A stretch of 64,000 bases of DNA, from the IMG/VR virus record IMGVR_UViG_3300028591_000109, positions 32,001-96,000 of that record. One strand, given 5' to 3'. The first letter of the stretch is position 1, and every line of letters begins with the position of its first letter. A program made the translations under genes and the position numbers. The notes beneath the pieces were generated by a model. The model saw only the letters and a program-made list of their open reading frames with translations. It did no database searches and had not been told where the DNA came from. This document shows positions 1 to 64,000 of the stretch, piece by piece. The DNA is from a virus (taxonomy: Duplodnaviria > Caudoviricetes).

Positions 1-45
1 CGGCTGCTGAAGATTCTGAAGACAATGGAAATCAAGGAGGACTGA

Positions 46-222
46 ATGATGAAAGCAAAACTATATGATGACAACCGTGTTATAGAGATTGTTGACTGCA
101 ACGATGTTGACAGCATCTGCAACCCCTGTGACCACAGCAGTTACATAGAGGTCCGCATGCGAGACCACTCAACTATATTGTGTGACGACTTTGTTTTTAT
201 GTTAGAAGGAGAGGAGGACTGA
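46..222 (+). CDS. small hypothetical phage protein (58 aa)
   Basis: Hand-translated ORF (MMKAKLYDD...EGEED*) lying between two GGAGGACTGA junctions. Confidence 0.65.
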   Translation: MMKAKLYDDNRVIEIVDCNDVDSICNPCDHSSYIEVRMRDHSTILCDDFVFMLEGEED

Positions 223-225
223 GCA

Positions 226-747
226 ATGGCAGAAACCAAGACAACAAAGCACAGCCTGACTGTGGCAAAGGCCACGAAGCAGGAGTTCAAACGTGTGTGG
301 AGCTTCGTGCATGCGATGGAGAACCTGTTTGACTCGCGCAGCTTCTTCAGCAGCGAGGAGGACTGGCGCGGGTGGGACGATACTGACCCCGACAAGCGGC
401 TCATGCTGCGCATAGAGAAGGAGCTGATAGCCGACGGCGAGGCGACGTGGGACGGGCATCCCGAAAACGACAAGATACTCTTTGCCTTCATCAAGCGCAA
501 GTGGCACGAGGCCAATTACTCGGGCAGCGTGGGGCGCATCCTCTTCGACTGCGAGACGCTGATAGACAACTGCTGCGACCCGAAACTCGACCACCTGGAG
601 TTCAAGCCCAGCATCATGTATGCCGAGCAGCGTGCCCTCGAAAAGATAGAGAAGATTATCCAGCGCGGCGAGAATCGCGGCCTCACGGCCGACAAGATTA
701 TCGAGCGCATCAAGAAACGTATCGAGGACGAGAAGAAGGAGGACTGA
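226..747 (+). CDS. hypothetical phage protein
   Basis: 173-aa ORF, coupled junctions at both ends, ends KKED*. Confidence 0.8.
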   Translation: MAETKTTKHSLTVAKATKQEFKRVWSFVHAMENLFDSRSFFSSEEDWRGWDDTDPDKRLMLRIEKELIADGEATWDGHPENDKILFAFIKRKWHEANYSGSVGRILFDCETLIDNCCDPKLDHLEFKPSIMYAEQRALEKIEKIIQRGENRGLTADKIIERIKKRIEDEKKED

Positions 748-752
748 GCATT

Positions 753-1205
753 ATGGCACTGAACGAAAAGATGCTGCCGATTGGCAAGAAAGATAAACAA
801 AGAAACGGAACAAGCAAAATAGAACCTATGGAACAGAAACCAATCAAGATACTGCACCAGCCACTGAAGACTAAGTGGTACCGGATGATAGAGGCTGGCG
901 AGAAGTCGGAGGAATACCGGGAGGCGACAGCCTATTGGTGCAAGAGATTCTGTGGTTTTAACACACTGCTGTTTTCCTTTCGTTACGGCTACGAGGACAT
1001 CAACAAGGCTGGCTACACCCACGTTCAGTTCTCGTTGGGTTATCCGAAGAAGAACGATGAGTCGCGCCGCATGACCTTCGAGTTGAAAGGCATCGAGTAC
1101 CGCGAGGGTCGTGAGGAATGGGGCGCGGAGAAAGGCAAGAAATACCTCGTCGAAATACTGGGCCGACGCACCACGCTCGACGGAACAAAACTATGGGAGG
1201 ACTGA
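753..1205 (+). CDS. ASCH/PUA-like domain protein
   Basis: LKTKWYRMIEAGEKSEEYRE...YW..R...V.FSLGY pattern typical of phage ASCH proteins; start moved to the ATG after the junction. Confidence 0.7.
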   Translation: MALNEKMLPIGKKDKQRNGTSKIEPMEQKPIKILHQPLKTKWYRMIEAGEKSEEYREATAYWCKRFCGFNTLLFSFRYGYEDINKAGYTHVQFSLGYPKKNDESRRMTFELKGIEYREGREEWGAEKGKKYLVEILGRRTTLDGTKLWED

Positions 1206-1208
1206 GCG

Positions 1209-1430
1209 ATGAAGATACGACTGATAGAGAATGCGATGTGTGCCCACGACCTGCATGAGCTGACGAACTACCCGCGACCGTGGTTCAAGGCGAAGCCAAC
1301 GCTGCCAAAGGGCACTGTGCTGACAGTGAAAGAGCAATGGACCAACTTTTTCGGCTCCTACTACCGTTGTGATCATGAGAACGGCACATACGACATCAAG
1401 CGCAGCGAGGCAGAGATAATAGAAATGTAA
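1209..1430 (+). CDS. hypothetical protein
   Basis: 73-aa ORF starting 3 nt after the upstream stop. Confidence 0.7.
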   Translation: MKIRLIENAMCAHDLHELTNYPRPWFKAKPTLPKGTVLTVKEQWTNFFGSYYRCDHENGTYDIKRSEAEIIEM

Positions 1431-1452
1431 ACATTTAATAAAGCTAACGATT

Positions 1453-1689
1453 ATGGCATGCAACTGTATTAAAGACATCGAAGAGAAACTGAAAAAGCAG
1501 TACGGAGAGACTGCATGTGTAAACAAGGGCTACATGAGCGACGGCACCATCCGCGCGGTAGTAGAGGGCCTGTATCACAAGACGAAGCGCAACGGCGACC
1601 ATGAGCAGAAATGGACGGAGGTAAGCCTGCTGGCCACCTACTGCCCATTCTGTGGCAAGCCTTATGAAGAAAAAAAGAAGGAGGACTGA
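1453..1689 (+). CDS. small Cys-containing (Zn-ribbon-like) protein
   Basis: CNC at N-terminus and YCPFCG at C-terminus. Confidence 0.7.
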   Translation: MACNCIKDIEEKLKKQYGETACVNKGYMSDGTIRAVVEGLYHKTKRNGDHEQKWTEVSLLATYCPFCGKPYEEKKKED

Positions 1690-1692
1690 ATT

Positions 1693-2118
1693 ATGCCAAT
1701 ATTAAACATTGAACTGAGTGACTATGATGCGCTCAGAGACAGAGTGAAACAACTGGAGTGTGAGAACAAGAACCTTTCGGAGGCCATCGAAGAAAAAGCA
1801 GAGGATGGCCGTCTGAGGGTTATCAAGAAGACGGTGACAATAACGCGCAATCCGTGGAAGGCGATTAACGAACACGCATTGGACTCATGCACAGAGAAGT
1901 ACGAGTTCCTGAACTTCGACGATATTGAACAGGAGGCCAAGAGCCAGTTCTATAAGGACATGGCCAACCGCATCCAGAGCCAGGAGCGGCAGGAAATCTC
2001 TGAATTGAAAGAGCAGTTAAAACGCAGCCAGCAGCATCTTGACAGTTCGCTCGGACGCATCGACCGCCTGATGAAACGCAACTGGTGGGACAGACTGTGG
2101 AATAAAGGAGTGGGATAA
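1693..2118 (+). CDS. hypothetical coiled-coil protein
   Basis: 141-aa ORF in the operon. Confidence 0.75.
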   Translation: MPILNIELSDYDALRDRVKQLECENKNLSEAIEEKAEDGRLRVIKKTVTITRNPWKAINEHALDSCTEKYEFLNFDDIEQEAKSQFYKDMANRIQSQERQEISELKEQLKRSQQHLDSSLGRIDRLMKRNWWDRLWNKGVG

Positions 2119-2168
2119 AGCAATGCCCAGATACCGGATAGAATTAAAGGCATTAGAATAAGAGCGAT

Positions 2169-2564
2169 ATGGAAGCAAAAGAGTTAATGGCTGGCGACAT
2201 CGTTAAGCAGAAACACAGCGGACTGATTCTGAAAGTCTCTGCAATAGTACCGCCGTACATCAGAGCAGAAGGTGAAGACGGACAGTTTCACGAAGACACC
2301 GTAGAGCCAATACCATTGGCAAAGGAAATATTTGAGCAGAACGGATTTAAGAAGTTTAACTTCCGCGACATAGAGGCGTGGTGGCTTGACACTCTGACAA
2401 GCGTATCGCTATGGTGTCGTGAGCTAAATGACAATCCAAAGGAAGGCTGGATGATTCGCATTGATTCGCCTCTCGCATCACATTGTAGCAAGGTTGAGTT
2501 CTTGCATCAGTTACAACAAACTCTGCGGCTATGTCGTATAGAAAAAGAAATACTAACAGTATAA
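2169..2564 (+). CDS. Bacteroidetes phage hypothetical protein, paralog of 3032..3457
   Basis: Shares ELM.G..V and VEPIP(L/I)..EI(F/L)E.NGF motifs with 3032..3457. Confidence 0.75.
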   Translation: MEAKELMAGDIVKQKHSGLILKVSAIVPPYIRAEGEDGQFHEDTVEPIPLAKEIFEQNGFKKFNFRDIEAWWLDTLTSVSLWCRELNDNPKEGWMIRIDSPLASHCSKVEFLHQLQQTLRLCRIEKEILTV

Positions 2565-2575
2565 TTAGACAAACA

Positions 2576-3028
2576 ATGAAGTACATTGACGCAGATAAAA
2601 TCAAGGCCGAGATAGACAAACTCACAGAAAGCCTGACGAAGAGTTGCAACCCTGACCCGCTTGGCACGACGGAGGAATGTATGGTCGCCGCAGAGATAGA
2701 GGCACTGGGTTTGGTAAAGGACGCCATCGACAAGATGCAGCAGGAACAGCCGACACCACCAGGCATTGAAAAGGAAAGCAAAAAGAAAGGTTGGCTTGAC
2801 TATGGAGAGATGATGAGCGAGATAGGATTGTACCGATACAATGCGATACAACGCATCAAGGCGCACAAGGAAGAGTTCGACCCTCTCACCATTCCCAACC
2901 TCTATCACGTCGCAGAATATTATAAGGCTGTTGGCGAAGAGGTTGTCTGCTGTTGTTTGCAAGCATACGGCAAGGACTTCCGATTTGACCAGGAAGATGT
3001 AAGAGAAATCATTAGTAAGGAGGACTGA
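2576..3028 (+). CDS. hypothetical protein
   Basis: MKYIDADKIKAEI start; ends KED*. Confidence 0.75.
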   Translation: MKYIDADKIKAEIDKLTESLTKSCNPDPLGTTEECMVAAEIEALGLVKDAIDKMQQEQPTPPGIEKESKKKGWLDYGEMMSEIGLYRYNAIQRIKAHKEEFDPLTIPNLYHVAEYYKAVGEEVVCCCLQAYGKDFRFDQEDVREIISKED

Positions 3029-3031
3029 GCG

Positions 3032-3457
3032 ATGATGAAAGCAAATGAATTGATGACTGGGGCCTTTGTGTATTTCAACTGTTTCGACGGGAGCAAGATT
3101 GTTGTGCGCGAGACTGGCTTCAAGGACGGGATTGTGTATGGTGATTCAAAGAAGGGCTCGCATTGGTGCAATATTGAGAAAGTAGAGCCTATCCCCATCA
3201 CGCCGGAAATCCTTGAAAAGAATGGGTTTACTGAAACGAAAAACTATTATCCATACCCAACCTATAAACATGAAGTGAATGGCAAGAAGTTTTTAGTAAG
3301 AGTTGCTTTCCCGGAGGATAGTAAGGCGACAAATAGAATAAAGCCTTTTGTTGAAGTAGATGCAAGGTGGTGCTGGCATAATAGCGATTGCGAGTTTGTT
3401 CATAAGTTGCAGTACGTGCTTCATTTGTGTGAGATAGAAAAGAATATAGAGTTATGA
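3032..3457 (+). CDS. Bacteroidetes phage hypothetical protein, paralog of 2169..2564
   Basis: Shared motifs as above. Confidence 0.75.
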   Translation: MMKANELMTGAFVYFNCFDGSKIVVRETGFKDGIVYGDSKKGSHWCNIEKVEPIPITPEILEKNGFTETKNYYPYPTYKHEVNGKKFLVRVAFPEDSKATNRIKPFVEVDARWCWHNSDCEFVHKLQYVLHLCEIEKNIEL

Positions 3458-3482
3458 ATAAAGCAAGATAATTTTGTAGTAT

Positions 3483-3761
3483 ATGGAAGAATCACAGAAA
3501 CAGGCGATGATTGACGCCTACAAGGAAAGGCTTCTGAGCCAGGCTAACGGCATGGAGGAGTCGGTGCTGATGCAGATGTGCTTGACGGCGTTTCGGCATG
3601 GCATTGAGAATACGCTGGCCGAGGTAGAGCCGAAACAGCAGAGACTGAAGAAGCTGGCCGACGCCATGTATCACGCGGCGCAGTACCTGACTACCGACGC
3701 CTCGCATCTTCACAAGGCGATGGACGAATATCATCAATTTGTTATTCAGAACAAAATATAG
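3483..3761 (+). CDS. hypothetical protein
   Basis: 92-aa ORF in the operon. Confidence 0.7.
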   Translation: MEESQKQAMIDAYKERLLSQANGMEESVLMQMCLTAFRHGIENTLAEVEPKQQRLKKLADAMYHAAQYLTTDASHLHKAMDEYHQFVIQNKI

Positions 3762-3767
3762 AGCGAT

Positions 3768-4193
3768 ATGGCAACAGAAGAAAAGAAACTGTACGGGTTT
3801 GGCGTAAACGACACAAGCCTGTTTGGAGAGACGTTTGAGGCTGTGGACGAGCTGATAGAGTTCGCGCAGACGGAGTTTGACAATGAGAACAGCGACTATT
3901 TTGACGACGAAGACCAGCATTGCATACTCGTGAGTGCCGTTAAGCGTGTGGCCCCTTTCGACTTTGCGCCATCACTGGACGACATTGCCGATCAGATGAC
4001 CGACCGTTTCTATTCGGAGCACAATATCGACGACGACGCAGAAGCCAGCTATTATCCGAAGGAGGAAGCCAAGAAAGAATGGAAGGCATTTGTCGAGAAG
4101 TATTTCGACATTCCCTACACGCTCATCGGATATGCCGATGTGGGCTGGTACAATCTGAAAGAGCATCGTTGGACGGAAATGAAGGAGGACTGA
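3768..4193 (+). CDS. acidic hypothetical protein
   Basis: 141-aa ORF, AGAGCGATATG start, KED* end. Confidence 0.75.
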   Translation: MATEEKKLYGFGVNDTSLFGETFEAVDELIEFAQTEFDNENSDYFDDEDQHCILVSAVKRVAPFDFAPSLDDIADQMTDRFYSEHNIDDDAEASYYPKEEAKKEWKAFVEKYFDIPYTLIGYADVGWYNLKEHRWTEMKED

Positions 4194-4194
4194 T

Positions 4195-4386
4195 ATGATG
4201 GGAACAAACGTAATCACGCTTACGCCCAAGTGGGAGTATCGGAGAGAGACAAACCTGACGATGGAGGCACTGACGGAGATAGGACAAGACGGTTGGGAGC
4301 TGACAGGATATTCAACCATCGGCACCTTAGAGTGCTATATATTCAAGCGCCCCGTCTATGACATTCCCGAAAGACCTGAAGTGTAA
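4195..4386 (+). CDS. DUF4177-like small protein
   Basis: KWEY...G.DGWEL...YIFKRP pattern. Confidence 0.6.
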   Translation: MMGTNVITLTPKWEYRRETNLTMEALTEIGQDGWELTGYSTIGTLECYIFKRPVYDIPERPEV

Positions 4387-4404
4387 TTAAACATCAAGAG
4401 TGAT

Positions 4405-4611
4405 ATGAAGAAACGTAACTGGATATGTTATACCGCAATCTTTATGCTTGCCTGGCTACTGCTCGACATCGGCTTCGGCATGGATCGTTATACGAAGTTC
4501 CTGTCGTGGCAGTGGCACCTGGGCTTTGTGCTGAGAAATGCCGGCGCCATCCTGCTACTGCTGCTGGGCAACTTCGTAGGGATGAAGACGAACAAAGGAA
4601 GGGAGGACTGA
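4405..4611 (+). CDS. small membrane protein
   Basis: Two hydrophobic segments in 68 aa. Confidence 0.65.
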   Translation: MKKRNWICYTAIFMLAWLLLDIGFGMDRYTKFLSWQWHLGFVLRNAGAILLLLLGNFVGMKTNKGRED

Positions 4612-4614
4612 TCA

Positions 4615-4821
4615 ATGACCAAGAAAGAAGAAGCCATTCTGACCAACCTCGTCAAGACGTTACAGGAATACGAGGATGAGTGCTATCGACAGATGGCATA
4701 CATGAACGAGCATAAGTTTGAGATGGAGCGCGAAGCCATCAGATACAAGCAACAGGCGTACAACCGCAGTTGGCTGGAGGTGGCAAATGCTATTGATAAA
4801 ATTAAAAAGTTGGAGAAATAA
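4615..4821 (+). CDS. hypothetical protein
   Basis: 68-aa ORF after a junction motif. Confidence 0.7.
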   Translation: MTKKEEAILTNLVKTLQEYEDECYRQMAYMNEHKFEMEREAIRYKQQAYNRSWLEVANAIDKIKKLEK

Positions 4822-4825
4822 AAGT

Positions 4826-5359
4826 ATGGACGAACAAAAAATCATTACACTGAGTCACCTAAAGAATTGGGTGGATGATTGGGTGAGAAAATGCCACAAG
4901 AATAATGTGGACCCCAGTGACGTGCCCTTCCTTATTGAGAACGACAGACGCCAATACCGTCCATTCTCGGGCAATATCGGTTTTGGTAGCCGTGGCGTAA
5001 CGGTGTCCATTGTATACTTCAATAGCGACATCGTGCGCTACGAACCCAAAGACGAGCGGCCCGAAGGCGGCGGCGAATACTGGAAGAGCCGTGGCGCGTC
5101 AGACTCTGACGTAAGCGGTTTTGTGGCGAGCCGTGCCGCAGGAATGCGACTGCTGCGCATGGTGCGCTATGTGCTCGACACCGACGAGCCGAAGACGTGG
5201 CTCGACTACCGCGAGTTCGAGCCGAACTGGATTCAGTTCAAGTTCTCTGCCGATGAATTTGACGTGGAGAAACTCGACCAGATGGCCCGCGCCAACGGCG
5301 ACGTGCTGACCGAGACCATCGTCAGGCTGTGCGTGAAGAATAACAATAAGGAGGACTGA
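4826..5359 (+). CDS. hypothetical protein
   Basis: Start set at ATG 4826 (MDEQKII); ends KED*. Confidence 0.75.
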   Translation: MDEQKIITLSHLKNWVDDWVRKCHKNNVDPSDVPFLIENDRRQYRPFSGNIGFGSRGVTVSIVYFNSDIVRYEPKDERPEGGGEYWKSRGASDSDVSGFVASRAAGMRLLRMVRYVLDTDEPKTWLDYREFEPNWIQFKFSADEFDVEKLDQMARANGDVLTETIVRLCVKNNNKED

Positions 5360-5362
5360 GCG

Positions 5363-6046
5363 ATGAAGAAAACAATAAAAGCCAGATGCACGCAGAAAGT
5401 GTATGCAGAAGACATCCTGCTGTTCTATAGTGGAGAAGTGTATCAGTTTGAAGTGACAGACTTCCTTTGTTCTAAACCAGATGGGTGTGACTCTGAGCCC
5501 CATAAGGATGCAGAACGACCGATATTGCCACAGTTATATGACCACCTCCACTATACGAACAAGCGCGGTCATTTCTATTTCGATTTCTATGACCGCGACT
5601 ATGCTGAACAATACGGCAAACCATGTTTTGAAGACTGCTTTAACGAAATCAATATGGAACTGACATCAGAAAATGTGGAACGGGTATTCAGAGAATGCCT
5701 GTCCGACGAGAACGAGGGCGACAATGTGCGCCTCGTAGAAGCTGTGCTGGCCAATGTAAAGATGGCCATGCGTCGTGACAAATTGAAATTCTATCAGGAG
5801 GAAATACAGGGTATGCTCATGCAACTGCCCCGAAAGTTCCGCGAGACGGACAGTGGCGGATGGTCGTTCCTGAATCTTTGCACCCGCGAGGACGGGACGC
5901 AGTGGACTGGCAGCCACGCTATGATGGAACAACTGGTAATCCTCGGCATCGGAAGTGGCAAGATGAAATATCTGCTGCCGAAACCAATGTGGAATATTCT
6001 GCCTGGCGGTATGCCATATTTGGCTGTGCTGGACAAGAATTTGTAA
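5363..6046 (+). CDS. hypothetical phage protein
   Basis: 227-aa ORF; C-terminal GGWSFL.LC...G.QWTG...PGGMPY segment. Confidence 0.75.
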   Translation: MKKTIKARCTQKVYAEDILLFYSGEVYQFEVTDFLCSKPDGCDSEPHKDAERPILPQLYDHLHYTNKRGHFYFDFYDRDYAEQYGKPCFEDCFNEINMELTSENVERVFRECLSDENEGDNVRLVEAVLANVKMAMRRDKLKFYQEEIQGMLMQLPRKFRETDSGGWSFLNLCTREDGTQWTGSHAMMEQLVILGIGSGKMKYLLPKPMWNILPGGMPYLAVLDKNL

Positions 6047-6057
6047 ATAAGACTGAT

Positions 6058-6543
6058 ATGATAGACTACATGAAAGAGGCTAAGATACTGTATCTGGCCG
6101 ATGTACTGGAAGACATTGCGAAGGAGATGGAGAGGGATTTCCACAACCGTCCGTTCTGCAAGAGCATCAACGACATCGTGAAAGAACTGCGCGAGACACT
6201 GGCCCTTACGACTCCGACAGATCCGGCGAATATGCGGGAGGAGCGAATACAAATCAAGCGCATCGAGAAGCGACACATGATGGCCCCCGTGCCAGGTATG
6301 CCGGACAGCGAGATGCCGCGCTACGAGGACAGTAGCAGACGATGGATCATCAGCGAACTGCTCGACTACATCCGAAAAGAGAATCTGATACGGGTGCGCA
6401 AGGACAAGACCGAACAGGGCTGCACGATATTAACTGCCTCGCTGATAGTGGGTATTGAGCAGGAGCCGGACATCCCAAGGATTGAAGAACAAGTCACCTT
6501 TGTCGATTCGCTGGCCAAGTATCTGGACGAAACAAGACAATAA
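6058..6543 (+). CDS. hypothetical protein (possibly truncated by a nonsense codon)
   Basis: Start at ATG 6058; an in-frame basic tail continues past the TAA to 6609. Confidence 0.7.
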   Translation: MIDYMKEAKILYLADVLEDIAKEMERDFHNRPFCKSINDIVKELRETLALTTPTDPANMREERIQIKRIEKRHMMAPVPGMPDSEMPRYEDSSRRWIISELLDYIRKENLIRVRKDKTEQGCTILTASLIVGIEQEPDIPRIEEQVTFVDSLAKYLDETRQ

Positions 6544-6676
6544 AAGAAGAAACGCAAGGCAAAGGCCAAGGCGCAGAAGCAGAGCCGCCGCAAGAACCGC
6601 AAGCACTGAGATAATTTTTAACTCCAATTTTTAAATAATTTCCCCGACCGAAAGGGAGGGCTAAACAACAACGATT

Positions 6677-7132
6677 ATGGAACAACAGAATCATGACCAG
6701 ATGGCCGAGCAGTATATCTCGGCAGTTGAGAAACAGAAACAGTCGGAGAGCTACACTCCCGACCAGTCATTCACACGCGGCGACATGGAGACGTGCTTCG
6801 TCGCCGGCTGTCAGTCGATGGAGCGGCTGCAGGAGGGTTGCACGGGCACGTTCGGGCAGGCCATCGGCTCGTTGAAGCACGGCTTCAAGGTGGCCCGCGA
6901 GGGATGGAACGGCAAGGGCATGTGGCTCTGGCTGAAACAGGAGGCGATGGTGAAGAGCGAATGGTGCCACGATCAGGCACTGAAGGCCATTGCTGACAAG
7001 AACGGCGGGCAAATTTACGCCGGTGGATGTATCTGTCTGAAGACTGCTCAGAACACCATACAGAGCGGATGGAACCCGTCACAGCCTGACGTACTGGCTG
7101 TAGACTGGGTATTGGTTAATCCCGAAGAGTAA
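6677..7132 (+). CDS. DUF2829 / Tad2-like anti-defence (signal-sponge) family protein
   Basis: FGQAIGSLKHGFKVAREGWNGKGMWLWL and GWNPSQPDVLAVDW hallmark motifs. Confidence 0.8.
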   Translation: MEQQNHDQMAEQYISAVEKQKQSESYTPDQSFTRGDMETCFVAGCQSMERLQEGCTGTFGQAIGSLKHGFKVAREGWNGKGMWLWLKQEAMVKSEWCHDQALKAIADKNGGQIYAGGCICLKTAQNTIQSGWNPSQPDVLAVDWVLVNPEE

Positions 7133-7172
7133 CCCGCCCGACCGATGGGGCACAGTATTAACATCATTCACA

Positions 7173-7355
7173 ATTAAGACCCCCGACAACGACGACCTGA
7201 AGAACCTGGCCAAGGGCTGCATCACAGCCGCCAAGGTACTGGCCGACGAACTGGAAGAGGACTACAAGAATGAGCCCGTGGACGGAGGCTTCAAGCGCTG
7301 CGCCGAGAAGGAAACCTTCTTCGACAACTACGTGAACTGGAGCAAGACCGTCTGA
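7173..7355 (+). pseudogene. 60-codon coding-like frame lacking an ATG
   Basis: High-GC3 codon usage (KTPDNDDLKNLAKG...WSKTV*) following an A-rich leader ending ACAATT-AAG. Confidence 0.45.
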
Positions 7356-7365
7356 CGGAGTCGCC

Positions 7366-7398
7366 GCCCTTGACCTGCGCCGGACAGGGGATTAACTT
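7366..7398 (+). promoter_or_regulatory. phage-specific promoter motif copy 1
   Basis: GCCCTTGA-N19-TAACTT upstream of the HU-like gene. Confidence 0.6.
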
Positions 7399-7544
7399 TT
7401 GGGGTAGGCTCTCATTAAGGAGAGCCACCCATAAAAGTCCACTTTAGCGCGGGTAAAAGTCCACCCCCGCCTGAGACGACGGAAACAACGCCCCGCAGGG
7501 GCACATTATTAACATATTTATTCACAACAAAACAACAGAACATC

Positions 7545-8087
7545 ATGGCACAGAACAAGTACCAGATCATCGAGTTCAAGCCGACGGCCAACCAGGTCGG
7601 CATGTCGCACTCGTTCTACGCACAGGCCGTAGTAGACAACGTAATCACCAACAAGGAGCTGGCCAAGAAGATAGAGGCCCGTGGCATCAGCCGCGCCGCC
7701 GAAATCAAGGCCGTGCTCGAAGAGGCAGCCAACATCATCATCGAGGAGGTCAAGGAGAACAACCGCGTGCAGCTCGAAGCCGACGGCGGCGTGCTCGTCA
7801 GCATCTTCCCCACCGCCACCGGCAGCATCAGCGACAAGGACGTCGTGGCCAACCCCACGAAGTACCCCGGCAAGACCGTGGCCGAGGAGTCGATGCTCAC
7901 CGCCGACATGGTGAAGTGGAGCCTCGGAGCCCGCATCGGCTCCAACCTGGCCAAGCAGTTCGCCCAGCAGAAGTCCGCACAGAAGGTAGCCTACAGCGCC
8001 ACCTCGACACCCGCCGACCCTGAGAGTGGCAACAGCGACGGCGGCGGCTCAGACGAGGGCGGCGAATCGGGCGATCCCAATGAGTAA
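7545..8087 (+). CDS. Bacteroidetes HU-like DNA-binding protein
   Basis: FYAQAV....IT.KELAK.I....ISRAAEIKAVL......I.EEV.ENNRVQL; Gly/acidic tail. Confidence 0.75.
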   Translation: MAQNKYQIIEFKPTANQVGMSHSFYAQAVVDNVITNKELAKKIEARGISRAAEIKAVLEEAANIIIEEVKENNRVQLEADGGVLVSIFPTATGSISDKDVVANPTKYPGKTVAEESMLTADMVKWSLGARIGSNLAKQFAQQKSAQKVAYSATSTPADPESGNSDGGGSDEGGESGDPNE

Positions 8088-8196
8088 TCTCACGCGAAAG
8101 GCGGGCGGTGTGGGTTAGCGTGAGGCCCACGGATATCTTTCAGCCGTGCCAGCATCGTCCGCCGATTTTCTAAACAATTAAGAGCGATATAAACCT

Positions 8197-8502
8197 ATGC
8201 CGAAGCTGACTATCAACTACGCTTGCATTGCGGACGTGGTGCAGGTGGAACCTAAGCCGACGGACAATCAGCGGAAGAACCGCAAGGTCATCCTGCATGT
8301 TGACGAAGAGGATTTCTTCGACATGCTCGACCATGTGAACCCGAAGAACATCGTCAAGTATCTCGACATGCGGGGCATACCGCACCGCGAGCCGGCGAAC
8401 ATCGTGGTCAAGGTGGAGCCCGACGCAAGCGGACTGAAACTGCGCCATTCGCTGAAGCGGGTAGCAGCCGAACTAAAGAATGCGAGAAGAGACAACCAGT
8501 GA
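8197..8502 (+). CDS. hypothetical protein
   Basis: 101-aa ORF, GTGA overlap with the next gene. Confidence 0.7.
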   Translation: MPKLTINYACIADVVQVEPKPTDNQRKNRKVILHVDEEDFFDMLDHVNPKNIVKYLDMRGIPHREPANIVVKVEPDASGLKLRHSLKRVAAELKNARRDNQ

Positions 8503-9308
8503 TGAGAAACTACCGTGAACTATCCGACGAGGAGGTGCAGCAACTGGAGCAGCTCTACCCCGTGACCCCGAACCGCAGGCTCAGCCAGATGTTCGGCGTG
8601 TCGGTGGATGCCATCCAGGACCACTTCGCACGGCCACGGGGCTGGCAGAAAGACCAGGCATCCATCAAGCTCGCCACGCACGGCACCTACCACCGGCTGA
8701 CCGAGCGCGAGGAGCAGTGGATTATTCGCCACTACCACAACACCCGCAACGGCGACATCATGGAGAAGTACGGCATAGGCGAGAGCACGCTTCACCGCGT
8801 GGCACGGAAGCACGGGCTGAAGAAGACCGACCGCTTCATGCGCCGGATGCAGCGCGAGGCCGTGGCGCACTCGCAGGTGGCTTTCGCGGAGCACGGCGAG
8901 AGTGAAAGGGCTGCGGAGCGGGCACGTCAGCAGTGGGCAGAGCGCAAGGCCACGGGCGACTACGGAGGCGTGGGCTTCAAGAAAGGCGAGTCGAACAAGA
9001 CCCGCATGTCGCCCCGCCGCTACAAGGCGATGCTGCAGAAGATACAGCGGAAGCGCAACGAGACCATACGCCGCGACCGCATCCGCATCCACTGGGGCAT
9101 GGAGCCGAAAACGAAGCTGGTGAAGCAGTGGGACAACAAGCCCGACTGGCGCAAGAGCCACTACCGCTACAAGTTCCGACAGTTCGGCTACGAGGTGGAA
9201 CCCGACAGCCGCGACGTCTATTACTTCGCCGACACCGTGCGCCACCCCATCATGGAGCGCAACGCCCGGAAGCACGGCTTCAAGATACTTCCGGCAGAAG
9301 AAGAGTGA
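8499..9308 (+). CDS. basic protein with two HTH-like repeats
   Basis: LSDEEVQQLEQLYP..N..L...FGVS and LTEREEQWI..HY...N..I..KYGIG repeats. Confidence 0.7.
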   Translation: MMRNYRELSDEEVQQLEQLYPVTPNRRLSQMFGVSVDAIQDHFARPRGWQKDQASIKLATHGTYHRLTEREEQWIIRHYHNTRNGDIMEKYGIGESTLHRVARKHGLKKTDRFMRRMQREAVAHSQVAFAEHGESERAAERARQQWAERKATGDYGGVGFKKGESNKTRMSPRRYKAMLQKIQRKRNETIRRDRIRIHWGMEPKTKLVKQWDNKPDWRKSHYRYKFRQFGYEVEPDSRDVYYFADTVRHPIMERNARKHGFKILPAEEE

Positions 9309-9414
9309 AGACTCGCTTTAGCGCTTTCATCAAGCGAAGCGACTGAAAGAATTTTTAAACATAATTTTTAACCAATTTCTCGCCGACAGGCGACTAAAAA
9401 CAAGAGCGACAACA

Positions 9415-9594
9415 ATGAAAGTAAAGAAACACTACGAGCAGGATCACGTCATCCTGTATGTGACGGAGGGCGACCTGCAGACCACCATCACCCTGGAGAG
9501 CGACCGACAGATGAAGCGGCTGGCCGACTGCCTCACAGACCTCTACCGCACCGACGGCAGGGAGGTGAGCATCGGGGAGGGCATTGAACATTAA
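9415..9594 (+). CDS. small hypothetical protein (59 aa)
   Basis: Hand-translated MKVKKHYEQD...EGIEH*. Confidence 0.65.
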   Translation: MKVKKHYEQDHVILYVTEGDLQTTITLESDRQMKRLADCLTDLYRTDGREVSIGEGIEH

Positions 9595-9616
9595 ACAACA
9601 AACAATCAAGAGCGAT

Positions 9617-10147
9617 ATGAAACAAGAGATTTTAATTGTGCCTTTTATAGGCGACGTGAAAGTGTCGAAGAACACCAACACGGTAACGGTAGACTATGAC
9701 AGGGCTAAATGGGGTGACAAGCTGAAAGGCTATAGGCTGATGGGCAAAGCCAACGAATGGCAGATGGTGGGTGAAGGAGTCCCGCACACCGACCCCAACG
9801 TGTGGAACTGGGAAACCTGCATCTCCGGGCGCATAGACACCGAGTTCGAGTCAGAAGATGAAGTGGCTGTGCTGTGCTTCTTCCTCAGAAAGGCCGGGGT
9901 GAGCTTTATGATATTGGTGGATAACGGCAAAGGGCGCTATCTGTTCATGCGCTGTCTCGATGCGAAGATCAATCTCAGTCCTTTCAGTCAGACTGTAGTA
10001 TTCTCCGGCGACGCCCCATACCCTTTCACCTATTTCGACGGCGAGGTTGAGGAAGCCGGCAGAGCCGTAGACCTGGCAGAAAAGTGTATCGAAGAAGGAC
10101 TTCGGCAAACACAGGTCTGGGAAAACATAATCGGCAGAAATCTCTGA
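9617..10147 (+). CDS. hypothetical protein
   Basis: AGAGCGATATG start. Confidence 0.7.
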   Translation: MKQEILIVPFIGDVKVSKNTNTVTVDYDRAKWGDKLKGYRLMGKANEWQMVGEGVPHTDPNVWNWETCISGRIDTEFESEDEVAVLCFFLRKAGVSFMILVDNGKGRYLFMRCLDAKINLSPFSQTVVFSGDAPYPFTYFDGEVEEAGRAVDLAEKCIEEGLRQTQVWENIIGRNL

Positions 10148-10212
10148 ATAATTTTTAATCCAATTTTTAACAAATTTCTCGCCGCAAGGCGATACAAAAA
10201 ACAAAGAGCGAT

Positions 10213-10374
10213 ATGAAAATAGTAAGATTTGACAGCAAAGGAAACTGCCAGTTCATTTATTTTAACTGGCGCAAGTTTAAGTTTGAAACATCGTGCTGGG
10301 CAAACAGCCTTCAGGGACTGCTCGGCAAGACGAGTGAGAAGAAACATCTGATAATCGGCCTGTGGAATCATTAA
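10213..10374 (+). CDS. small hypothetical protein (53 aa)
   Basis: AGAGCGATATG start; hand-translated. Confidence 0.55.
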   Translation: MKIVRFDSKGNCQFIYFNWRKFKFETSCWANSLQGLLGKTSEKKHLIIGLWNH

Positions 10375-10388
10375 AGGAGGACTGAGCC

Positions 10389-10529
10389 ATGGGAGAAATG
10401 AAATGGAGCTTTAACCTGTTCGGCATCCGTATCGGATGGTACAAACACTTTTCAGCCGTTTGTTACGACCGCAGGAACCGACTCTTGCAAATCGGCAAAC
10501 TGGAAATCTGGTTCTATGGATTGAATTAA
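10389..10529 (+). CDS. small hypothetical protein (46 aa)
   Basis: ATG 3 nt after GGAGGACTGA; hand-translated. Confidence 0.5.
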   Translation: MGEMKWSFNLFGIRIGWYKHFSAVCYDRRNRLLQIGKLEIWFYGLN

Positions 10530-10563
10530 GCGAAGGAAGATAACGACAAAAACAAAGAGCGAT

Positions 10564-10983
10564 ATGGAACAGATTACACTGACAAGAGAAGAACTGCTGG
10601 AGCTGGCGAGGGTGGTGACATCCCACCTCGACGACCGGCTCGTGCCCTACAGCCGCGAAGAACTGCGGGCAATGGCATGGATAGAGGGCTTCATGTTTGC
10701 AAAGCGTCATCAACAGAAGGCCGAAGACGAGAAAGAGCCTGCACCAGCGCCCGCCCCCTGCTGCATACAGGACATCCTGCGCAACGTGGTAAGCGAAATG
10801 CTGAGCTACTGGCTCCTGTGTACCGAAGACTACGGACCCTTCCGTAAGGGCGAGCGCTACTGGCTTGAACTATTGGAGAGTGGCCGTGTCTGCGGGCGCA
10901 GCGACAACATAAAGGGAGAGAAAACCGACATCACCCTCGTCGAGTTACTGAGTTGCTTCGAGGTGACGAACGACAAAGTTTAA
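10564..10983 (+). CDS. hypothetical protein
   Basis: 139-aa ORF, AGAGCGATATG start. Confidence 0.7.
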   Translation: MEQITLTREELLELARVVTSHLDDRLVPYSREELRAMAWIEGFMFAKRHQQKAEDEKEPAPAPAPCCIQDILRNVVSEMLSYWLLCTEDYGPFRKGERYWLELLESGRVCGRSDNIKGEKTDITLVELLSCFEVTNDKV

Positions 10984-11005
10984 CCCTATAAAAACAAAGA
11001 GCGAT

Positions 11006-11482
11006 ATGAGAACAATCAAATTCAGAGGACAAAGGATTGATAACGGGGAATGGGAATATGGCGACCTTGTTCATGATGACATTGGCGGATGCTACGTATT
11101 CCCGACTGAATGCAAAGGTTTATACCGAAACAACGAGGTCGTCTCGCAGTCTGTTGGCCAATTCACTGGTCTGAAGGACAAGAACGGACGCGACATCTAC
11201 GAGGGCGACATACTGCGCTCCGACGACTACCCGTTCTGCGACGACGGCAACGACAACTACATGGGCGTCGTGTTCTGCGCCACAGACGATGCCGTCGGCA
11301 TGTTTCAAGTCATGCTGTTCGTGCTCAAATCATCGGAGAAGAGAGGCATCAGCAGCTTCATCAACAAGTGCTTCTACGACCTTGACCTGACCAAGGTGGA
11401 AGTAATCGGCAACATCTTCGACAACAAAGGACTCTTCCGCGACAGCGACGAGAAAATCCTGAAATGGTATCTGGAGGACTAA
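11006..11482 (+). CDS. YopX family protein
   Basis: MRTIKFRG...W.YG...VGQFTGLKDKNG.DIYEGDIL...EVIGNIFDN. Confidence 0.9.
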   Translation: MRTIKFRGQRIDNGEWEYGDLVHDDIGGCYVFPTECKGLYRNNEVVSQSVGQFTGLKDKNGRDIYEGDILRSDDYPFCDDGNDNYMGVVFCATDDAVGMFQVMLFVLKSSEKRGISSFINKCFYDLDLTKVEVIGNIFDNKGLFRDSDEKILKWYLED

Positions 11483-11498
11483 CTCTCAACTCTGAACT

Positions 11499-12575
11499 AT
11501 GAACTATGAACTGAAGTCCATCCCCCAGTCCTGGAGCGAGCTCTCCTGGCAGCAGCTCTGCGGCTGCTGGCGGGCAAAGATGCGCTACGGCGGCAATGCC
11601 GACGTGGCACGCGCCGCCGGGCTGCTGGCCGTCTGCGGGCTGACCGTGGATGGCCGCGAGCCCGCCGACACCCGGACCGGCGAGAGCATCTACCGCCTGA
11701 AGGACCGGGACGGGCAGACGTGGACGGCGACGGCCCGCGAACTCGCACACCTCGCACGGCAGACGATGCCGTGGTTCGACTGGCCCTATGGTGACCAGGG
11801 CGACAAGGAAGAGCGCGACGAACAGGACAAGGTAATCCGCGAGCGCCGCGAGGGACATCCGGGTTACGTCAACCGCAACCAACAAGACTGGCGGGACGCC
11901 ATGGTGCTACAGGAAGAGACGGTCGAGGTGGCAGGTGTCACCTTCGCCCTGCCGCAGGGCGCATGCTCCAACATCACCTGGCACCAATACCGCTCGCTGC
12001 AGGCCATCGCGCCGCAGCTGTGGCAGGACGGACTCACCGACGACGAGGCACGCTCGCTTCACGCACAGTTTCTGGCCTACATCCTCGTGCCCGCCCCGCC
12101 GACGGCAGACACCGGCGACCGCTTTCACACCCGTCCCTCGTTCCGCTATGATGCCGAGCGGGCCGAAGCCAGCGTCCAGTTCTGGGAAGAGCGTTTGCGA
12201 GTTGAGAGTTTAGAGTTGAGAGTTGAGAGTTCTGACCGCAACGGGAGCGCGGGAGCAAATTCTTCACTCTTCACTCTTCACTCTTCACTTATACTCTTCC
12301 ACATCTGCTTCCAGGTATGGCAGACAGCGGTGGCGAACTTCTACCCCTCCGTGTTCCCCCTCCTCTTCGGCGGCGGCAAGAGCGACCCCCTGCACACCGC
12401 CCTCACCGGCGAGACAGACACCATCAATGCCGTGATGAAGTACCAGGGCTACAGCTCGCCCGAGCAGGTCTATAACACCGAACTGCCCATCATCCTCGGC
12501 ACGCTGAACACGATGAGTAAAGAGGCAAAGGAGATTGAGAAGATAAAGTCGCAGAGCCACAGAGGGAGGAAGTGA
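11499..12575 (+). CDS. hypothetical protein, possibly virion-assembly related, with in-frame repeat insertion
   Basis: IPQSWSELSWQQL N-terminus; heptamer-repeat insert at 12199-12290. Confidence 0.7.
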   Translation: MNYELKSIPQSWSELSWQQLCGCWRAKMRYGGNADVARAAGLLAVCGLTVDGREPADTRTGESIYRLKDRDGQTWTATARELAHLARQTMPWFDWPYGDQGDKEERDEQDKVIRERREGHPGYVNRNQQDWRDAMVLQEETVEVAGVTFALPQGACSNITWHQYRSLQAIAPQLWQDGLTDDEARSLHAQFLAYILVPAPPTADTGDRFHTRPSFRYDAERAEASVQFWEERLRVESLELRVESSDRNGSAGANSSLFTLHSSLILFHICFQVWQTAVANFYPSVFPLLFGGGKSDPLHTALTGETDTINAVMKYQGYSSPEQVYNTELPIILGTLNTMSKEAKEIEKIKSQSHRGRK

Positions 12576-12627
12576 GTTATTGACGGAAAGAAATTATCAG
12601 AAATTACCATTTATTATTTATAGCGAT

Positions 12628-13536
12628 ATGAACAAAGACAAAAATCTCTACAAGATTGAGAACAAGCTCGGCATATTCTACATCGTAGCCGAAACGTTCG
12701 ACGAAGCCGCCAACGAACTGAAGGCGCGGCTCGACCAGGCCGACTACGGCTTCTTCCAGTACCGCGACATCCCGTCAATCGAGCACGTCGCCACGCAGTC
12801 GTTCTATATTGACGGCTCGAAGCAGTCGTTCTCCGACAGCAAGCCCAACCTCATTATCTCAGGCAGCGACCCAATCTGCCAGCGCGAGTTTGCCGAGCAG
12901 ATGGCTTTGAAGTGCGAGGAATATGAGAAGCTGAAGCATGACTATGACCAGATGGCGGCAGACCTGGCCGATGCCAACGAGCAACTGCTGAAGATGCAGG
13001 CCGAGGCAGAAAAGAAGCAGGAGGTGTATGACGACTACGTGGCCAAGGCAGAGAAAGCCTACGGCGACCTGCTCGACGAGAACCGACGGCTGGCAGAATC
13101 GACGGACGAACAGGAAAGTCTGCAGCATCTACAGCAGAAACTGGACGATGCGCTGGCTGAGAACCGCCAGCTGCACGAGCGGTTGAGCGGCGTGACCGCC
13201 ACTACTGGCTCCTACATGATAGCCGTGGAGCGCGAGCGGCAGGTAAAAGACGAAGGCTACAATGCCGAGCACGACCAGGCGCATGAGCCGATGACGCTGG
13301 CAAGAGCCGCCGTGAGCTATATCCTCTGCAACGACGAGAAGAAGCGCAAGATTGCCAAGACTACATACTGGCCGTGGGAGGACAAGTACTACAAGCCGCG
13401 CGACATGAAGCGCAATCTCATCCGCGCCGGTGCTCTCGTAGCTGCCGCCATCGACCGTCTGCTGGCCGAGGACATCCAGTCGCCCGTCGAGCCGTGCGAC
13501 AAATGTCCAGACGAAGTATCTCCCGATAATTTTTAA
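12628..13536 (+). CDS. coiled-coil phage protein
   Basis: Central coiled coil; C-terminal ERERQ..EG...EHD...WPW...RNLIRAGAL domain common in phages. Confidence 0.75.
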   Translation: MNKDKNLYKIENKLGIFYIVAETFDEAANELKARLDQADYGFFQYRDIPSIEHVATQSFYIDGSKQSFSDSKPNLIISGSDPICQREFAEQMALKCEEYEKLKHDYDQMAADLADANEQLLKMQAEAEKKQEVYDDYVAKAEKAYGDLLDENRRLAESTDEQESLQHLQQKLDDALAENRQLHERLSGVTATTGSYMIAVERERQVKDEGYNAEHDQAHEPMTLARAAVSYILCNDEKKRKIAKTTYWPWEDKYYKPRDMKRNLIRAGALVAAAIDRLLAEDIQSPVEPCDKCPDEVSPDNF

Positions 13537-13588
13537 CCCAATTTTTAACCAATTTCCCTGCGAAAGCAGGCAAAAACAAAAGAGCGAT

Positions 13589-13858
13589 ATGGCAGACAAT
13601 AGAATGTACCTCAGATGTAAGGGATGCGGAGCAGAGATGATGCTCGCGAAAATGGGAGGGATTTGGATGGACTGGTTTTTCGTAAAAACCAACGGGGCCA
13701 AAGGCAGGGAACTGAGCGAGTTCCTTGAAGCCCACAGCCACTGTTGCGATGATGTCGATCCCGACCTGCTCGACTGGAAAGACTGGCGACAGGCACGGCC
13801 CTTCGAGCTCGTCTATGAGAACGACGACGACTGGCAAAAGAAGAAATCCCTAAAGTAA
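13589..13858 (+). CDS. hypothetical protein with CxxC
   Basis: YLRCKGCG; AGAGCGATATG start. Confidence 0.7.
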   Translation: MADNRMYLRCKGCGAEMMLAKMGGIWMDWFFVKTNGAKGRELSEFLEAHSHCCDDVDPDLLDWKDWRQARPFELVYENDDDWQKKKSLK

Positions 13859-13899
13859 CTGACAGACGAATCACACATTTAATTATTTATAAGAGCGAT

Positions 13900-14379
13900 A
13901 TGAATAAGGAACCAATACCAATGCCGACAAGCAATCGGATTGTTCAGATTCTGACAAAGAAGAAGCAGCTCTATGCCATCGCCCCTGACGAGCACAATGC
14001 GCAGGTGGAAGCCGAGCGCAGGGCCTATCACGAGCGGCGGTGCCGCGAGAGCGAGGGCTACAAGCGGGTGTACGAGTACATCACCGGGGCGTTTCAGAGG
14101 GTGCGCGAGCAAGTGAGCCAGGGGCTTACGATGACGCAGCAGACCATGCAGCAATGCAATGCGGACACGACGGGCGCAACGACACCCAATGAAGGCACCG
14201 CCCCGAAGGTGGACTCCCTCTCCAGTCTCTTTGCCGTCGGCATCCTCGGCTGGATGCTTGGCATCCCCATCGGCGACCCTGAATTCCGGCTCGACATGGA
14301 GGCCGACAAGGAATACATCGAAGAATATGTCAAGGCCGAGACCGAGTTCATCCACCGTCTCGTGCCGGAGGTAAGGTAA
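13900..14379 (+). CDS. hypothetical protein
   Basis: 159-aa ORF, AGAGCGATATG start. Confidence 0.7.
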   Translation: MNKEPIPMPTSNRIVQILTKKKQLYAIAPDEHNAQVEAERRAYHERRCRESEGYKRVYEYITGAFQRVREQVSQGLTMTQQTMQQCNADTTGATTPNEGTAPKVDSLSSLFAVGILGWMLGIPIGDPEFRLDMEADKEYIEEYVKAETEFIHRLVPEVR

Positions 14380-14400
14380 CAGACAAAAGACAATGCAACA

Positions 14401-15357
14401 ATGATTGAACCCGACAACATTTACAACATGGACTGCCTCGAAGGGCTGCGGCAGATGGAGGACGAGACGGTGGACTGCTGCGTTACGTCGCCGCCCTACT
14501 TCGCCCTGCGCGACTACGGCTGCGAGGGGCAGATAGGACTGGAGCAGTCGCCGGAGGAGTACATCGCCCGGCTCTGCGACGTGTTCCGCGAGGTGCTGCG
14601 CGTGATGAAGCCCGAGGCGACGTGCTGGGTGGTCATCGGCGACACCTACAACTGTTACCGTGGTGCCACCACCCGCCAATATTACGACACGAAGTTCGCT
14701 GGAGAAAGCGGGCACCCTGCCCGTCCATCGGGCTTCGGGCTGGAATGCAAGAATCTGAAAGACAAAGACCTGATAGGCATACCATGGATGCTGGCCTTTG
14801 CCCTGCGCGGCATGGGCTTCTATCTGCGGCAGGACATCATCTGGCAGAAGCCGAACCCGATGCCGGAGAGCGTGAAGAACCGCTGTACCAAGTCGCACGA
14901 GTACATCTTCCTGCTTACCAAGCAGCCGCGCTACTACTTCAGCGTAGATGCGCTGCGCGAGCCTGCCAATACCGGCATCCGTGCCCACGAGTACAACCAC
15001 CGAAAGGTGAAATTTACCGTGCCAGGGCACCGCCAGATGCAGTTCCGTGGCGGCAATCAGAGCGACGGCTTCCGCAACAAGCGCGACGTGTGGCAGATAC
15101 TGGTCAAGCCCGGCTATGAGGGCCACCACGCCACCTTCCCCGTGGAGCTGCCCCTGCAGTGCATTGCCCTCGGCTGTCCGCAAGGCGGTCTGGTGCTCGA
15201 CCCTTTCATGGGCACGGCCACCACTGCCGTCGCCGCCTACCGCATCAGCCGCCACTATGTTGGCTTCGAGCTGTCACCCGACTATCACGCTATCTGTCTG
15301 GAGCGCCTGCGCCAGGAGCGACAGCAGCAGCGACTGGAGTTTGATGAGGAAGAATGA
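14401..15357 (+). CDS. beta-class amino-DNA methyltransferase (probably N4-cytosine)
   Basis: TSPPY catalytic motif precedes H.ATFP and DPFMGTAT SAM-binding motif. Confidence 0.92.
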   Translation: MIEPDNIYNMDCLEGLRQMEDETVDCCVTSPPYFALRDYGCEGQIGLEQSPEEYIARLCDVFREVLRVMKPEATCWVVIGDTYNCYRGATTRQYYDTKFAGESGHPARPSGFGLECKNLKDKDLIGIPWMLAFALRGMGFYLRQDIIWQKPNPMPESVKNRCTKSHEYIFLLTKQPRYYFSVDALREPANTGIRAHEYNHRKVKFTVPGHRQMQFRGGNQSDGFRNKRDVWQILVKPGYEGHHATFPVELPLQCIALGCPQGGLVLDPFMGTATTAVAAYRISRHYVGFELSPDYHAICLERLRQERQQQRLEFDEEE

Positions 15358-15432
15358 CAGACAATTTATAACAAGAGAAACAAGAATCAATAACAAGAGT
15401 TTACAACCCTTTAATATTAAATTAACAAAATT

Positions 15433-15873
15433 ATGGAAAATTGGATTTTAGTTAAAAACCTGGAAGGCAAAGATATAAAAGTTCGCCAGAGACGGGCTTA
15501 CGGTGACATCTTTGTTGACGAGCAAGGTAAGGAATACCTGGCGAATGTTCTTGACTTTACCGGCGCACGTCTTGCGATACCCGACTTCAACGAACAGAAT
15601 AAGGAGAGCCTGAATGCGCTGAAGGATATGATGAAGTCGATGGACGCCAAGGCTATTGCCGACCACAAGGCCGTGATTGCCGAGTTCGAGTATTGGAGAA
15701 AGCTGCGTAGTGAAATTTTCATGGAAATGTATCGCGACCACTTGGCCAAAAACGGCAGCAGAATGTCTGAGGACGATCTGCTGAACAAGGCGAAGTACCT
15801 TGTCAATCAGCTATGGCAACAAGACCAGGATTTCATATCTGACAAAAAGGTGTTTCATATTCCTGTCAAATGA
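15433..15873 (+). CDS. hypothetical protein
   Basis: 146-aa ORF, ATGA overlap with the next gene. Confidence 0.7.
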   Translation: MENWILVKNLEGKDIKVRQRRAYGDIFVDEQGKEYLANVLDFTGARLAIPDFNEQNKESLNALKDMMKSMDAKAIADHKAVIAEFEYWRKLRSEIFMEMYRDHLAKNGSRMSEDDLLNKAKYLVNQLWQQDQDFISDKKVFHIPVK

Positions 15874-17516
15874 ATAAAAAATTAACGCGCATGAAACAAA
15901 TAACTGCATTATACATCGACCTGTTCTGCGGGGCAGGCGGCACGTCGAGCGGCGTGGAGTATGCGCGGCTGGACGGGAGGAAGTGCGCCGAGGTGGTGGC
16001 GTGCGTCAACCACGACGCGAATGCCATCAAGTCGCACAAGGCAAACCATCCGCACACGCTCCACTTCACCGAGGACATCCGCACACTGGAGCTGTCGCCG
16101 ATGTTGAAGCATCTGGAGAAGAAGCGCCGGCAGTACCCCAAGGCAAAGGTGGTGCTGTGGGCGAGCCTTGAATGCACGAATTTCTCGAAGGCGAAGGGCG
16201 GACAGCCGCGCGATGCCGACAGCCGGACGCTGGCCGACCACCTGTTTCGCTACATCGAGGCGCTGCAGCCCGACTATATCCAGATTGAGAACGTGGAAGA
16301 GTTTATGTGCTGGGGTGCGCTCGACGAGAACGGCAAGCCCGTGAGCCGCGACCAGGGCAGCGACTACCTGCGGTGGGTGAGACAGGTGCAGGCCTACGGC
16401 TACGACTTCGACTGGCACGTGCTGAACGCTGCCGACTTCGGGGCCTACACAAGCCGTAAGCGCTTCTTCGGGCTGTTTGCTAAGAAGGGACTGCCGATAG
16501 CGTTCCCACATCAGACGTATGCCAAGCAGACCGTGGCTTTTGCGTCGCAGGCCGTCGGCAACCTCTTCCCCGACCAATACAAGCCGTGGCGGGCCGTGCG
16601 CGAGGTGCTCGACCTCGACGACGACGGCGAGAGCATCTTTGTGCGCCGCAAGCCGCTATGCGAGAAGACGCTGGAGCGCATCTATGCCGGACTGGTGAAG
16701 TTCGTGGCGGGAGGCAAGAAGCAGCACGAGGCGTGGATATTGAAGTACAACTCGATGAACCAGCAGAACCACCACAATGCGCCGTCCATCGACGAGCCGT
16801 GCCCCACGGTGGCTTGTCAGAACAGACTCGGACTGGTGAAGTGCCAGTTCCTCTCGAAGCAGTTCAGTGGCGACCCCGACAGCAAGAACATCGACATCGA
16901 GCAGCCCGCCGGCACCGTGACCACCATCGACCACCATGCCTTTGTGACGGCATACTATGGTAACGGATTCAACTCGTCGATTGACAGTCCGGCGCCCACC
17001 GTTACCACCAAGGACCGGATTTCGCTGGTAACGACAAAGTTCATGGATAACCAGTACGGCAAGAGTAAGCCGTCATCTATCGACGGGCCAGCGCCGACGC
17101 TTGTCAACAATCCCAAGCAGAAGATTGTGTCGGCGCAGTACCTGATGAACCCTCAGTACCAGAGCAACGGCGGCAGCATCGACAACCCTTGCTTCACGTT
17201 GATAGCGCGGATGGACAAGATGCCGCCTTATCTGATTACCACCAAGGAGGGTGCGGTGGTCATCGCCATCTATGAGAGCGACAGCCCGTGGACGCGCAAG
17301 GTGAAGGAGTTCATGGCCGCATACGGTATCGTTGACATCTGTATGCGTATGCTGAATATCGGCGAGCTGAAGCGCATCATGGGCTTCCCCACCGACTACG
17401 TGCTCATCGGCACCCAGGCCGAACAGAAGAAATACATCGGCAATGCCGTGGAGGTTAACATGAGCCGCGTGCTCTGCGAAGCCCTATGCAGGAAAATTAA
17501 GAATATGAACAAATAA
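15870..17516 (+). CDS. C5-cytosine DNA methyltransferase with repeated variable region
   Basis: DLFCGAGG (I), SLECTNFS (IV variant), IENV (VI), TSRKRFF (VIII), MGFP (IX), IGNAV (X). Confidence 0.92.
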   Translation: MNKKLTRMKQITALYIDLFCGAGGTSSGVEYARLDGRKCAEVVACVNHDANAIKSHKANHPHTLHFTEDIRTLELSPMLKHLEKKRRQYPKAKVVLWASLECTNFSKAKGGQPRDADSRTLADHLFRYIEALQPDYIQIENVEEFMCWGALDENGKPVSRDQGSDYLRWVRQVQAYGYDFDWHVLNAADFGAYTSRKRFFGLFAKKGLPIAFPHQTYAKQTVAFASQAVGNLFPDQYKPWRAVREVLDLDDDGESIFVRRKPLCEKTLERIYAGLVKFVAGGKKQHEAWILKYNSMNQQNHHNAPSIDEPCPTVACQNRLGLVKCQFLSKQFSGDPDSKNIDIEQPAGTVTTIDHHAFVTAYYGNGFNSSIDSPAPTVTTKDRISLVTTKFMDNQYGKSKPSSIDGPAPTLVNNPKQKIVSAQYLMNPQYQSNGGSIDNPCFTLIARMDKMPPYLITTKEGAVVIAIYESDSPWTRKVKEFMAAYGIVDICMRMLNIGELKRIMGFPTDYVLIGTQAEQKKYIGNAVEVNMSRVLCEALCRKIKNMNK

Positions 17517-17527
17517 AAATTAAGCGT

Positions 17528-18475
17528 ATGAAAATCTTATCAAGACCTAAGAAGAATGCCCAGGAGTATGGCAGATGGGCGGTGAACCCGTACCTCGGAT
17601 GCACGGGAGGCTGCCTATACTGTTACAGGAATACCGGCCCCGGGAAAAAGGTCATCGGAGGTTCGGCAGTCCGGCTGAAGAAAGGTGTGGTGAGTAACAA
17701 CCATGCCTATCACCTGGCGATGGCTGAAATCATCGAGTACAAGGACGAAATCATCCGTGACGGAGGGCTGTTTATGACCTTCACGTCAGATCCCTGTTTG
17801 CCAGAGACCAATAAACTATTCACGCAGATACTTGCAGACTGCATCCGCGACCACGGCATTCCTGTCACGTTACTCACTAAGCATTATGCGGATGTATATT
17901 CGTGGATAAATGAACTGAGAATAGAAATTCACACCTTTTTTGTCGATGGTGGCGAAAGTCCGGCGAGATATAACTGTGACAATCTAAGCCGCCTTGCTAT
18001 CGGCTATACCCTGACGGGTCACGACGAGCTGGAACCTAACGCCCCTTCTAACGCTAATCGCATAAAGGATATGGCGCATATCAAGGACTTTATCGGTGGC
18101 GACAAATTCCACGTCTGGGCCAGCATCGAGCCGGTCATTGACTTCGACTCCAGCTTCCGCATGATACAGCAGGCGCTCGACGCGGGCTGCCGGCACTTCA
18201 AGATCGGACTGATGACCGAGCGCACGAAGGTGTGCCGACGGGGCTTCACGCTGGGCGGCAAGACCTTCGAGCCCTACGACCCCGCCCGCTGCCTGGCCTT
18301 CGTGCAGGACGTGATGCAGCAGACCCGCGGCCGCGCCACCGTCTATTGGAAGCAGTCGTTCCGTGAATTTATCGGCGGCACCGGCAAGCACCGCCTGTTC
18401 ACCGACGACGAGCTGCACAAGATCTTCGACGACTATCCCAATTCCGTCGGCAAGGACTGGAACTTCTGGAAATAA
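17528..18475 (+). CDS. radical SAM protein (SplB/photolyase-like annotation group)
   Basis: NPYLGCTGGCLYCY = CxxxCxxC; FTSDP, LTK and SIEP motifs. Confidence 0.85.
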   Translation: MKILSRPKKNAQEYGRWAVNPYLGCTGGCLYCYRNTGPGKKVIGGSAVRLKKGVVSNNHAYHLAMAEIIEYKDEIIRDGGLFMTFTSDPCLPETNKLFTQILADCIRDHGIPVTLLTKHYADVYSWINELRIEIHTFFVDGGESPARYNCDNLSRLAIGYTLTGHDELEPNAPSNANRIKDMAHIKDFIGGDKFHVWASIEPVIDFDSSFRMIQQALDAGCRHFKIGLMTERTKVCRRGFTLGGKTFEPYDPARCLAFVQDVMQQTRGRATVYWKQSFREFIGGTGKHRLFTDDELHKIFDDYPNSVGKDWNFWK

Positions 18476-18519
18476 AGAATTACATCATCCATCAAACATC
18501 AAACATCAGACATCACATT

Positions 18520-18693
18520 ATGGTACATTTCGGAAAGAAGCAGGACGACGAACTGCAGATCATCGTCACCGGCCAGGACATCGAGGCCCTGCGCCGCATG
18601 ATTGTCTCATCCTCGCTCATGGAGCGCCGCACGTTCTATGGGCTGAAAGAGTACATTGAAACGGAGTATAAGGACATTATCACCAAACAATGA
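18520..18693 (+). CDS. small hypothetical protein (57 aa)
   Basis: Hand-translated MVHFGKKQ...ITKQ*, ATGA overlap with the next gene. Confidence 0.65.
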   Translation: MVHFGKKQDDELQIIVTGQDIEALRRMIVSSSLMERRTFYGLKEYIETEYKDIITKQ

Positions 18694-19085
18694 AAACAAA
18701 AGAACAACTGGAGCGCTGCCGCATGAAGCCTTCACCGACGGCAATGGCAGCAACCGCAGCCCTGGTGGGCTACGAGGGCGGCGAGGGACTACTCACGCCG
18801 CAGTACATCGAAGACGAGCACGGTGTCTATTCCACCGGCATGTTTCTCTACAAAGGCAAGCAGATTATCATCACCATCGACGACGGACTGTGGCACCTCT
18901 CGGCATCGTCGAACCACACGCTGGGCTACTACGAACTGAAGGAACTGCGCTACGAATTCATGCCCGACGACATGACCGTGGCCCAGATATTCCCCCGCCG
19001 CGAGTCGTTCGTCAACCTGCACGAGAACTGCTTCCATCTGTGGCAGCTCCGACCAGGAGCCTACAGCGAGGAGCCAGAGGAATAA
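18690..19085 (+). CDS. conserved phage hypothetical protein
   Basis: WHLS.S......Y.ELK..RY.F.P......FP....FVNLH.NCFHLW pattern. Confidence 0.75.
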   Translation: MKTKEQLERCRMKPSPTAMAATAALVGYEGGEGLLTPQYIEDEHGVYSTGMFLYKGKQIIITIDDGLWHLSASSNHTLGYYELKELRYEFMPDDMTVAQIFPRRESFVNLHENCFHLWQLRPGAYSEEPEE

Positions 19086-19112
19086 GAGTAATAACAACAA
19101 AACAAAACGATT

Positions 19113-19679
19113 ATGAGCACAAAAGCAGCAATCAAGATTACCAAGGGAGGGCGCACGGCGTGGTTCTACCGCCATGCCGAAGGCCACGAGAACGGACTGG
19201 GACTGGAGCTACAGCAGCTTATGGACTCCTCGTCAAGAAGACTCACGCTGTCAAACGTGGTGCAACTGATTATCAAGTCGGTGCCGGAAGTTGAACTGAC
19301 CGACGAGCAGCCTGACTACGTGTACTACGGCTACGTGATGGACCTCGACGCCTGGACGCTGAAATGCTACTACCTTATCGACCAGGCACACCCCGGCTGG
19401 CGCGACGAGAACGAGGTGCCGATACGGCGCGAGAACGGCTTCATAGACCGACTGGTGAAGACCATGCGCGGCAACGAAGACGTGCTGGCCTACTGCGCCG
19501 GCATCGAGCGCGAGGGCAATACCGACTATTTCCACTTCCTCGGCATCGGCGGCGACCGCTGGACCACTCCACTCCGCGAGGCAGACGTGTGCCTGCTGGA
19601 GGACAATGCAGCACTCACCGAGATAAAGCGTATGTTCAGGCAGATGGCAGAGAAGACGAAAAAGGAGGACGGCGTATGA
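19113..19679 (+). CDS. hypothetical protein
   Basis: 188-aa ORF. Confidence 0.75.
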   Translation: MSTKAAIKITKGGRTAWFYRHAEGHENGLGLELQQLMDSSSRRLTLSNVVQLIIKSVPEVELTDEQPDYVYYGYVMDLDAWTLKCYYLIDQAHPGWRDENEVPIRRENGFIDRLVKTMRGNEDVLAYCAGIEREGNTDYFHFLGIGGDRWTTPLREADVCLLEDNAALTEIKRMFRQMAEKTKKEDGV

Positions 19680-20074
19680 AGATTATAGACCGCGAGACAT
19701 TCAAGCGGATGCCGAAAGGCACCGTGTTCTGCAAGTTCCCAAGGCTGAACAAGCAGACGAACAGCTACGACAACTATCTGTTCAGCATACAGACGCCCTG
19801 CATACTCGACGGGCCATGGGACGTGGACTTCTATAGCACGGAGATAGGCAACCTTGACGCCTGCGCCGCACAGTCTGATTCGGAGAACGACGACATCCTC
19901 ACAGACATGGAGCAGCATCTGGGCAAGGAATATCCCTTTGAGCACTGGACGGGGCGCGACGGCATGTTCGAGGACAACGACGAGGTGGGCTTTGCCATCT
20001 ACTCGCGTCAGGAGGTGCAGCAGATGATTGACCTGCTGCAGCAAGCCCTCAAAGACGGCTATCAAGAAGAATAA
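19676..20074 (+). CDS. hypothetical protein
   Basis: Start at ATGA overlap (MKIIDRETFKRMPKGTVF). Confidence 0.75.
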   Translation: MKIIDRETFKRMPKGTVFCKFPRLNKQTNSYDNYLFSIQTPCILDGPWDVDFYSTEIGNLDACAAQSDSENDDILTDMEQHLGKEYPFEHWTGRDGMFEDNDEVGFAIYSRQEVQQMIDLLQQALKDGYQEE

Positions 20075-20135
20075 TTTTTAATCTAATTTTTAACTAATTT
20101 CCCTGCGACAGCAGGCTTAAAAAACAAGAACGATT

Positions 20136-20690
20136 ATGAGCAGTGAAGAAAAATGGTTGCCCATAAAGGATGCACCAGAAAGTTACGAGGTAAGTTCTTT
20201 AGGGAATGTGCGCTCTATCGGCTTTAAGAATCAATGGGGATTCCACCGACGAAAGAGTCCAAAGATGCTCAAACCTCAATACAATTACAAGGGATATAAG
20301 ATGGTTATGCTTTGCATCAAGAATAAAAAAGTTGGCAGACTTATCCACCGTCTCGTCGCTGAAGCCTTTATCGGATTATTAGACGGCAAAGAAGTAAACC
20401 ACGTCAACGGAATTAAAGATGATAACCGCGTAGAGAACCTGGAACTTTGTACTCACTCCGAAAATATGCAGCACGCATATCATGTACTCGGAATCCCAGC
20501 CACTCGGCAGCGAGCATATAGCGCGAAGCGAAAGGCCATCCAATGCCTTGATAGCAATGACCAGGTTGTAGCAGAGTATATGAGCGCAAGAGAAGCCGCT
20601 GAGAAAATCGGGCATAGCCACGCTCAAATATCTATTGCGGCTCGGAAGGAAGGAGAAGTGTATGGTTTCAAATGGAGATATAAACAATAG
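20136..20690 (+). CDS. NUMOD4-HNH homing-type endonuclease
   Basis: W.PI....YEVSSLGNVRS (NUMOD4); HRLVAEAF...VNH.NG.K.DN.VENLE.CT.SEN..H; lower GC than flanks. Confidence 0.92.
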   Translation: MSSEEKWLPIKDAPESYEVSSLGNVRSIGFKNQWGFHRRKSPKMLKPQYNYKGYKMVMLCIKNKKVGRLIHRLVAEAFIGLLDGKEVNHVNGIKDDNRVENLELCTHSENMQHAYHVLGIPATRQRAYSAKRKAIQCLDSNDQVVAEYMSAREAAEKIGHSHAQISIAARKEGEVYGFKWRYKQ

Positions 20691-20708
20691 TATTTAATTA
20701 ACAAAGAA

Positions 20709-21173
20709 ATGATTATGAGACAGATTCAAGCAACATGGTTTGAGTGCAAGATTCGTTACGAGAAGACAATGGAGGACGGCTTGCAGAAGAAAGTGACAGA
20801 ACAGCATGTCGTGGATGCCCTCAGTTTCAGCGAGGCCGAGCAGCGCATCATCGAGGAAATGTCCGCCTACATCAGCGGTGAGTTCGAGGTGACCGACGTG
20901 AAGAAGGCACCTTACAAGGAGGTGTTCTTCGACGACAAGAGCGACCGCTGGTACAAGGCCAAGCTCGCGTTCATCACCATCGACGAGAAGACGGAGAAGG
21001 AGAAGCGCAGCAACGTCACCTACCTGGTGCAGGCCGCCACGCTCGACGGCGCCGTAACCCACATCAACGAAGTGATGGACGGCACGATGATAGACTACGA
21101 GAAGTCGAACATCGCCGAGACCAAGATTATGGATGTCTTCGAGTACAAGAAAGAGGAGGACAGCGAGGTGTGA
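20709..21173 (+). CDS. DUF4494 family protein
   Basis: WFECKIRYEKTMEDG.QKKVTE..VVDALSFSEAE..IIEEM. Confidence 0.88.
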   Translation: MIMRQIQATWFECKIRYEKTMEDGLQKKVTEQHVVDALSFSEAEQRIIEEMSAYISGEFEVTDVKKAPYKEVFFDDKSDRWYKAKLAFITIDEKTEKEKRSNVTYLVQAATLDGAVTHINEVMDGTMIDYEKSNIAETKIMDVFEYKKEEDSEV

Positions 21174-21281
21174 TTTTTTAAACACGAATTGCCACGAATT
21201 GAACACGAATTTTTCACGAATAATCATTTATGGAAATTCATGGATAATTAACGGCAATTCGTGTTAAAACAAAAACAAGCA

Positions 21282-21707
21282 ATGAAGAAACAGAAAGTTT
21301 ATATCTCTGGCCCGATGACTTCGAGCGACAGCGAGGAGCAGGCGCGGAACGTTCAGGCGTTCCACGACTGCGCCACGCTGCTGCGGGCCTCGGGCTGCCG
21401 ACCCGTGAACCCGGCCAACGCCTGGCCCTGCCGGTTCAAGTGGCTCTACAAGGCGATGGAGCGCCTGCTGGGCGAGGACGGTGCCTACCGCACGGTGCTC
21501 GTCTATGACCTCTGGCTACTGTCCCGCTCGGACAACATCTGCATGATAGACGGCTGGCAGCTGTCGCGCGGCGCAAAGATTGAGGAGGGCTTCGCCTTCC
21601 GTCTCGGCATCGTCCGAAGTCACACCTACGACCCAAAGCAGAAGAAGCTCATGCCCTTTCAGAAAGACAAGAAGAAGCGTAAATTAGAAACATCAAACAA
21701 AGAATAG
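21282..21707 (+). CDS. DUF4406 (deoxyribosyltransferase-like fold) protein
   Basis: KVYISGPMT...F...VNPA...GWQLSRGAKIE. Confidence 0.82.
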   Translation: MKKQKVYISGPMTSSDSEEQARNVQAFHDCATLLRASGCRPVNPANAWPCRFKWLYKAMERLLGEDGAYRTVLVYDLWLLSRSDNICMIDGWQLSRGAKIEEGFAFRLGIVRSHTYDPKQKKLMPFQKDKKKRKLETSNKE

Positions 21708-21711
21708 CAAA

Positions 21712-22122
21712 ATGGATCTTACAGGAACAATCATTCAAGTGATGCCCGCACAGTCGGGCGTCTCGCAGCGTAGCGGCAATCCGTGGATGTCGCAGGAGTA
21801 TGTCATGGAAGTGCCCGGCCAGTGGCCGCGCCACATCGTCTTCCGTATCTTCGGTGAAGACCGCATCAAGCAGTTCAACATTCAGCAAGGCGAGCAGAAC
21901 GTCACCATCCAGTTCGACATCGACGCACACGAGTACAACGGTCGCTGGTTTAACGAAATCCGCTGTTACAACGTGCTCCGATCAGTCGGGCAGCAGCCGT
22001 ATCAGCAGCAGGCTCAGCCGTCAGCCGTCAGCCCTCAGCCATCGCCGGCCCCATTCCCGCCGCAGGTGAACGCCCAGGGCCAGCCAGCAGGACAGCAGGG
22101 AACCGACGACCTGCCGTTCTGA
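21712..22122 (+). CDS. DUF3127 family, putative ssDNA-binding protein
   Basis: GVSQRSGNPW..QEYV...FGEDRI...FDIDAHEYNGRWFN; DDLPF tail. Confidence 0.88.
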   Translation: MDLTGTIIQVMPAQSGVSQRSGNPWMSQEYVMEVPGQWPRHIVFRIFGEDRIKQFNIQQGEQNVTIQFDIDAHEYNGRWFNEIRCYNVLRSVGQQPYQQQAQPSAVSPQPSPAPFPPQVNAQGQPAGQQGTDDLPF

Positions 22123-22194
22123 TACAGGGTCGCTACGCTCGAAATTATTTTTAAAATTATTATTTAAAATTTTATTTAGAATTTATTTGGCGAT

Positions 22195-22776
22195 ATGACA
22201 GACAACGTAAGACAAGAGACATTCGACCTCGTGACCATGACGCGGCAGGCCCAAGAGAACGTAAAGGACAACCGCGAGTATAAGAAACTGAGCAAGGAAC
22301 TGGCACAGCTCAACCCACGGCGCGACCTGCTGAAGTACCAGCTCGTGCAGACCAAGATGCGCTACATGGAGCAACAGGAGCTGGAGCGGCTGCAGCAGCG
22401 GGAGATGAACCGCCGCAAGGACATCAAGGCAATAGCCGAGATGCTGCAAGGCGAACAGCGACAGCAGTACGACGAACTGCTGTCGGGCATCTCGCTGCTG
22501 CTCGACCTGATGGACTCGACGTTCAGCGACCTGAACCTGCTGCTGATGCGCAACAAGGTGGGCATACAGATAGACAAGTTCCCCGAACTGCAGGCCGCCC
22601 GCAAGATGCTGTGGGACATGGCGAACGACGAGCAGGACAAGATGCCGCAGTACCGACACGACCTCTGGGCCGACGAGAGCGAACGGCTCTACAAGCACCT
22701 GCGCGACCGCATGGCCATATACCGCCGCAAGGTGGAGCGCGAGGAAGCACGGATGGATAAGCAGCAGGGCGCATAA
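22195..22776 (+). CDS. hypothetical helical protein
   Basis: 193-aa ORF. Confidence 0.75.
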   Translation: MTDNVRQETFDLVTMTRQAQENVKDNREYKKLSKELAQLNPRRDLLKYQLVQTKMRYMEQQELERLQQREMNRRKDIKAIAEMLQGEQRQQYDELLSGISLLLDLMDSTFSDLNLLLMRNKVGIQIDKFPELQAARKMLWDMANDEQDKMPQYRHDLWADESERLYKHLRDRMAIYRRKVEREEARMDKQQGA

Positions 22777-22809
22777 CGTATTCACACATATAATATATAT
22801 AAGAGCGAT

Positions 22810-23880
22810 ATGACACATGCATCAGTATTCAGCGGCATCGGCGGCCCGGAGGTGGCGGCAAGCATGCTCGGATGGGAGAACCTGTTCCACTGCGAGATCA
22901 ATCCCTTCGGTCGCGCCGTGCTCGACTACTGGTACCCTAACGCAGAATCGTATGAAGACATCACAAAGACAGACTTCACAGAGTGGCGCGGACGCATCGA
23001 CGTGCTCACAGGCGGATTCCCCTGCCAGCCGTTCAGTTTTGCCGGGAAGCGACGAGGCGCGGATGATGACCGCTACCTCTGGCCTTTCATGTTTAAGTGC
23101 ATCGACCAGATCAGACCCACTTGGGTCGTTGGTGAAAACGTTGCTGGCATCGTCACGATGGTCGAGCAGGGCCAGACTATTGACATGGCGGACGCGCCAA
23201 CTTTGTTCGACGAGGACGGTGCCGTTCACCGATACGAATACCGCAGCACCTTCACCCTCGAACGAATCTGCCGTGACCTCGAAACGCACGGATACGATGT
23301 CCAGCCGGTGCTTATTCCAGCTTGTGCCGTCGGAGCCCCTCACAGACGAGACCGAGTGTTCATCGTCGGACGTAGAATTTCTGCCGACACCGAAAGCGTC
23401 GGACAACTCGACGGGGATAGGCAAGAACGAAGTGCCATACTTGGACGGTCACATCTGGAGGCGACCCAACGGGGTGTCGATGCGACTGAGTTCTATGGCA
23501 AATCGGAATCTCCTGCCGACACCTCAGATGCAGGACTACAACACGGGCATCAGTCAGAAGGCGAAGGCTGCAAAACTGGAGCGATACAAGGACAGGGGCA
23601 TAATCCCTTCTGGGACGTATATGCTCAGGCAGATGGCTATCGAGGGGAAACTGCCGAAGCCGAATGGTCTGGTTGTGCCGGAAACGGACGGTGGCAACAC
23701 TTCCCGACTGTCTCCCCTGTTCACCGAGGAAATGATGGGCTTCCCTTTGATGTGGACTGCCTTACCATACCTTTCACCAAATGGCGCAACGAGGCCCTCA
23801 AAGCCTACGGCAACGCCATCGTCCCGCAAGTGATGTACGAGATATTCCGCGCTATCGAGCAAGTAGAAAACGAAAGATAA
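22810..23880 (+). CDS. C5-cytosine DNA methyltransferase, alpha chain (lacks motif IX)
   Basis: FSGIGG (I), GGFPCQPFS (IV), ENV (VI), HRRDRVF (VIII), YGNAIVPQV (X). Confidence 0.92.
   Translation: MTHASVFSGIGGPEVAASMLGWENLFHCEINPFGRAVLDYWYPNAESYEDITKTDFTEWRGRIDVLTGGFPCQPFSFAGKRRGADDDRYLWPFMFKCIDQIRPTWVVGENVAGIVTMVEQGQTIDMADAPTLFDEDGAVHRYEYRSTFTLERICRDLETHGYDVQPVLIPACAVGAPHRRDRVFIVGRRISADTESVGQLDGDRQERSAILGRSHLEATQRGVDATEFYGKSESPADTSDAGLQHGHQSEGEGCKTGAIQGQGHNPFWDVYAQADGYRGETAEAEWSGCAGNGRWQHFPTVSPVHRGNDGLPFDVDCLTIPFTKWRNEALKAYGNAIVPQVMYEIFRAIEQVENER
22952..23833 (+). CDS. overlapping +1-frame ORF: putative methyltransferase beta chain (motif IX/TRD); start uncertain
   Basis: Frame open 22817-23833; LPTPKASD and LLPTPQMQD repeats and RLSPLFTEEMMGFPLMWT. 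Confidence 0.7.
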   Translation: MKTSQRQTSQSGADASTCSQADSPASRSVLPGSDEARMMTATSGLSCLSASTRSDPLGSLVKTLLASSRWSSRARLLTWRTRQLCSTRTVPFTDTNTAAPSPSNESAVTSKRTDTMSSRCLFQLVPSEPLTDETECSSSDVEFLPTPKASDNSTGIGKNEVPYLDGHIWRRPNGVSMRLSSMANRNLLPTPQMQDYNTGISQKAKAAKLERYKDRGIIPSGTYMLRQMAIEGKLPKPNGLVVPETDGGNTSRLSPLFTEEMMGFPLMWTALPYLSPNGATRPSKPTATPSSRK

Positions 23881-23882
23881 TA

Positions 23883-24293
23883 ATGACAATGACAAAGAAA
23901 ACATCAACACCTATTGACCCGGAGTTCCAGAAGTTCTGGGACGCATACGGCCTGAAGCGCGACCGTGTGGCCGCCGAGCGGGCGTGGCGGAAGCTCTCGA
24001 AGGGCGACCGCCGCGCCGCCCTTGCGGGCATCGCCCGCTACCGCGACGACTGCGAGGCACGGGGCATCCAGCGCATGTACGCCCAAGGCTATCTGAACCA
24101 CCGACGGTGGGAGGATGAACAGGAAGACCCCACCCCGACCCTCCCCTGTATGGGAGGGAGTGATATGCACAGAAGCGACGCCACCGCCGCCAAAGGTAAC
24201 TACTCCCCTCCATCACAGGGAAAGGCTACGGGTAGGCGCGACAGCGGGAATGAGGACGGGGGTGGGTCTCTCCCCGACATGGCGATATGGTGA
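23883..24293 (+). CDS. replication-initiator C-terminal-like protein with repeat-derived tail
   Basis: F.KFW.AY..K.....A..AW.KL...YLN.RRWEDE pattern. Confidence 0.6.
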   Translation: MTMTKKTSTPIDPEFQKFWDAYGLKRDRVAAERAWRKLSKGDRRAALAGIARYRDDCEARGIQRMYAQGYLNHRRWEDEQEDPTPTLPCMGGSDMHRSDATAAKGNYSPPSQGKATGRRDSGNEDGGGSLPDMAIW

Positions 24294-24381
24294 CGCTTAT
24301 TTCAGGCCGACAGGCCGAATAATTTTTAATCTAATTTTTGAATAATTTCTGCCCGACAGGGCATCCCAAAACAAGAAGACA

Positions 24382-24570
24382 ATGACACAGAAAATCATCT
24401 ACTACTTAGTCCTGGCGCTGGTGCTCGTAGCAGTGCCGATGGCCCTTGCCTGGCTGCTGCCTATCCGCCTGATGGTGGGCGTGCTGGCCGTTACCCAACT
24501 GCTCACGCTTATCATCGTGGGCGCAGTAATCCAAGACCTAAAACCCCGCAAAGACCATGAGCAAGAATAA
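24382..24570 (+). CDS. small membrane protein
   Basis: Two hydrophobic helices. Confidence 0.65.
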   Translation: MTQKIIYYLVLALVLVAVPMALAWLLPIRLMVGVLAVTQLLTLIIVGAVIQDLKPRKDHEQE

Positions 24571-25048
24571 ACACCAAGACCTCCAGCCCTGGCTCGATTA
24601 TTTCAAGATGTTGCAGCAGTACGAGGCCAAGGGCTTCCTACAAATGAACCCCAAGGAGCATGAGGCATACATCACCCGCGCCGCGCTGCTGACGCTAAAC
24701 CCCACCCCGGCCCTCCCCGAAGGAGAGGGGGATTCCGCTAACGGCAAAGCTCTTCACGACACTGTGACCCGCCTCCGTGCCTACGCCGCCTACCGCTGGG
24801 CCCCTACCGTCGGCCAGCAGCATCCCGTCGACATAAACGACCCCGATGCTGAGATACCCGTCATTCCCATCGAGGAACTGACCGCCTACTTCTCGCAGCC
24901 CTTCGCCATCCACATCGTCAAGGAAGACTACCCCCACGACCTGCTGCTCACGCTGCTGCTCCAGCAGAAGCGCTCATGGCGCACGGCATGGCGCACCGTT
25001 GACACCATCGAAGTTATCGACTACACAGAAATTGAAAAACAGACATGA
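24557..25048 (+). CDS. hypothetical protein
   Basis: 163-aa ORF; contains the palindrome-derived peptide NPTPALPEGEG. Confidence 0.7.
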   Translation: MSKNKHQDLQPWLDYFKMLQQYEAKGFLQMNPKEHEAYITRAALLTLNPTPALPEGEGDSANGKALHDTVTRLRAYAAYRWAPTVGQQHPVDINDPDAEIPVIPIEELTAYFSQPFAIHIVKEDYPHDLLLTLLLQQKRSWRTAWRTVDTIEVIDYTEIEKQT

Positions 25049-25857
25049 CAGCCGAACAAGAGAACTTACTACGCAGACATTACGCCGACACGCGGACAGA
25101 CCTGTTGGCAGAAGAACTGGGCGTGAGCTACCGTACCGTGTGCCGGTGGGCAGCCAGCCTTGGACTGAAGAAGCATGAGGACTTCCGGCAGGGCTTCAGT
25201 GCCATCAACGGCAGCATGGAGCGCAACTGGAGCCACCGCCCGAAAGGCGCAGGCGCAAAACTCTCGGCAGAGGTGACGGAATACCTGCGCCGACACTATG
25301 CCACGACCGACAACCGCGTGCTGGCCGCCCACTTCCAGGTGAACGACCGTACCATCCGCCGCTGGGCCGACAGGCTCGCGCTGCGCAAGGACAACGACTG
25401 GATAAATATGCACCGTGCAGTCAGACACGGCATGACGCCCGAACAGCGGTTCCAGCTGGTAGCCACCGTCCGCGAACTCTACCCAGACGGCTTGCACGAC
25501 GAGGAGCTTGTAAGGCGTACAGGCTATAGTTTCAGTTCTATTCAGGTGATTGCGGGAAAATATGGCATCCGCCGCTCAGAAGAGTGCATCCGTCGCCATC
25601 AGCAGAAAATAGGTGAAATCAGTAAACGACTGGCCGCTGAAGGAAAACTGAAACACGAAAAGACCCGCCAGCTGGAAGCCGTGGTGCAACGCGAGTATGC
25701 CACCGCCGATAACGATGAACTGGCACGTCGGCTTGGCATCAGCATCGGGTATGTAAAACAGATGGCCGGCCGGCTCGGACTGAAGAAAACCCGCGAGTAT
25801 CGCAGCGAACAGTTACGAAGACCAAGGAAAAATCGTAAATCACAAAAGAACAAATGA
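25045..25857 (+). CDS. protein of four tandem HTH-like repeats
   Basis: Four units of L.R.Y.....LA..LG.S...V...A..LGL.K. Confidence 0.75.
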   Translation: MTAEQENLLRRHYADTRTDLLAEELGVSYRTVCRWAASLGLKKHEDFRQGFSAINGSMERNWSHRPKGAGAKLSAEVTEYLRRHYATTDNRVLAAHFQVNDRTIRRWADRLALRKDNDWINMHRAVRHGMTPEQRFQLVATVRELYPDGLHDEELVRRTGYSFSSIQVIAGKYGIRRSEECIRRHQQKIGEISKRLAAEGKLKHEKTRQLEAVVQREYATADNDELARRLGISIGYVKQMAGRLGLKKTREYRSEQLRRPRKNRKSQKNK

Positions 25858-26330
25858 CCAAACCTAAATTCATTTACGGCGATCGCATCCGCCGAAAGGC
25901 GGGCGGGCCGATAGAGACCGTCCACGACATCAGCGCGACGGCCTACTACTTCGAGGGCGGGGGCTTCTGCCTGCGCGAGGACGAGGACTGCTACCGCTTA
26001 GAGGAAGCGGCTACGGGCTTCTTCCGCGTGGCAGACACCATCGACGGCATCAACCTGCACGACCACTCCAGCCACGGCTACGAAGACATGGCCGACTACC
26101 GCCGCGCCTTGCAGCAGCTCGTCGAGCGGTGGGGCGGGCGCACGGGCCAGTACGTCGGCTCGCGCCACCAGTTCCTGCGCCTGAAGTTTGCCGACCTCTA
26201 CCAGTGCGTCAGCGAGGAAGCATGGCTGCCGCTGTATCTCCTGAAGGCCGCTCCCATCCCCGAGCGCTTCCTCCAGCCGCCCCCCGACCCGTTCATCGAA
26301 GAACTCGACCGGGCCATGTGGGGAGAGTGA
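25854..26330 (+). CDS. hypothetical protein
   Basis: 158-aa ORF, ATGA overlap. Confidence 0.7.
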   Translation: MTKPKFIYGDRIRRKAGGPIETVHDISATAYYFEGGGFCLREDEDCYRLEEAATGFFRVADTIDGINLHDHSSHGYEDMADYRRALQQLVERWGGRTGQYVGSRHQFLRLKFADLYQCVSEEAWLPLYLLKAAPIPERFLQPPPDPFIEELDRAMWGE

Positions 26331-26408
26331 TGGCTGATGGAAGATGGAAGATGGAAGATGTGTGCGTCGGGGTCAGCCCTCATCCCTCAGCCCTCAGCCA
26401 TCCCTACT

Positions 26409-26441
26409 GCCCTTGAACTTCGTCGCCCAGCGACATATCTT
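26409..26441 (+). promoter_or_regulatory. phage-specific promoter motif copy 2
   Basis: GCCCTTGA-N19-TATCTT; ATG 6 nt downstream (likely leaderless). Confidence 0.7.
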
Positions 26442-26447
26442 GCCGGC

Positions 26448-27077
26448 ATGACACTGAAAGAGAAAATACAGAAATACTTCCGACGCAAGGCTGCCACCCA
26501 GACCCCTCGGCAGGAGGGGCAGGGGGTGGAGCCTGTTCCCCTCCGCATCGAGGGCGTGAAGCCAGCACCGCTCACACCCGAGCCCGACGACGCGGAGCTG
26601 GCGGCGCAGGCGCTGCTGGAGACGATGTGCGATGTAAGAAGTAAGAAGGAAGATGTAAGAGACGCTGCCGCCGACGCACATCAGCCATCATCCATCAGCC
26701 ATCAGCCATCGAAAAGCCATCAGCCATCAGTACGCGACGCTGCCTACTACCGGCGTCTGGCTGAGCGTATTCGTCTTGCACGGGACCAGGCGACATTGCG
26801 CACGATGCGCTTCGTAACATGGTGCGAGCAGGAGCTTGAGAAGCGTGACCTGCCCATAGAAGGCAAGGGCTCTCTGGCACAGATGGAAGCAGAACTCTAC
26901 AAGCGCATCGACACCATCGAGCGCGTAGGCGGCGAGCTAAAACACCGCTGGCAGCATTGCCTCGCAACCGTCATCGTCCGCCGCATGGAGGAAGAGAGGG
27001 AGGCGACGGAAGATGGAAGACGGAAGATGGAAGACGGAAGCGGCGAGGGCGGCGACCCGTCCGACCCCAATGAGTGA
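26448..27077 (+). CDS. hypothetical protein with three in-frame heptamer arrays
   Basis: Start reassigned to MTLKEKIQ right after the promoter motif. Confidence 0.65.
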   Translation: MTLKEKIQKYFRRKAATQTPRQEGQGVEPVPLRIEGVKPAPLTPEPDDAELAAQALLETMCDVRSKKEDVRDAAADAHQPSSISHQPSKSHQPSVRDAAYYRRLAERIRLARDQATLRTMRFVTWCEQELEKRDLPIEGKGSLAQMEAELYKRIDTIERVGGELKHRWQHCLATVIVRRMEEEREATEDGRRKMEDGSGEGGDPSDPNE

Positions 27078-27179
27078 AGCAGCGAGAGCAGTGCCATGCT
27101 CGCATGAGCACTGCCGAGTCGCGACCACTCTTCGACCGTAAGGTCAATGAGTAACATCGTAGGGTATTCTCTGAAAATA

Positions 27180-27230
27180 AAAGCCCGTCATCCGGCATCA
27201 GCATCCGGACGGCGGGCTTTCTTTGTTTTT
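27180..27230 (+). terminator. rho-independent terminator ending the early array
   Basis: AAAGCCCG...CGGGCTTT stem followed by T-rich tract. Confidence 0.65.
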
Positions 27231-27280
27231 CCATCACCCATCATCCATCTTCCATCTTCCATCAGCCATCATCCCCTCTC

Positions 27281-27313
27281 GCCCTTGATTTTGACGACAC
27301 ATAGCCCTATCTT
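27281..27313 (+). promoter_or_regulatory. phage-specific promoter motif copy 3
   Basis: GCCCTTGA-N19-TATCTT upstream of the tape-measure unit. Confidence 0.75.
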
Positions 27314-27331
27314 CCCCACAAAAAAACGACT

Positions 27332-27871
27332 ATGGCAGACAACAGACCAACGGCCCTGCAGCACGACCCATACGGCGAGAACATCGAACTGATGAAGTTC
27401 GACTGGCGCGACGAGCGCGTGATGAAGTGGATAGCCAAGTTCACGGAGTTCGGCGAACTCGACTCCAAGGGCAACATCCAGCGGCAGCGGGCCATACAGT
27501 CGGGCGCACTGCTGCGCTCCGTCAAGTGGCGCACGTGGAACGACTGCGGCGGCAACCGCCAGGTGTTCGAGGCCAAGTATCTCTACTACTCCAAGTTCGT
27601 CGAGCTGGCCCTCGGGCGCAGCATGCCGTTCATCGGCCTGCCTCCCGCCATCGCCGGGCGCAAGTGGCAGCCCATCCGCATGCCCGACGGTCGCCCGCGC
27701 CGTGCCAAGCCCTCGATACCCACCGAGATGCGCAAGCAGGCATCGAAGTTCATCACCATGCTCGAAGACCGCTACTCCTACCACGGACTGGCCCTCATGG
27801 TCTATGCCCTCGGGCCCTCGGTGCAGAACCGCAGGCTCATACAGCGCCTGCTCGACGAGGGCCGCGCCTGA
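27332..27871 (+). CDS. putative tail-completion/neck protein
   Basis: Basic 179-aa ORF with SGALLRSV and Y..FVE motifs directly before the tape measure gene. Confidence 0.5.
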   Translation: MADNRPTALQHDPYGENIELMKFDWRDERVMKWIAKFTEFGELDSKGNIQRQRAIQSGALLRSVKWRTWNDCGGNRQVFEAKYLYYSKFVELALGRSMPFIGLPPAIAGRKWQPIRMPDGRPRRAKPSIPTEMRKQASKFITMLEDRYSYHGLALMVYALGPSVQNRRLIQRLLDEGRA

Positions 27872-27925
27872 GCCCGCCATCATCCCCACAACACAACAAA
27901 CAACACATAGACACAGCATACCACT

Positions 27926-30900
27926 ATGAGCAGACGAAATCAAGACTTAGTGTCAAGAGTAAAATTCGAGGTAGACTCCCGTATGGCCAGCGCCTCGATG
28001 AAGGCCCTGCAGAAAGAGTCGGCAGACCTGAACGAGCGTATCAACGAAGTGAACGCCAGCATCAAGGCCCTCGGCGACGTGCCCGACGACAACCCCACAC
28101 TGCAGGCATACCGCAAGCAGCTGCGCGGACTGGAGAGCGACCTGAAGGACGTGAACACCACGATGAAGGACTACACCCGTGGCGTGAAGGCAGCAGGCGA
28201 ACTCTACCGCCACTACGCCATGGGCAACATCGAGGACATGAGCATCAAGGCCATACGCGCCGGCGTGAACGGCATGAAGAAACGGCTCGACAACCTGAAG
28301 GCGGGCGGCGACCCGGGCGACGCTGAGGAGATGCGACTGATAGAGGCCATCACCACCGAGGCCGACGTGGTGGTGAAGCGCTTCAAGACCGACTACCAGA
28401 ACGTGGTGGAGGAGATAGCCCGGGGCGGCACCGTCACCGAGCAGACCCTGAAGCGCACACGCGACGGGCTGGCCGACCTGATGCAGACCGCCGAGACCGA
28501 GGCCGAGAAGAACGAGCTGACCAACTACTGGCAGAAGGTGGGGGCAGCTATCGAGGCCGTAGCCGTGGAGAACCGCCGTCTGCGCGGCGAGGTGGCCGAC
28601 CGCGAGGAAGCCATGCGCATAGCCTACGCCACCGACCACGACGGCAGTCAGCAGGCCATACACGATGCCGAGGCACGCGCCGATGCCGCCCGCCGCGAGA
28701 ACGACGAGCTGCGCCAGCGGCTCGACCTGAAGCAGCAGCAGCGCCGCGAGCTGGAGCAGAAGATGGAAAACAATAGCATCCAGCAGCAGACGCTCACGGA
28801 CCGGCGCGACGAACTGAAGGCACAGGAGAAGGAGGACCGCGCCATACGCAAGCAGCGCGTGGACGATGCCAACAAGGAGCTGAACGCCGCCCGCCGTGCC
28901 GCAAAGACCCAGCAGCAAGCCTACGACGAGCAGAAGCAGACCGTGGAGAAACTGCGCACCGAAGTGCAGGGGCTGACCGACGACATCAGGAAGATGGGGG
29001 AGGTGAAGGCGGAGCCGAAGATTGACACGAGTAAATTGGAACGTCAGTTGGAGGTAGCCAAGCGCGACCTCGCTGAGATAGCCGAGGACGAGCGCAAGGC
29101 CAATGAGGCATTGAAGCAGTTCGGCATTACCACAGCCGACATCACCGACGATGCCAAGTTGCAGGCCGCCGCCGAGAAAGCCCTGAAAGAGGAAGAGGAA
29201 TCGCGGCTCGAACTGGCCAAGCAGATGCTGCAGGTACGCAAGCAGATAGGCCAGGAGGAACTGAAAGACTCACGCATCGTAGGCTCAAAGGACACGCAGG
29301 CTTTCTATGCCAAGAACAAGGGCGTGCTCGACGATGAATATTGGAAAAGCGAGGCGGGCGGCGGCAGCATCAGTCGCATGTATAAATACCTGAACGACAT
29401 CAGCGACGACCCCGAAGCCAAGGCTGAGTTCAAGGAGCAGGTGGGTATGACCGTGAAGGATGCCATGCGAGTGGCCGGCCAGCGGATGCGCGAGGTGGTG
29501 CAGGAGGCCATGAAGCGCGGCATCAAGATTGACGATGCGCTCAGCGACTTCGCCGACGGCTACGGTCACGGCCCTGCCACGAAGATTGAAGAGTTCATGC
29601 GCGAGTTCAACGAGACCGTTGGCGATAAGGAAGACGAACTAATAAAGAAGCGTCGTGAAAAGCTCGATGCCATTGCCGATGTCGTCTATGATCCAGGCGA
29701 GGAAATGGCATCACGCGACGAACGTCTGCGTCTGGCCAAGGAATCGCTGAAAGGCGTGGGCGAAGGCTACTACGGCAACGGCAAGCCCCTCTCCGAATCA
29801 TATAAGGAACAACAGGCAGAGGTGACCCGTCTGGAGAGTGAGATGAAGAAACTCAGCGAGACGAGTCAGCAGTCTGCCCAATCCTCCGAGCAGCTGGCAC
29901 AGAAGCAGGAACAGCTCTCGCAGAAGACCGCCGAGCTGAACCAGCAGCAAGACAAGCTGAACGGAATGGTGGACGAGACCGTGACCGCCAACCAGCGCTT
30001 AGCCAAAGCCGAACAGGAACAGACCGACGCCCGCAACGCACAGGCCGAAGCCAAGGAACACGAGGGCGAGGCCGTCAAGAAAGTGGAAGACGAACTGCGC
30101 GGACTCACCGACGAGCAGCTGAAGAACGCCCAGGCATACAGCCACCTCACCGAGGAAATCAACACCGACACCGCCGCCATGCAGCGCAACATCACCACCG
30201 AGCAGGAAGCCACCCGCGAGGCCGACCGACTGCGCTCCGGCAGCATCGACAAGATGGAGCAGGCACTGGCTCGCCTCCGTGAGTCGAACCGCAAGCTCGA
30301 CCCCACCATCGACAAGGAAGAGTGGGAACGCGGCGAACGCGCCATCGGCCAGCTCAACCTCCGCCTCGAAGAACTGAAGAAGCAGTCGGCAGAACTACGC
30401 CGCGAGCCCGTGCTCGACATGATGACCCAGCGCATGCAGTCGCTCGGCACCCTCTCCAGCGACACCCTCACCGAGACCAAGAAATTCTGGGAAACGATGG
30501 TAGCCGGCGCACAGAAAGGCTCGACGGAGCTGGCCGACTACGAGCAGCACCTGAAGAGCATCGCCCTGGAGGAGCAGGCCCGCGTCCGCGAACAGGGACG
30601 TGAAGCCTTCGCCTTCTTCCAGCGCGAGGACTACCGCCGCACTAACGCCGCCGACACCGAGGAGCAGCGCAAGGCGCTCGTTGCCTACCGCGATGCGCTG
30701 CCAGCCGACGCCATCGACCACATAGAGGCCATCAACGCCCTGCTGGAGAAGCATGCGCAGTTTGTCAAGGAGGCTGCGGGCGAGTGGATGTCGCTCGAAA
30801 AGGCTATGGAACTGGCATCGAAGGCGGGCACCGACCAGTTTGCCGGTTCGGCAAAAGACATACAGCTCGCCACGCAGTCGCTGGAGCGGCAGCGCGACAC

Positions 30901-33900
30901 CATCATTGCCACCATCCGCGAGAAGCGCAACCTGGGGCAGGCCACCAAGGCCGAGGAAGACCAGCTGGCCGACCTGACGAAGAAGCTGCGCTCGCTGAAG
31001 TTTGAGCAGGATAACGTGAACATGTCGCAGGAGAAGATGCGGACGCTGATAGAGACACCTGCCAACGCCGTGAACCTCGACGAGCTGCGCGCCGCCATCA
31101 AGCGTGCCGACGGACAGCTGCGCCAGATGGAGCAGTCGCTCGGCCAGAACAGCTCGGAATATAAGCGTTTCGCCGAGCAGGTGCGCAACGCCAAGAACGT
31201 GATGAAGGAGATGGAGGGCCAGGCCAAGGCCAGCGCCACCGCCTGGGAGAAAGCCTTCAACCGCCTGAAGACCTACGTCGTGATGTATATGGGCTTTAAT
31301 GAGGTTTGGCAGAAGGTGAGCAATACCGCCCGCGACCTCATGGACCTCTCCGACCGCATGGGTGAGGTGCGCAAGACCACGGGCTTCACCGCCGACGAGG
31401 TGGGACGGCTTAGCGACAATCTGACAAAGCTCGACACGCGCACAAATTTGACGGGACTGATGGAGTTCAGTTCGCTGGCAGGTAGTGTCGGTTTGAAGAC
31501 ACAGGAAGCCGTGCAGGGATTCACCGAGGCTGCCAACATGCTTTCGGTGTCGCTGCCCGAACTGGGAAAAGAGGCAAGCCGCACGCTGATGAAGATCGCC
31601 GACGCGACGGGCGACCTGGAGAAGAACGGCAATAACGTCCGCGAGACGCTGGAGCGCGTGGGTTCTACGGTCATCGCCCTGCGTGCCAACTCGGCTGCTG
31701 CCGCCGGACCTATCACCGACTTTGTGAGCCGCGTCGGTGCGGTAGGTGCTCAGGCGGGCATCTCGATTGACCAGATAGCCGCATTGGGTGCTACGGTCGA
31801 TGCACTGGGTGGTCGCGTGGAGATGTCGGCCACGGCTCTGTCGCGAATGATACCGGCTATCAGAAATAATACGTTTGAGGTGGCGCAAGCCATCGGCATG
31901 ACCGAGAAGCAACTGAAACAGATGTCGGGTATCGACCAGATGGTGGCCGTGTTCAAGGCGCTGCACGACTCGGTGAAGAACTTCGACATGACCACCGAGG
32001 AGGGCATGAACGCAGCCGCTGATGCCGTGGAAGGGATGCTGGGACGCAGTGTGTCGATGCAGGACGTGATGAAACAATTGAATCAACAGGGAGCTCGTGC
32101 GGGCATCGTGTTCGGTCTGCTGTCGCAGAACGTGGACACGCTGGAGAAGCAGTTGAAGATTGCTACCGATGCCTACCGTGACAACACTGCCCTGATGGCG
32201 GAGTATAACAAGATGAACGACACGACCGCCGCCAAGTGGGAGCGACTGAAAAACCAGCTGGAGGAAGCGTTCGTTTCCGATTCCATACAGCGTGGACTGG
32301 GCTCCCTTATTGACATGCTGCGCGGACTGGTGGACTTCATCACCGGCAATGTAACAGGTGTGCTCCAAAGCTTGCGCACTGCATTCCTTATGCTTGCAGC
32401 CGCTGCGACGGTCTATAGGATAGAGCTTGGCAAGATGATTTTCGTGGAAAGTCTGTCGGGCCTTAGCAATCTTAAAAAGGCTCTCGTAGGCGTAAAGGAC
32501 ACTATTCTGCTGACGGCTATGTACACCAAGGACTACATAGCACTGAAATGGAAACTCATCTTCGCGCATGGCGCTGAAGAGAAAGCGGCCATCAAGGCAA
32601 AGATAGCTACGCTGGGACTGAACAAGGCACTGACTGCTAACGTATGGATGGCGGTCGTTGCAGCCATAGGGATGCTGTTGCTGAAGCTGTACCAATTTAA
32701 CAAGGCTGCCAAGGAGGCTGCCGCAGAGACAGGACGTTTCAATCAGCAGATAGCCGACGAGCAGAAAGCCCTTAACAAGTTGTTTGAGCCGCTGAACAGG
32801 TCGAACATGGCACAGGAAGAGCGACTGAAGCTCATCAACGAAATCAACTCGAAGTACGGCAAGTACCTGGGTTATATGCTCAGTGAGACATCTTCGGCCA
32901 TTGCACTGGCCGACGCCCACGCCCTGATAGCCAAGCGCATCAGGGAGGAAGCCTACGAGAAGCGTATAGCCGAGAAGGAGGCGAAGATACAGGATGAGCA
33001 CAGCGAGGACGTGAACGCAGCCTACACCAAGATAACGGAGCGTGTACGTGGCAGCGTCAGGGGCGGTGCCAGCGCACAGGAGATTGCCGACGTGCTGAAA
33101 GGCATCGTTGACAACCGACTGGGCAGCATCAAGTATGCCTACGACGATTCGGACAATATCTTCAAAGCCCGTACCAACTACTACCTTGATCCAAAGATTA
33201 AGCAGGCCATCGACGGCGGCATCGAGCGGCTGATTGTTGACGGCAAACTGTCGCGTGACAACGTGACGCTGATTCAGAAGGCAGTATATAAATATACGGT
33301 AGAAGCCCACAGCCAGCACAAGGATATCATGAACCAGACATCGAACCTACGCTCTGACCTTCGCGGTGTGCAGAGTGCCATCAAGGTTGACCTGGCCAAC
33401 AACCTGAATACACTTGTCAGCAGGGTAGCCAGTTCGGTAGGCAATGCTGTGAGGAATATCCGCCAGCAGCAACAGCCACAGCAGAACGTGCCGCTGATGC
33501 TGCAGCAGCCACAGGGACAGGGTAGCAGACTGCCAAGTCTGTTTGGTGGAGGTCAGCAGGGCGGATGGCAGGCACCGTGGCAACAGGGCCGCGAGACTAC
33601 ACCGCAGCAGCAGGCGGCTCCGAAGGGATGGAAGCCTAATATAGACAAAAAGGACACAGAGGCGGTTCGCCAGTTCGTGCAAGACCAGGAGGCACTGCGC
33701 AGCGCACTGAATGCCAGCGGCAATCAGATAGACGAAGCACAGCGCAGGGTGGCTGAGTCGTGGCTGCTGACGGATGCCGAACTGAAGGAATACAAGAAGA
33801 TCGTGGAGAAGGCCGACCGTGGCCCCGGCGGCAGCAACCACAACCCTTACGGCGACTACAACAAAGTGACCTCGCCCTACAAGGAGTGGAACGGCAACGA

Positions 33901-36900
33901 CCTGGTGGCCCGCCGCAAGGAGATGCTGGAGCGCGTGAAGGCACTGGCCAACGGTGCCGACGTGCAGGCTGTGCTGTCGGAGGATGCCAAGTTTATCAGC
34001 GAGGCCGTGCGCAAGAACATCAAGACCACGGACCAGGCTATCGAGTGGTATAACACCGAGCGCCTGAAGATACAGGATGCGCTGCACGCCAAGCACCTGA
34101 CAAACACCGGCGACTGGATGGACCCGGAGAAGGTGAGGAAGCGTGTGGGCCGCGTGGTAAATGACGAGATGAAATACTATCTGGACGAACTGGACGCCTA
34201 CTACACCGAGCGGAAGGCGAAGATTCAGGAGGCACAGAACGACCAGGAGATAAGCGAGGCAGAGGCACGCAACCGCACGCTGGCCAACGATGCCGAGTGG
34301 CAGCAGCGTCGCGCCGAACTGCAACTGCTGTACTCGAAGCGTCGCGGCGAGGTGGTACAGCAGGAACAGGACGAAATCTTCCGCATCATATCGGAGCGCA
34401 CGGGCGAGACCACCGCCTACATCAAGGCCGACATCGCACAGACAAACCATCTCATCGAGGAGACAGGCAAGAAGAACAAGGCCGCCATGGACCGCATCTA
34501 CGGCGACATAGAACTGGGTGCCGAAAGGAGTTTCCTGCGCCAGCGCAACGCCATCGGGCAGCACATGAAGGACATCACGGCCATCGTGAACAAGGAGAAC
34601 CCCTACGCGGGCATCGCCGAGGAACTGCGCAAGAACCTGGGTACGATGGACGCGCTGCTGACCGACATCGAGAAGGAGGAGGAGCGCACCATGGAGAAGG
34701 AGATAGAGCGCACGATGTTCATCCTGGAGCAGTCGACCAAGGGCTACAGCCTGACGTGGGAGCAGCTGATGGGCGAGATGGCAAAGCGCGGCTGGCAGGC
34801 GTGGGCCGACGCCATCGACGGCGACTCGCAGACGCAGCAGCGGCTGATGCACCAGGTGTACCGCGTGTTCGAGAAGGTGCAGGATGCCATCAAGAAGGAA
34901 GCGTCGGAACTGAAGAAGCAGGCTGACATCATGTGGAGCAACATACTGCTGCCCGGCGGCGACGGCAAGACCACCATCAAGGATGCCTTCGAGCAGGCCA
35001 TCGGTGCGCTGGGCATCCAGGAGGGGCGCGTGAGCAGAGCCAACTCGCTCATCGGTGCAGGAGTAGCCAGCGAGCGCGTCGCCGATAAGCTCGCCATCCA
35101 GCAGCTGAAGGTGCAACTGGCCATGCAGCAGTATCAGTACAGTCTGGTGCATAAGATAGGTAAGGAGAAGATAGATATGCTGCGACGCGAGGCGGAGATG
35201 GAGTCGGACGCGGAGAAAGCCCGTCAGCTGAGGATGCAGGCACAGAACGCCGAAATGGCGCTGAACCTTGCCACCCGCAAGGAGCAGACCGACGAACTGA
35301 AACTGCAGGAAGATATCATCGCCAAGACGGAAGAGTCTGAGGCACGGCTCTATAAGGAGTTGCGCGAGTGGGCCGACCTGCTGACGAGCAGTTTGCAGGG
35401 CGTGATGGAGGCGAGCCATGCCGGCGATGCGGAATACTACAACGAGCTGGCGAAGCTGAACTTGACCGGCAAAGGCGGGCCAGGCGCAGGCACCTACATC
35501 GTCATTGACGATGCAGGCACCAGCGACGCCACCGCGCACTACGAATACCTCGACGAGCGGCAGGCCCTGGAGCGCGAGCACGAGATAGAGCAGCAGAACG
35601 CCCAGGCCGAGGCATGGAAGAAGGTGATGGATGACATCAACATGAAACTCAGCGAGACCATCACCGACCAGATCAATGCCATGCTGCAGAACCAGAGCAT
35701 TGATGCGAATACACAAGCGGTGCTTGCCAACACGCAAGCCATCTATGCGTCGATGGGGCAGAGTGCAGGTACAGGCGAGGGAATCACCCGCAATGCAGAG
35801 GGTTTCGCCGTTGACGAGAGCGGACAGGTGATATCGCCTATACAGCCGACGGAACCGACAAGTCAGCCGGAAGCCGAGACTCCAGCATGGAAGCCTTTCT
35901 GGCAGATGACGGACGAGGAGAAGGCCAAGAATCAGGAGAACATGACCGAGATGTTCGGCATGTACAGAGACCTTAGCGTGCAGACCGAGACGGAGAAAGC
36001 GGAATTGCTGGCCGAGGTGCCGGGATATACGCCTCCTGCCATCAGCATGACCGATGAGCAGATAGAGTCGGTAGGCGAGAAACTGGAAGCTCTCAACCAA
36101 AAGGAGATAGATGCAAGCAAGAAGAAGACGCAGGCTATTCTGGCCGACCAACAGGCGATAAAGCAGGGCGAGTTGCAGACCGACAAGACGATGACGCAAT
36201 CATCGAAGAACATGTACGCAGCCATGATGTCGGCTGCCAACCTCTACGGCGTGGCTTATCAGGCCATGACCAACGATAACTTGAGCGCTGAGCAGAAGTT
36301 CCAGATGATTGCCCTGCAGGCGGCAGGACAGTCGGCCATCGCAATGATGCAGACTAACATGTTCAAGTCCGAGACGGGCGCCCTCGTAGCACTGCCGCAA
36401 ATCCTTGCCGAGTGCTTGGAAATCAACCCGATTGCCGGTGCCGCCATCTTCGCCGTGCTGAGTGCCCTGCTGGGCGTGGCCATCGGAGCAGCCACCAGCA
36501 AGCTGGCCAAGGGTAAGTCGGAGGTGGCGCAAGTCACAGGTGCCAGCGCATCCGCTGGTCGCCTCTCGACGGGTATGCTGACCTACGCCGAAGGTAACGT
36601 GAACGAGTTTACTGACCCGGCATCGCTGACGCCGGGCCGACAGTACAACGTGGACGGGGCGGACGGCAAGACCTACCGCGCCCGGTACATGGGCAAGGGA
36701 GCCAAGACCCACATCACCAACGGGCCGGAGTTTCACCTCGTGGGCGAGGCAGGCCGCGAGGCCATCATCGACGCGAAGACCACCCGCCTGCTGCAGATGA
36801 ACGAGACCGGCATCTGGCGCGACATACAGACGCTCTACAACGGCGGCAGCATCGCGGGGCTGAGCACCCGCCGCCGTCGCGGCACTGGCGTGGCCGCTTT

Positions 36901-37153
36901 CGCGGATGGCAACGTCGGGGAGTTCGAGGAGATGGCTGATGGCGGAGGGCTGACGGCTGATGGAACGGGCGGCATGAACGCCGACGTGATGACCTCAATG
37001 CTGGAAACCAACAGCCGACTGGCCGACCTCTTGGAGAACGCCCTTGCGAACGGCATCAAGGCCGTAAACAAATGGACGGGCAGCGACGGCATCCCTGCGA
37101 TGTATAACAAGATGCAGAAGGAGGCGCAAAGGCACGGTGAGAAATACCTGTAG
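27926..37153 (+). CDS. tail tape measure protein
   Basis: 3075 aa, helical/coiled-coil; TP901-type core (LSDRMGEVRKTTGFTADEV); C-terminal VGEAGREAII motif. Confidence 0.92.
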   Translation: MSRRNQDLVSRVKFEVDSRMASASMKALQKESADLNERINEVNASIKALGDVPDDNPTLQAYRKQLRGLESDLKDVNTTMKDYTRGVKAAGELYRHYAMGNIEDMSIKAIRAGVNGMKKRLDNLKAGGDPGDAEEMRLIEAITTEADVVVKRFKTDYQNVVEEIARGGTVTEQTLKRTRDGLADLMQTAETEAEKNELTNYWQKVGAAIEAVAVENRRLRGEVADREEAMRIAYATDHDGSQQAIHDAEARADAARRENDELRQRLDLKQQQRRELEQKMENNSIQQQTLTDRRDELKAQEKEDRAIRKQRVDDANKELNAARRAAKTQQQAYDEQKQTVEKLRTEVQGLTDDIRKMGEVKAEPKIDTSKLERQLEVAKRDLAEIAEDERKANEALKQFGITTADITDDAKLQAAAEKALKEEEESRLELAKQMLQVRKQIGQEELKDSRIVGSKDTQAFYAKNKGVLDDEYWKSEAGGGSISRMYKYLNDISDDPEAKAEFKEQVGMTVKDAMRVAGQRMREVVQEAMKRGIKIDDALSDFADGYGHGPATKIEEFMREFNETVGDKEDELIKKRREKLDAIADVVYDPGEEMASRDERLRLAKESLKGVGEGYYGNGKPLSESYKEQQAEVTRLESEMKKLSETSQQSAQSSEQLAQKQEQLSQKTAELNQQQDKLNGMVDETVTANQRLAKAEQEQTDARNAQAEAKEHEGEAVKKVEDELRGLTDEQLKNAQAYSHLTEEINTDTAAMQRNITTEQEATREADRLRSGSIDKMEQALARLRESNRKLDPTIDKEEWERGERAIGQLNLRLEELKKQSAELRREPVLDMMTQRMQSLGTLSSDTLTETKKFWETMVAGAQKGSTELADYEQHLKSIALEEQARVREQGREAFAFFQREDYRRTNAADTEEQRKALVAYRDALPADAIDHIEAINALLEKHAQFVKEAAGEWMSLEKAMELASKAGTDQFAGSAKDIQLATQSLERQRDTIIATIREKRNLGQATKAEEDQLADLTKKLRSLKFEQDNVNMSQEKMRTLIETPANAVNLDELRAAIKRADGQLRQMEQSLGQNSSEYKRFAEQVRNAKNVMKEMEGQAKASATAWEKAFNRLKTYVVMYMGFNEVWQKVSNTARDLMDLSDRMGEVRKTTGFTADEVGRLSDNLTKLDTRTNLTGLMEFSSLAGSVGLKTQEAVQGFTEAANMLSVSLPELGKEASRTLMKIADATGDLEKNGNNVRETLERVGSTVIALRANSAAAAGPITDFVSRVGAVGAQAGISIDQIAALGATVDALGGRVEMSATALSRMIPAIRNNTFEVAQAIGMTEKQLKQMSGIDQMVAVFKALHDSVKNFDMTTEEGMNAAADAVEGMLGRSVSMQDVMKQLNQQGARAGIVFGLLSQNVDTLEKQLKIATDAYRDNTALMAEYNKMNDTTAAKWERLKNQLEEAFVSDSIQRGLGSLIDMLRGLVDFITGNVTGVLQSLRTAFLMLAAAATVYRIELGKMIFVESLSGLSNLKKALVGVKDTILLTAMYTKDYIALKWKLIFAHGAEEKAAIKAKIATLGLNKALTANVWMAVVAAIGMLLLKLYQFNKAAKEAAAETGRFNQQIADEQKALNKLFEPLNRSNMAQEERLKLINEINSKYGKYLGYMLSETSSAIALADAHALIAKRIREEAYEKRIAEKEAKIQDEHSEDVNAAYTKITERVRGSVRGGASAQEIADVLKGIVDNRLGSIKYAYDDSDNIFKARTNYYLDPKIKQAIDGGIERLIVDGKLSRDNVTLIQKAVYKYTVEAHSQHKDIMNQTSNLRSDLRGVQSAIKVDLANNLNTLVSRVASSVGNAVRNIRQQQQPQQNVPLMLQQPQGQGSRLPSLFGGGQQGGWQAPWQQGRETTPQQQAAPKGWKPNIDKKDTEAVRQFVQDQEALRSALNASGNQIDEAQRRVAESWLLTDAELKEYKKIVEKADRGPGGSNHNPYGDYNKVTSPYKEWNGNDLVARRKEMLERVKALANGADVQAVLSEDAKFISEAVRKNIKTTDQAIEWYNTERLKIQDALHAKHLTNTGDWMDPEKVRKRVGRVVNDEMKYYLDELDAYYTERKAKIQEAQNDQEISEAEARNRTLANDAEWQQRRAELQLLYSKRRGEVVQQEQDEIFRIISERTGETTAYIKADIAQTNHLIEETGKKNKAAMDRIYGDIELGAERSFLRQRNAIGQHMKDITAIVNKENPYAGIAEELRKNLGTMDALLTDIEKEEERTMEKEIERTMFILEQSTKGYSLTWEQLMGEMAKRGWQAWADAIDGDSQTQQRLMHQVYRVFEKVQDAIKKEASELKKQADIMWSNILLPGGDGKTTIKDAFEQAIGALGIQEGRVSRANSLIGAGVASERVADKLAIQQLKVQLAMQQYQYSLVHKIGKEKIDMLRREAEMESDAEKARQLRMQAQNAEMALNLATRKEQTDELKLQEDIIAKTEESEARLYKELREWADLLTSSLQGVMEASHAGDAEYYNELAKLNLTGKGGPGAGTYIVIDDAGTSDATAHYEYLDERQALEREHEIEQQNAQAEAWKKVMDDINMKLSETITDQINAMLQNQSIDANTQAVLANTQAIYASMGQSAGTGEGITRNAEGFAVDESGQVISPIQPTEPTSQPEAETPAWKPFWQMTDEEKAKNQENMTEMFGMYRDLSVQTETEKAELLAEVPGYTPPAISMTDEQIESVGEKLEALNQKEIDASKKKTQAILADQQAIKQGELQTDKTMTQSSKNMYAAMMSAANLYGVAYQAMTNDNLSAEQKFQMIALQAAGQSAIAMMQTNMFKSETGALVALPQILAECLEINPIAGAAIFAVLSALLGVAIGAATSKLAKGKSEVAQVTGASASAGRLSTGMLTYAEGNVNEFTDPASLTPGRQYNVDGADGKTYRARYMGKGAKTHITNGPEFHLVGEAGREAIIDAKTTRLLQMNETGIWRDIQTLYNGGSIAGLSTRRRRGTGVAAFADGNVGEFEEMADGGGLTADGTGGMNADVMTSMLETNSRLADLLENALANGIKAVNKWTGSDGIPAMYNKMQKEAQRHGEKYL

Positions 37154-37402
37154 TCCATTGAACATTGAATATTGAACATTGAAAATTAACGGGTCGCTTC
37201 GCTTGGATAATTTGAAATCAATTTGAACAATTTCCCGCGAAGCGGCCTTCTCTTAATTTCTCGCGAAGCGATACTTGACAAGGATGGCCTGACGGCCAGT
37301 AATCGAGGTTCATCCTCGCTTCGCTCGTCGAAGAAATTAGAGACTACAGCCTGACGGCTGGAAATTTCTCAAATTAAATTCAAATTTACCATCTCTTGCA
37401 CT

Positions 37403-37435
37403 GCCCTTGATTTCCAAACCTTTTCGCACGATATT
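37403..37435 (+). promoter_or_regulatory. phage-specific promoter motif copy 4
   Basis: GCCCTTGA-N19-GATATT. Confidence 0.7.
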
Positions 37436-37455
37436 GCGGGAAAACAACGACGACT

Positions 37456-38736
37456 ATGTTAGTAACGACACAGAACGAGATTCAGAGCCTGATGCCTACG
37501 GCCCGGTGGGACAAGCCGCAGGTACTGTTCGGCTACTTAGAGGAAGAGGAAGCGGTGGCATTAGAGCCGCTGCTGGGGGCTTCGCTCTATCAGCATGTGC
37601 TGACGGAGTACGACCGGCTACGGCAGGAGTACATCGACATCACGGCTACCACCGTGCGGCCTACGGGCAAGGCCAAGCAGGACCCGCGTTTGGCGCATGC
37701 CGACGTGACGGAACGGCTGGAGCAGGTGGCGCAGGGAAAATACCGCGAGACCTACACCACGCCGGAGGAGGGCGAGAAGGAGGTGCCAGCCGCCGATATG
37801 AAGACCATCCAACTGATACGCATCTGCCAGCGCATCGAGTGGTACAGGATGCTGGCCAACAAGGCCGGACTGCTGACTATCTCGTTCAACGAGGGCGGCG
37901 GCATGAACATATCCGTAGGCGAGAGCTACGACGCTGCCGACGAGAAGGCGAAAGATCGCGCTGTGAAGGACGCGTTGGGCGGAGCCGGACGTGCCATCGA
38001 CTCGCTACTGCTGTTCCTCGAAGCCGACGCAAAGGGGGAGAAGCTGTTTACCGAGATGTGGCAGGAAGCTGATGCCTTCTACCTGAACAAAGACCTGCTG
38101 TTCCAGACGGCGACAGTGCTCGACAAGTTCCTTGACATCAAGAATCAGCGCATGGCGTATGTCTCGCTGGTGAGAGACATCCGCTTCTGTCAGAATACTT
38201 ACCTGAAGCCGAGGATTGGGGCGAAGTTGCTGAAGGCCGTGGTGGCCTTTGCCAACGACGGGGAGGCTGCGATACTATCGCAGCAAACGGGACAGGACGG
38301 CGAGGGGGCGACGGCGGGGAGCGCTGAGCATTTCGAGGAACTGCTCGAATTGCTCCGCATCGCACTGGCCTTCTATGTCGAGAGCCGACGGACGACCATC
38401 ACGCGGACAAGTCTGACGGTGAGCACGTCGGCGAGGGGCACGGGAAGCAGCATCGAGAAGGAGGAGCGGCTGGCACGGCGCGACTCTATGACCGACGCGC
38501 AACAGGCAATGGCGATGGCATGCGACTATATCGCCGAGAACCTGGAGGCGCTGGGCGACGCGGCGGTGGGTACACCTATATATAATATCGCGCGCGAGAG
38601 GGAAGCGCAGGCGGAGCGCGAGCGGCAGTGCGCCTGTGCGGCAGAGGCGCGGCGCAGGAAGGCGGCATGCGAGCAGAGCCGCAAGCGGCTGTTCACCGCT
38701 TTCCCGGCGACGCACCGGACACCGGAGATAAAATAA
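37456..38736 (+). CDS. DUF6712-like virion (head-tail adaptor-like) protein
   Basis: Two similar halves (LEPLLGASLY / LKPRIGAKLL) as recalled for this Bacteroidetes phage family. Confidence 0.6.
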   Translation: MLVTTQNEIQSLMPTARWDKPQVLFGYLEEEEAVALEPLLGASLYQHVLTEYDRLRQEYIDITATTVRPTGKAKQDPRLAHADVTERLEQVAQGKYRETYTTPEEGEKEVPAADMKTIQLIRICQRIEWYRMLANKAGLLTISFNEGGGMNISVGESYDAADEKAKDRAVKDALGGAGRAIDSLLLFLEADAKGEKLFTEMWQEADAFYLNKDLLFQTATVLDKFLDIKNQRMAYVSLVRDIRFCQNTYLKPRIGAKLLKAVVAFANDGEAAILSQQTGQDGEGATAGSAEHFEELLELLRIALAFYVESRRTTITRTSLTVSTSARGTGSSIEKEERLARRDSMTDAQQAMAMACDYIAENLEALGDAAVGTPIYNIAREREAQAERERQCACAAEARRRKAACEQSRKRLFTAFPATHRTPEIK

Positions 38737-38766
38737 GAACAACGGATTAAACGGATTGCACGGATT

Positions 38767-38952
38767 ATGACTACAGCACTCTTACTCTCCATCCATACAA
38801 ACGACATCGTGGGAGCAATCTTCACTGTCGTGTGGCTGCTGCTCTTAGTGATTGTGTCGCTCGTTGACTACGGCTTTAAGCACGGATGGTTCATACCGAG
38901 CGACGAAACTGTGGAAGAGTACAGGAAAAACTGTCGCAAAACTTGCCCTTGA
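38767..38952 (+). CDS. small membrane protein
   Basis: One hydrophobic helix; its stop codon lies inside promoter copy 5. Confidence 0.5.
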   Translation: MTTALLLSIHTNDIVGAIFTVVWLLLLVIVSLVDYGFKHGWFIPSDETVEEYRKNCRKTCP

Positions 38953-38977
38953 TTATCAGAGCGCTTGCCATTATAAT
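38945..38977 (+). promoter_or_regulatory. phage-specific promoter motif copy 5
   Basis: GCCCTTGA-N19-TATAAT. Confidence 0.8.
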
Positions 38978-39010
38978 GCAACACAGAAACAATTAACAAC
39001 ACAAACGATT

Positions 39011-40741
<1,731 letters not shown>

Positions 40742-40794
40742 CTCGCGCTGGATGGCTGCGATAATATCGCAGCATACGGAACAAGCGGCGGACT

Positions 40795-40827
40795 GCCCTT
40801 GACCGCGACGCGGTAGCGCATTATCAT
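40795..40827 (+). promoter_or_regulatory. phage-specific promoter motif copy 6
   Basis: GCCCTTGA-N19-TATCAT upstream of the capsid gene. Confidence 0.8.
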
Positions 40828-40887
40828 AACAACACAGAAACAGTAAACAATAGTAATAACCCCTCAATCAACACAAACACAAACATT

Positions 40888-42297
40888 ATGGCTTACGCAT
40901 TATCTGTAGCACAGATCAACTCCGTAAAGGAAGTGATCCATCCTGAGCTTATAGCGCACACCTATCTGCTCACCGACAGCATGTTCAGTGACCTGGGTAT
41001 GATGGTGACTACGGATGTCGAGAACATCGACACCTGTTACCTTTTCAGCCGTAAGGGCCTGCAGGCTCGTCCGTATTTTGTCGGCAATGTGAAAGACAGC
41101 GAGCTTGGTAAGTTCGTTGACAATCCTGCCAAGGTTGAACCTATCTACCTCCACACCAGCGACTCCATTGAGCGATACAAGGAGAAGGGCCCGTTCGACG
41201 CAACCAACGTTGCTGAGAACACTGAGCACACTCAGTTCCTCCTGAACACGCTCTCTGGCAACCTCGCCGAGGACATCCGCGCCAACATTCCTTTCGGAAA
41301 CATGGCCTTCCGCAAGCTGGAGGAAACTCCCGAGAATGCCGTTAAGAAGGGCCTGAGCCTGTTCAACGGTTTCTACACCATCATCGCCATGCGCCGTACC
41401 GACGGTACCATCAGCGAGAAGAACGGCAACCTGATTCCGACCGGCGACATCACCAATCTGGAACCCGACCAGGTTTACGACCTGGCTGTAAACTTCTACG
41501 ACAAGCTGTCGCCTGCCCTGAAGAAGCCCGAGGAGAAGCTCTACTTCATCGTCAGCCCCGAGTTCGGTCGCAAGATGATAAAGGGCTACATGCTGACCTT
41601 CAACCAGCTCGCTCCCACCGTGCTGCAGGCTGGATGGAAGTTCGCCGAGATGCCTAACCTGGTGATTGCCACCAGCGCCGCCCTCGGATCCGGAGGCCAG
41701 ATCATCGCAACGCTTGAAAAGAACATTGAGTTCTTGTGCGACAAGCGCGAGGACCAAGCTCTCATCTCCATCGGCCAGGTGAACAAGGACCTGCGCGTCT
41801 TTGACTTCCAGGCTAACGTCCGCGCCACCGTCCGCATCCGCGACTTCGACCCGCAGGTGTTCGCCGTCAACGACGTGCAGAACGTGGCTCCCAAGATGCC
41901 TGCCGGCGAGTACCTCACCGAGATCTTCACCGCAGTCAGCGAGAACGAGAAGATGGGTACCGTGCAGGTGATGACCGAGAAGGAGCTCTTCCAGGCAGGC
42001 GACCTGATTCAGGTGAAGGCCACGCCGAAGCCGGGCTACATCTTCGTGAACTGGAGCGACGGCGGCACTTCTGAGACGTATAACTTCACCTTCCCCGGTG
42101 GCGTGTACGAGCTGAAGGCCAAGTTCATGTCGGCAACCGAGGCTGCTGAGGAGGAGGAGACTCCCACCTACACAGCCGTAACTAACCCCTCTGGCAACCC
42201 CGCTGAGAAGGGCTGGTATGAGAAGAACGGCGACGTGTACACCCTGACTGAGGACACCGAGGTAGAGTCTGGCAAGACCTACTACGTGAAGGGCTAA
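40888..42297 (+). CDS. major capsid protein with C-terminal Ig-like (InlB B-repeat type) extension
   Basis: Position after the protease, strong codon bias, LFNGF motif; ATPKPGYIFVNWSDG repeat domain. Confidence 0.78.
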   Translation: MAYALSVAQINSVKEVIHPELIAHTYLLTDSMFSDLGMMVTTDVENIDTCYLFSRKGLQARPYFVGNVKDSELGKFVDNPAKVEPIYLHTSDSIERYKEKGPFDATNVAENTEHTQFLLNTLSGNLAEDIRANIPFGNMAFRKLEETPENAVKKGLSLFNGFYTIIAMRRTDGTISEKNGNLIPTGDITNLEPDQVYDLAVNFYDKLSPALKKPEEKLYFIVSPEFGRKMIKGYMLTFNQLAPTVLQAGWKFAEMPNLVIATSAALGSGGQIIATLEKNIEFLCDKREDQALISIGQVNKDLRVFDFQANVRATVRIRDFDPQVFAVNDVQNVAPKMPAGEYLTEIFTAVSENEKMGTVQVMTEKELFQAGDLIQVKATPKPGYIFVNWSDGGTSETYNFTFPGGVYELKAKFMSATEAAEEEETPTYTAVTNPSGNPAEKGWYEKNGDVYTLTEDTEVESGKTYYVKG

Positions 42298-42444
42298 ACG
42301 CATCGGAGGTGCTGCGGCGGCGCGGGTAAGTAGTCATATCGCCGCCCGCGCTGCCGCCCTCTGATTCCCTCTTTATGGCTGCCGTGATACAGCAGCATAC
42401 TGAACAAGAAACAACCAACACAAACACAAAATTTTATAACGATT

Positions 42445-43008
42445 ATGGCATTATCATGTATTCCCAAGAGCGTTCTCAGCAGCACCAGCTGCCAGGAGAA
42501 CCCTTCAGGCGTGAGCAACCACATGTTTGTCGTGCCTCTGGCTAATGTCGGTTCTATCGTGGCTGACGACGCGAAGAACCAGTACAATATCACTCTGCCC
42601 ACTAATCAGGATGCCCTGCAGGGCTACCGCATCGACTACAAGTCGCAGACGGGTCAGGTGACGAGTGAGGACAACGGTACCGGCAAGGGCTGGACCGGAT
42701 CGACCACTGGTCGTGTGGAGATGAGTGAGGACGACATGGCCTTCACCGCTCGCGTGCTGCACAACTCGGACAAGAACCTCTACTTCGTTGCCACTGGCAA
42801 CAAGAAGGCAGGCACAACCGAGGGCACGTTCCTCGACGAGTATATCGTCATCGGCAACGAGAATGGCGAGGCCGAGATTCAGGTGACCTTCGATTCGGGC
42901 ACGGCACGCACCGACGATCATGGACAGACCTTTACGGTTTCCTGCGGTTACATGAAATATCCTGTAACCAAGTGGTACGGTGTCATCAACCAGGCCGATG
43001 CCGCATAA
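42445..43008 (+). CDS. putative major tail (tube) protein
   Basis: CQENPSGV start, beta-rich 187 aa, SG....DDHG motif, highly biased codons. Confidence 0.6.
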   Translation: MALSCIPKSVLSSTSCQENPSGVSNHMFVVPLANVGSIVADDAKNQYNITLPTNQDALQGYRIDYKSQTGQVTSEDNGTGKGWTGSTTGRVEMSEDDMAFTARVLHNSDKNLYFVATGNKKAGTTEGTFLDEYIVIGNENGEAEIQVTFDSGTARTDDHGQTFTVSCGYMKYPVTKWYGVINQADAA

Positions 43009-43039
43009 GCGTCACTGCCTGATTCTCTCACATGCAATG

Positions 43040-43082
43040 CAAGGCTCTGGCTCCTGAACGTGAGCCGGAGCCTTGTCTTTTT
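43040..43082 (+). terminator. rho-independent terminator
   Basis: CAAGGCTCTGGCTC / GAGCCGGAGCCTTG stem plus T tract. Confidence 0.8.
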
Positions 43083-43114
43083 AGTTAAGAGCTAATAGTT
43101 AAGAATTAAGAGTT

Positions 43115-43816
43115 ATGGTTACGAAACTGATAGAACCTTGTTGCGCACAGAAACAACTGCGCGAGCTGCGCAACATACTGGAAAAGGAAGGTACGGCGCA
43201 GATGGAAGGCTATGGCGACCTGAGCCTGACGGAACTGCTGCCTGCCCTGCTTACACGCTACAGCAACGCGGAGATGCTGATAGCCACCCCGTCGCTGCCC
43301 GACCAGGCGGCAGAGATTATCGCCACATGGATGCGGAAACAGTGGGCACGCATGGACGGTTGCGGAAACGTGAACGTGATAGCCCGCCTGACCATCGTCA
43401 GCGACCTGTCGGAGGCGGCATCGCCCGATGCCTCGGCGTGGCTGAAAGACAATCCCTACGGAGAGCGGCTGGTGCTGCATGACATTCAGCAAGACGCGAC
43501 GGCGATACTGCTGCCAGACTTCGCCATCGAGGGACCTGTGAACATGCGCTACGGCAAGCACTTTATTGCCACGGCTTACGGCAAGCGCGAGGACGTGGAT
43601 GGGCTGTGGACGAAGTACAAGGGGATGGTGGAGAATGCACCCAAGGCAGAAGGCGGAAATATGCCTGAAACTGTAGAAACGGAGGAGAACGGTCAGCCCG
43701 CCGATGAAGCGGCGGGCTCTGTGGCTAAAGATACTGCTAAGACACTGCCCGTCGCACCGCCGATGGCGAGACGCGCAGATGGCGACTCTACTAAACGGAT
43801 GCGCTTCAGCCGATAG
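43115..43816 (+). CDS. hypothetical protein (possible degenerate PLD-like fold)
   Basis: 233-aa ORF; no intact HKD motif. Confidence 0.6.
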   Translation: MVTKLIEPCCAQKQLRELRNILEKEGTAQMEGYGDLSLTELLPALLTRYSNAEMLIATPSLPDQAAEIIATWMRKQWARMDGCGNVNVIARLTIVSDLSEAASPDASAWLKDNPYGERLVLHDIQQDATAILLPDFAIEGPVNMRYGKHFIATAYGKREDVDGLWTKYKGMVENAPKAEGGNMPETVETEENGQPADEAAGSVAKDTAKTLPVAPPMARRADGDSTKRMRFSR

Positions 43817-43818
43817 AC

Positions 43819-44322
43819 TCAGACAAGCATCTGAATACCCATCAGGCATTCGATGCGGAACTGCACGGAGGTCTTTGCACCGTCGCGGTCGACGGTGCAG
43901 AGATAGGTGTCTTTGCTGGCTTGCACGAAGGCACGGCTCTGGTCACGGAAGGTGAGAAGCAGATGGCTGGGGGTGCGCTCCAGCGTGAGCAGATGATCAA
44001 GAACGGTCAGCCCGCTGGCATCGCGACTTAGGTCGCGGTCGTCTATCTGACAGTTTACCGTCACCTTATGTAAGCGGCCAGCTGTCTGGTCGCTTTCGTC
44101 GTCTTTGGCCTTGCCTGTCAGTCGCATGATGGGAATGAGTGTGCCGCCAGTGGTGGCGGGCTGCTGGCCGATGGTGATGGCGCGGGTTAGAGTAGGGGAG
44201 AAGGCGGCGACGGCAATGACTGGCTGTAACTGCCAACCAGAGAAGCCGGGATTGAAATCGGTTACGGGGATGGCGGTAATAGCCATGAGGTCGTCTAAGA
44301 CAAATTCTTTGCAGGTGGGCAT
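43819..44322 (-). CDS. putative virion/tail protein
   Basis: Start MPTCKEF just downstream of promoter copy 7. Confidence 0.6.
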   Translation of the reverse strand: MPTCKEFVLDDLMAITAIPVTDFNPGFSGWQLQPVIAVAAFSPTLTRAITIGQQPATTGGTLIPIMRLTGKAKDDESDQTAGRLHKVTVNCQIDDRDLSRDASGLTVLDHLLTLERTPSHLLLTFRDQSRAFVQASKDTYLCTVDRDGAKTSVQFRIECLMGIQMLV

Positions 44323-44336
44323 AGTTTTTTTGCGAC

Positions 44337-44369
44337 AATATCGCAAAACACTGGACGGAAATCAAGGGC
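44337..44369 (-). promoter_or_regulatory. phage-specific promoter motif copy 7
   Basis: GCCCTTGA-N19-GATATT on the minus strand. Confidence 0.7.
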
Positions 44370-44757
44370 AGACGGGACAGAGGATCGGCAGGATGCCGTC
44401 GTAGGCCACCTGACCGAGGTATCCCTGGAGGTAGGCTGCGTCTTCGGTACCGTGGGGTACGTCGTAGTACTGGAGGATAGCGTCCTGCAGGTGGTCGAAC
44501 TCGTGCAGAAGGGAGTTGAGGAACTGCGAGGGGTGAGTGACGTGACCGACAACAAGGACGGACATGCGTGCCCAGGGGACATTAAAAATGAATGCCTTGT
44601 TTGAGTAGTGAATGGTCTGCCAGGCTTTTTCTATCTCCTCCTCGGGACAGGAGAACTCACGGAGGATAGGGCCGAGCTGGACGAAGTCGGCCGGGATGAC
44701 GTCATAATAGGCAAGAATGCCCCAATGACGATCAATGTCTAAGTAATCGCGGGTCAT
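44362..44757 (-). CDS. HExxH-containing hypothetical protein
   Basis: LLHEFDH...E.AAYL.G pattern. Confidence 0.7.
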   Translation of the reverse strand: MTRDYLDIDRHWGILAYYDVIPADFVQLGPILREFSCPEEEIEKAWQTIHYSNKAFIFNVPWARMSVLVVGHVTHPSQFLNSLLHEFDHLQDAILQYYDVPHGTEDAAYLQGYLGQVAYDGILPILCPVCP

Positions 44758-44836
44758 TTTAAGTGAAGAGTGAAAAGTGAAGAGTGAAGAATTTGCTTCC
44801 GCGCTGGGCTGCTGTGTTACAGCATCATACCGAACA

Positions 44837-45247
44837 TTAAATCATGTCTTCCCAGTATGGGAGGTAATGGGGGCCGAGACCACAGAGGTCTGACATCCAA
44901 CGGTCGAAGAGATAGCCTTCGGCCTTGTCTACATCGTCGATGTAGTCTTTGATGGCGAGGGCGTGATGCTTTGCATCAATGATACTGGAGCCGAGCTGGT
45001 CGGACTTTACCATATTGGCGACGAACACATGGTCGTAGAGGACGTTGTTCTTCAGTTCAACGCCGTTGGTTTTCAGAAGGGCGTCAACTTCCTCGCGAGT
45101 CATTGGGGTGATGCGGACGGGCTTGCCGTCGGGGCCGACCTTCATCATGAGGGAGACGGCATAGTCGCAGAGCTTTTTATTGAAGTGTTTACCAAACTGA
45201 GCGAGATACTTTCTAAGCTCCTCTGGAATTATATCGTACTGGTGCAT
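44837..45247 (-). CDS. conserved hypothetical protein of the Gly-rich module
   Basis: YL...G.HF.KKLC.YAVS.M...YD.V.VANM..SD...IDDVD. Confidence 0.75.
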   Translation of the reverse strand: MHQYDIIPEELRKYLAQFGKHFNKKLCDYAVSLMMKVGPDGKPVRITPMTREEVDALLKTNGVELKNNVLYDHVFVANMVKSDQLGSSIIDAKHHALAIKDYIDDVDKAEGYLFDRWMSDLCGLGPHYLPYWEDMI

Positions 45248-45373
45248 ATTCTTTCTTTTTTAGGACTGCGACAATGCCGCAGCATACGGGACATTAGGAT
45301 AATAAAAACGGGCGGGCGGCGGGATTGTCGCGGCAAAGAAACGCCGGGCACCGGCGCCCGCCCAAGGGGAGAA

Positions 45374-45712
45374 TTAGTAACCGCGACGGTCACCGCCGCC
45401 GGTATAGGCGGGGTTCTCGCGGAACGTTGGGCCGTAGCCACCCATAGCCGGGCCGTAGCCACCCATCATGTGCTGAGGATAGCCCTCGCGGTAATTGGTG
45501 CCACCACCGTAGTTACGGTAGCCTACGTTGCCCTGCCATCCCATGCCGTAGCCGCCGCGATAGCGGCCACCGCGCTCCTGAATCTGCTGGAGCTCGGGAA
45601 TGTGCTCGGCTAACTTCTCCCACAGGTCACAGACGTTTTCCTTGGCTGTCTGTGCCAGTTCGACGAGCTCGCGCTTGTCTTGCTCGTCACGAAATTCTAT
45701 TCCGAAAATCAT
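45374..45712 (-). CDS. small protein with G/Y/R-rich low-complexity tail
   Basis: GGRYRGGYG...GGYGPAMGGYGP repeats. Confidence 0.75.
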   Translation of the reverse strand: MIFGIEFRDEQDKRELVELAQTAKENVCDLWEKLAEHIPELQQIQERGGRYRGGYGMGWQGNVGYRNYGGGTNYREGYPQHMMGGYGPAMGGYGPTFRENPAYTGGGDRRGY

Positions 45713-45775
45713 AGTCGTTGCTGTTTTAAAGGGTTATTACTATCCGAGCGGCAGAACCGCACGGCACACAGATCT

Positions 45776-46333
45776 CTACTTGCCCTTCGGCGAGGTGCTG
45801 GAAATCTTCTTGTTAAGATCCTGCATCATGGACATCATGGTGTTCATGGTGTTTACCACGTCGCCCATCTGTCCTTTCAGGTTGGCGATATCCTGCTTCT
45901 GCTCTTCCTCCTCTTTGTAGCGAGGATTGAGCGACATCAGGAACTCTTTGCCTTTCACCATAACCGCATCGTCGTAGGGCCGTTCCTCGATGCGCTTCCT
46001 GGCTTTCTGCATCATGGCATCCACAGCGGGCAGCATGCCTTCAGTCGTGCAACTGATAGTAGTCTGTCCGTTGTTGTACGTGGCTGTCGAAGCTGTCGGA
46101 GAGAGATTGGAGAACGGAACGTCCTCATTACCCATGTGGACAACAATCTCCACAACGGGCTGCATCATGTTCGTGCCGGCATAGATACCGGGCGTTGCAC
46201 CAGGTGTCTGTGTCATGTACATTGGCTTTGGTTCTGGTTTGTTAGCCACCGTTGCAACGGTAAGTTGCGGTTCGGTACCACCTTCCTGAAGAATATAGAT
46301 GGGAGAACCTTGCTTTAGACTTTGGAAATCCAT
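45776..46333 (-). CDS. conserved hypothetical protein of the Gly-rich module
   Basis: MDFQSLKQGSPIYIL start, C-terminal coiled coil. Confidence 0.75.
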   Translation of the reverse strand: MDFQSLKQGSPIYILQEGGTEPQLTVATVANKPEPKPMYMTQTPGATPGIYAGTNMMQPVVEIVVHMGNEDVPFSNLSPTASTATYNNGQTTISCTTEGMLPAVDAMMQKARKRIEERPYDDAVMVKGKEFLMSLNPRYKEEEEQKQDIANLKGQMGDVVNTMNTMMSMMQDLNKKISSTSPKGK

Positions 46334-46393
46334 GTTGTTTTACTTTTTGTGTTGGTTAATAGCAGGCTGCGGTGTTTCCGCAGCCTGCGGAGA

Positions 46394-46738
46394 TTAGACG
46401 ACGGTGCGGCTCATCAGTTGGAGGATGCCATTACCAGCGTCGTTGAAAACAGCGAACACGCCGGTGCCGCCTATCAGCTCAGCCACTGTGACGGGCGTGC
46501 CGTCGAAGAGCGTGAGCTGGCGTGTCTGACCGTTGCGGGTCAGCGTGACGGGCAGCGTGGTCGTAGTACCGGCAGGAATGGCATCGGTGAGACGCACGGT
46601 GAAGTAACCTACGGGCGGCAGCGGACGGCGGTTAAAGCCAAGGGCAATATCTACAGCCGTTGTGCCAACGGTTGTGTTGGTGGACTGCAGGTAAGGTATG
46701 CCGCTCTGGTTCGTCGGAATATTGAAATTACATCCCAT
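46394..46738 (-). CDS. small beta-rich protein
   Basis: 114-aa Thr/Gly/Val-rich ORF. Confidence 0.75.
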   Translation of the reverse strand: MGCNFNIPTNQSGIPYLQSTNTTVGTTAVDIALGFNRRPLPPVGYFTVRLTDAIPAGTTTTLPVTLTRNGQTRQLTLFDGTPVTVAELIGGTGVFAVFNDAGNGILQLMSRTVV

Positions 46739-46754
46739 AGCTCACCTCCTTCCG

Positions 46755-47837
46755 TTAGAAACCGTAGTTGCCACCGTAGCCGCCAAACATACCGTTAGGA
46801 TAGATACCGCCGCTGACGTAGGGCGTAGCGTTGACAGCCACCAGGTTCGGGTACTGCACGCTCACCGTGTTAGGCAGCTTGCACTTGATATCGTCCACTT
46901 CCTTGTTCAGTCCTGCGAGGGCTGCGTTGACAGGTCCGAGGCTCTGTCCGACCACGCTGGCGATGTACTGGTTCTGGTTCAGTTGACTGATTTCACCCTT
47001 CAGGGCGGTGTTCTTGTCGCGCTCAGCCTCCAGTTTGTCCTGCAGCGTCTGGGTCTGCATCTCGGCGAGTTTGCCGAGGATGGCCTGCGTGTTGCGGTTT
47101 GCGCCGTCGGTGAGGGTGTAGGTCTGCTGGCAGGTGGCCAGCTCGTCCTTGCCTGCGTTCAGCGCCATCTGAGTCTGAATGCCGGAGAGTCCGCGCTCCA
47201 CGCCGTTGAAGCCCTGGTTCAGACCCATCTGCACGCCGTTGAAGCCAGTGTTCATGCCCTGCTGCAGCTGAGATGTCTGTTCGGCGATAGCGAACTTATT
47301 ATCGCAGCAGCACTGACAGAGTTGCTGACTCAGGGCAGCGTTGCCGCTCTGTATAGCGTTGATGATCTGCAGCGGGGTCATGCCCTGCTGGGCAGCGATG
47401 CTTGACAGCGAACTCTGGATGAGCTGGATGCCGCTGTTGACGAGGTTGAAGTCCTGGCCAAGCATGGTGCTCAGTGTCTGGGTAGCCGTGCGTGCCTGTT
47501 CACCCTGCGAGGTGACGGCCTGCATGATGAGCTCACGCCCGTTGTCGTTGTTCAACTGGTTGGCAAGGAACCCTACGCCGTTCGCACCGCCCATGCCGCC
47601 GAAGCCGCCGTTGCCATTCCATCCGAACATGCTGGCGAGGATACCCATGGCGAACAGTTCGGTGATGTTGTTCATGTTCATGGCGTTCCAGCCGTAGCCG
47701 CCGCCACCGAACCCGAAGCCACCGAGGCCGCCACTCATGCCCGCGCCGAGCATGAAGGGTACGATACCGTTGGCAAGCGCATTACCATTACCATTCCCGT
47801 TTGAGTCCGGAATGGAAAAAACTTTCATGTCACTCAT
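46755..47837 (-). CDS. Gly/Asn/Gln-rich coiled-coil protein with CCC motif
   Basis: GGFGFGGGG N-terminus, LSQQLCQCCCD, Q-rich heptads; start at MSDMKVF. Confidence 0.8.
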   Translation of the reverse strand: MSDMKVFSIPDSNGNGNGNALANGIVPFMLGAGMSGGLGGFGFGGGGYGWNAMNMNNITELFAMGILASMFGWNGNGGFGGMGGANGVGFLANQLNNDNGRELIMQAVTSQGEQARTATQTLSTMLGQDFNLVNSGIQLIQSSLSSIAAQQGMTPLQIINAIQSGNAALSQQLCQCCCDNKFAIAEQTSQLQQGMNTGFNGVQMGLNQGFNGVERGLSGIQTQMALNAGKDELATCQQTYTLTDGANRNTQAILGKLAEMQTQTLQDKLEAERDKNTALKGEISQLNQNQYIASVVGQSLGPVNAALAGLNKEVDDIKCKLPNTVSVQYPNLVAVNATPYVSGGIYPNGMFGGYGGNYGF

Positions 47838-47909
47838 AATTGTAAAGTGTTTGTGTTGGTTGTGAATAATGTGAATTAACTCGTGGGTTGGCAGAGCCGA
47901 ACCCACGGG

Positions 47910-47917
47910 CAAAGTTA
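47910..47917 (-). promoter_or_regulatory. host-type Bacteroidetes -7 promoter box
   Basis: TAACTTTG (TAnnTTTG) followed by a 5' hairpin, about 70 nt upstream of the Gly-rich gene. Confidence 0.6.
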
Positions 47918-47993
47918 TTCACTAATCACTTGACTATGAAGCAAATGAAAGCATATCACCCGAAGCCTACGGTTCATCCGTGAAGTGGCGGTT

Positions 47994-48233
47994 TCAATGT
48001 CTTCTGTTTACTGACATTTCGAGGTGGTGAAGAATGTTATATACCTGTCTGTCGCTGATGTGATGACGCTCAGCCAGCGTTAGGATTACTGCTTTACGAG
48101 TGACCATTGTCTCAGACAATTTCAGGTAATCGCGATACAAGTCGCAATACTTGTAATCTTCCAATCGAATGCCCGCTTCGTTCATTCGTTGAAGTAGCTC
48201 CCTGTTAAATTCTACTAAATCTATTATTCGCAT
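47994..48233 (-). CDS. small HTH (Mor-like) regulator
   Basis: LAERHHISDRQVYNIL C-terminal HTH. Confidence 0.65.
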   Translation of the reverse strand: MRIIDLVEFNRELLQRMNEAGIRLEDYKYCDLYRDYLKLSETMVTRKAVILTLAERHHISDRQVYNILHHLEMSVNRRH

Positions 48234-48279
48234 GGTGCAAAAATGTTAATGTTTAAAATATTCTTATTACCTTTGCACC

Positions 48280-48420
48280 CGCTTCACTTACATTCCAGAG
48301 AACTATAAATGTCTGCTGGTCGCGAAGAGGGCATATACTCCCTCCAGCCTCGGCTGGCAGACATTTCTGTGTTATGATGTAAGTGAAGCGACGGATTAAC
48401 AGGCTGGTGGGAGTTTTTTT
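48280..48420 (+). ncRNA. candidate ~140-nt structured, pseudoknotted RNA
   Basis: TACCTTTG promoter box at 48268; 14-bp outer stem, inner stem with G-U pairs, loop-tail pairing, T7 tract. Confidence 0.55.
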
Positions 48421-48460
48421 ATTTCCTTTCCGTCCACCACGGAAAGGTCTATCGAGAGGG

Positions 48461-49042
48461 TTATGCTGCGGATGTAACAGCAAGACGTGTAAGCAGCGAG
48501 CCGCTGACGGTCACTGCGCAAATCATTTCCGCAAGGAGCACGCCCTTGCCGTCGTACCATCGGGAGGGATAGATGCGTCCGTTATGAGAGGGCAGCGCGT
48601 CGCAGCCATAGACTGCCGCGAACAGCAGCCACGCCAGCAGCCACCACGGGCTGATGAGCAGCACGCAGGCCTGCGAGAGGATGCCGCCGAGGATGCCGAA
48701 GACGTTGTGTGCGCGACGATTAACGTGGCTGTCGCTGATGGGCATTGCCCCGCACAGCATCAGGCAGGCAAGAGTAGCGAAGGCGAGGATGCGCCAGTCG
48801 TCAGGCATCGCCGAGCTGAGAGGTATGCACGTGAGCAGGCTAACGGCCCAAATCCACACGATCCACAGCCACTGCCAGCCTCTGGGCAGCTCATAGACCA
48901 GCGCGGAGATGCTGTCGGGCAGAGCTGCGTTCAGCCGTTCGGAGTAACTCTCTGAAACATCAGTGTCGCGCCACCGCCTCCAGATGGCAGTCCCCACGTA
49001 GAGGACTGCCAGGAGGATGGAAGCTAATACAAGATACGTCAT
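48461..49042 (-). CDS. multi-pass membrane protein
   Basis: Five to six hydrophobic segments. Confidence 0.75.
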   Translation of the reverse strand: MTYLVLASILLAVLYVGTAIWRRWRDTDVSESYSERLNAALPDSISALVYELPRGWQWLWIVWIWAVSLLTCIPLSSAMPDDWRILAFATLACLMLCGAMPISDSHVNRRAHNVFGILGGILSQACVLLISPWWLLAWLLFAAVYGCDALPSHNGRIYPSRWYDGKGVLLAEMICAVTVSGSLLTRLAVTSAA

Positions 49043-49048
49043 AGGCGG

Positions 49049-49612
49049 TTACTCGGCTTGCTGGTTATCGTTCTGACTCTGCGACGGGAACAGGGCCTCG
49101 TAGGGAGCCCAGTCGATGGCATCCTTCTCCCGCCAGCCTGCGGCCAGCGTCTGGTTGATGTGGGCGACGGCCTTCACGTAGAAGTCCTGAGCGCCGGCCA
49201 TCGTCTCGAAGGTGTGGTAGACGGGCGTGCCGTCCTCCCGCTCGCCCAGCTTGAAGGTGACTGGCAGCGTCGCGCCCCCGGTCTGCACGGCGAGGTCGTA
49301 GGCCGCCTTGAAGTTGAACTGGTTCTCGCTGGAGAGCCACACAGAGACGGACTCCTCTGCGCCTTCGGGAGTCCATACGAAACCGGAGAGGATCTTCTCG
49401 TCGGTGCGGGCGTTGATGTCGGCAAGGATGGCGGCCTTCACGTCGGCAAACGAGATGGTGGCGTGCTGACGCTTGTAGAGGTAGACCTCATACCAGGAGG
49501 CAAGGCCGCCTGCCTGTTCAGGCTGCTGCAGTCCATAACATACGGTGACGCGCGAACCCTCGTCGCGCAGTGGAGCGTAGTCGCTCACGGGTCCTGTGGT
49601 CTTGTTCTTCAT
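49049..49612 (-). CDS. DUF4376-like tail-fibre-associated protein
   Basis: ILSGF.W...VWLS.ENQFN.KAAYDLA...LPVTFK pattern. Confidence 0.65.
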   Translation of the reverse strand: MKNKTTGPVSDYAPLRDEGSRVTVCYGLQQPEQAGGLASWYEVYLYKRQHATISFADVKAAILADINARTDEKILSGFVWTPEGAEESVSVWLSSENQFNFKAAYDLAVQTGGATLPVTFKLGEREDGTPVYHTFETMAGAQDFYVKAVAHINQTLAAGWREKDAIDWAPYEALFPSQSQNDNQQAE

Positions 49613-49699
49613 TGTGATAATTATTTAAATGGGTGAATAATGGTTTTATCGGGATGGCTGCGATGGTATCGCAGCATACTGGACGGAGGGAGATTTCCG

Positions 49700-50338
49700 C
49701 TATGCGGCTCGCTGCATACGGGTCATGTCGGCGTCGAAGTAGCCGATGCGCAGGTACTCGGGACGGAAAAACAGCTCGCGGCGCAGGCGGTAGCTGGCCG
49801 TCTGGCGCAGGATGCCGAGGTAGGAGTTGACCGTGCGCACCACCTTGTCGGGACGGTTGAAGTCCATCTCGCGCAGGTGGCGGCGTATGCGCTGCAGCGA
49901 GGTCAGGTTGCCGTGATCGTCGGGCATCTGGATGGGCACGTCAATGCGCCCGTCCTCCACGTCGCGCCAGTCGAGCACCAGTTCCTTGGGCAGGTACTTG
50001 TCGAACGACTTCTCCTGGAATCCCACGAAGATGTACTCGCCACCAATGTTCTTGGCGAATTTCTTCACTGCCGTGGGCGGAACAATCTCCATGTCGGGGT
50101 GCAGGCGCTTCATCTGCGAGGTGATGACCACGGCCACCAGCCACGCGCTCCACTCGTTGGCGTGCCAGTAGTTTCCGTCGCGCAGCAGGTGAACCACGTT
50201 CCACTTCTCAGGTTCCTTCCTGTCGGCCTCGATGGTTTGGATTTCCTGGTTGGTGAATCCCTTCCGCTCGCCCTGCTGCTTGGGCAGCTGGACTTTGGCA
50301 GACGGTTGGTTCTGTTGTTGTGTCTGTGTTGTTGACAT
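49700..50338 (-). pseudogene. in-frame fusion of DGR MutS-like (MSL) accessory N-terminus and reverse-transcriptase C-terminal remnant
   Basis: VHLLRDGNYWHANEWSAWL (MutS-I-like) joined near 49900 to VNSYLGILRQTASYRLRR (DGR RT thumb); no YxDD core. Confidence 0.7.
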
Positions 50339-50370
50339 ATCTCTATTTGTCTATTATTTTTTCTGTTGGT

Positions 50371-50442
50371 TTCCTTCGTCCGCCCCACTGCTGCTGTGCC
50401 GCGCTGGGGCGCGGCGGTGCAGCAGTGAAGCGCACGAAGGAA
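50371..50442 (-). repeat. long hairpin downstream of DGR target B
   Basis: TTCCTTCGT..CACTGCTGC..GCCGCGC / GCGCGGC..GCAGCAGTG..ACGAAGGAA; identical to 51909-51980. Confidence 0.8.
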
Positions 50443-50459
50443 TGGTTCGGGCGGAAGTA

Positions 50460-51353
50460 TTACTGGACCGGCCGAACCGGGAAACCGCAGTACCGATCGT
50501 ACGCGCCCTGCGGGCGGACACCATTGGGATAGAAGTACAGGCCCCGGGCGTGGCGAGCCGAATCGAACGTCGACGACCAGAAGTAGCCACTGCCCGTGCG
50601 ATTGACCCACGAACGGCCATAGCCGAGACCGGACGCCGGAAAGAAAAGAAGATTACCGTTGATCTTCGAGCGCAGATAGAGACCGTTGATGCCGTTCACC
50701 GTCACGCGCTTGTCGGCAGCCTTCTTGGCGATGCTGGTCTCTGCCGTCACCACGTTGCCGTCGGCGTCGATGTAGTCGATATTGGCGAACAGCTCCGCGA
50801 AGTCTTCATTGCTTGGCATGCGCCAGGGGGCACCGAGGCAGGCGCGGGCGGCGTCCATCGAGGGAGGTATATTTCCCGTGAGCGTATTACCCGGCGTGTC
50901 GCCGTACACCTGTCCGTCGTACCACGGCTCTGCGGAGTTCACGCTGCCCCAGTTGTAGTCAAAGGCTGATGTGCTGCTGGGATTGTGTCCGTCGGTGTTG
51001 CCCCACGAGAAGAATGAGCACTCGTACTTGAAGGGCGATACTGCGCCGTCCACCTCCTGGAATTTCGACGCCGTGGCGAGGTCGATGGAGGCCTTGGCCC
51101 AGAGCACGCCGGAGGGCAGGCCCATGTCTACGAAGAGGTCGGTATCGACGTAGGGCTTCTGGTATTCCAGGATGTCGCTGAGTTTCTTGCCCGTCTTCAG
51201 GTCAATAACGGCATCCGTCGAGAGGGGCGTCTTGTTGGCGGGCGTACCGTCGTCGTTGAAGAGCATCACCTGTTGAGTTTTGCCGGCGGTGGTGGCTGCC
51301 GTGAGGCCGCTCTGCACGGCCTTCAGGGCGTTAAGTTTGGTAATTGTTTCCAT
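50460..51353 (-). CDS. DGR target protein B (CLec-fold, DLGLPSG-type) with C-terminal variable repeat
   Basis: VDMGLPSGVLWA, WRMPS, FFPASG, YFWSST, GFPVRPV; variable codons at 50487-50627. Confidence 0.88.
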   Translation of the reverse strand: METITKLNALKAVQSGLTAATTAGKTQQVMLFNDDGTPANKTPLSTDAVIDLKTGKKLSDILEYQKPYVDTDLFVDMGLPSGVLWAKASIDLATASKFQEVDGAVSPFKYECSFFSWGNTDGHNPSSTSAFDYNWGSVNSAEPWYDGQVYGDTPGNTLTGNIPPSMDAARACLGAPWRMPSNEDFAELFANIDYIDADGNVVTAETSIAKKAADKRVTVNGINGLYLRSKINGNLLFFPASGLGYGRSWVNRTGSGYFWSSTFDSARHARGLYFYPNGVRPQGAYDRYCGFPVRPVQ

Positions 51354-51433
51354 TGCTGTGTTGTATTGTTTCGTTGTTTACTGTTTCTTTTACAAAGAAG
51401 ATTGCGGCGGTGCCGTCGACGGCATCCCGTCGG

Positions 51434-51883
51434 CTATGCGCTGACCACCACCGTGCGGATCATCAGTTCGGCCACGGCCTGCAGCAGCTGCTGGCGGGTG
51501 TACTGCTGCCCGTTGGCAGTGTATGTCTCGCCCTCTAATGCCGTTATCCGTGCGTTGAGTTGGCTGACCCAGTACTCTATGCTTGCGTCGGTGAATATCT
51601 CCCACCCCTCATTGGGCGCCGGGTCGGTGACGACGAACGAGCGCTTACCGTTGACGATGTTCACCACGAACTGGCCGTTCTGCACCGTCAGCGTGCAGGG
51701 CAGGTTCTGCGTAGCGGCGGTGGCGCGGTAGAGCACGCCGTTGATGCCTACAACGGCGTTATTCGGGAACGTCGATGCAGGCGTGAGCGTCGAGATGTCC
51801 ACAGGCAGCAATGCCCCTGCCTCATAAGCCATCTGCAGCTGCCCGAGGTTGACGGCCTTTTCAAGAGTGTTATTGCTTGGCAT
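51434..51883 (-). CDS. tail-associated hypothetical protein, paralog of 52965..53411
   Basis: Near-identical first ~55 codons and similar C-terminus. Confidence 0.8.
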   Translation of the reverse strand: MPSNNTLEKAVNLGQLQMAYEAGALLPVDISTLTPASTFPNNAVVGINGVLYRATAATQNLPCTLTVQNGQFVVNIVNGKRSFVVTDPAPNEGWEIFTDASIEYWVSQLNARITALEGETYTANGQQYTRQQLLQAVAELMIRTVVVSA

Positions 51884-51908
51884 ATTCTTGTTTTATTTTT
51901 CTATTGGT

Positions 51909-51980
51909 TTCCTTCGTCCGCCCCACTGCTGCTGTGCCGCGCTGGGGCGCGGCGGTGCAGCAGTGAAGCGCACGAAGGAA
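51909..51980 (-). repeat. long hairpin downstream of DGR target A
   Basis: Identical to 50371-50442. Confidence 0.8.
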
Positions 51981-51997
51981 TGGTTCGGGCGGAAGTA

Positions 51998-52903
51998 TTA
52001 CTGGACCGGCCGAACCGGGAAACCGTTGGACCGATTGATCGCGTACTGCGGGTTGACACCACCGGGATAGAAGTTCAGGCTCCGGGCGAGGCGAGCCGAA
52101 CTGAACGTCGACGACCAGAAGTAGCCATTGCCCGTGCGATTGGTCCACGAACGGCCATTGCCGAAACCGGACGCCGGAAAGAAAAGAAGATTACCGTTGA
52201 TCTTCGAGCGCAGGTAGAGGCCGTTGATGCCGTTCACCGTCACGCGCTTGTCGGCAGCCGTCTTGGCGATGCTGGTCTCTGCCGTCACCACGTTGCCGTC
52301 GGCGTCGATGTAGTCGATATTGGCGAACAGCTCCGTGAAGTCCTCATTGCTCGGCATGCGCCAGGGCGCACCGAGGCAGGCGCGGGCGGCGTCCATCGAG
52401 GGCGGAATGTTGCCCGTGAGCGTATTACCCGGCGTGTCGCCGTACACCTGTCCGTCGTAGTAGGGCTCCTGCTCGTTCACGCCGCCCCAGTTGTAATCAA
52501 AAGCGGATGTACTGCTGGGATTGTGTCCGTCGGTGTTGCCCCAAGAGAAGAATGAGCACTCGTACTTGAAGGGCGATACTGCGCCGTCCACCTCCTGGAA
52601 TTTCGACGTCGTGGTGAGGTCGATGGAGGCCTTGGCCCAGAGCACGCCGGAGGGCAGGCCCATGTCTACGAAGAGGTCGCTGTCGACGTATGGCTTCTGG
52701 TATTCCAGGATGTCGCTGAGTTTCTTGCCCGTCTTCAGGTCGATGACGGCATCGGTCGAGAGGGGCGTCTTGCCGTTAGGTGCTCCGTCGGGTCCGAAGA
52801 GCATCTGTGTCTGTGTCTTCAACGCCGTGTCTTGCGCCGTGAGTCCGCTCTGCACGGTCTTCAGCGCTTGTTGAATGGTTACTGTTCCAACATTGTCTGC
52901 CAT
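51998..52903 (-). CDS. DGR target protein A with C-terminal variable repeat
   Basis: Paralog of 50460..51353; variable codons at 52025-52165. Confidence 0.88.
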   Translation of the reverse strand: MADNVGTVTIQQALKTVQSGLTAQDTALKTQTQMLFGPDGAPNGKTPLSTDAVIDLKTGKKLSDILEYQKPYVDSDLFVDMGLPSGVLWAKASIDLTTTSKFQEVDGAVSPFKYECSFFSWGNTDGHNPSSTSAFDYNWGGVNEQEPYYDGQVYGDTPGNTLTGNIPPSMDAARACLGAPWRMPSNEDFTELFANIDYIDADGNVVTAETSIAKTAADKRVTVNGINGLYLRSKINGNLLFFPASGFGNGRSWTNRTGNGYFWSSTFSSARLARSLNFYPGGVNPQYAINRSNGFPVRPVQ

Positions 52904-52964
52904 AATTGTATTGCTTTTTTGTTTTCGTTATTACGTTATATCGTTATTTCATGAGCCACAATGG

Positions 52965-53411
52965 TCACTGCGTGACAATGGTTTTATCCATCAGCTCGGC
53001 CACGGCCTGCAGTAACTGTCGGCGCGTATATTGTTTTCCGTTGGCGGTGTAGGTCTCGGTCTCCAGTGCCGAGATTCTTTGGTCGGCCAGCGAGTAGGCG
53101 TAGGCCATGCCCGCGTCCATCCACACCTCCCAGTCGGCGTTGACGGTCATGTCCTGCACGACGAAGGCCTGCTGTCCGTTCACCTCATGGGTGACGAACT
53201 TGCCGTCGCTCACCACCATCGTCAGCGGCATCGAGGCCGTGGCCCGCTTGGCGCGGTAGAGCACGCCGCCGATGCCGATGACGGCGTTCTTCGGGAACGT
53301 CGATGCAGGCGTGAGCGTCGAGATGTCTACGGGCAGCAATGCCCCCGCCTCATAAGCCATCTGCAGCTGCCCGAGGTTGACGGCCTTTTTAAGAGTGTTA
53401 TTGCTTGGCAT
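52965..53411 (-). CDS. tail-associated hypothetical protein, paralog of 51434..51883
   Basis: MPSNNTL.KAVNLGQLQMAYEAG shared start. Confidence 0.8.
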   Translation of the reverse strand: MPSNNTLKKAVNLGQLQMAYEAGALLPVDISTLTPASTFPKNAVIGIGGVLYRAKRATASMPLTMVVSDGKFVTHEVNGQQAFVVQDMTVNADWEVWMDAGMAYAYSLADQRISALETETYTANGKQYTRRQLLQAVAELMDKTIVTQ

Positions 53412-53483
53412 ATTCTTGTTTTGCTGTTAAGGGTGAAGAAAGGAGAGTCCGGACTTTCCGGGCTCTCCGTGAGCGGAGGAGGT

Positions 53484-54056
53484 TTACTCGCCTGCGGGCA
53501 GTCCGAGGGCGGTGCGCACCTCGGCGTCGGTGGCGAACTCGCCCACGATGTAGCCGGCCTCAGAGTGGTTGCCCCAGCCGTAGGCAGTGTCGGCGTTTGT
53601 CAGCGTGGTCTGCACGCCGCTCACCAGCTTGGCCTTGGTGATGGTGCCGTCGGTGGCGGTCACGGTCACCTCGTGGGTCGTCGGGTCGATGTTCACGACG
53701 AACATGTCGCCCGTCTGCGAGCCGCTGGTGACGTACTCGATCAGGCCCGAAACGTCAACATACTGATACTCGGCAGTGTCGCCCGTGGGGGCTACGTTCA
53801 CCTTCAGGAAGGTGCCGGGGGTGCCCTCGCCGTCAGCGGCCACGATGCCGATGATGTTGTTAACGTAGTCCTTCGGAATGTTGATGGTTCCGATGGTCAC
53901 GCCACCCTTCTTGATGATGGTACTTGACAGGACACCCTCGCCCGGAGTACCGGCTTCGATGGTGATGTCCTTTGCTGCGCCTGCAGCGTCGATGGCCTGC
54001 TTGATGAGGGCCAGGTGCGCCATGTTAAGGGCACTGTTAGCATTGGTCTTTGCCAT
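53484..54056 (-). CDS. putative virion structural protein
   Basis: Thr/Gly-rich, GTINIPKD and VDVSGLIEYVTSG motifs, high codon bias. Confidence 0.65.
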   Translation of the reverse strand: MAKTNANSALNMAHLALIKQAIDAAGAAKDITIEAGTPGEGVLSSTIIKKGGVTIGTINIPKDYVNNIIGIVAADGEGTPGTFLKVNVAPTGDTAEYQYVDVSGLIEYVTSGSQTGDMFVVNIDPTTHEVTVTATDGTITKAKLVSGVQTTLTNADTAYGWGNHSEAGYIVGEFATDAEVRTALGLPAGE

Positions 54057-54148
54057 GTTGTTAAACTGTTTGTGTTGGTTAAAAAATTAAGTGAACTTTA
54101 TACTGTCTGGCTGCTGTGATACAGCAGCCTACTGAACAGCCTTTAGCG

Positions 54149-54466
54149 TCAGAGGCCGAGAACAGCCTTCACGTCGTCGTCGGTGGCGAAGTGGTTCTCC
54201 ATTGCCTCGCGGGCCTCGGGCGAGAGGTCCTGCAGCCCGAGGGAGTCGTCTTCTACGGACTGGCTGTTGACTTTGCCGGTGGCTATCTTGCCGTCGGGCG
54301 TCACGATGTCAACGGTGACACCGCCGTCGGCGGGCATTTGAAGTGTGCGCTGGTGTACGCGGATGTGTCGGAGTACGTTCGTGCCGTCCTCCAGCGTCTC
54401 GTAATACAGGTGAAGCTGCTGTGCGATGACATGCTTCAGTTTCGTTAGGTCTGTTGTTGTTGCCAT
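54149..54466 (-). CDS. hypothetical protein
   Basis: First gene after promoter copy 8; C-terminus FATDDDVKAVLGL resembles that of 53484..54056. Confidence 0.65.
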   Translation of the reverse strand: MATTTDLTKLKHVIAQQLHLYYETLEDGTNVLRHIRVHQRTLQMPADGGVTVDIVTPDGKIATGKVNSQSVEDDSLGLQDLSPEAREAMENHFATDDDVKAVLGL

Positions 54467-54494
54467 GATGTCTGTCTTTTGTTATGTTGTCGGC

Positions 54495-54527
54495 AATATA
54501 ATGAGAGGCACGACAAGGGTCAAGGGC
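54495..54527 (-). promoter_or_regulatory. phage-specific promoter motif copy 8
   Basis: GCCCTTGA-N19-TATATT heading the DGR-target unit. Confidence 0.8.
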
Positions 54528-54564
54528 AGCGGGAAAAACCACGCAATCAGTGCAGCATGAAATC

Positions 54565-55719
54565 TCATGAAGTGCCCAACTTAACCCAGTAATAATTGCG
54601 ACCTTCCTTGTACGACATGAGTCTATAGCTGCCGCCGTTGTGTTCATAGTTCCCGTTAAGCGTAAGCTGGTCAGATATAGATATACTCTGTGCAAAGTTC
54701 CCCTTCATACATGACGCATTGTCACATTGTCGTACATATAGACTGCCGACATAAAGTTGAGAGGATGGCTGCGTATATCGGGTGTCGACGATTTCAACGA
54801 TTTTGCCCTCGTAGTCCTGTGCCCTCGGCAAAGTCACGGTTATGTCATCGGTGTCAGTCCCGGTAGCCTTGATGACAACAATATCTGCTGCGCCTGTACA
54901 CTTCACCATAGGTTCACCTATCCCAACATTTTCGCTGGATAGCTGGCGGGCTTCTTCTTCCGTATAGTAGCCTCCGTAGGTAAAGTTGCCTATCCAGGGT
55001 TCTTCGCTGTACTCATCCAAAAAGTCGTTGTTACAGAATCCGACGGTGTAACTGCCCGAGATAGCTACCGAATGAAAGAAGTTCGTCGCCCTTACCACTC
55101 CTCTGAACTCACCGCTTGTTGCATGAATCTCGCCCTTGACATACGCATCGTTCTGGTACGTCTTGCCCGTCAGTCCATCCACTGCGAAGTTCGGAGCGAA
55201 CTTATACCCCGACTGAGGATTCGTGCTGACCGTCGGGTCGGACGGGTCGAACCATGCGTAGGGAATTTTTCCGCCGTACTGCAGGCTGACATTGTCGGCG
55301 TTGACGGTAATTCTCGTGCCGCTGCTGTCGACGAGCGTGCCATACTGTGAAATCATCCAGTCGCCGTTGATGATGAACGAGCCGAAGTGGGCATAGGGGC
55401 CGAAGAAGGCCTGGGCGATGTAGTACTGCATGGTGGACTGCATGAGCGTCCACGGCTTCGTGCCCTGCCCGCTCACGGGGTTGTAATTCGTGGCGGGGTC
55501 TTCGTTTTTGCTTTCACCTGTCTCGACGCCCTTAGTGCCGAAGTCGAGCATATAGAAACTGTCGCCGCGCTTTACGAAGGGTGCCTGCGTCTCCTGCATG
55601 GTGTATGTTGCGTCAGACGCCCATTCGTCAGCATAGTAATACCAGCGACCTACGTGGCCTGCTTTGCCGTCCTTCACCGCAGAGATTGTAAACGATGCGC
55701 TACTGACTCTTTTCTCCAT
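54565..55719 (-). CDS. tail fibre/tip-like protein
   Basis: A.FGSFIINGDWMISQYG, FAPNFAVDGLTG, VKGEIHATSGEF beta-repeat motifs; lower-GC C-terminus. Confidence 0.65.
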   Translation of the reverse strand: MEKRVSSASFTISAVKDGKAGHVGRWYYYADEWASDATYTMQETQAPFVKRGDSFYMLDFGTKGVETGESKNEDPATNYNPVSGQGTKPWTLMQSTMQYYIAQAFFGPYAHFGSFIINGDWMISQYGTLVDSSGTRITVNADNVSLQYGGKIPYAWFDPSDPTVSTNPQSGYKFAPNFAVDGLTGKTYQNDAYVKGEIHATSGEFRGVVRATNFFHSVAISGSYTVGFCNNDFLDEYSEEPWIGNFTYGGYYTEEEARQLSSENVGIGEPMVKCTGAADIVVIKATGTDTDDITVTLPRAQDYEGKIVEIVDTRYTQPSSQLYVGSLYVRQCDNASCMKGNFAQSISISDQLTLNGNYEHNGGSYRLMSYKEGRNYYWVKLGTS

Positions 55720-55733
55720 GATACACAGATGCC

Positions 55734-56954
55734 TTAGGGATTGAAAATATCGTAAGTTGCTGCCAGCATCACACCGCTGCCGTCGTCGCCGAGCGTTGTC
55801 GTCAGGTAGTCGTAGCCAACAACTATCTGGCCGCCGGTCACGCTGCCATCCACACCAGGCACGCTGACGCTTTTAGTCACCTCCCACAGCCCCTTGTAGT
55901 CGCCGCTCTGCTGTGGCTGCTGGCCGGCCATAGGCGAGCCGGTGGAGGTGATAACCTTGTTCTCGAAGTCGTAGAGACGGCAGTAGAAATGCGTGTAGCG
56001 TGTGTCTATCGTGGTTGTGCTGGTGGTCTTACCCATCCATCCGGTGATGGTGACGCTCTGACCCTCGCGCAGGAAGATACCGCCCTTGTTGAGTGACGAA
56101 GTGTTGTCGGTGATGACAGAGTTGACGTACATCTTCTCTTCATCGGTCTCGTCGTCAATCTCCCAGAAGGCCGATGCCTGCACGGCGGCGCTTGCGCTGG
56201 ATGGGTTCTCGGTGTAGAAGTCGCAGCGCAGCACGATATTGTCGGTGATGGCCGTGTCGGCGATGCTGAACCTCGCCACCCGCTCGCCGCTAACTGTCTC
56301 GGATGCGATGGTAGAGCCAATCTGCTGACCCGTACCCTCGTCGTACCACTTGGTCCAGAACTGGTCGTTCACCTGCGACGTGCCCACGTAGAGCCTTCCC
56401 TCGACTCTGGCCGTCGGCTGCGCACTCGTCACCATCACGTCGCCGCTCAGCTGTCCATAGTACCCGCTGGCCGACAACTCGGAAACTCTGACGGGCAAGG
56501 CGATGCTGAACGGCAGCTGCGCACCGCTGAGCTCCACCGAACCCGTCATCTCGATGATGTCGTTGTCGGTATTGCTGATGGTGGCGATGTTCTTCATAAT
56601 GTTGATGGCCGGGAAGGATACGGTGCCAACCGTCTTCGTGGTCTTCTGGAAATAGCCCTCGTAGCCGTCGGTCGCACAAAGGCCGTTGGAGTCGAACGTC
56701 AGCGCTACGCCGTTGTATTTCCAGGTGTATGTGGCTGCGGCTCTCTTTTTGCCGCCGAGGTCGGTCTCCACCCACACCTGCGGGTGGGTCGTCGCCCAGT
56801 TAGGCACGCACTCGCCCGACTGCTTGTTAATACGCTGCGCCAGCGTGGTGTTGCTGCGCATGATGGCGTTGACGGTCTGTCCGTCGTGGATAGCCGTTAT
56901 CGTGAATCGGTTACTTACAAGTCCCATATCTCGTTCCTCCTTATTTCTTGTCAT
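55734..56954 (-). CDS. tail protein
   Basis: Beta-rich ~400-aa ORF in the tail operon. Confidence 0.65.
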   Translation of the reverse strand: MTRNKEERDMGLVSNRFTITAIHDGQTVNAIMRSNTTLAQRINKQSGECVPNWATTHPQVWVETDLGGKKRAAATYTWKYNGVALTFDSNGLCATDGYEGYFQKTTKTVGTVSFPAINIMKNIATISNTDNDIIEMTGSVELSGAQLPFSIALPVRVSELSASGYYGQLSGDVMVTSAQPTARVEGRLYVGTSQVNDQFWTKWYDEGTGQQIGSTIASETVSGERVARFSIADTAITDNIVLRCDFYTENPSSASAAVQASAFWEIDDETDEEKMYVNSVITDNTSSLNKGGIFLREGQSVTITGWMGKTTSTTTIDTRYTHFYCRLYDFENKVITSTGSPMAGQQPQQSGDYKGLWEVTKSVSVPGVDGSVTGGQIVVGYDYLTTTLGDDGSGVMLAATYDIFNP

Positions 56955-57192
56955 TACCTGCCTCGCCGTACTGGTAGCCGTTCTCAGCTATCAGCCGCTC
57001 GGCCTCCTGCTCACTGATCAGCTCGACGTCGAGCCCGCTGACGTACTCCTCGGGTTTCATCTGCATGCGCACACCGCGCAGCGCCTTCTCGCTGAGGATG
57101 AACCGCCCGTCCTTTGTCCTGTAACTGGTGTCTATCGCGCCGGCTCTGCGGGCCACGTCGGCGCTGGCCAGGAATGTTCCTTCTGCTCTCAT
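56941..57192 (-). CDS. small hypothetical protein
   Basis: 83-aa ORF within the tail operon. Confidence 0.7.
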   Translation of the reverse strand: MRAEGTFLASADVARRAGAIDTSYRTKDGRFILSEKALRGVRMQMKPEEYVSGLDVELISEQEAERLIAENGYQYGEAGNDKK

Positions 57193-57219
57193 AGTCTATG
57201 TCGTTTTTTAATTGTTGTG

Positions 57220-58557
57220 TCACCATCTTGAAACCACGTAACGCCCATCGCTCGTTACGTATTTTCCCTCGCCGTCAACCACGAGCTTGTAGCAGCCCAG
57301 CAGCCAGATGTCAGGGTACACCTCCACGTTCTCGTAGCCCGTGCGGTAGAGGTCGGCATTGCTGATGCTTACCTCGCGTCCCCAGCCTACGACCGTCACC
57401 TCTGCCGAGTTCATGCCGTGACGCTTCCACTCCAGCCGGACATATTCGTCCACCACGTCGCCGCCGACATCTAAGCCGTCGGCCTGCACGATGGCGGCAA
57501 AGTCTTTCGTTCCGGCCAGCGTCTTTCCCTCGCGAACGACGGTGCCGCCCTTGCTGTAGGGCAGCGCGTCGATATTGGGCCATTGCCACACGGCGGCTAT
57601 ATGGTCGCGTGCGGGGGTGTTGGGTGCCGTGGGCTTGGTGTAATACTGCTTGCCGGTGTTGACCGTCGTGTCGGCAGTGAGCACATACGCTCCGTCCGCC
57701 TGCTCATAGTAGCCCTTGGCGTGCGGATTGCCCGTAGGGCTGTAGACGGCCTCGTAGTAGCCGATGGCGACGGCGATGTCCAGCTGGTCGGCGAAGTCCA
57801 TGTCGACGACGATGGTATCTGTGCCCTGCCCCTTGCCCGCCAGCTGGTTAGCATCACGGTAGAACAGGCACTCCAGCGTCTCGCCAATCAGCGTGTCGCC
57901 GGCATACCAGAAGAACACCACGCCAGTTGTCGCGTCCTCTTCGCCCAGTGCTGCCTTCGCTGACAGGCGGAACATACTGCCGTACTGCAGGGCGCCGCCG
58001 GCCAGCGGCGTGTCGCGCTTCTGCCAGATGGGGTTGAAGGTAAGCGTGCTCGGAGCCTGTATCTTTACGCTGTAGAACGCCTCCGGCTTGTTCTCCGCAG
58101 TCAGCAGCACAAGCTCCTCTTCGGTATAAGCCTGCTTGCGCAGGTTGTCGGGGCAGGTCACGCGGCAGGCTATCGTCACCGGCGCGTCGTAGTTCACGTT
58201 CTTGCGCACCACCAGCCTGCCTGTCAGGTTCCCCTCTGCGTCGCACTCCTTGTAATAGTCGTCGCTCGTGGTCACCGATGTTATTTCGGTGTATTCACCA
58301 TTGTTCACCAGATACCACTTCTGTTCGTAGCCCGACGTTACCGTCTCGCCGGTATCGGGGTCGGTGGCCTCGAAGTGAGGACGGAGAAACAGCGGGTGCA
58401 AGCGCCGGTTGGGAATCCACAGATCGTGGGGCACGTCCTGCGCCTGTGTCAGCGGACCTCCGTTCTCGCCCTCCTGAATGATGGAGAGCGTCGTGCTGAG
58501 CGGAGTCCTTGTCGTGGCGAACACCACGGGTACTGCTGTGTTGACAATTTTCTTCAT
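57220..58557 (-). CDS. tail protein
   Basis: 445-aa beta-rich ORF; carries a ~40-aa module shared with the capsid protein. Confidence 0.65.
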   Translation of the reverse strand: MKKIVNTAVPVVFATTRTPLSTTLSIIQEGENGGPLTQAQDVPHDLWIPNRRLHPLFLRPHFEATDPDTGETVTSGYEQKWYLVNNGEYTEITSVTTSDDYYKECDAEGNLTGRLVVRKNVNYDAPVTIACRVTCPDNLRKQAYTEEELVLLTAENKPEAFYSVKIQAPSTLTFNPIWQKRDTPLAGGALQYGSMFRLSAKAALGEEDATTGVVFFWYAGDTLIGETLECLFYRDANQLAGKGQGTDTIVVDMDFADQLDIAVAIGYYEAVYSPTGNPHAKGYYEQADGAYVLTADTTVNTGKQYYTKPTAPNTPARDHIAAVWQWPNIDALPYSKGGTVVREGKTLAGTKDFAAIVQADGLDVGGDVVDEYVRLEWKRHGMNSAEVTVVGWGREVSISNADLYRTGYENVEVYPDIWLLGCYKLVVDGEGKYVTSDGRYVVSRW

Positions 58558-59936
58558 ACTATTCTTATCGTGTTAATTATTTCTGCTTCTTCGCCGTCGA
58601 TGTCGGTAAACCTTGCGACACACTTGAACGACACCTTGCCGCTGCCTGTTTCCCACCCTTCCGGCAGGTCGGCATCTTTGACGTTGATGGTGCGCGTCAC
58701 GCTCTTCAGCGGCGACGTCGGGTCGTCGGGGACGGTACGGGCTGTATTCTTCCACGTCTCGTCGAGAGCACTGTTTCGGCTCTCGCGTGTCCACTGCCAT
58801 TCCGTCACCATGCTGCTGATGTCCTCCTGCGAGAAGAGCAGATAGGGGACAACCGTCTCGTCGATGTAGCCAGGCCGCACACTGATACCGCTCACTGGCA
58901 AAGGAGGGTCATCGTCAGAATAGAAGCCCAGCGAAATCGTTCCGCCGCTGACGTACCTCCATTCGTCAGAGCCGAACCACGGTTCCTGAGTGGTGCCGTC
59001 CGCTACGCATTCCCATAAGGCTCCCTTGTTCCACGCCCGGCTCGTCTCCAGCTCGTTCTCTTCCTCCCATCCCTTGCTCACGGTGGTCAGCTTCTCGTAC
59101 AAATCGGCGTCGGTCAGTGACGAGTTATCGCTGTCGAGCCGCTTGGCAATGAAACGGTGGCGCGTCAGGCTCTCGCGGTGGTAGGGCTCGGCTATGGGCT
59201 CGCCGTTGGTGAAGGTCAGAGGCTCCGTGCCCTCCCAGCCGAGTGCAGCAGCCACGGCGGCGGGCAGTGTGCCGTCGGGAGTGCGCGTCCCAGTGGGGCC
59301 TCGGTAGATGACGTGCGGTGTCTGTGCCCACGAGCCACGGTCGGTGATGACCGTGCGCACGGGGTTGTCGGGCAGGTCGTCGGGGTTCAGCCGCCACCGG
59401 TTGTTGTATTCCTCTGTACCCAGTATGCCGGTGTCGAGGTCTACGGTGCGCTGGTTGTTCTCGTCGGGTGCAGACACCGTGCCCATCTTTATCCACCAGT
59501 AGTCGGGATGGTCTACTACCTTAGGGAATCCGCGTTCATCATACTGCCCGGCAAGACCATCCTGCATGACATAGGAATACTTGTCGAACCATTGCCCCGC
59601 CAGCCCGTAAGGGTTGTCCGGGCCATACTGAGACTGCGCCGCAAAAACGAGGTAGGCGCTGCCATCGGTGACGTAAACCTCGCTTTTCTGAAGCCTGGCA
59701 TAAATGGTGTAAGGACCATTGCCGCAGTTCAGCCTTCGGTTGCGTCCGGTCAGCGTCCATTCGCGGAAAGAGTTGGTGTTTGGATTAATACCGAGCCGTT
59801 CGACGCCGGGAGCAAAGACCTTGATCTTTGTGCCACGCGACACATAGACTGCAAGGTCGTTGGCCGTGCCGTTGCAGTTTGGCACGATGCTGATGGCCGA
59901 CGGGGCTATGTAGTAGACAGGGGATGTACGAGCCAT
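58554..59936 (-). CDS. tail protein
   Basis: C-terminal WECVADGTTQEP....W and W.WTRES....DETW motifs typical of Bacteroidetes phage tails. Confidence 0.65.
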   Translation of the reverse strand: MARTSPVYYIAPSAISIVPNCNGTANDLAVYVSRGTKIKVFAPGVERLGINPNTNSFREWTLTGRNRRLNCGNGPYTIYARLQKSEVYVTDGSAYLVFAAQSQYGPDNPYGLAGQWFDKYSYVMQDGLAGQYDERGFPKVVDHPDYWWIKMGTVSAPDENNQRTVDLDTGILGTEEYNNRWRLNPDDLPDNPVRTVITDRGSWAQTPHVIYRGPTGTRTPDGTLPAAVAAALGWEGTEPLTFTNGEPIAEPYHRESLTRHRFIAKRLDSDNSSLTDADLYEKLTTVSKGWEEENELETSRAWNKGALWECVADGTTQEPWFGSDEWRYVSGGTISLGFYSDDDPPLPVSGISVRPGYIDETVVPYLLFSQEDISSMVTEWQWTRESRNSALDETWKNTARTVPDDPTSPLKSVTRTINVKDADLPEGWETGSGKVSFKCVARFTDIDGEEAEIINTIRIV

Positions 59937-59965
59937 TGATTGTTATATCGCCTTTTGTTTCGCAC

Positions 59966-59998
59966 ATTATATATATAATGCGGATGAAGGTCAAGGGC
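59966..59998 (-). promoter_or_regulatory. phage-specific promoter motif copy 9
   Basis: GCCCTTGA-N19-TATAAT. Confidence 0.8.
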
Positions 59999-60015
59999 AG
60001 GATTTCTATTCCGAG

Positions 60016-60090
60016 CCACAGAATTTTTATTATAGCCCACAGAAATTTCAAAGAAGCCCACAGAATTTTAATTTCAGCCCACAGAATTTT
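60016..60090. repeat. four direct repeats, 21-bp period
   Basis: CCACAGAA at 60016, 60037, 60058, 60079. Confidence 0.85.
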
Positions 60091-60104
60091 CGTTCCGCCT
60101 GCCT

Positions 60105-60137
60105 GCCCTTGATTCGCGCTCGCGTAATATATATAAT
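60105..60137 (+). promoter_or_regulatory. phage-specific promoter motif copy 10
   Basis: GCCCTTGA-N19-TATAAT. Confidence 0.8.
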
Positions 60138-60167
60138 GTGTGCAAAACTAAGGCGATATAAAAAATC

Positions 60168-63056
60168 ATGGAACATCTTGCACTTGAGGTTTTCGACCTC
60201 GCTACTAAGGAGAACCCGAACCCTACCGGCAGCCAGTATGCCGTGCTGGAGCCGGACGCAACCATCACCATCACCGACACGTCGGAGATTTTTGCTGACG
60301 GCGATGTGTGGTCCTACGACTTTACGCTGAACGTCCGCGCCAACGCGCACCTGTTCGCCACGGCTGGCGACATTCACGGCTCACGGTTGCACGAGCAGAT
60401 CAATAAGCGGAAGGCCCGCCTGTGGGTGGAGGGCGTGCCGCTCTACTTAGGCTACCTGAAGCTCGGCGATGAAGCGGAGGTGGATGCGGAGGGCAACGTG
60501 GACGTCAGCTTCGAGAGCGGACAGAAAACGTTTGAGGAGTTGATAGAGGGAGCCAAGGCCAACCAGGTGCCGATGATAGGAAATGTCAAGATTGGCGTGG
60601 CACTCTGGCAGAAACGCCAAGTCTCTTACAATTTAAAACTCAGAGCGTCTGCTATTTTTGAGAATAAAAAAGAATCAAAGGATGGGGAGATAAAAGAAAC
60701 CCTTAACGATTCTAACCTAATCACGTTTACAAGCGATGACGAACAGAACCCCGTCCAACAATACCCCAGGATGGTGTTTCCTGTGGGCACTTTCAAAGAT
60801 TGGAGCGACTATAAGGACACTACCTACGATGTTAATGAACTCAACACTGACAGCCCTTATACCGAAAACGAAAATGGTGTACCGACGCATCCGTTCTGTA
60901 ATGTAGCATTATGTTATCAGCGGCAGGGTTATGAAAAGAAAAACGAAAGAGACGAACTGATACCAGACTACACCAGCGAGCCGGAGGCGCAGCGAGGCTA
61001 CGAATACATGCCCGCTAAACGTGTGAACTCCGCGCCAAACTTCTTTGTGCTCTACTGGTTCCGTGCATTGATGAACCATCTTGGCATCTATATCGAAGAG
61101 AACCAAATGCTTGATGTAGAGGATTTGCGCAGACTATTCTTCGTGAACACCAATTGTGCGTACAAGGTGCCGAAAAGAAAATTCTACACGGGTGATGACA
61201 TCAGCTGGTACCAATTCCTTCCAAGTACTGGCAGATTGGTGCCTGAATACTACAACATCGAGAAGAATTTTAATAAAGAAGAAAGTGCATTTAAGAGCGT
61301 GGAAGACGGGTTTACCGTAAGCACACCGATAATAGATCCATCCACAGCCGCCTCACTTATCCCGCAGTCAATAATACCGACCATCGACCGCATTGCCGTT
61401 AAGGTAAGCGAAGTCAGCAAAAGCAACGAAGATGCACAGAAACACGTATATGAGAACAACAACCGCTGGCTCCATGATGCCTATGCCACGAGCGACTGTT
61501 TCCCGAATGTAGACATCTCGGAAGTCATCAATGCCATAGAGAGCGGATTCGGTGTGCGTCTGCTATTCAGCAACGACTATAAGCGGGTAAGGATTGTGCT
61601 GCTGCGCAATGTATTCCGGAACGAGGATGTACAGGACATAACGTGCGAGATTGTGGACGAGGATGTTAAGGTGGAGAATAATATCCGTGGCTTCCGCATG
61701 ACCTACGGCAATACGGAGGACACCCATTTCTACTACAAGGGCTTTGCCGACATGTTGCCGCACAAGAAAGAACTGTGGGCAGACACAAGCGACGAGCATG
61801 ACTATTCGCACTGGGATTTGAATGCCATCTATGCCAACATCATACACAAGGTGTCGGCCTTCGACAAGACCTGCTATGTGACACCCAACACAGGCAATGC
61901 CTATGGTATTAAGATTGACAAGGACGCCAAGCGTTATGACGAGCTACATCCATCGCTTTTCGGGTACGGTGAGTTTATGGATGCCGAAGACGGCGACTGT
62001 ACTGGCGAAGACGAGACCATCAAGACTGTCAACATGGGCTTCACCCCCGCCATTATGAACGACCTGAACATGGAGGAAGAACGCGAAAACGGCTCACGCG
62101 AACAGCGGTTTGCTCTATTTGTCGGCGAGACGATGCGTCCTCGTCGGCCTGAACTGATAGAAGGCACTGATTACAATGACCCTGAAACAGTATATCCTAT
62201 GGATGGAGAATATGGGCTATACGGTGACAAGTCGAAGGCAAAGGATATGAAGTCAGACGGCATCGTAAAGCCTGGCGAGTTCGCAGTGAGGTCGGATATG
62301 TATGCCAGTGCGAGCGGTCTTAAAACCACAGTTCGCTATCTCCTCAAATACGTTGACATGTCTTTTTTCGACGGACCAGACTCCGTACCCGTGTATGCGC
62401 AATGGGATATTACTAACCTGAATATCGACGGTCATATCAACGAGGGCTACCGCCTGTATCTGCAGGACAACTACGAACCTAACGACGACGGCATCTCGCC
62501 TATCGAGACGCACGACTGGGGCTTGACGCTGGGCATCATGCGCGGCAGCGGCAGCGACGCCTACGTAAACTACACGGCCGATCCTGACGACGGCGAGGGC
62601 AACGACACATGGGACATCATGGCCGGCAGCAGCGTGACGGCACACCCGGACACCTGCGACTCGTATGGCAACGAGTGGGACTACAACGGAGACGCTGAAG
62701 GGATAGGCGACCCCGACGGCAGGGTCAGCCTGAAGCTCCGGGCAGAAAAGCCTAACCCTTATTACAACCCGCATCTGCCGGAGAGCGACAGCAACCGCCG
62801 TTATCTGCAGATTTCCAATAAGAACCTGCGGCAGCGCGGCCTCGCTGACCAGTTCTACAAGGAGTACAGCTTCTGGGTGCGCAATGCCCGCATCGTGAAA
62901 CGGACGGTACGCATGACGCTGGCACAGCTGCTGACCATCGACAAGACAAAACGTGTCAACGTAGGTGACGTGACGGGATTCATCAGGAAGATGCAGTATT
63001 CGGTGAGTAACGAGACGGGGCTTGGCAATGTAACGATGGAGATAATGTATATATGA
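60168..63056 (+). CDS. large tail (tip/baseplate-hub-like) protein
   Basis: 962 aa; N-terminal WSYDFTL...N..LF pattern; heads a late-promoter unit. Confidence 0.65.
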   Translation: MEHLALEVFDLATKENPNPTGSQYAVLEPDATITITDTSEIFADGDVWSYDFTLNVRANAHLFATAGDIHGSRLHEQINKRKARLWVEGVPLYLGYLKLGDEAEVDAEGNVDVSFESGQKTFEELIEGAKANQVPMIGNVKIGVALWQKRQVSYNLKLRASAIFENKKESKDGEIKETLNDSNLITFTSDDEQNPVQQYPRMVFPVGTFKDWSDYKDTTYDVNELNTDSPYTENENGVPTHPFCNVALCYQRQGYEKKNERDELIPDYTSEPEAQRGYEYMPAKRVNSAPNFFVLYWFRALMNHLGIYIEENQMLDVEDLRRLFFVNTNCAYKVPKRKFYTGDDISWYQFLPSTGRLVPEYYNIEKNFNKEESAFKSVEDGFTVSTPIIDPSTAASLIPQSIIPTIDRIAVKVSEVSKSNEDAQKHVYENNNRWLHDAYATSDCFPNVDISEVINAIESGFGVRLLFSNDYKRVRIVLLRNVFRNEDVQDITCEIVDEDVKVENNIRGFRMTYGNTEDTHFYYKGFADMLPHKKELWADTSDEHDYSHWDLNAIYANIIHKVSAFDKTCYVTPNTGNAYGIKIDKDAKRYDELHPSLFGYGEFMDAEDGDCTGEDETIKTVNMGFTPAIMNDLNMEEERENGSREQRFALFVGETMRPRRPELIEGTDYNDPETVYPMDGEYGLYGDKSKAKDMKSDGIVKPGEFAVRSDMYASASGLKTTVRYLLKYVDMSFFDGPDSVPVYAQWDITNLNIDGHINEGYRLYLQDNYEPNDDGISPIETHDWGLTLGIMRGSGSDAYVNYTADPDDGEGNDTWDIMAGSSVTAHPDTCDSYGNEWDYNGDAEGIGDPDGRVSLKLRAEKPNPYYNPHLPESDSNRRYLQISNKNLRQRGLADQFYKEYSFWVRNARIVKRTVRMTLAQLLTIDKTKRVNVGDVTGFIRKMQYSVSNETGLGNVTMEIMYI

Positions 63057-63087
63057 TGCTAATTGTCGTATGACAGTACAAAAAAAA

Positions 63088-63474
63088 CTACTTCTTTCTG
63101 ACAAATCTATCGCCAAAAATCCAAAACGTGTCGTTGTCAGGATTATAACTTCCGTTTATTTCGTCACGCCACACATTGCCATAACTATTGACGTAAACAA
63201 TGCGTAAATAAACAGTACTACCATATAAGTTGTACGTAAAGGAACCACCTACGTCGCCACCGGAATCGTACATGCCCGTACCATCAGAATTAAACGAGTA
63301 AGACCGTTTGTCACAAACCCATGTGCCAAGGATTTTTTTCTCGTACCAATTTTCGTAGTTATTACCACCATCGCCATCGTCATCTTTGTTACAGGCGGTG
63401 AAACCAAGTGTGAATACACATGCAAGCGCCAGCACTGCTATGCGGCTTACGGAAAGGAATGTTTTTGTTTTCAT
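63088..63474 (-). CDS. surface lipoprotein (moron)
   Basis: Signal peptide II FTAC followed by NKDDD; ILGTW lipocalin-like motif; low GC. Confidence 0.8.
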   Translation of the reverse strand: MKTKTFLSVSRIAVLALACVFTLGFTACNKDDDGDGGNNYENWYEKKILGTWVCDKRSYSFNSDGTGMYDSGGDVGGSFTYNLYGSTVYLRIVYVNSYGNVWRDEINGSYNPDNDTFWIFGDRFVRKK

Positions 63475-63501
63475 TGTTTGTTCGTTGTAGCATTTCGTTT
63501 G

Positions 63502-63533
63502 CAAATGTACGGAAAAACGAGTGAATTGCCAAA
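63502..63533 (-). promoter_or_regulatory. canonical Bacteroidetes primary-sigma promoter
   Basis: TTTG-N20-TACATTTG upstream of the lipoprotein gene. Confidence 0.75.
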
Positions 63534-63557
63534 TGATCGTCGGAATAAATGTCGCTC

Positions 63558-63590
63558 GCCCTTGATTATGGGCGGCAATGCGGCTATCTT
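63558..63590 (+). promoter_or_regulatory. phage-specific promoter motif copy 11
   Basis: GCCCTTGA-N19-TATCTT. Confidence 0.75.
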
Positions 63591-63610
63591 CGAGGAAAAA
63601 GCAGCGACTT

Positions 63611-64000
63611 ATGGCAAACATCGTCATTATAGAAGGCCAGTTCAACAAGGACGGTTCCTACTTCGCCGACTCGCCGGTCATCATCCGTGTGTCTGGGCTG
63701 GCATGGCCGAGTATCAACCCCAGCCCGTTCACCGTCGTTCAGGTGAATGTAGTGTATGGTGACAAGGTGGTGGGCAACTTCCACGCCGATACGGGCGGTC
63801 AGACGGAAATCACGTTCGACATCTCGTCGGCACTACAGGCTATCTGGGCCGACTACGGCTACGCCGCCGAGCTGACTGCAGCCAACGGCAGGAGCAGCAC
63901 CACGCGGGGCTACCGCAGCTACTCGATTGAGATGTACACCGAGTATATTGCCGATGGCGGAGTGTTCACCACTTCGCCCACAGCGACGTTCCCAGGTGGA
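63611..64000 (+). CDS. putative virion protein, truncated by window end
   Basis: Hand-translated open frame MANIVIIEGQ...FDISSALQAIW... Confidence 0.7.
   Translation, partial: MANIVIIEGQFNKDGSYFADSPVIIRVSGLAWPSINPSPFTVVQVNVVYGDKVVGNFHADTGGQTEITFDISSALQAIWADYGYAAELTAANGRSSTTRGYRSYSIEMYTEYIADGGVFTTSPTATFPGG

Follow-up and report, generated by a model that had tools for sequence, protein, structure and literature searches.

How does a large phage of rumen Bacteroidales switch on virion genes that lie scattered over both strands of its genome, and what reads the promoter-like motif that stands in front of them? To our knowledge, almost nothing is known about the timing of late genes in phages of Bacteroidota, bacteria whose primary sigma and promoter are unusual. 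The window, by which we mean the whole 64,000-nucleotide stretch of phage DNA analyzed here, contains the word GCCCTTGA 12 times, where shuffled sequence has it 2.3 times on average and never more than 6 times, and the longer pattern GCCCTTGA-N19-KAWMWT 11 times, against none in 100 shuffles. The 11 copies match, in every coordinate, strand, and hexamer, a list drawn up in an earlier note on this DNA (TAACTT, TATCTT three times, GATATT twice, TATAAT three times, TATCAT, and TATATT). In the whole 141,567-bp phage record the pattern occurs 13 times exactly, the extra two copies lying at 22428 and 96769 on the plus strand (genome coordinates), and a reversed control pattern had no match genome-wide; about 5 degenerate intergenic copies were found besides. 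None of the copies is antisense to or in the middle of a gene. The twelfth GCCCTTGA, at 55132 on the plus strand, has no hexamer, is located inside the minus-strand ORF 54565-55719 of a rough, ATG-only gene call, and looks like a chance copy.

The 11 copies in the window, each a predicted promoter, are as follows (window coordinates).

7364 to 7405, plus strand: the weakest copy, CC-GCCCTTGA-CC ... TAACTT, with a PWM score of 22.8 versus 26-30 for the others
26407 to 26448, plus strand: predicted promoter of the conserved gene 26448-27077; motif before the ortholog in four other genomes
27279 to 27320, plus strand: predicted promoter of an operon of a 179-aa ORF (27332-27871) and a 3075-aa tape measure protein (27926-37153)
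37401 to 37442, plus strand: predicted promoter of a conserved 426-aa gene (37456-38736) in virion-gene position; motif before the ortholog in 6 of 6 genomes
38943 to 38984, plus strand: predicted promoter of a head maturation protease/scaffold-like gene (39011-40741); motif before the ortholog in 5 of the 5 genomes that have the gene
40793 to 40834, plus strand: predicted promoter of a unit that begins with the capsid-position gene 40888-42297 and continues with 42445-43008
44330 to 44371, minus strand: predicted promoter of a conserved leftward unit, 44322-43819 and 43849-43106; motif in 3 genomes
54488 to 54529, minus strand: predicted promoter of a leftward unit starting at 54466; motif kept in the closest relative
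59959 to 60000, minus strand: predicted promoter of a leftward five-gene block, 59936-54565, in tail-fibre-like position
60103 to 60144, plus strand: predicted promoter of the conserved 962-aa gene 60168-63056; motif before the ortholog in 6 of 6 genomes
63556 to 63597, plus strand: predicted promoter of a conserved gene (about 350 aa) whose start is at 63611 and whose end lies beyond the window

The motif is broader than first described. In the numbering used here, +1 is a conserved A found 7 nt past the hexamer, the hexamer TAHHTT spans -12 to -7, and the invariant YTGCCCTTGAYY spans -41 to -30. Across six related genomes, 58 of 75 GCCCTTGA words are followed by a hexamer at exactly N19, while each other spacing occurs 0 to 3 times, and the gap between the TTGA-type and TATAAT-type hexamers is exactly 17 bp in the 58 copies. 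Upstream, the motif begins with Y-T at motif positions -1/0 (T at position 0 in 53 of 56), and two further features, like this T, were not imposed by the search: YY directly after GCCCTTGA and the A 7 nt after the hexamer, which is present in 52 of 58 copies and precedes an A-rich leader. The spacer, motif positions 11 to 27, shows no conservation among copies. Each of the 58 copies is directed into an ORF that encodes 60 aa or more, and the leader between them has a median length of 22 nt. We infer that the copies are active as promoters, and the conserved A would be the expected start site. It is extremely improbable that the motif is instead another kind of repeated site, serving recombination, packaging, or insulation. 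No point in support of such a site was found, and against it, every copy is oriented toward a gene with a -10-like box at a fixed distance, an ORF comes shortly after every copy, and A occupies +1 in most.

The earlier note had proposed a check of the full genome and its relatives, and there the motif is conserved at orthologous genes: the portal-position gene, the tape measure operon, the head protease, the capsid-position gene, and tail genes. The regulon is kept across genomes whose proteins are 40-95% identical, even though the spacers differ. Wider relatives, in which we sought a changed word that covaries with a candidate reader, show only the minor word variants TCCCTTGA and GCCCTTGC. 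A scan of IMG/VR with a 14-base pattern returned mostly chance single matches plus rumen relatives, with no second lineage using the motif; no phage relative was found in GenBank and no mention of the motif in the literature. The carriers are probably a family of phage-plasmids of about 115-145 kb that infect rumen Bacteroidales.

What the predicted promoters control is clearest for two units. The tape measure protein matches phrog_28 (E = 9e-24) and the head maturation protease matches phrog_53 (E = 2e-23). Most virion-region products, the 426-aa product of 37456-38736 among them, have no family match in PHROGs or Pfam, and no PDB entry was found with profiles of the genes in capsid, terminase, and portal position. 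Because most downstream products lack a family match, their roles are assigned from gene order only. Of the nine copies said to precede virion-gene units, two are backed by homology, and the others are placed by portal, capsid, or tail position only. The capsid-position gene illustrates this: all 6 genomes keep the motif upstream of it, as do 13 of 21 wider relatives, a terminator with a 15-bp stem at 43039-43076 closes the unit, and the AF2 model of the product has a pLDDT of 44, so that the capsid role of 40888-42297 is suggested by gene order only. The five-gene block 59936-54565 encodes products of 460, 445, 83, 406, and 384 aa, and its predicted promoter stands back to back with the divergent one at 60103 to 60144, about 100 bp away. 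In the gene 26448-27077, the ATG coincides with the predicted +1, as it does in the counterparts of this gene in relatives L093 and L103, and the mRNA is predicted to be leaderless. The weakest copy, at 7366, has CC instead of CT upstream and T, not A, where +1 is predicted. Downstream of this copy come a structured 140-nt leader (fold z = -5.3) with no Rfam match, an HU-like gene (7545-8087) that has no ortholog or match in five related genomes, a small ORF, and the gene 8502-9308, whose product has two HTH modules.

The motif can be compared with two ordinary promoter types. Primary-sigma (sigma-ABfr) promoters of Bacteroidota have TTTG at -33 and TAnnTTTG (TAHHTTTG) at -7, T-6 and G-5 are nearly invariant in them, and the Bacteroidota sigma is reported not to use promoters of the E. 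coli sigma70 type (PMC6847099). The same phages also contain 39 promoters of the canonical form TTTG-N19-21-TAnnTTTG, their spacers being AT-rich, and these ordinary promoters serve replication, partition, and immunity genes. One example of that contrasting class in the window is the following.

47910 to 47917, minus strand: a canonical host-type -7 box, TAACTTTG, before the highly conserved block 47837-45776

That a distinct phage promoter class exists beside the canonical one, as had been claimed, is borne out, both being found in the same phages. The E. coli-type sigma70 promoter is TTGACA, 17 bp, and TATAAT. The phage motif resembles it in having TTGA(C/T)(C/T), a 17-bp spacer, and TAnnnT, and in a scan with the sigma70 consensus, several copies reach a score of 10-11 out of 12. 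The "sigma70-like geometry" of the earlier note holds as a TTGA-type hexamer, 17 bp, and a TATAAT-type hexamer, but it is not specific, since CTTG-N20-TAnnTT is exactly the host -33/-7 frame too. The hexamer itself is host-type and not E. coli-type: its fifth position (-8) is T, as in the host and not A, in 50 of 56 copies, and positions -10 and -9, which the search left free, are A, C, or T and never G in 58 of 58. The search pattern had in part fixed T-12, A-11, and T-7 beforehand. Moreover, the GCCC extension has no sigma70 counterpart, and the binned host genomes use promoters of the TTTG/TAnnTTTG type.

The resemblance to Bacteroidota promoters is incomplete. Shared are TTG at -35 to -33, followed exactly 20 nt later by the hexamer T-12 A-11 H H T-8 T-7 with no G at -10 or -9, and A-rich leaders without a Shine-Dalgarno sequence. 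Unlike Bacteroidota promoters, the phage motif replaces the first T of TTTG with an invariant C, adds an invariant TGCC upstream and an A downstream, and mostly lacks T-6 (present in 6 of 58 copies) and G-5 (17 of 58), a full TAnnTTTG being found in 3 of 58. Its spacing has one value instead of 19-21, and its spacer is not AT-rich, with a GC content of 0.51 in the late class versus 0.35 in the canonical promoters of the same phages. One reading of the shared frame is that no phage factor exists and that these are strong promoters of the host primary sigma, GCCC and A providing an optimal extended -33 context. Such promoters would work at every stage of infection, or be kept silent only by a prophage repressor at some other site. 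In favor of this reading, TTG and TAHHTT both fall exactly where the host frame has them, and our search for an activator found none. We nevertheless consider this reading distinctly unlikely: most copies lack the two bases that are near-invariant in Bacteroidota (PMC6847099), the spacer lacks AT richness, the word stays invariant across genomes with protein differences of up to 60% yet is unused by host chromosomes, and the same phages use ordinary promoters for other genes.

The confinement of the motif to phage DNA is seen in four rumen Bacteroidales MAGs. In three of them, about 8-10 copies of the motif lie on a single contig of about 120 kb, and in the fourth they are spread over several phage-like contigs, while counts in the other 3 Mb equal or nearly equal those of the controls. 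Canonical host promoters number 300-360 in these MAGs versus 13-30 in controls, an enrichment of 10-20x in three of the four. The binning of phage contigs into these MAGs is indirect evidence that the host is a rumen Bacteroidales. The reader could be encoded by the host: either an alternative sigma from its set of about 20 ECF sigmas or a regulator, induced in infection or stress. MAG G006 does encode 22 sigma-70-family genes, and a small ECF regulon could escape genome-wide enrichment; against this, matches outside the phage contigs of the four MAGs scarcely exceed the control level, if at all, and the hexamers of most are poor. We also know of no resemblance between the usual ECF -35/-10 words and the phage motif, which counts against such a sigma, and we regard it as very unlikely.

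If the reader is encoded by the phage, it does not announce itself. The earlier note had found no sigma or activator recognizable in the window, and none is recognizable elsewhere in the 141-kb genome either. PF04542 (Sigma70_r2) had no match in six frames at E <= 1 in the phage genome, and PF08281 matched only the HTH module of repeat proteins. The single TIGR02937 match, at 15 bits, falls in a 201-aa gene (genome 129094-129699) that has no Pfam support and is present in 2 of 6 genomes. One HTH-repeat protein is the following.

25045 to 25857, plus strand: a 270-aa protein of four tandem HTH modules, matching phrog_323 (a "D5-like" regulator) at 3e-13, with a weak Sigma70_r4 match

An HMM of the module matches only this genome and the relative G004, but all six genomes have the motif in invariant form; this protein and the two-module protein 8502-9308 were therefore rejected as a universal reader.

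A highly diverged phage sigma might replace the host sigma and read TTGAYY (plus TGCCC) and the hexamer. The rigid 17-bp hexamer spacing with zero tolerance is typical of alternative sigmas, both halves of the motif are conserved, the promoter is private to the phage, and many conserved phage proteins without a family match could conceal such a factor. We think it unlikely, however, given the missing region-2 match, the poor and sparsely distributed TIGR02937 match, and an hhalign comparison of five conserved small families with the host sigma alignment, which gave probabilities of <=1%. Moreover, the hexamer obeys the rules of the host sigma (TAHHTT, T at -8), and a new sigma would have no need of them.

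A different gene is our first candidate specificity factor. Genome 6769-7377, outside the window, is the only conserved small gene that combines a DNA-binding-like domain with a host-type promoter in front. Its product was modeled by AF2 at a pLDDT of 89, with a novel N-terminal fold and a three-helix C-terminal domain; residues 142-202 give weak three-helix DNA-binding-like matches (VIA-align Z <= 5.5), and Foldseek found nothing in the PDB. The best BFVD match is an uncharacterized Polaribacter phage protein (E = 0.36), and in the protein atlas only hypothetical viral clusters were found. The family is narrow, with 38 clusters, and its distant members sit on short contigs.

The reading that we favor, with moderate confidence, is that the motif forms the core of late promoters of a private class, served by host RNA polymerase with the help of a putative phage factor that binds YTGCCCTTGAYY at -41 to -30. 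The host polymerase, its own sigma still reading the half -7 box, would by itself be unable to use these promoters efficiently. A phage-encoded protein would bind TGCCCTTGA at the -35 position and recruit the host RNA polymerase, either as a class-II-type activator or as an "appropriator" of sigma region 4, as in T4 middle promoters. Such a protein probably switches the tail, head, and lysis blocks on late in infection. With one such promoter per virion or lysis block, the blocks could be dispersed over the two strands, an arrangement seen in coliphage P1.

How this arrangement relates to known phage systems can be judged by form. T4 middle promoters combine a MotA box at -30 with a host -10, and MotA and AsiA appropriate the host sigma. 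The phage motif is like them, in form only, in joining a host-type -10 to a phage-specific word of 9-12 bp that replaces the -35 at a near-fixed distance, and sigma appropriation of the T4 middle type is the mechanism that we think most likely. The word is another one, however; no MotA homolog is present here (the MotA activation domain PF09114 had no match at E <= 1 in six frames), the T4 class is middle and not late, and the host sigma here is of the Bacteroidota type. Mu promoters that depend on Mor/C differ in that no activator of that family was found in the phage (PF08765, no match at E <= 1). Coliphage P1 (NC_005856) has 11 late promoters activated by Lpa with host SspA, and its late element is a 9-bp inverted repeat centered at -22 beside the -10 (PMC10695390, PMC3152322). 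P1 and this phage both have a large, phage-plasmid-like genome in which about a dozen copies are spread over the two strands, each morphogenetic or lysis unit having its own, and this phage also encodes ParA and a DarB-like protein. Unlike in P1, the word lies at -41 to -30, the spacer is unconserved and has no inverted repeat at -22, and no Lpa homolog was found, phmmer and tblastn against the six genomes giving nothing better than E = 1.4. We tentatively entertain, as a possibility that is still doubtful, that a new kind of specificity factor, not recognizable as sigma-70-family, MotA, Lpa, Mor/C, or Ogr, retargets Bacteroidota RNA polymerase to a sigma70-shaped promoter with the private word TGCCC.

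In the favored reading, the promoter is a host frame with a private word and a crippled -7 box, and it offers a conserved, strictly spaced handle on the late genes of Bacteroidota phages. The motif may serve as direct bait for the missing factor. A new factor, if there is one, would make a self-contained, orthogonal promoter/factor pair, an expression switch for the engineering of Prevotella and Bacteroides; if the promoters work without a factor, the view of what the Bacteroidota sigma can read would have to be revised. Ultimately, for an uncultured family of large rumen phage-plasmids, the motif would define the late regulon, whose start sites it predicts to the base.

The window contains 12 copies of the word GCCCTTGA (shuffle mean, 2.3; maximum, 6) and 11 copies of the spaced motif GCCCTTGA-N19-KAWMWT, which appeared 0 times in 100 shuffles. 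The pattern search reproduced the count, coordinates, strands, and hexamers of the eleven spaced copies that the earlier note had claimed. The window covers bases 32001-96000 of a 141,567-bp IMG/VR record (56% GC), across which the exact spaced motif is found 13 times and the reversed control pattern not at all. A weight matrix trained on those 13 copies located about five weaker intergenic copies in the whole genome.

Weaker copies found by weight matrix (genome coordinate, strand)
3838, minus: weaker intergenic copy
5494, minus: weaker intergenic copy
13321, plus: weaker intergenic copy
131587, minus: weaker intergenic copy
133322, minus: weaker intergenic copy

Five relatives were retrieved as full genomes and pooled with this phage, giving 75 GCCCTTGA words. 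A KANNWT hexamer lies exactly 19 nt after the word in 58 of them, and any other spacing accounts for 0 to 3 each. In a logo of the 56 distinct sites, and at positions that were not part of the search pattern, T directly precedes the word (53/56) with a pyrimidine one position further 5', two pyrimidines follow it, and the spacer is unconserved. Moreover, an A lies 7 nt past the hexamer in 52 of 58 copies, followed by an A-rich stretch. Numbering this A as the predicted +1 places the hexamer at -12 to -7, with TTGAYY spanning -35 to -30 and YTGCCC spanning -41 to -36; the predicted leader then has a median of 22 nt (58 sites). The predicted start site is independently supported, because the ATG of a conserved gene (window 26448-27077) falls exactly there, also in the relatives. 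Coding or antisense placement, which the earlier note held would speak against a promoter, was checked, and all 58 sites in the six genomes face into an ORF 60 or more codons long. Given that orientation and the A at +1, it is scarcely credible that the motif is not a promoter.

The Bacteroidota -7 element has nearly invariant T-12, A-11, T-8, T-7, T-6, and G-5, with G virtually absent at -10/-9, and the -33 element is TTTG (PMC6847099). The phage motif lies in the same frame, as CTTG plus 20 nt plus TAHHTT, with T at -8 and no G at -10/-9 in 58/58 copies. The shared -33/-7 frame would suit plain strong host promoters, but T-6 (6/58) and G-5 (17/58) are mostly missing, and we consider that explanation unlikely. 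The sigma70-like layout proposed earlier was borne out, but it describes the host promoter equally well, and the hexamer is of the host type, not the E. coli type. The phage motif is private in its invariant TGCC upstream of (C)TTG, in the A that follows those bases, in allowing one spacing only, and in lacking half of the -7 box. The phage also has canonical host-type promoters, some near DnaC-like and ParA genes; the 39 in the six phages have a spacer GC of 35%, versus 51% in the late class.

The motif heads the following units, two of them outside the window and behind degenerate copies.

Units headed by the motif
Tape measure operon: 3,075-aa protein; phrog_28, E = 9e-24; by homology
Head maturation protease/scaffold gene: phrog_53, E = 2e-23; by homology
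Portal-position gene, 610 aa: adjoins a terminase-like gene with Walker A sequence AGRGTGKT; by position only
Capsid-position gene: next after the protease; by position only
962-aa gene: by position only
Leftward block of five genes: tail-fibre-like position; by position only
First degenerate-copy unit: begins with a putative spanin-like lipoprotein gene, on our own sequence reading
Second degenerate-copy unit: contains the endolysin and the terminase-like gene named above

That the motif precedes virion-gene units, as first claimed, is demonstrated by homology for the tape measure and protease units; we infer it for the others, because most products of motif-headed units have no family match. 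The capsid-position protein gave a low-confidence structure prediction (pLDDT 44). Orthologs of the 426-aa, capsid-position, and 962-aa genes keep the promoter in 6/6 genomes, the protease in 5/5, and the portal-position gene in 5/6.

Several other features accompany these units. Back-to-back copies about 100 bp apart (window 59959-60144), each with the run TATATATATAAT, form divergent late promoters between the leftward block and the 962-aa gene. A 15-bp-stem hairpin with a T-run (window 43039-43076), between the converging capsid-position and leftward units, is the only clear intrinsic terminator within 38 kb, the remaining matches being at chance level. The 140-nt leader after the weakest copy (window 7405-7545) is predicted to form three hairpins (folding z = -5.3 versus shuffles) and has no Rfam match. 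A common acidic glycine-rich C terminus, GG(x)DP(S/x)(D)PNE, possibly a signal for targeting or processing that they share, ends three otherwise different proteins, two HU-like and one the product of the predicted leaderless late gene (window 26448-27077, window 7545-8087, and L009:3184-3699, minus strand, in the same genome outside the window).

The motif recurs at orthologous sites in ten IMG/VR contigs with proteases 46-65% identical and differing spacers. Among 21 contigs with the capsid-position gene (43-99% identical), 13 carry the exact motif before it and 2 carry one-base variants; 6 have no promoter, because the gene directly abuts the preceding one. The leader of this gene (window 40834-40887; attcacc, aacacaaacac, attATG) is conserved in relatives L189-L209 across that identity range, even where no promoter lies upstream. 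No related GenBank phage was found.

A relative was found in four rumen MAGs (labelled Prevotellaceae, Bacteroidaceae, and Bacteroidales), in three as one 114-126-kb contig. Motif copies lie on the phage contigs, about 8-10 per contig, and the remaining ~3 Mb is at or near reversed-control level. Three MAGs tested are ordinary Bacteroidota in promoter usage, with 300-360 copies of TTTG-N19-21-TAnnTTTG versus 13-30 in controls. One MAG, G006, encodes 22 sigma factors, 0 on the phage contig, and a host alternative sigma or regulator could in principle read the motif, but the near-control level off the phage makes this very improbable.

The earlier note proposed a phage-encoded sigma or activator. 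A search of the whole genome returned no recognisable sigma and no homologue of P1 Lpa, MotA, or Mor. A diverged phage sigma would also fit the rigid spacing, but no region 2 matched in six frames of the genome, and five small families that are conserved gave no hhalign match to the G006 sigmas; we think it rather doubtful. A TIGR02937 match was rejected as a sigma (15 bits, nonconserved gene, no Pfam support). The sole region-4 match is one HTH module in a four-module protein (window 25045-25857), which cannot be the general reader because the module family is limited to two of six genomes. Such tandem modules of ~45 aa (roughly L..E....L...Y......ELA..LG.S..TV.R.A..LGLKK; best family phrog_323, "D5-like transcriptional regulator") also occur in two copies at window 8502-9308.

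One candidate reader, a lead and not a finding, is the 202-aa protein of genome 6769-7377 (plus strand), the sole DNA-binding-like member of unknown function among conserved genes behind a host-type promoter. Its AF2 model is confident (pLDDT 89), and its three C-terminal helices (residues 142-202), ending in invariant AIRREWQRRxKR, weakly resemble DNA-binding domains of the Myb, winged-helix, and similar types (Z <= 5.5). The N-terminal alpha/beta domain has no match in PDB or BFVD. The family is narrow (38 clusters at 50% identity) and present in all six genomes.

We favor, as the likeliest reading, recruitment of host polymerase with its own sigma by a phage protein. The putative protein would bind -41 to -30 and bring in the polymerase, and host sigma would read the half -7 box, an arrangement with the form of T4 middle promoters or of class-II activation. 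By analogy, the closest system in genome logic is coliphage P1, a phage-plasmid with eleven dispersed Lpa-dependent late promoters (PMC10695390, PMC3152322), although the promoter word and its position differ and this phage has no Lpa. Like P1, it encodes a ParA-like partition protein (L009:11704-12543, minus strand) and a DarB-like antirestriction protein (1,696 aa; L012:5390-10480, minus strand; phrog_10089, E = 4e-251), and no tyrosine integrase (PF00589) matched in its genome; together these suggest that it lives as a P1-like phage-plasmid in rumen Bacteroidales. We note a Tad2-like (anti-Thoeris) protein conserved in all six genomes (window 6677-7132; PF11195, E = 4e-20) and genes for one N6/N4 and two C5 DNA methyltransferases (window 14401-15357, 15870-17516, and 22810-23880) in one rightward block with radical-SAM and HNH genes.

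A literature search found no paper that mentions the motif. We interpret it as a further form of an already known kind, late promoters of phages that carry a private element upstream, and this promoter class lets late-gene control in Bacteroidota phages be tested directly.

Follow-up and report, generated by a model that had tools for sequence, protein, structure and literature searches.

A probable two-chain m5C DNA methyltransferase encoded in two overlapping reading frames of a Bacteroidota gut phage

It is, to our knowledge, rare in DNA phages and bacteria for two genes to overlap at length on the same strand with products that are both conserved and work together, and among methyltransferases we know of only one precedent, an Escherichia coli enzyme described in 1995. 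The Bacillus phage enzymes M.SPRI, M.Phi3TI and M.H2I are single-chain, multispecific C5 methyltransferases whose TRD modules have been tied experimentally to their targets. The E. coli enzyme is M.EcoHK31I (E. coli HK31, YGGCCR), the two-polypeptide C5 methyltransferase of Lee, Kam and Shaw (1995), in which the beta chain is nested within the alpha gene in another frame and activity depends on the two chains together (PMC2836561, PMC3404938). The N-terminal residues of its beta chain matter for association (PMC2836561), and the TRD stays in alpha, so that beta has motif IX only (PMC2836561, PMC3404938). M.AquI (CYCGRG) is a two-subunit C5 methyltransferase that is split in the variable region, with recognition and catalysis shared by the two chains; these are arranged linearly, the first with motifs I–VIII and a portion of the variable region and the second with the rest of that region and motifs IX–X (PMC3404938).

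Here we describe a locus of a 141-kb Bacteroidota gut phage, within a stretch of 64,000 nucleotides that was analysed as a whole and is referred to as the window. We put at roughly 0.8 the probability that its product is an orphan m5C DNA methyltransferase of heterodimeric form whose chains, alpha and beta, come from two overlapping frames (Table 1). Most likely, the two frames give the catalytic half and the DNA-recognition half as separate proteins. As in M.EcoHK31I as published, beta lies wholly inside alpha on the same strand, and alpha has motifs I–VIII and X while motif IX, here assigned by pattern, falls to beta. The initial annotation had proposed that the dual-coding design of M.EcoHK31I is repeated in the phage; a nested beta frame with a motif IX-like segment is indeed found, but the division of parts differs, in that the TRD appears to belong to beta. 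The variable region is under selection in the beta frame, and alpha has a predicted disordered tether instead. Beta also begins before motif IV, giving an overlap of 882 nt with about 95 doubly constrained codons, and whereas M.EcoHK31I is part of a restriction-modification system, the phage gene is an orphan that sits in a replication module. The sharing of recognition and catalysis between two chains would be as in M.AquI, except that in the phage the frames overlap and motif X is in alpha. In architecture, a phage-borne orphan m5C enzyme with a variable region of tandem, exchangeable short modules is also like M.SPRI, M.Phi3TI and M.H2I, although these are single chains and the LLPTP modules of the phage locus are putative target modules. 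The kind of enzyme is already known from M.EcoHK31I, and a modular TRD borne by beta would be a new variation on it.

Table 1. Features of the alpha and beta frames, numbered by position in the window.
Feature	Coordinates	Strand	Remarks
Alpha CDS, 356 aa	22810..23880	+	Listed as an ORF; motifs I–VIII, disordered tether, motif X
Motif I, FSGIGGP, AdoMet-binding loop, alpha	22825..22845	+	From translation; FSGIGG is residues 6–11 and fits FxGxGG
Motif IV, GFPCQPFS, catalytic Cys, alpha residues 69–76	23014..23037	+	From translation
Motif VI, GENVAG, alpha residues 108–113	23131..23148	+	From translation
Motif VIII, PHRRDRVF (QxRxR-type), alpha residues 177–184	23338..23361	+	Aligned to the motif VIII region of M.HaeIII
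Alpha tether, residues 195–307	23392..23730	+	Predicted disorder; alpha-frame reading of the beta TRD
Motif X, GNAIVPQV (fits GNAxxP), alpha residues 334–341	23809..23832	+	From translation; beta stop codon 23831–23833 inside
Upstream +1-frame ATG, 7 nt after the alpha ATG	22817..22819	+	Possible alternative beta start, window phage only
Conserved beta start codon	22952..22954	+	Alpha Tyr codon TAT plus G of the next codon (S-Y-E-D-I-T-K)
Beta CDS, 293 aa, +1 frame	22952..23833	+	Wholly nested in alpha; N-terminal segment, two LPTP modules, motif IX
Beta N-terminal conserved segment, about residues 40–135	23069..23356	+	Overlaps alpha motifs IV–VIII; selection on both frames
Beta module 1 (FLPTPKASDNSTGIGKNEV...)	23378..23509	+	Unique among 75 loci; also seen in P0009, a database protein
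Beta module 2 (LLPTPQMQDYNTGISQ..., type 'I')	23510..23704	+	Contains a degenerate KLPKP unit; common to L004, L026 and L028
Beta motif IX candidate (RLSPLFTEEMMGFP)	23705..23746	+	Best-conserved beta stretch; assigned by pattern and position

The initial annotation had placed motifs I, IV, VI, VIII and X in the main frame and had seen only sequence of odd composition in the place of the TRD and motif IX, and both observations are borne out. All five motifs were located, and alpha matches PF00145 with an E-value of 4.6e-35, positions 1–119 of the profile corresponding to alpha 1–119, and phrog_363 with an E-value of 2.5e-69. In an alignment of 36 alpha sequences (A2) GFPCQPFS, E109/N110/V111 and G334–V341 are invariant. 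The matches among PDB sequences were M.HaeIII and M.HhaI; alpha 149–190 aligned to HaeIII 122–163 and alpha 326–350 to HaeIII 297–321, which leaves HaeIII 163–297, the approximately 135 residues that hold the TRD and motif IX there, without a counterpart in alpha. The motif X segment aligns with motif X of M.HaeIII, yet it is not significant when taken alone (domain score -0.8). No TRD or motif IX lies between motifs VIII and X of alpha, as it would in a single-chain PF00145 enzyme; residues 195–307 show no selection in the alpha frame, and a motif IX-like stretch is found in the +1 frame only. In the AF2 model of alpha, block-mean pLDDT is at least 85 in most blocks of residues 1–194, pLDDT drops below 50 over residues 195–307, a predicted disorder of about 110 residues, and the motif X helices (322–333 and 337–355) fold with block means of 55–91. 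Foldseek matched this model to M.HhaI and M.HaeIII over only about 195 columns. Judged from alignments and model together, alpha is the large domain of a C5 methyltransferase, with the small domain lacking.

No stop interrupts the +1 frame between 22817 and its end at 23833, a stretch of 338 codons, and its translation contains FLPTPKASD, LLPTPQMQD and RLSPLFTEEMMGFPLMWT (23705–23758), in agreement with the LPTP repeats and the motif IX-like segment that had been reported for it; at alpha motif IV it reads DSPASRS. It matches the 'DNA methyltransferase' family phrog_1008 (E 1.8e-20), to which all three parts of beta are matched. The initial annotation had proposed a search of both frames against PF00145; alpha is matched, and the +1 frame gives no match at E-values up to 1. 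Beta gave no match in Pfam or NCBIfam, and none among PDB sequences at E-values up to 10 with either the single sequence or a profile. The canonical pattern of motif IX is R-L-T-P-x-E-x-x-R-L-Q-G-F-P, with which RLSPLFTEEMMGFP agrees in its length and its anchor residues. An hhalign comparison of beta with the phage's own single-chain methyltransferase returned one match, 14 columns at the motif IX of the latter, which was not significant (E 0.11), and motif IX in beta is a candidate assigned by pattern and position. The LLPTP modules, 240 in all, were sorted into 24 families and recur in many different orders. Beta, and not alpha, appears to carry the whole variable region, in the form of shuffled modules, along with motif IX. 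Modelled alone with AF2, beta gave a poor fold (mean pLDDT 54), with a helix at residues 56–66, strands at 77–85 and 116–126, and block-mean pLDDT of 55–77 over residues 51–130. Counted from the codon for the Gly of GNA, the beta stop codon of the 74 loci is placed at -11, +10 or +22 nt.

It may be asked whether beta is a methyltransferase subunit at all, or a real protein with a role of its own, overprinted on alpha and serving for instance in DNA binding or anti-defence. That beta shows no significant similarity to solved or curated methyltransferase domains would fit such a role, as would an N-terminal segment and LLPTP modules without a known function and the survival of an intact beta in a group of loci (the L141 group) in which alpha is interrupted. 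We nevertheless regard this as improbable, although it is the strongest of the alternatives, because a TRD and a motif IX are exactly what alpha is without, and the selected part of beta fills exactly that gap and ends at most 22 nt from motif X in every locus; its best-conserved stretch fits the motif IX pattern, and M.EcoHK31I provides a two-chain precedent.

The initial annotation had set beforehand, as the test of its reading, the state of the two frames in homologs. Both are open in 74 of 74 usable phage loci, with alpha identities of 41–82% (75 sequences when the window is counted), and, under strict criteria, in 55 of 80 loci from Bacteroidota species genomes, among them cultured Bacteroides, Segatella, Prevotella and Sphingobacterium; Segatella copri HDE04 is one such cultured carrier. 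The longest stop-free stretch in the 74 phage loci is 242–439 codons in the +1 frame and at most 34–91 codons in the +2 frame; in the window, 11 stops interrupt this third frame over 22812–23879. Stop frequencies were assessed by permuting synonymous codons of one frame and counting stops in the other. When beta codons of the window were shuffled over the TRD–IX region, 6.2 stops were expected in the alpha frame and none is seen, and none of 1000 shuffles was free of stops; over the same region all 75 sequences have no alpha-frame stop, against a mean of 5.9 expected. The converse shuffle of alpha codons in the window, from the beta ATG to motif VIII, gave an expectation of 2.05 beta-frame stops with none seen (P(0) = 0.064), and across motifs IV–VIII the beta frame has no stop in 74 of 74 loci, for which 1.2–5.7 were expected in each. 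Stops in the third frame match chance, with 9.56 observed and 9.47 expected. The phage's other C5 methyltransferase (15870–17516) is an ordinary single chain, in which motifs IX and X are both read in frame and there is no +1 ORF of at least 100 aa, and for this reason the nested layout does not follow from the composition of the genome.

The pattern of substitution points to a frame under selection that changes along the gene. The most variable codon position is position 3 of alpha in the N-terminal part (0.284), over motifs IV–VIII (0.194) and at motif X (0.277), and position 3 of beta in the TRD (0.354) and motif IX (0.178); over the TRD–IX overlap, alpha codon position 1, which is beta position 3, varies most. 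The same is seen in a single pair, where module 2 of the window and of locus L004 have an identity of 0.89 in beta amino acids and 0.74 in the alpha frame, with 8, 6 and 22 nucleotides that differ at positions 1, 2 and 3, respectively, of the beta codons. Purifying selection, which otherwise acts on the alpha frame, thus moves to the beta frame for the TRD and motif IX and returns to alpha at motif X. In the beta N-terminal segment both frames are held by selection. Diversity at 4-fold sites of alpha is 0.60 before the beta ATG and 0.18–0.37 over this segment, where several such sites are fixed in 36 of 36 sequences, and pairwise 4-fold divergence saturates at about 0.40 there as against about 0.75 outside the overlap; 4-fold sites of alpha are constrained only within the overlap. 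Since synonymous sites of alpha are constrained across motifs IV–VIII, the N-terminal part of beta looks like a real protein segment. By these comparisons, about 95 codons of motifs IV–VIII are constrained in alpha and beta alike, and the remainder in a single frame at a time.

The idea of an orphan C5 methyltransferase split over two frames stands up to all of the computational tests applied, with a correction to the start of the +1 chain: beta probably begins not at 22817 but at the ATG of 22952, which lies 142 nt into alpha. A start codon is found 68 nt before the Pro codon of motif IV in 73 of 74 loci (ATG in 72, GTG in L004); in the exception, L016, no G follows the Tyr codon and an ATG lies two codons downstream. 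At this site 35 of the 36 non-redundant sequences use TAT for Tyr, and 34 of these form the ATG at the exact site, while L004 has TGT instead, giving its GTG. The remaining Tyr codons of these genes are divided between TAT (173, or 48%) and TAC (185). The +1 frame is open back to 22817 only in the window and in two loci (L007 and L008), most others having a +1-frame stop between that position and the conserved start, just upstream of the latter. A subgroup in Bacteroides has ATA at the beta start position and, together with the broken alpha of the L141 group, this means that members of the family do not all have the same layout. Only an A-rich stretch, with no Shine-Dalgarno-like sequence, is seen before the beta ATG of the window, for which reason internal initiation is an assumption.

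A single polypeptide could also be made from the two frames by programmed ribosomal frameshifting, either through a +1 shift after motif VIII and a -1 shift before motif X, or through a single shift that yields a fusion of motifs I–VIII with the TRD and motif IX. Two shifts would restore the canonical order I–VIII, TRD, IX, X, the spacing from GFP of motif IX to GNA of motif X would look normal, and in-frame fusions do occur among database proteins, such as P0025 (I–VIII, TRD and IX) and P0178. These fusion proteins are, however, mostly singletons, several of them change frame after motif IV, and the one fusion locus that was read has a poly-G tract at the point of the frame switch. Frameshifting needs neither the approximately 135 open +1 codons upstream of the TRD nor a TRD free of alpha-frame stops, although 74 of 74 loci have retained the two, and it gives no account of why an ATG in the +1 frame, closely preceded by a stop, should be conserved. 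The distance from motif VIII to the TRD and the position of the beta stop differ between loci, and no slippery heptamer was evident by eye at the IX/X boundary of the window. We consider frameshifting very unlikely, and less probable than a separate role for beta. Least credible of all, to the point of being barely worth entertaining, is a non-functional +1 ORF, whether a shadow of composition or what is left of a single-chain gene after two compensating frameshifts broke it: the window taken alone is only marginally unusual in its stop-free stretch over motifs IV–VIII, and its GC content of 56% lowers the frequency of stops, but the layout is kept at low identity in phage and bacterial genome loci alike, the third frame behaves as by chance, the periodicity of substitutions is that of purifying selection in the beta frame and the beta start codon is conserved.

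In the two-chain enzyme that we favour, both chains would be translated from one mRNA in overlapping frames, with beta initiating at the internal ATG and terminating inside motif X. The tether of alpha would be the alpha-frame reading of the beta variable region and nothing more, and it would need only to be free of stops because the ribosome must reach motif X. The N-terminal segment of beta would dock onto alpha, the interchangeable LLPTP modules would form the target-recognition part, and the chains would come together without a covalent bond as a C5 methyltransferase of two lobes, which may methylate phage DNA and so protect it from host restriction. The sequences show the anatomy, the keeping of both frames, the conserved beta start and the selection on each frame; that beta is translated and binds alpha, and what the enzyme does and recognises, we infer. 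More tentatively, and with the odds somewhat against it, the locus may be a double-coding gene in a fuller sense, in which the same approximately 95 codons specify both the alpha core of motifs IV–VIII and a beta docking domain, and in which LLPTP modules act as swappable recognition cassettes of a multispecific enzyme, its specificity evolving by the shuffling of cassettes that are each stop-free in the alpha frame.

Among phages and prophages of gut Bacteroidota the nested layout is the rule for a large family, as sampled in the 74 loci and 55 species genomes, and no family-wide description of a nested two-frame methyltransferase was found in the full-text literature searched. If the two-chain reading is correct, standard annotation, which usually keeps one frame, would miss or misname one subunit, and predicted structures of the annotated chain would contain a meaningless 'linker'; specificity could not be predicted from that chain, since the recognition part would lie in the other frame. 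The locus offers a clean natural test case for the sharing of codons by two proteins, and illustrates the evolution of a modular recognition array that is constrained in two frames.

Beta-like proteins are numerous, with 810 cluster representatives at E-values up to 0.001, and for those listed the aligned part mostly runs to the C-terminus of the protein or close to it. In the sources searched, beta-type ORFs have no Pfam domain or are named 'hypothetical protein', and there was no sign in these sources that phrog_1008 or beta-type ORFs had been recognised as lying within a PF00145 gene in a different frame. No clear single-chain family with an LPTP region in frame was found among the best phmmer matches listed. 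Beta matches that bear PF00145 were considered as single-chain relatives and rejected as frame-switch chimeras. Separately, an Actinomycetota PF00145 cluster was observed in the Atlas, with a score of 0.85.

The methyltransferase locus lies within a replication and nucleotide-metabolism block of a virus record of 141,567 bases. Genes for a nucleoside deoxyribosyltransferase-like protein and an SSB precede it, a replication-initiation-like gene follows it, and the flanking ORFs scanned gave no match to restriction enzyme families. Two frames are open here, the main frame (alpha) and a nested +1 frame (beta), and the third contains 11 stops.

Features of the locus and of the second C5 methyltransferase of the phage (window coordinates)
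Feature	Position	Strand	Length	Remark
Alpha ORF	22810-23880	+	356 aa	ORF listing
+1-frame ORF, longest extent	22817-23833	same as alpha	338 aa	ORF listing
Conserved beta start ATG	22952	+		gives 293-aa beta in the window
Second C5 methyltransferase	15870-17516	+	548 aa	single chain

The initial annotation described the main frame as having C5 methyltransferase motifs without a target-recognition region (TRD) or motif IX, and this description holds. Its translation contains FSGIGG, GFPCQPFS, GENVAG, PHRRDRVF and GNAIVPQV, and it matches PF00145 (E 4.6e-35), phrog_363 and, among PDB sequences, M.HaeIII and M.HhaI. Because the aligned blocks comprise only HaeIII 122-163 (alpha 149-190) and 297-321 (alpha 326-350), alpha has no counterpart in this alignment of the HaeIII segment bearing the TRD and motif IX. 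In an AF2 model built from 36 homologues the block-mean pLDDT is mostly at least 85 over residues 1-194, with lower values in the active-site loop and at a few other places, and pLDDT is below 50 over residues 195-307, with the motif X helices folded; Foldseek matched this model to M.HhaI and M.HaeIII across only ~195 columns.

The +1 frame, confirmed as open for 338 codons, reads FLPTPKASD..., LLPTPQMQD... and RLSPLFTEEMMGFPLMWT in translation, so that the LPTP repeats and motif-IX-like segment reported for it are present. It matches phrog_1008 'DNA methyltransferase' (E 1.8e-20), and since all three parts of the ORF match on their own, phrog_1008 is a group of +1-frame ORFs of this kind. Searches of Pfam, NCBIfam and PDB sequences gave no match to the ORF, and the PF00145 search proposed for both frames thus recognises alpha alone. 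Canonical motif IX is R-L-T-P-x-E-x-x-R-L-Q-G-F-P, and the motif-IX-like segment, located just before motif X and equal to this pattern in length and anchors, is a candidate for motif IX by pattern and position. Comparison of beta with the phage's own single-chain methyltransferase using hhalign gave a non-significant match (E 0.11) at the motif IX of the latter.

That homologues would keep both frames open was borne out among 80 fetched viral loci with alpha identity of 41-82%. In 73 of these, as in the window, motif IV is in the same frame as motif X. The +1 frame is without stops from IV to X in all 74 sequences (242-439 codons), and the +2 frame is stop-free for only 34-91 codons. Shuffling synonymous codons of alpha predicts 1.2-5.7 +1-frame stops from the beta start to motif VIII, with 0 observed in 74/74 and the +2 frame as expected; with those of beta shuffled, 5.9 alpha-frame stops are expected on average across TRD-IX, and 0 are observed in 75/75 (for the window 6.2 expected, and 0/1000 shuffles stop-free), the third frame having 9.56 stops observed vs 9.47 expected. 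Each frame is therefore kept open where the other carries conserved protein. A bacterial survey, with one genome per species and strict layout criteria, found the two-frame layout at 55 of 80 loci, including complete genomes of cultured Bacteroides, Segatella, Prevotella and Sphingobacterium. The second methyltransferase of the phage is an internal control, being of the ordinary one-chain type: its motifs IX and X are in frame, and it lacks a +1 ORF of at least 100 aa; it may be multispecific, judging from five S-I-D-x-P-x-P-T repeats in its long variable region.

Substitutions were counted per alpha codon position over 172 sequence pairs with 70-97% nucleotide identity, alpha position 1 being beta position 3.

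Differences per alpha codon position by region
Region	Position 1	Position 2	Position 3
Before beta start	0.105	0.103	0.284
Motifs IV-VIII	0.102	0.068	0.194
TRD	0.354	0.263	0.249
Motif IX	0.178	0.069	0.134
Motif X	0.079	0.095	0.277

Selection therefore moves to the beta frame over the TRD and motif IX, and back to alpha at motif X. Over module 2 and motif IX, the window and a related locus (L004) have an identity of 0.89 in the beta frame vs 0.74 in the alpha frame, with 8, 6 and 22 differences at beta positions 1, 2 and 3. Within the IV-VIII overlap, pairwise divergence at alpha 4-fold sites saturates at ~0.40, vs ~0.75 outside; diversity at these sites falls from 0.60 upstream of the beta ATG to 0.18 at beta residues 61-80 and 0.20 at 101-120, and several alpha synonymous sites in the overlap are fixed in 36/36 sequences, a constraint far above the need of stop avoidance. 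This low diversity, together with invariant residues in the beta alignment, fits a beta N-terminal part that is not filler, for which AF2 gives one helix and two strands (block-mean pLDDT 55-77, residues 51-130).

The variable region of beta is a mosaic, with 240 LLPTP-headed modules of 24 families in 75 sequences, recurring in varied orders such as H-C-L-A, E-E-A-I and B-J-C-F (X-I in the window). Multispecific Bacillus phage methyltransferases have tandem TRDs, which this mosaic resembles, although one module per target is only putative.

As described in PMC2836561, the beta chain of M.EcoHK31I is nested in another frame of alpha, activity needs both chains and the beta N-terminus is required for association; the TRD stays in alpha, with beta supplying motif IX alone (PMC2836561, PMC3404938). 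M.AquI is described as having its motifs divided in linear order, with IX-X in the smaller subunit (PMC3404938). Beta of the window is likewise nested inside alpha in another frame, whereas its TRD region is under beta-frame selection, so the proposed M.EcoHK31I-like dual coding stands for the nested frame with its candidate motif IX but not for the placement of the TRD. Because the M.EcoHK31I beta N-terminus is needed for association, the corresponding segment here would, by analogy, dock onto alpha. We infer that beta is translated and binds alpha, and likewise the activity and specificity of the enzyme. Full-text literature searches gave no family-wide description of this layout.

A +1-frame ATG lies exactly 68 nt 5' of the motif IV Pro codon in 72/74 sequences, formed by the alpha Tyr codon TAT and the next G (S-Y-E-D-I-T-K); other Tyr codons of the same genes are TAT in 173 cases and TAC in 185. 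L004 has TGT at the Tyr site, giving a GTG start, and in L016 the following G is missing and an ATG lies two codons downstream. A +1-frame stop is found 27-51 nt upstream of the start in most loci, and the frame is open to the 22817 ATG only in the window and loci L007/L008. These alone also share the arrangement at 22810-22819 (ATGACACATG), in which the alpha and +1-frame ATGs are 7 nt apart behind one AT-rich leader, and the window phage could produce a longer beta, of 338 aa, from the same landing site as alpha. Relative to the G codon that opens GNA in motif X, the beta stop is always at -11, +10 or +22 nt. A subgroup including Bacteroides xylanisolvens XB1A and B. hominis (L106-L111, L115, L131) has ATA at the conserved site with both frames open, and the start must therefore be elsewhere.

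A phmmer search of the full library with the C-terminal 154 residues of beta found 810 cluster representatives at E <=0.001, mostly without a Pfam domain or named 'hypothetical protein'; among the matches listed, the beta-like match usually reaches the protein C-terminus or nearly so.

Several loci depart from the general pattern. In Bacteroides faecalis (L141:1416-2535) beta is intact (348 aa) and alpha stops inside the tether and again before motif X, and this is a copy in decay, or else a variant where beta outlives alpha. In L052, L061, L070 and L071 (~1500-1535) an in-frame TAG lies within alpha motif I (THGSLFSGI*VGGFD), with conserved coding on both sides; these phages may translate TAG as an amino acid, or else carry broken genes. 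A change of frame from alpha to beta after motif IV is seen in five distinct database proteins (P0024, P0044, P0130, P0172, P0231), and the ENA contig encoding P0231 (L084:520-560) has a G7 tract right after this motif where G8 would leave alpha intact; phase variation or homopolymer sequencing error could account for this. The window is without such a tract. In a human faecal phage contig related to L141 (L003:354-1847, MT835926.1) alpha likewise stops before motif X. Directly ahead of the catalytic CQPFS this alpha carries an insert resembling an intein, with ...VVHN at its end (PF14890, E 1.8e-5, which does not reach the curated cut-off), and the ATG that opens the beta ORF lies in the 3' end of this insert.

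Follow-up and report, generated by a model that had tools for sequence, protein, structure and literature searches.

A probable DGR remnant in a complete high-GC phage genome, with an in-frame accessory-RT chimera beside two apparently frozen targets

The closest described counterparts of the locus presented here are the decayed DGRs of crAss-like phages, where in Epsilonunovirus the DGR "RT gene" was reported to be "fragmented or deleted" (PMC11054128; also cited in PMC12386605). What the two have in common is a tail-fibre-type target that has kept its VR, an RT that is deleted or fragmented, and retrohoming that is read as ended. The present locus differs in belonging to an unrelated clade (55.7% GC, 141.5 kb), for which the GenBank phage set gave no match either by megablast of positions 49000-53500 or by tblastn of the 212-aa ORF described below, and in combining breakpoints resolved to the nucleotide, an open accessory-RT chimera and two duplicated targets. 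Deletion or fragmentation of a phage DGR RT being already known (PMC11054128), what is new here is a well-resolved case in an unrelated high-GC clade; the deleted DGR reveals no new mechanism.

A second point of reference is the DGR of Bordetella phage BPP-1 (mtd-avd-TR-brt), with which the locus shares a C-terminal VR in a lectin-like receptor-binding protein, adenine-specific differences between TR and VR, a GC-rich 3' end and, past the VR, a hairpin, hairpin/cruciform target recognition being listed for DGRs (PMC3240598). In contrast to BPP-1, the hairpin is far longer (72 nt), RT and TR are both absent, and the accessory gene appears to be MutS-I-like instead of Avd, with no Avd detected by Pfam in the intact relatives. 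MutS-I-like accessory proteins form the MSL class, whose members range in size from 112 to 283 aa (PMC5758913) and include Msl of Bacteroides DGRs (bioRxiv 10.1101/2024.11.15.621889); the published MSL DGRs (16/16) all carry avd as well (Wu et al. 2018, PMC5758913).

The window analysed in this work is a stretch of 64,000 nt, bases 32001-96000 of a 141,567-nt IMG/VR virus record (IMGVR_UViG_3300028591_000109) rated 100% complete by CheckV. We propose, with a probability of roughly 0.85, that the locus in Table 1 is the remnant of a phage DGR in which a deletion of ~1.62 kb switched retrohoming off and left two VRs frozen. In three relatives, L004 (a 4.5 kb contig), L007 (64 kb, IMG/VR) and L008 (134 kb, IMG/VR, complete), the gene order is target, 226-aa accessory gene, TR, RT and DUF4376 gene; the accessory gene thus sits between target and TR, as it similarly does in L001-L003, and in L008 the RT is an uninterrupted 398-aa protein with GNLTSQ and YVDD. 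The ancestor of the window would have had the same layout of target gene, 226-aa MutS-I-like accessory gene, TR and 398-aa RT. The window aligns to L004 in two collinear blocks, 51329-49902 with L004 1024-2447 and 49902-49553 with L004 4107-4456, and the same two-block collinearity was found with L007 and L008. The DUF4376 gene provides a synteny anchor, because it also follows the intact RT in L008.

Table 1. Features of the DGR remnant, with positions in the 64,000-nt window
Feature	Position	Strand	Description
DUF4376 gene	49049..49612	minus	Directly downstream of the chimeric ORF
Chimeric ORF	49700..50338	minus	212 aa; ATG start, ends on the RT's own TAG stop; order: accessory N-domain, 4-residue RT motif-4 scrap (best reading), RT C-terminal 66 aa
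RT-derived part	49700..49900	minus	S147-A212 and stop; corresponds to RT aa 333-398 (end of thumb)
Junction	49897..49913	minus	17 nt, identical to the motif-4 stretch (IGNLTSQ region) of the RT in L001, L007 and L008
Accessory-gene part	49910..50338	minus	aa 1-143; complete MutS-domain-I-like N-domain of the 226-aa accessory protein
Hairpin 1	50371..50442	minus	72 nt, GC-rich; begins 20 nt past the stop of target gene 1; DNA fold -37.6 kcal/mol, z = -9.2
DGR target gene 1	50460..51353	minus	297 aa; weak Fib_succ_major / C-type-lectin-like C-terminus
VR1	50463-50625		In target gene 1; another 21 nt that match the TR lie at 50629-50649
Partner ORF of cassette 1	51434..51883	minus	149 aa; part of the 1.5-kb tandem duplication
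Hairpin 2	51909..51980	minus	Identical copy, after target gene 2
DGR target gene 2	51998..52903	minus	301 aa
VR2	52001-52163		In target gene 2; 21-nt block at 52167-52187
Partner ORF of cassette 2	52965..53411	minus	148 aa

The chimeric ORF is directly preceded, in the upstream direction of its own strand, by two paralogous cassettes that each consist of a 148/149-aa ORF and a 297/301-aa gene. Sequence comparison indicates that they arose by tandem duplication of 1.5 kb, and since a single region in L007 and L008 aligns to both cassettes (50358-53422), the two-target state would represent a lineage-specific duplication whose VRs diversified separately afterwards. The C-terminal 56 codons of the two target genes differ at 15 codons, at codon positions 1-2 only, and 19/21 differences between VR1 and VR2 fall on TR adenines, which account for 22% of sites. 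When the VRs were aligned to the template repeat of a close relative (L004 2907-3069), mismatches were located at adenines in 21 of 29 cases for VR1 and 12 of 18 for VR2. Both targets have their VR at the C-terminus, in a lectin-like fold supported by a weak Fib_succ_major match (E 1e-4 to 2e-3, which does not reach the cut-off), together with a GC-rich 3' end and a hairpin, the latter contained within ~95 identical nt that follow each stop codon. Judged by these features, the two genes are real DGR targets, and the hairpin is an intact cis element such as DGR target recognition requires.

No RT and no TR were found anywhere in the complete genome. A search of all 141,567 nt for RVT_1 gave no candidate, and the same search scored above the cut-off in 4/4 related viral records; tblastn with the RT of a relative matched only a 67-aa tail (aa 332-398). 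There is no YxDD motif in the window or in the whole genome, and blastn at word size 7 returned VR1 and VR2 only, with no TR or third VR copy in the genome. This genome has neither an RT with motif 4 (GxxxSQ) and YxDD nor a TR differing from the VR mainly at adenines, both of which a functional DGR would have, and in the absence of both RT and TR mutagenic retrohoming from this genome is impossible. The first-pass annotation, made from the window sequence, had reported intact cis signals but neither YxDD nor TR, and had proposed an in-frame deletion that removed the TR and the RT core. Both cassettes indeed have an intact GC-rich 3' end of the VR and an intact 72-nt hairpin, identical between the two, the lack of YxDD and TR extends to the whole genome, and the deletion is borne out by comparison of the intact relatives with this complete genome.

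In the place where an accessory gene, a TR and an RT would be expected the window contains, as had been noticed at first pass, a single 212-aa ORF, which is an in-frame chimera of the accessory gene and the RT C-terminus. Its first ~145 and last ~67 residues had been ascribed to these two sources, and both ascriptions hold. Residues 1-146 share 96% identity with 226-aa accessory proteins (P0002), residues 1-143 being protein-identical to the accessory protein of L004 (L004:2011-2691), while residues 146-212 match the C-termini of two RVT_1-bearing proteins at 91% (P0040) and 66% (P0046) identity. The RT-derived part is 91% identical to L004 and L005, and in a multiple alignment it pairs with the extreme C-terminus of 398-aa DGR RTs bearing IGNLTSQ and YVDD. 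Among 5.8 billion clustered proteins no full-length relative of the ORF was found besides itself; partial matches cover ~58-73% (N part) or ~30-35% (C part) of it, with ~40 proteins of 208-250 aa matching the N part alone, and the conserved 212-aa family that the annotation had named as evidence against a deletion did not emerge. Pfam returned 0 families for the ORF at E<=1, including no RVT_1 palm/fingers (PF00078), and PHROGs gave no match.

At the protein level the join reads PDDHG/NLTS/LQRIRR (49913-49897), which refines its earlier placement between PDDHGNLT and SLQRIRR (~49900). The DNA at this point is …CACGGC AAC CTG ACC TCG CTG CAG…, and accessory genes have GAG CTG ACC TAT (or ACA TAC) in the same place. 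Relative to L008, 1,621 nt are missing, with the loss of residues 144-226 of the accessory protein, of the spacer and TR, and of two stretches of the RT, residues 1-237 (fingers and palm motifs 1-3) and residues 242-333 (YVDD and motifs 5-7). The codons N144-S147 (49909-49898) are best read as a scrap of the RT retained between two deletion junctions; a side remark at first pass had already suggested that GNLTS might derive from RT motif 4, and this is consistent both with the 17-nt exact match to L001, L007 and L008 and with the occurrence of N at the position in 0/26 accessory homologs, nearly all of which carry E. Alignment to the intact relatives, proposed in the annotation as the way to define breakpoints and microhomology, points to CGGC and CCTCGC. 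We infer that the ~1.62 kb was deleted from the ancestral DGR probably via two junctions at these short codon-aligned microhomologies. Junction 1 would have linked codon GGC143 of the accessory gene to codon GGC237 of the RT via CGGC, inside the similar peptides GELT and GNLT, and junction 2 would have linked RT TCG241 to TCG333 via CCTCGC with removal of 276 nt including YVDD, leaving a 12-nt scrap of RT motif 4 between the two. As both microhomologies are codon-aligned, no selection would be needed to account for a 212-aa frame that is open from the accessory start to the RT stop. Cut-and-join between two CTGCAG sites near the breakpoints was also considered and was rejected, the predicted product (…ELTYERLQRIRR…) differing from the observed sequence.

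The two-junction reading hangs on 2 nt (GAG to AAC) beyond what a single junction would be expected to give. A single deletion through one junction (microhomology CCT), followed by two substitutions that converted GAG (E144) to AAC and made the motif-4 match coincidental, gains from the fact that compound deletions are less common than single ones and that the native accessory GELT is already the same as RT motif 4 at 12/14 nt, so that just these 2 nt need explaining. However, both changes fall in one codon and both produce the exact RT bases, in a region with 1 other mismatch in ~60 nt, and the lack of N at this position in all of the homologs weighs in the same direction. As a rough judgement, two junctions are probably favoured over one by ~10-20 to 1, and we consider the single deletion unlikely.

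The RT may have been inactivated before the deletion took place, given that the nearest relative by accessory gene, L004, has an RT with a premature TAG; because the motif-4 scrap carries the variant of L001, L007 and L008 (CTG) and not that of L004 (TTG), we go no further than to infer this order. In L004 and L005, which are close relatives from different samples, the in-frame TAG takes the very place of the invariant Q in RT motif 4, directly after GNLTS (L004:3836-3838 and L005:1181-1183), and splits the RT into ORFs of 241 and 143 aa, which looks like a second, independent route of DGR inactivation. Recoding of TAG as Q, which would apply to these in-frame codons and to read-through of the fusion TAG, was rejected on four grounds: in-frame TAG is not enriched over TGA or TAA; TAG terminates 33 long ORFs; the sole Gln tRNA has the anticodon CTG both in the window's genome and in an intact relative, with no suppressor tRNA found; and TAG is the RT's own stop codon and also that of neighbouring genes. 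In L002, a 1.8-kb contig, the repeat at the TR position (1162-1327) has 22 adenines against 38-40 in other TRs, and of the 28 sites at which it departs from the consensus TR, 19 are TR adenines, a pattern that mutagenised cDNA written back over the TR itself might leave; it could alternatively be a VR/TR assembly chimera. It is a possibility that the clade sheds DGRs repeatedly by different routes (the deletion in the window, the TAG in L004 and L005, the adenine-depleted TR in L002), and if true this would imply a recurring cost of keeping a DGR. We regard as rather unlikely the wider set of proposals to which such shedding belongs, the others being that the RT-less lineage is occasionally diversified in trans as a DGR "cheater" that keeps the cis signals only, or that the chimera has acquired a role, possibly by interfering with the DGRs of relatives or with mismatch handling.

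The first-pass annotation had offered two outcomes for the targets, frozen or served in trans, of which the former is favoured here and the latter, though possible, drew no support. VR2 is nucleotide-identical in three contigs from other metagenomes, L015 (JGI 3300024345; 100% over 3,475 nt), L016 (JGI 3300037675; 2 SNPs elsewhere) and L014 (Logan SRR10838683; 7 SNPs elsewhere), although contigs 99.7-100% identical to the window leave little time for diversification to show and so limit the power of this comparison. The exact VR2 protein recurs as well, and the invariance of VR1 is based solely on two contigs with a record of its exact protein. These comparisons cover assembled contigs, and a sample may still contain a minor intact allele or slight heterogeneity in its VRs. 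More distant 301-aa homologs each have a unique VR, with 16-22 of 57 residues different, and L007 and L008 differ from one another at TR-adenine positions. Continued diversification by a host element, or by an intact relative that co-infects and contributes its RT, TR and accessory protein, would accept the deletion as real and make the phage an RT-less free-rider instead of a frozen lineage. In the Bordetella phage DGR, TR and RT given in trans can drive retrohoming, and this precedent is joined by the preservation of the cis signals, by TRs of relatives that are 86-90% identical to the VRs with an identical 3' end of ~24 nt, and by the occurrence of the intact-type L002 in a sample with an ENA accession near the one for the deletion allele. 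Set against these points, VR2 is unchanged in the three contigs despite their SNPs elsewhere (7 in L014, 0 in L015 and 2 in L016), the exact VR1 and VR2 proteins recur, and no variant VR was found on a near-identical backbone, and we judge diversification in trans to be improbable.

Under the preferred reading of a frozen remnant, the two targets would have diversified separately before the loss and would now be fixed alleles. The intact cis elements and the lack of decay in either half of the chimera suggest that the loss was recent relative to the divergence of the clade. The locus would then represent a natural phage DGR knock-out, with intact cis signals, two fixed receptor-binding alleles and close relatives that have a working cassette, and the two forms offer a convenient pair with which to ask what a DGR costs and brings a gut or rumen phage, and whether targets without an RT are served in trans. 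It also carries a warning for annotation, in that a DGR cannot be taken as live on the strength of a VR signature alone.

The chimera itself is most likely a by-product, presumably expressed but without function. Retention of the frame for a function, whether through a MutS-I-like domain acting on mismatched DNA, a dominant-negative inhibitor of the DGRs of relatives, or an open frame that preserves downstream expression, would fit with a reading frame that stays open across two junctions, with the survival of the whole accessory N-domain, and with the codon differences from L004, which in the 143 codons of the accessory part are 13 synonymous and 0 non-synonymous (those of the RT part from L006 are 8 and 1). 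The codon-aligned microhomologies would yield an open frame without selection, however, and the synonymous-only pattern mostly dates from the time before the deletion. Furthermore, the chimera lacks the C-terminal helices of the accessory protein and every catalytic motif of the RT, and no such fusion occurs in any other lineage among the 5.8 billion clustered proteins, so that taken jointly these three functional options are very improbable.

An assembly artefact, in the form of a collapse or a chimeric join at short repeats, is scarcely credible even though two short chimeric contigs (L006 and L017) break near the same sites and suggest a region prone to odd joins, since two further datasets have contigs on which the identical 212-aa protein is called (ENA ERZ27256846 with two long contigs, of which one has 135,167 nt and the same gene order, and SRR8436538 with a Logan contig; the JGI and ENA assemblies may not be independent in their underlying samples), microhomologies of 4-6 nt are much shorter than the k-mers that assemblers use, and both flanks are collinear with relatives. 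In L006 (1-904) the 5' part of a bacterial uvrB is joined to the RT tail at the same GCCTCG site as in the window, the best genome match of the uvrB half being just 66% identical, and in L017 (1-669) the accessory gene, up to codon 148, is joined to the tail of a cytidine-deaminase-like gene. These chimeras may reflect a hot spot of recombination, the capture of host DNA, in which case the two might be opposite ends of a single insertion, or an artefact.

The accessory protein fits the MSL class (Wu et al.; Msl of Bacteroides DGRs) as far as its position and a structural model indicate. Like MSL proteins it is small, its 226 aa lying within their size range, and is encoded beside the TR and RT. 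An AlphaFold model built from 25 homologs (pLDDT 84-93 over residues 30-160) predicts that residues 28-135 form an alpha/beta N-domain, which VIA superposed on domain I of the E. coli, Taq and human MutS proteins (Z 4-5.5); for E. coli MutS residues 12-110 the values are Z 5.5 and rmsd 3.4 Å over 82 aligned residues. A domain-only model of lower confidence (pLDDT 65) reached Z 3.5 with MutS, tied with PAS domains, and Foldseek gave MutS a probability of 0.3-0.4. With the whole model, Foldseek against the PDB found nothing at E<=0.001, and the VIA "wide" search was swamped by the C-terminal helical hairpin. Pfam MutS_I (PF01624) did not match the accessory protein, and this family is found in 13% of members of the neighbouring Atlas cluster; a search with the intact accessory profile against PDB sequences gave one match, at E 0.17, which was discarded as chance. 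In addition to the missing Pfam match, the locus differs from MSL systems in that no avd was found and that the window keeps the N-domain only. In the intact cassettes (L008:2900-7900; also L004 and L007) no Avd was detected beside the MutS-I-like accessory gene, the DGR neighbourhood of L008 containing no Avd-like family by Pfam, although Avd is poorly conserved. The intact cassettes may therefore represent an Avd-less MSL architecture.

Beside the DGR remnant, a 193-aa membrane-protein gene (48461-49042) lies within ~0.8 kb (48280-49085) that has no counterpart in L007 and L008, where the flanks of this segment are only ~230 nt apart, which looks like an insertion or replacement. Elsewhere in the window, five copies of a 67-nt intergenic motif (9341-9407, 10140-10206, 13518-13584, 20063-20129 and 24311-24377) each have an AT-rich AATAATTTTTAA…AATTTTTAAC box and, after it, a short GC hairpin; situated in a plus-strand gene block, the motif resembles a phage promoter/terminator unit. 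Outside the window, a candidate tmRNA with the tag AKVVDMTPRAQMLAAA (G000:C1:16461-16768; predicted by ARAGORN, and perhaps a false call) adjoins tRNA-Gln(CTG) and tRNA-Met.
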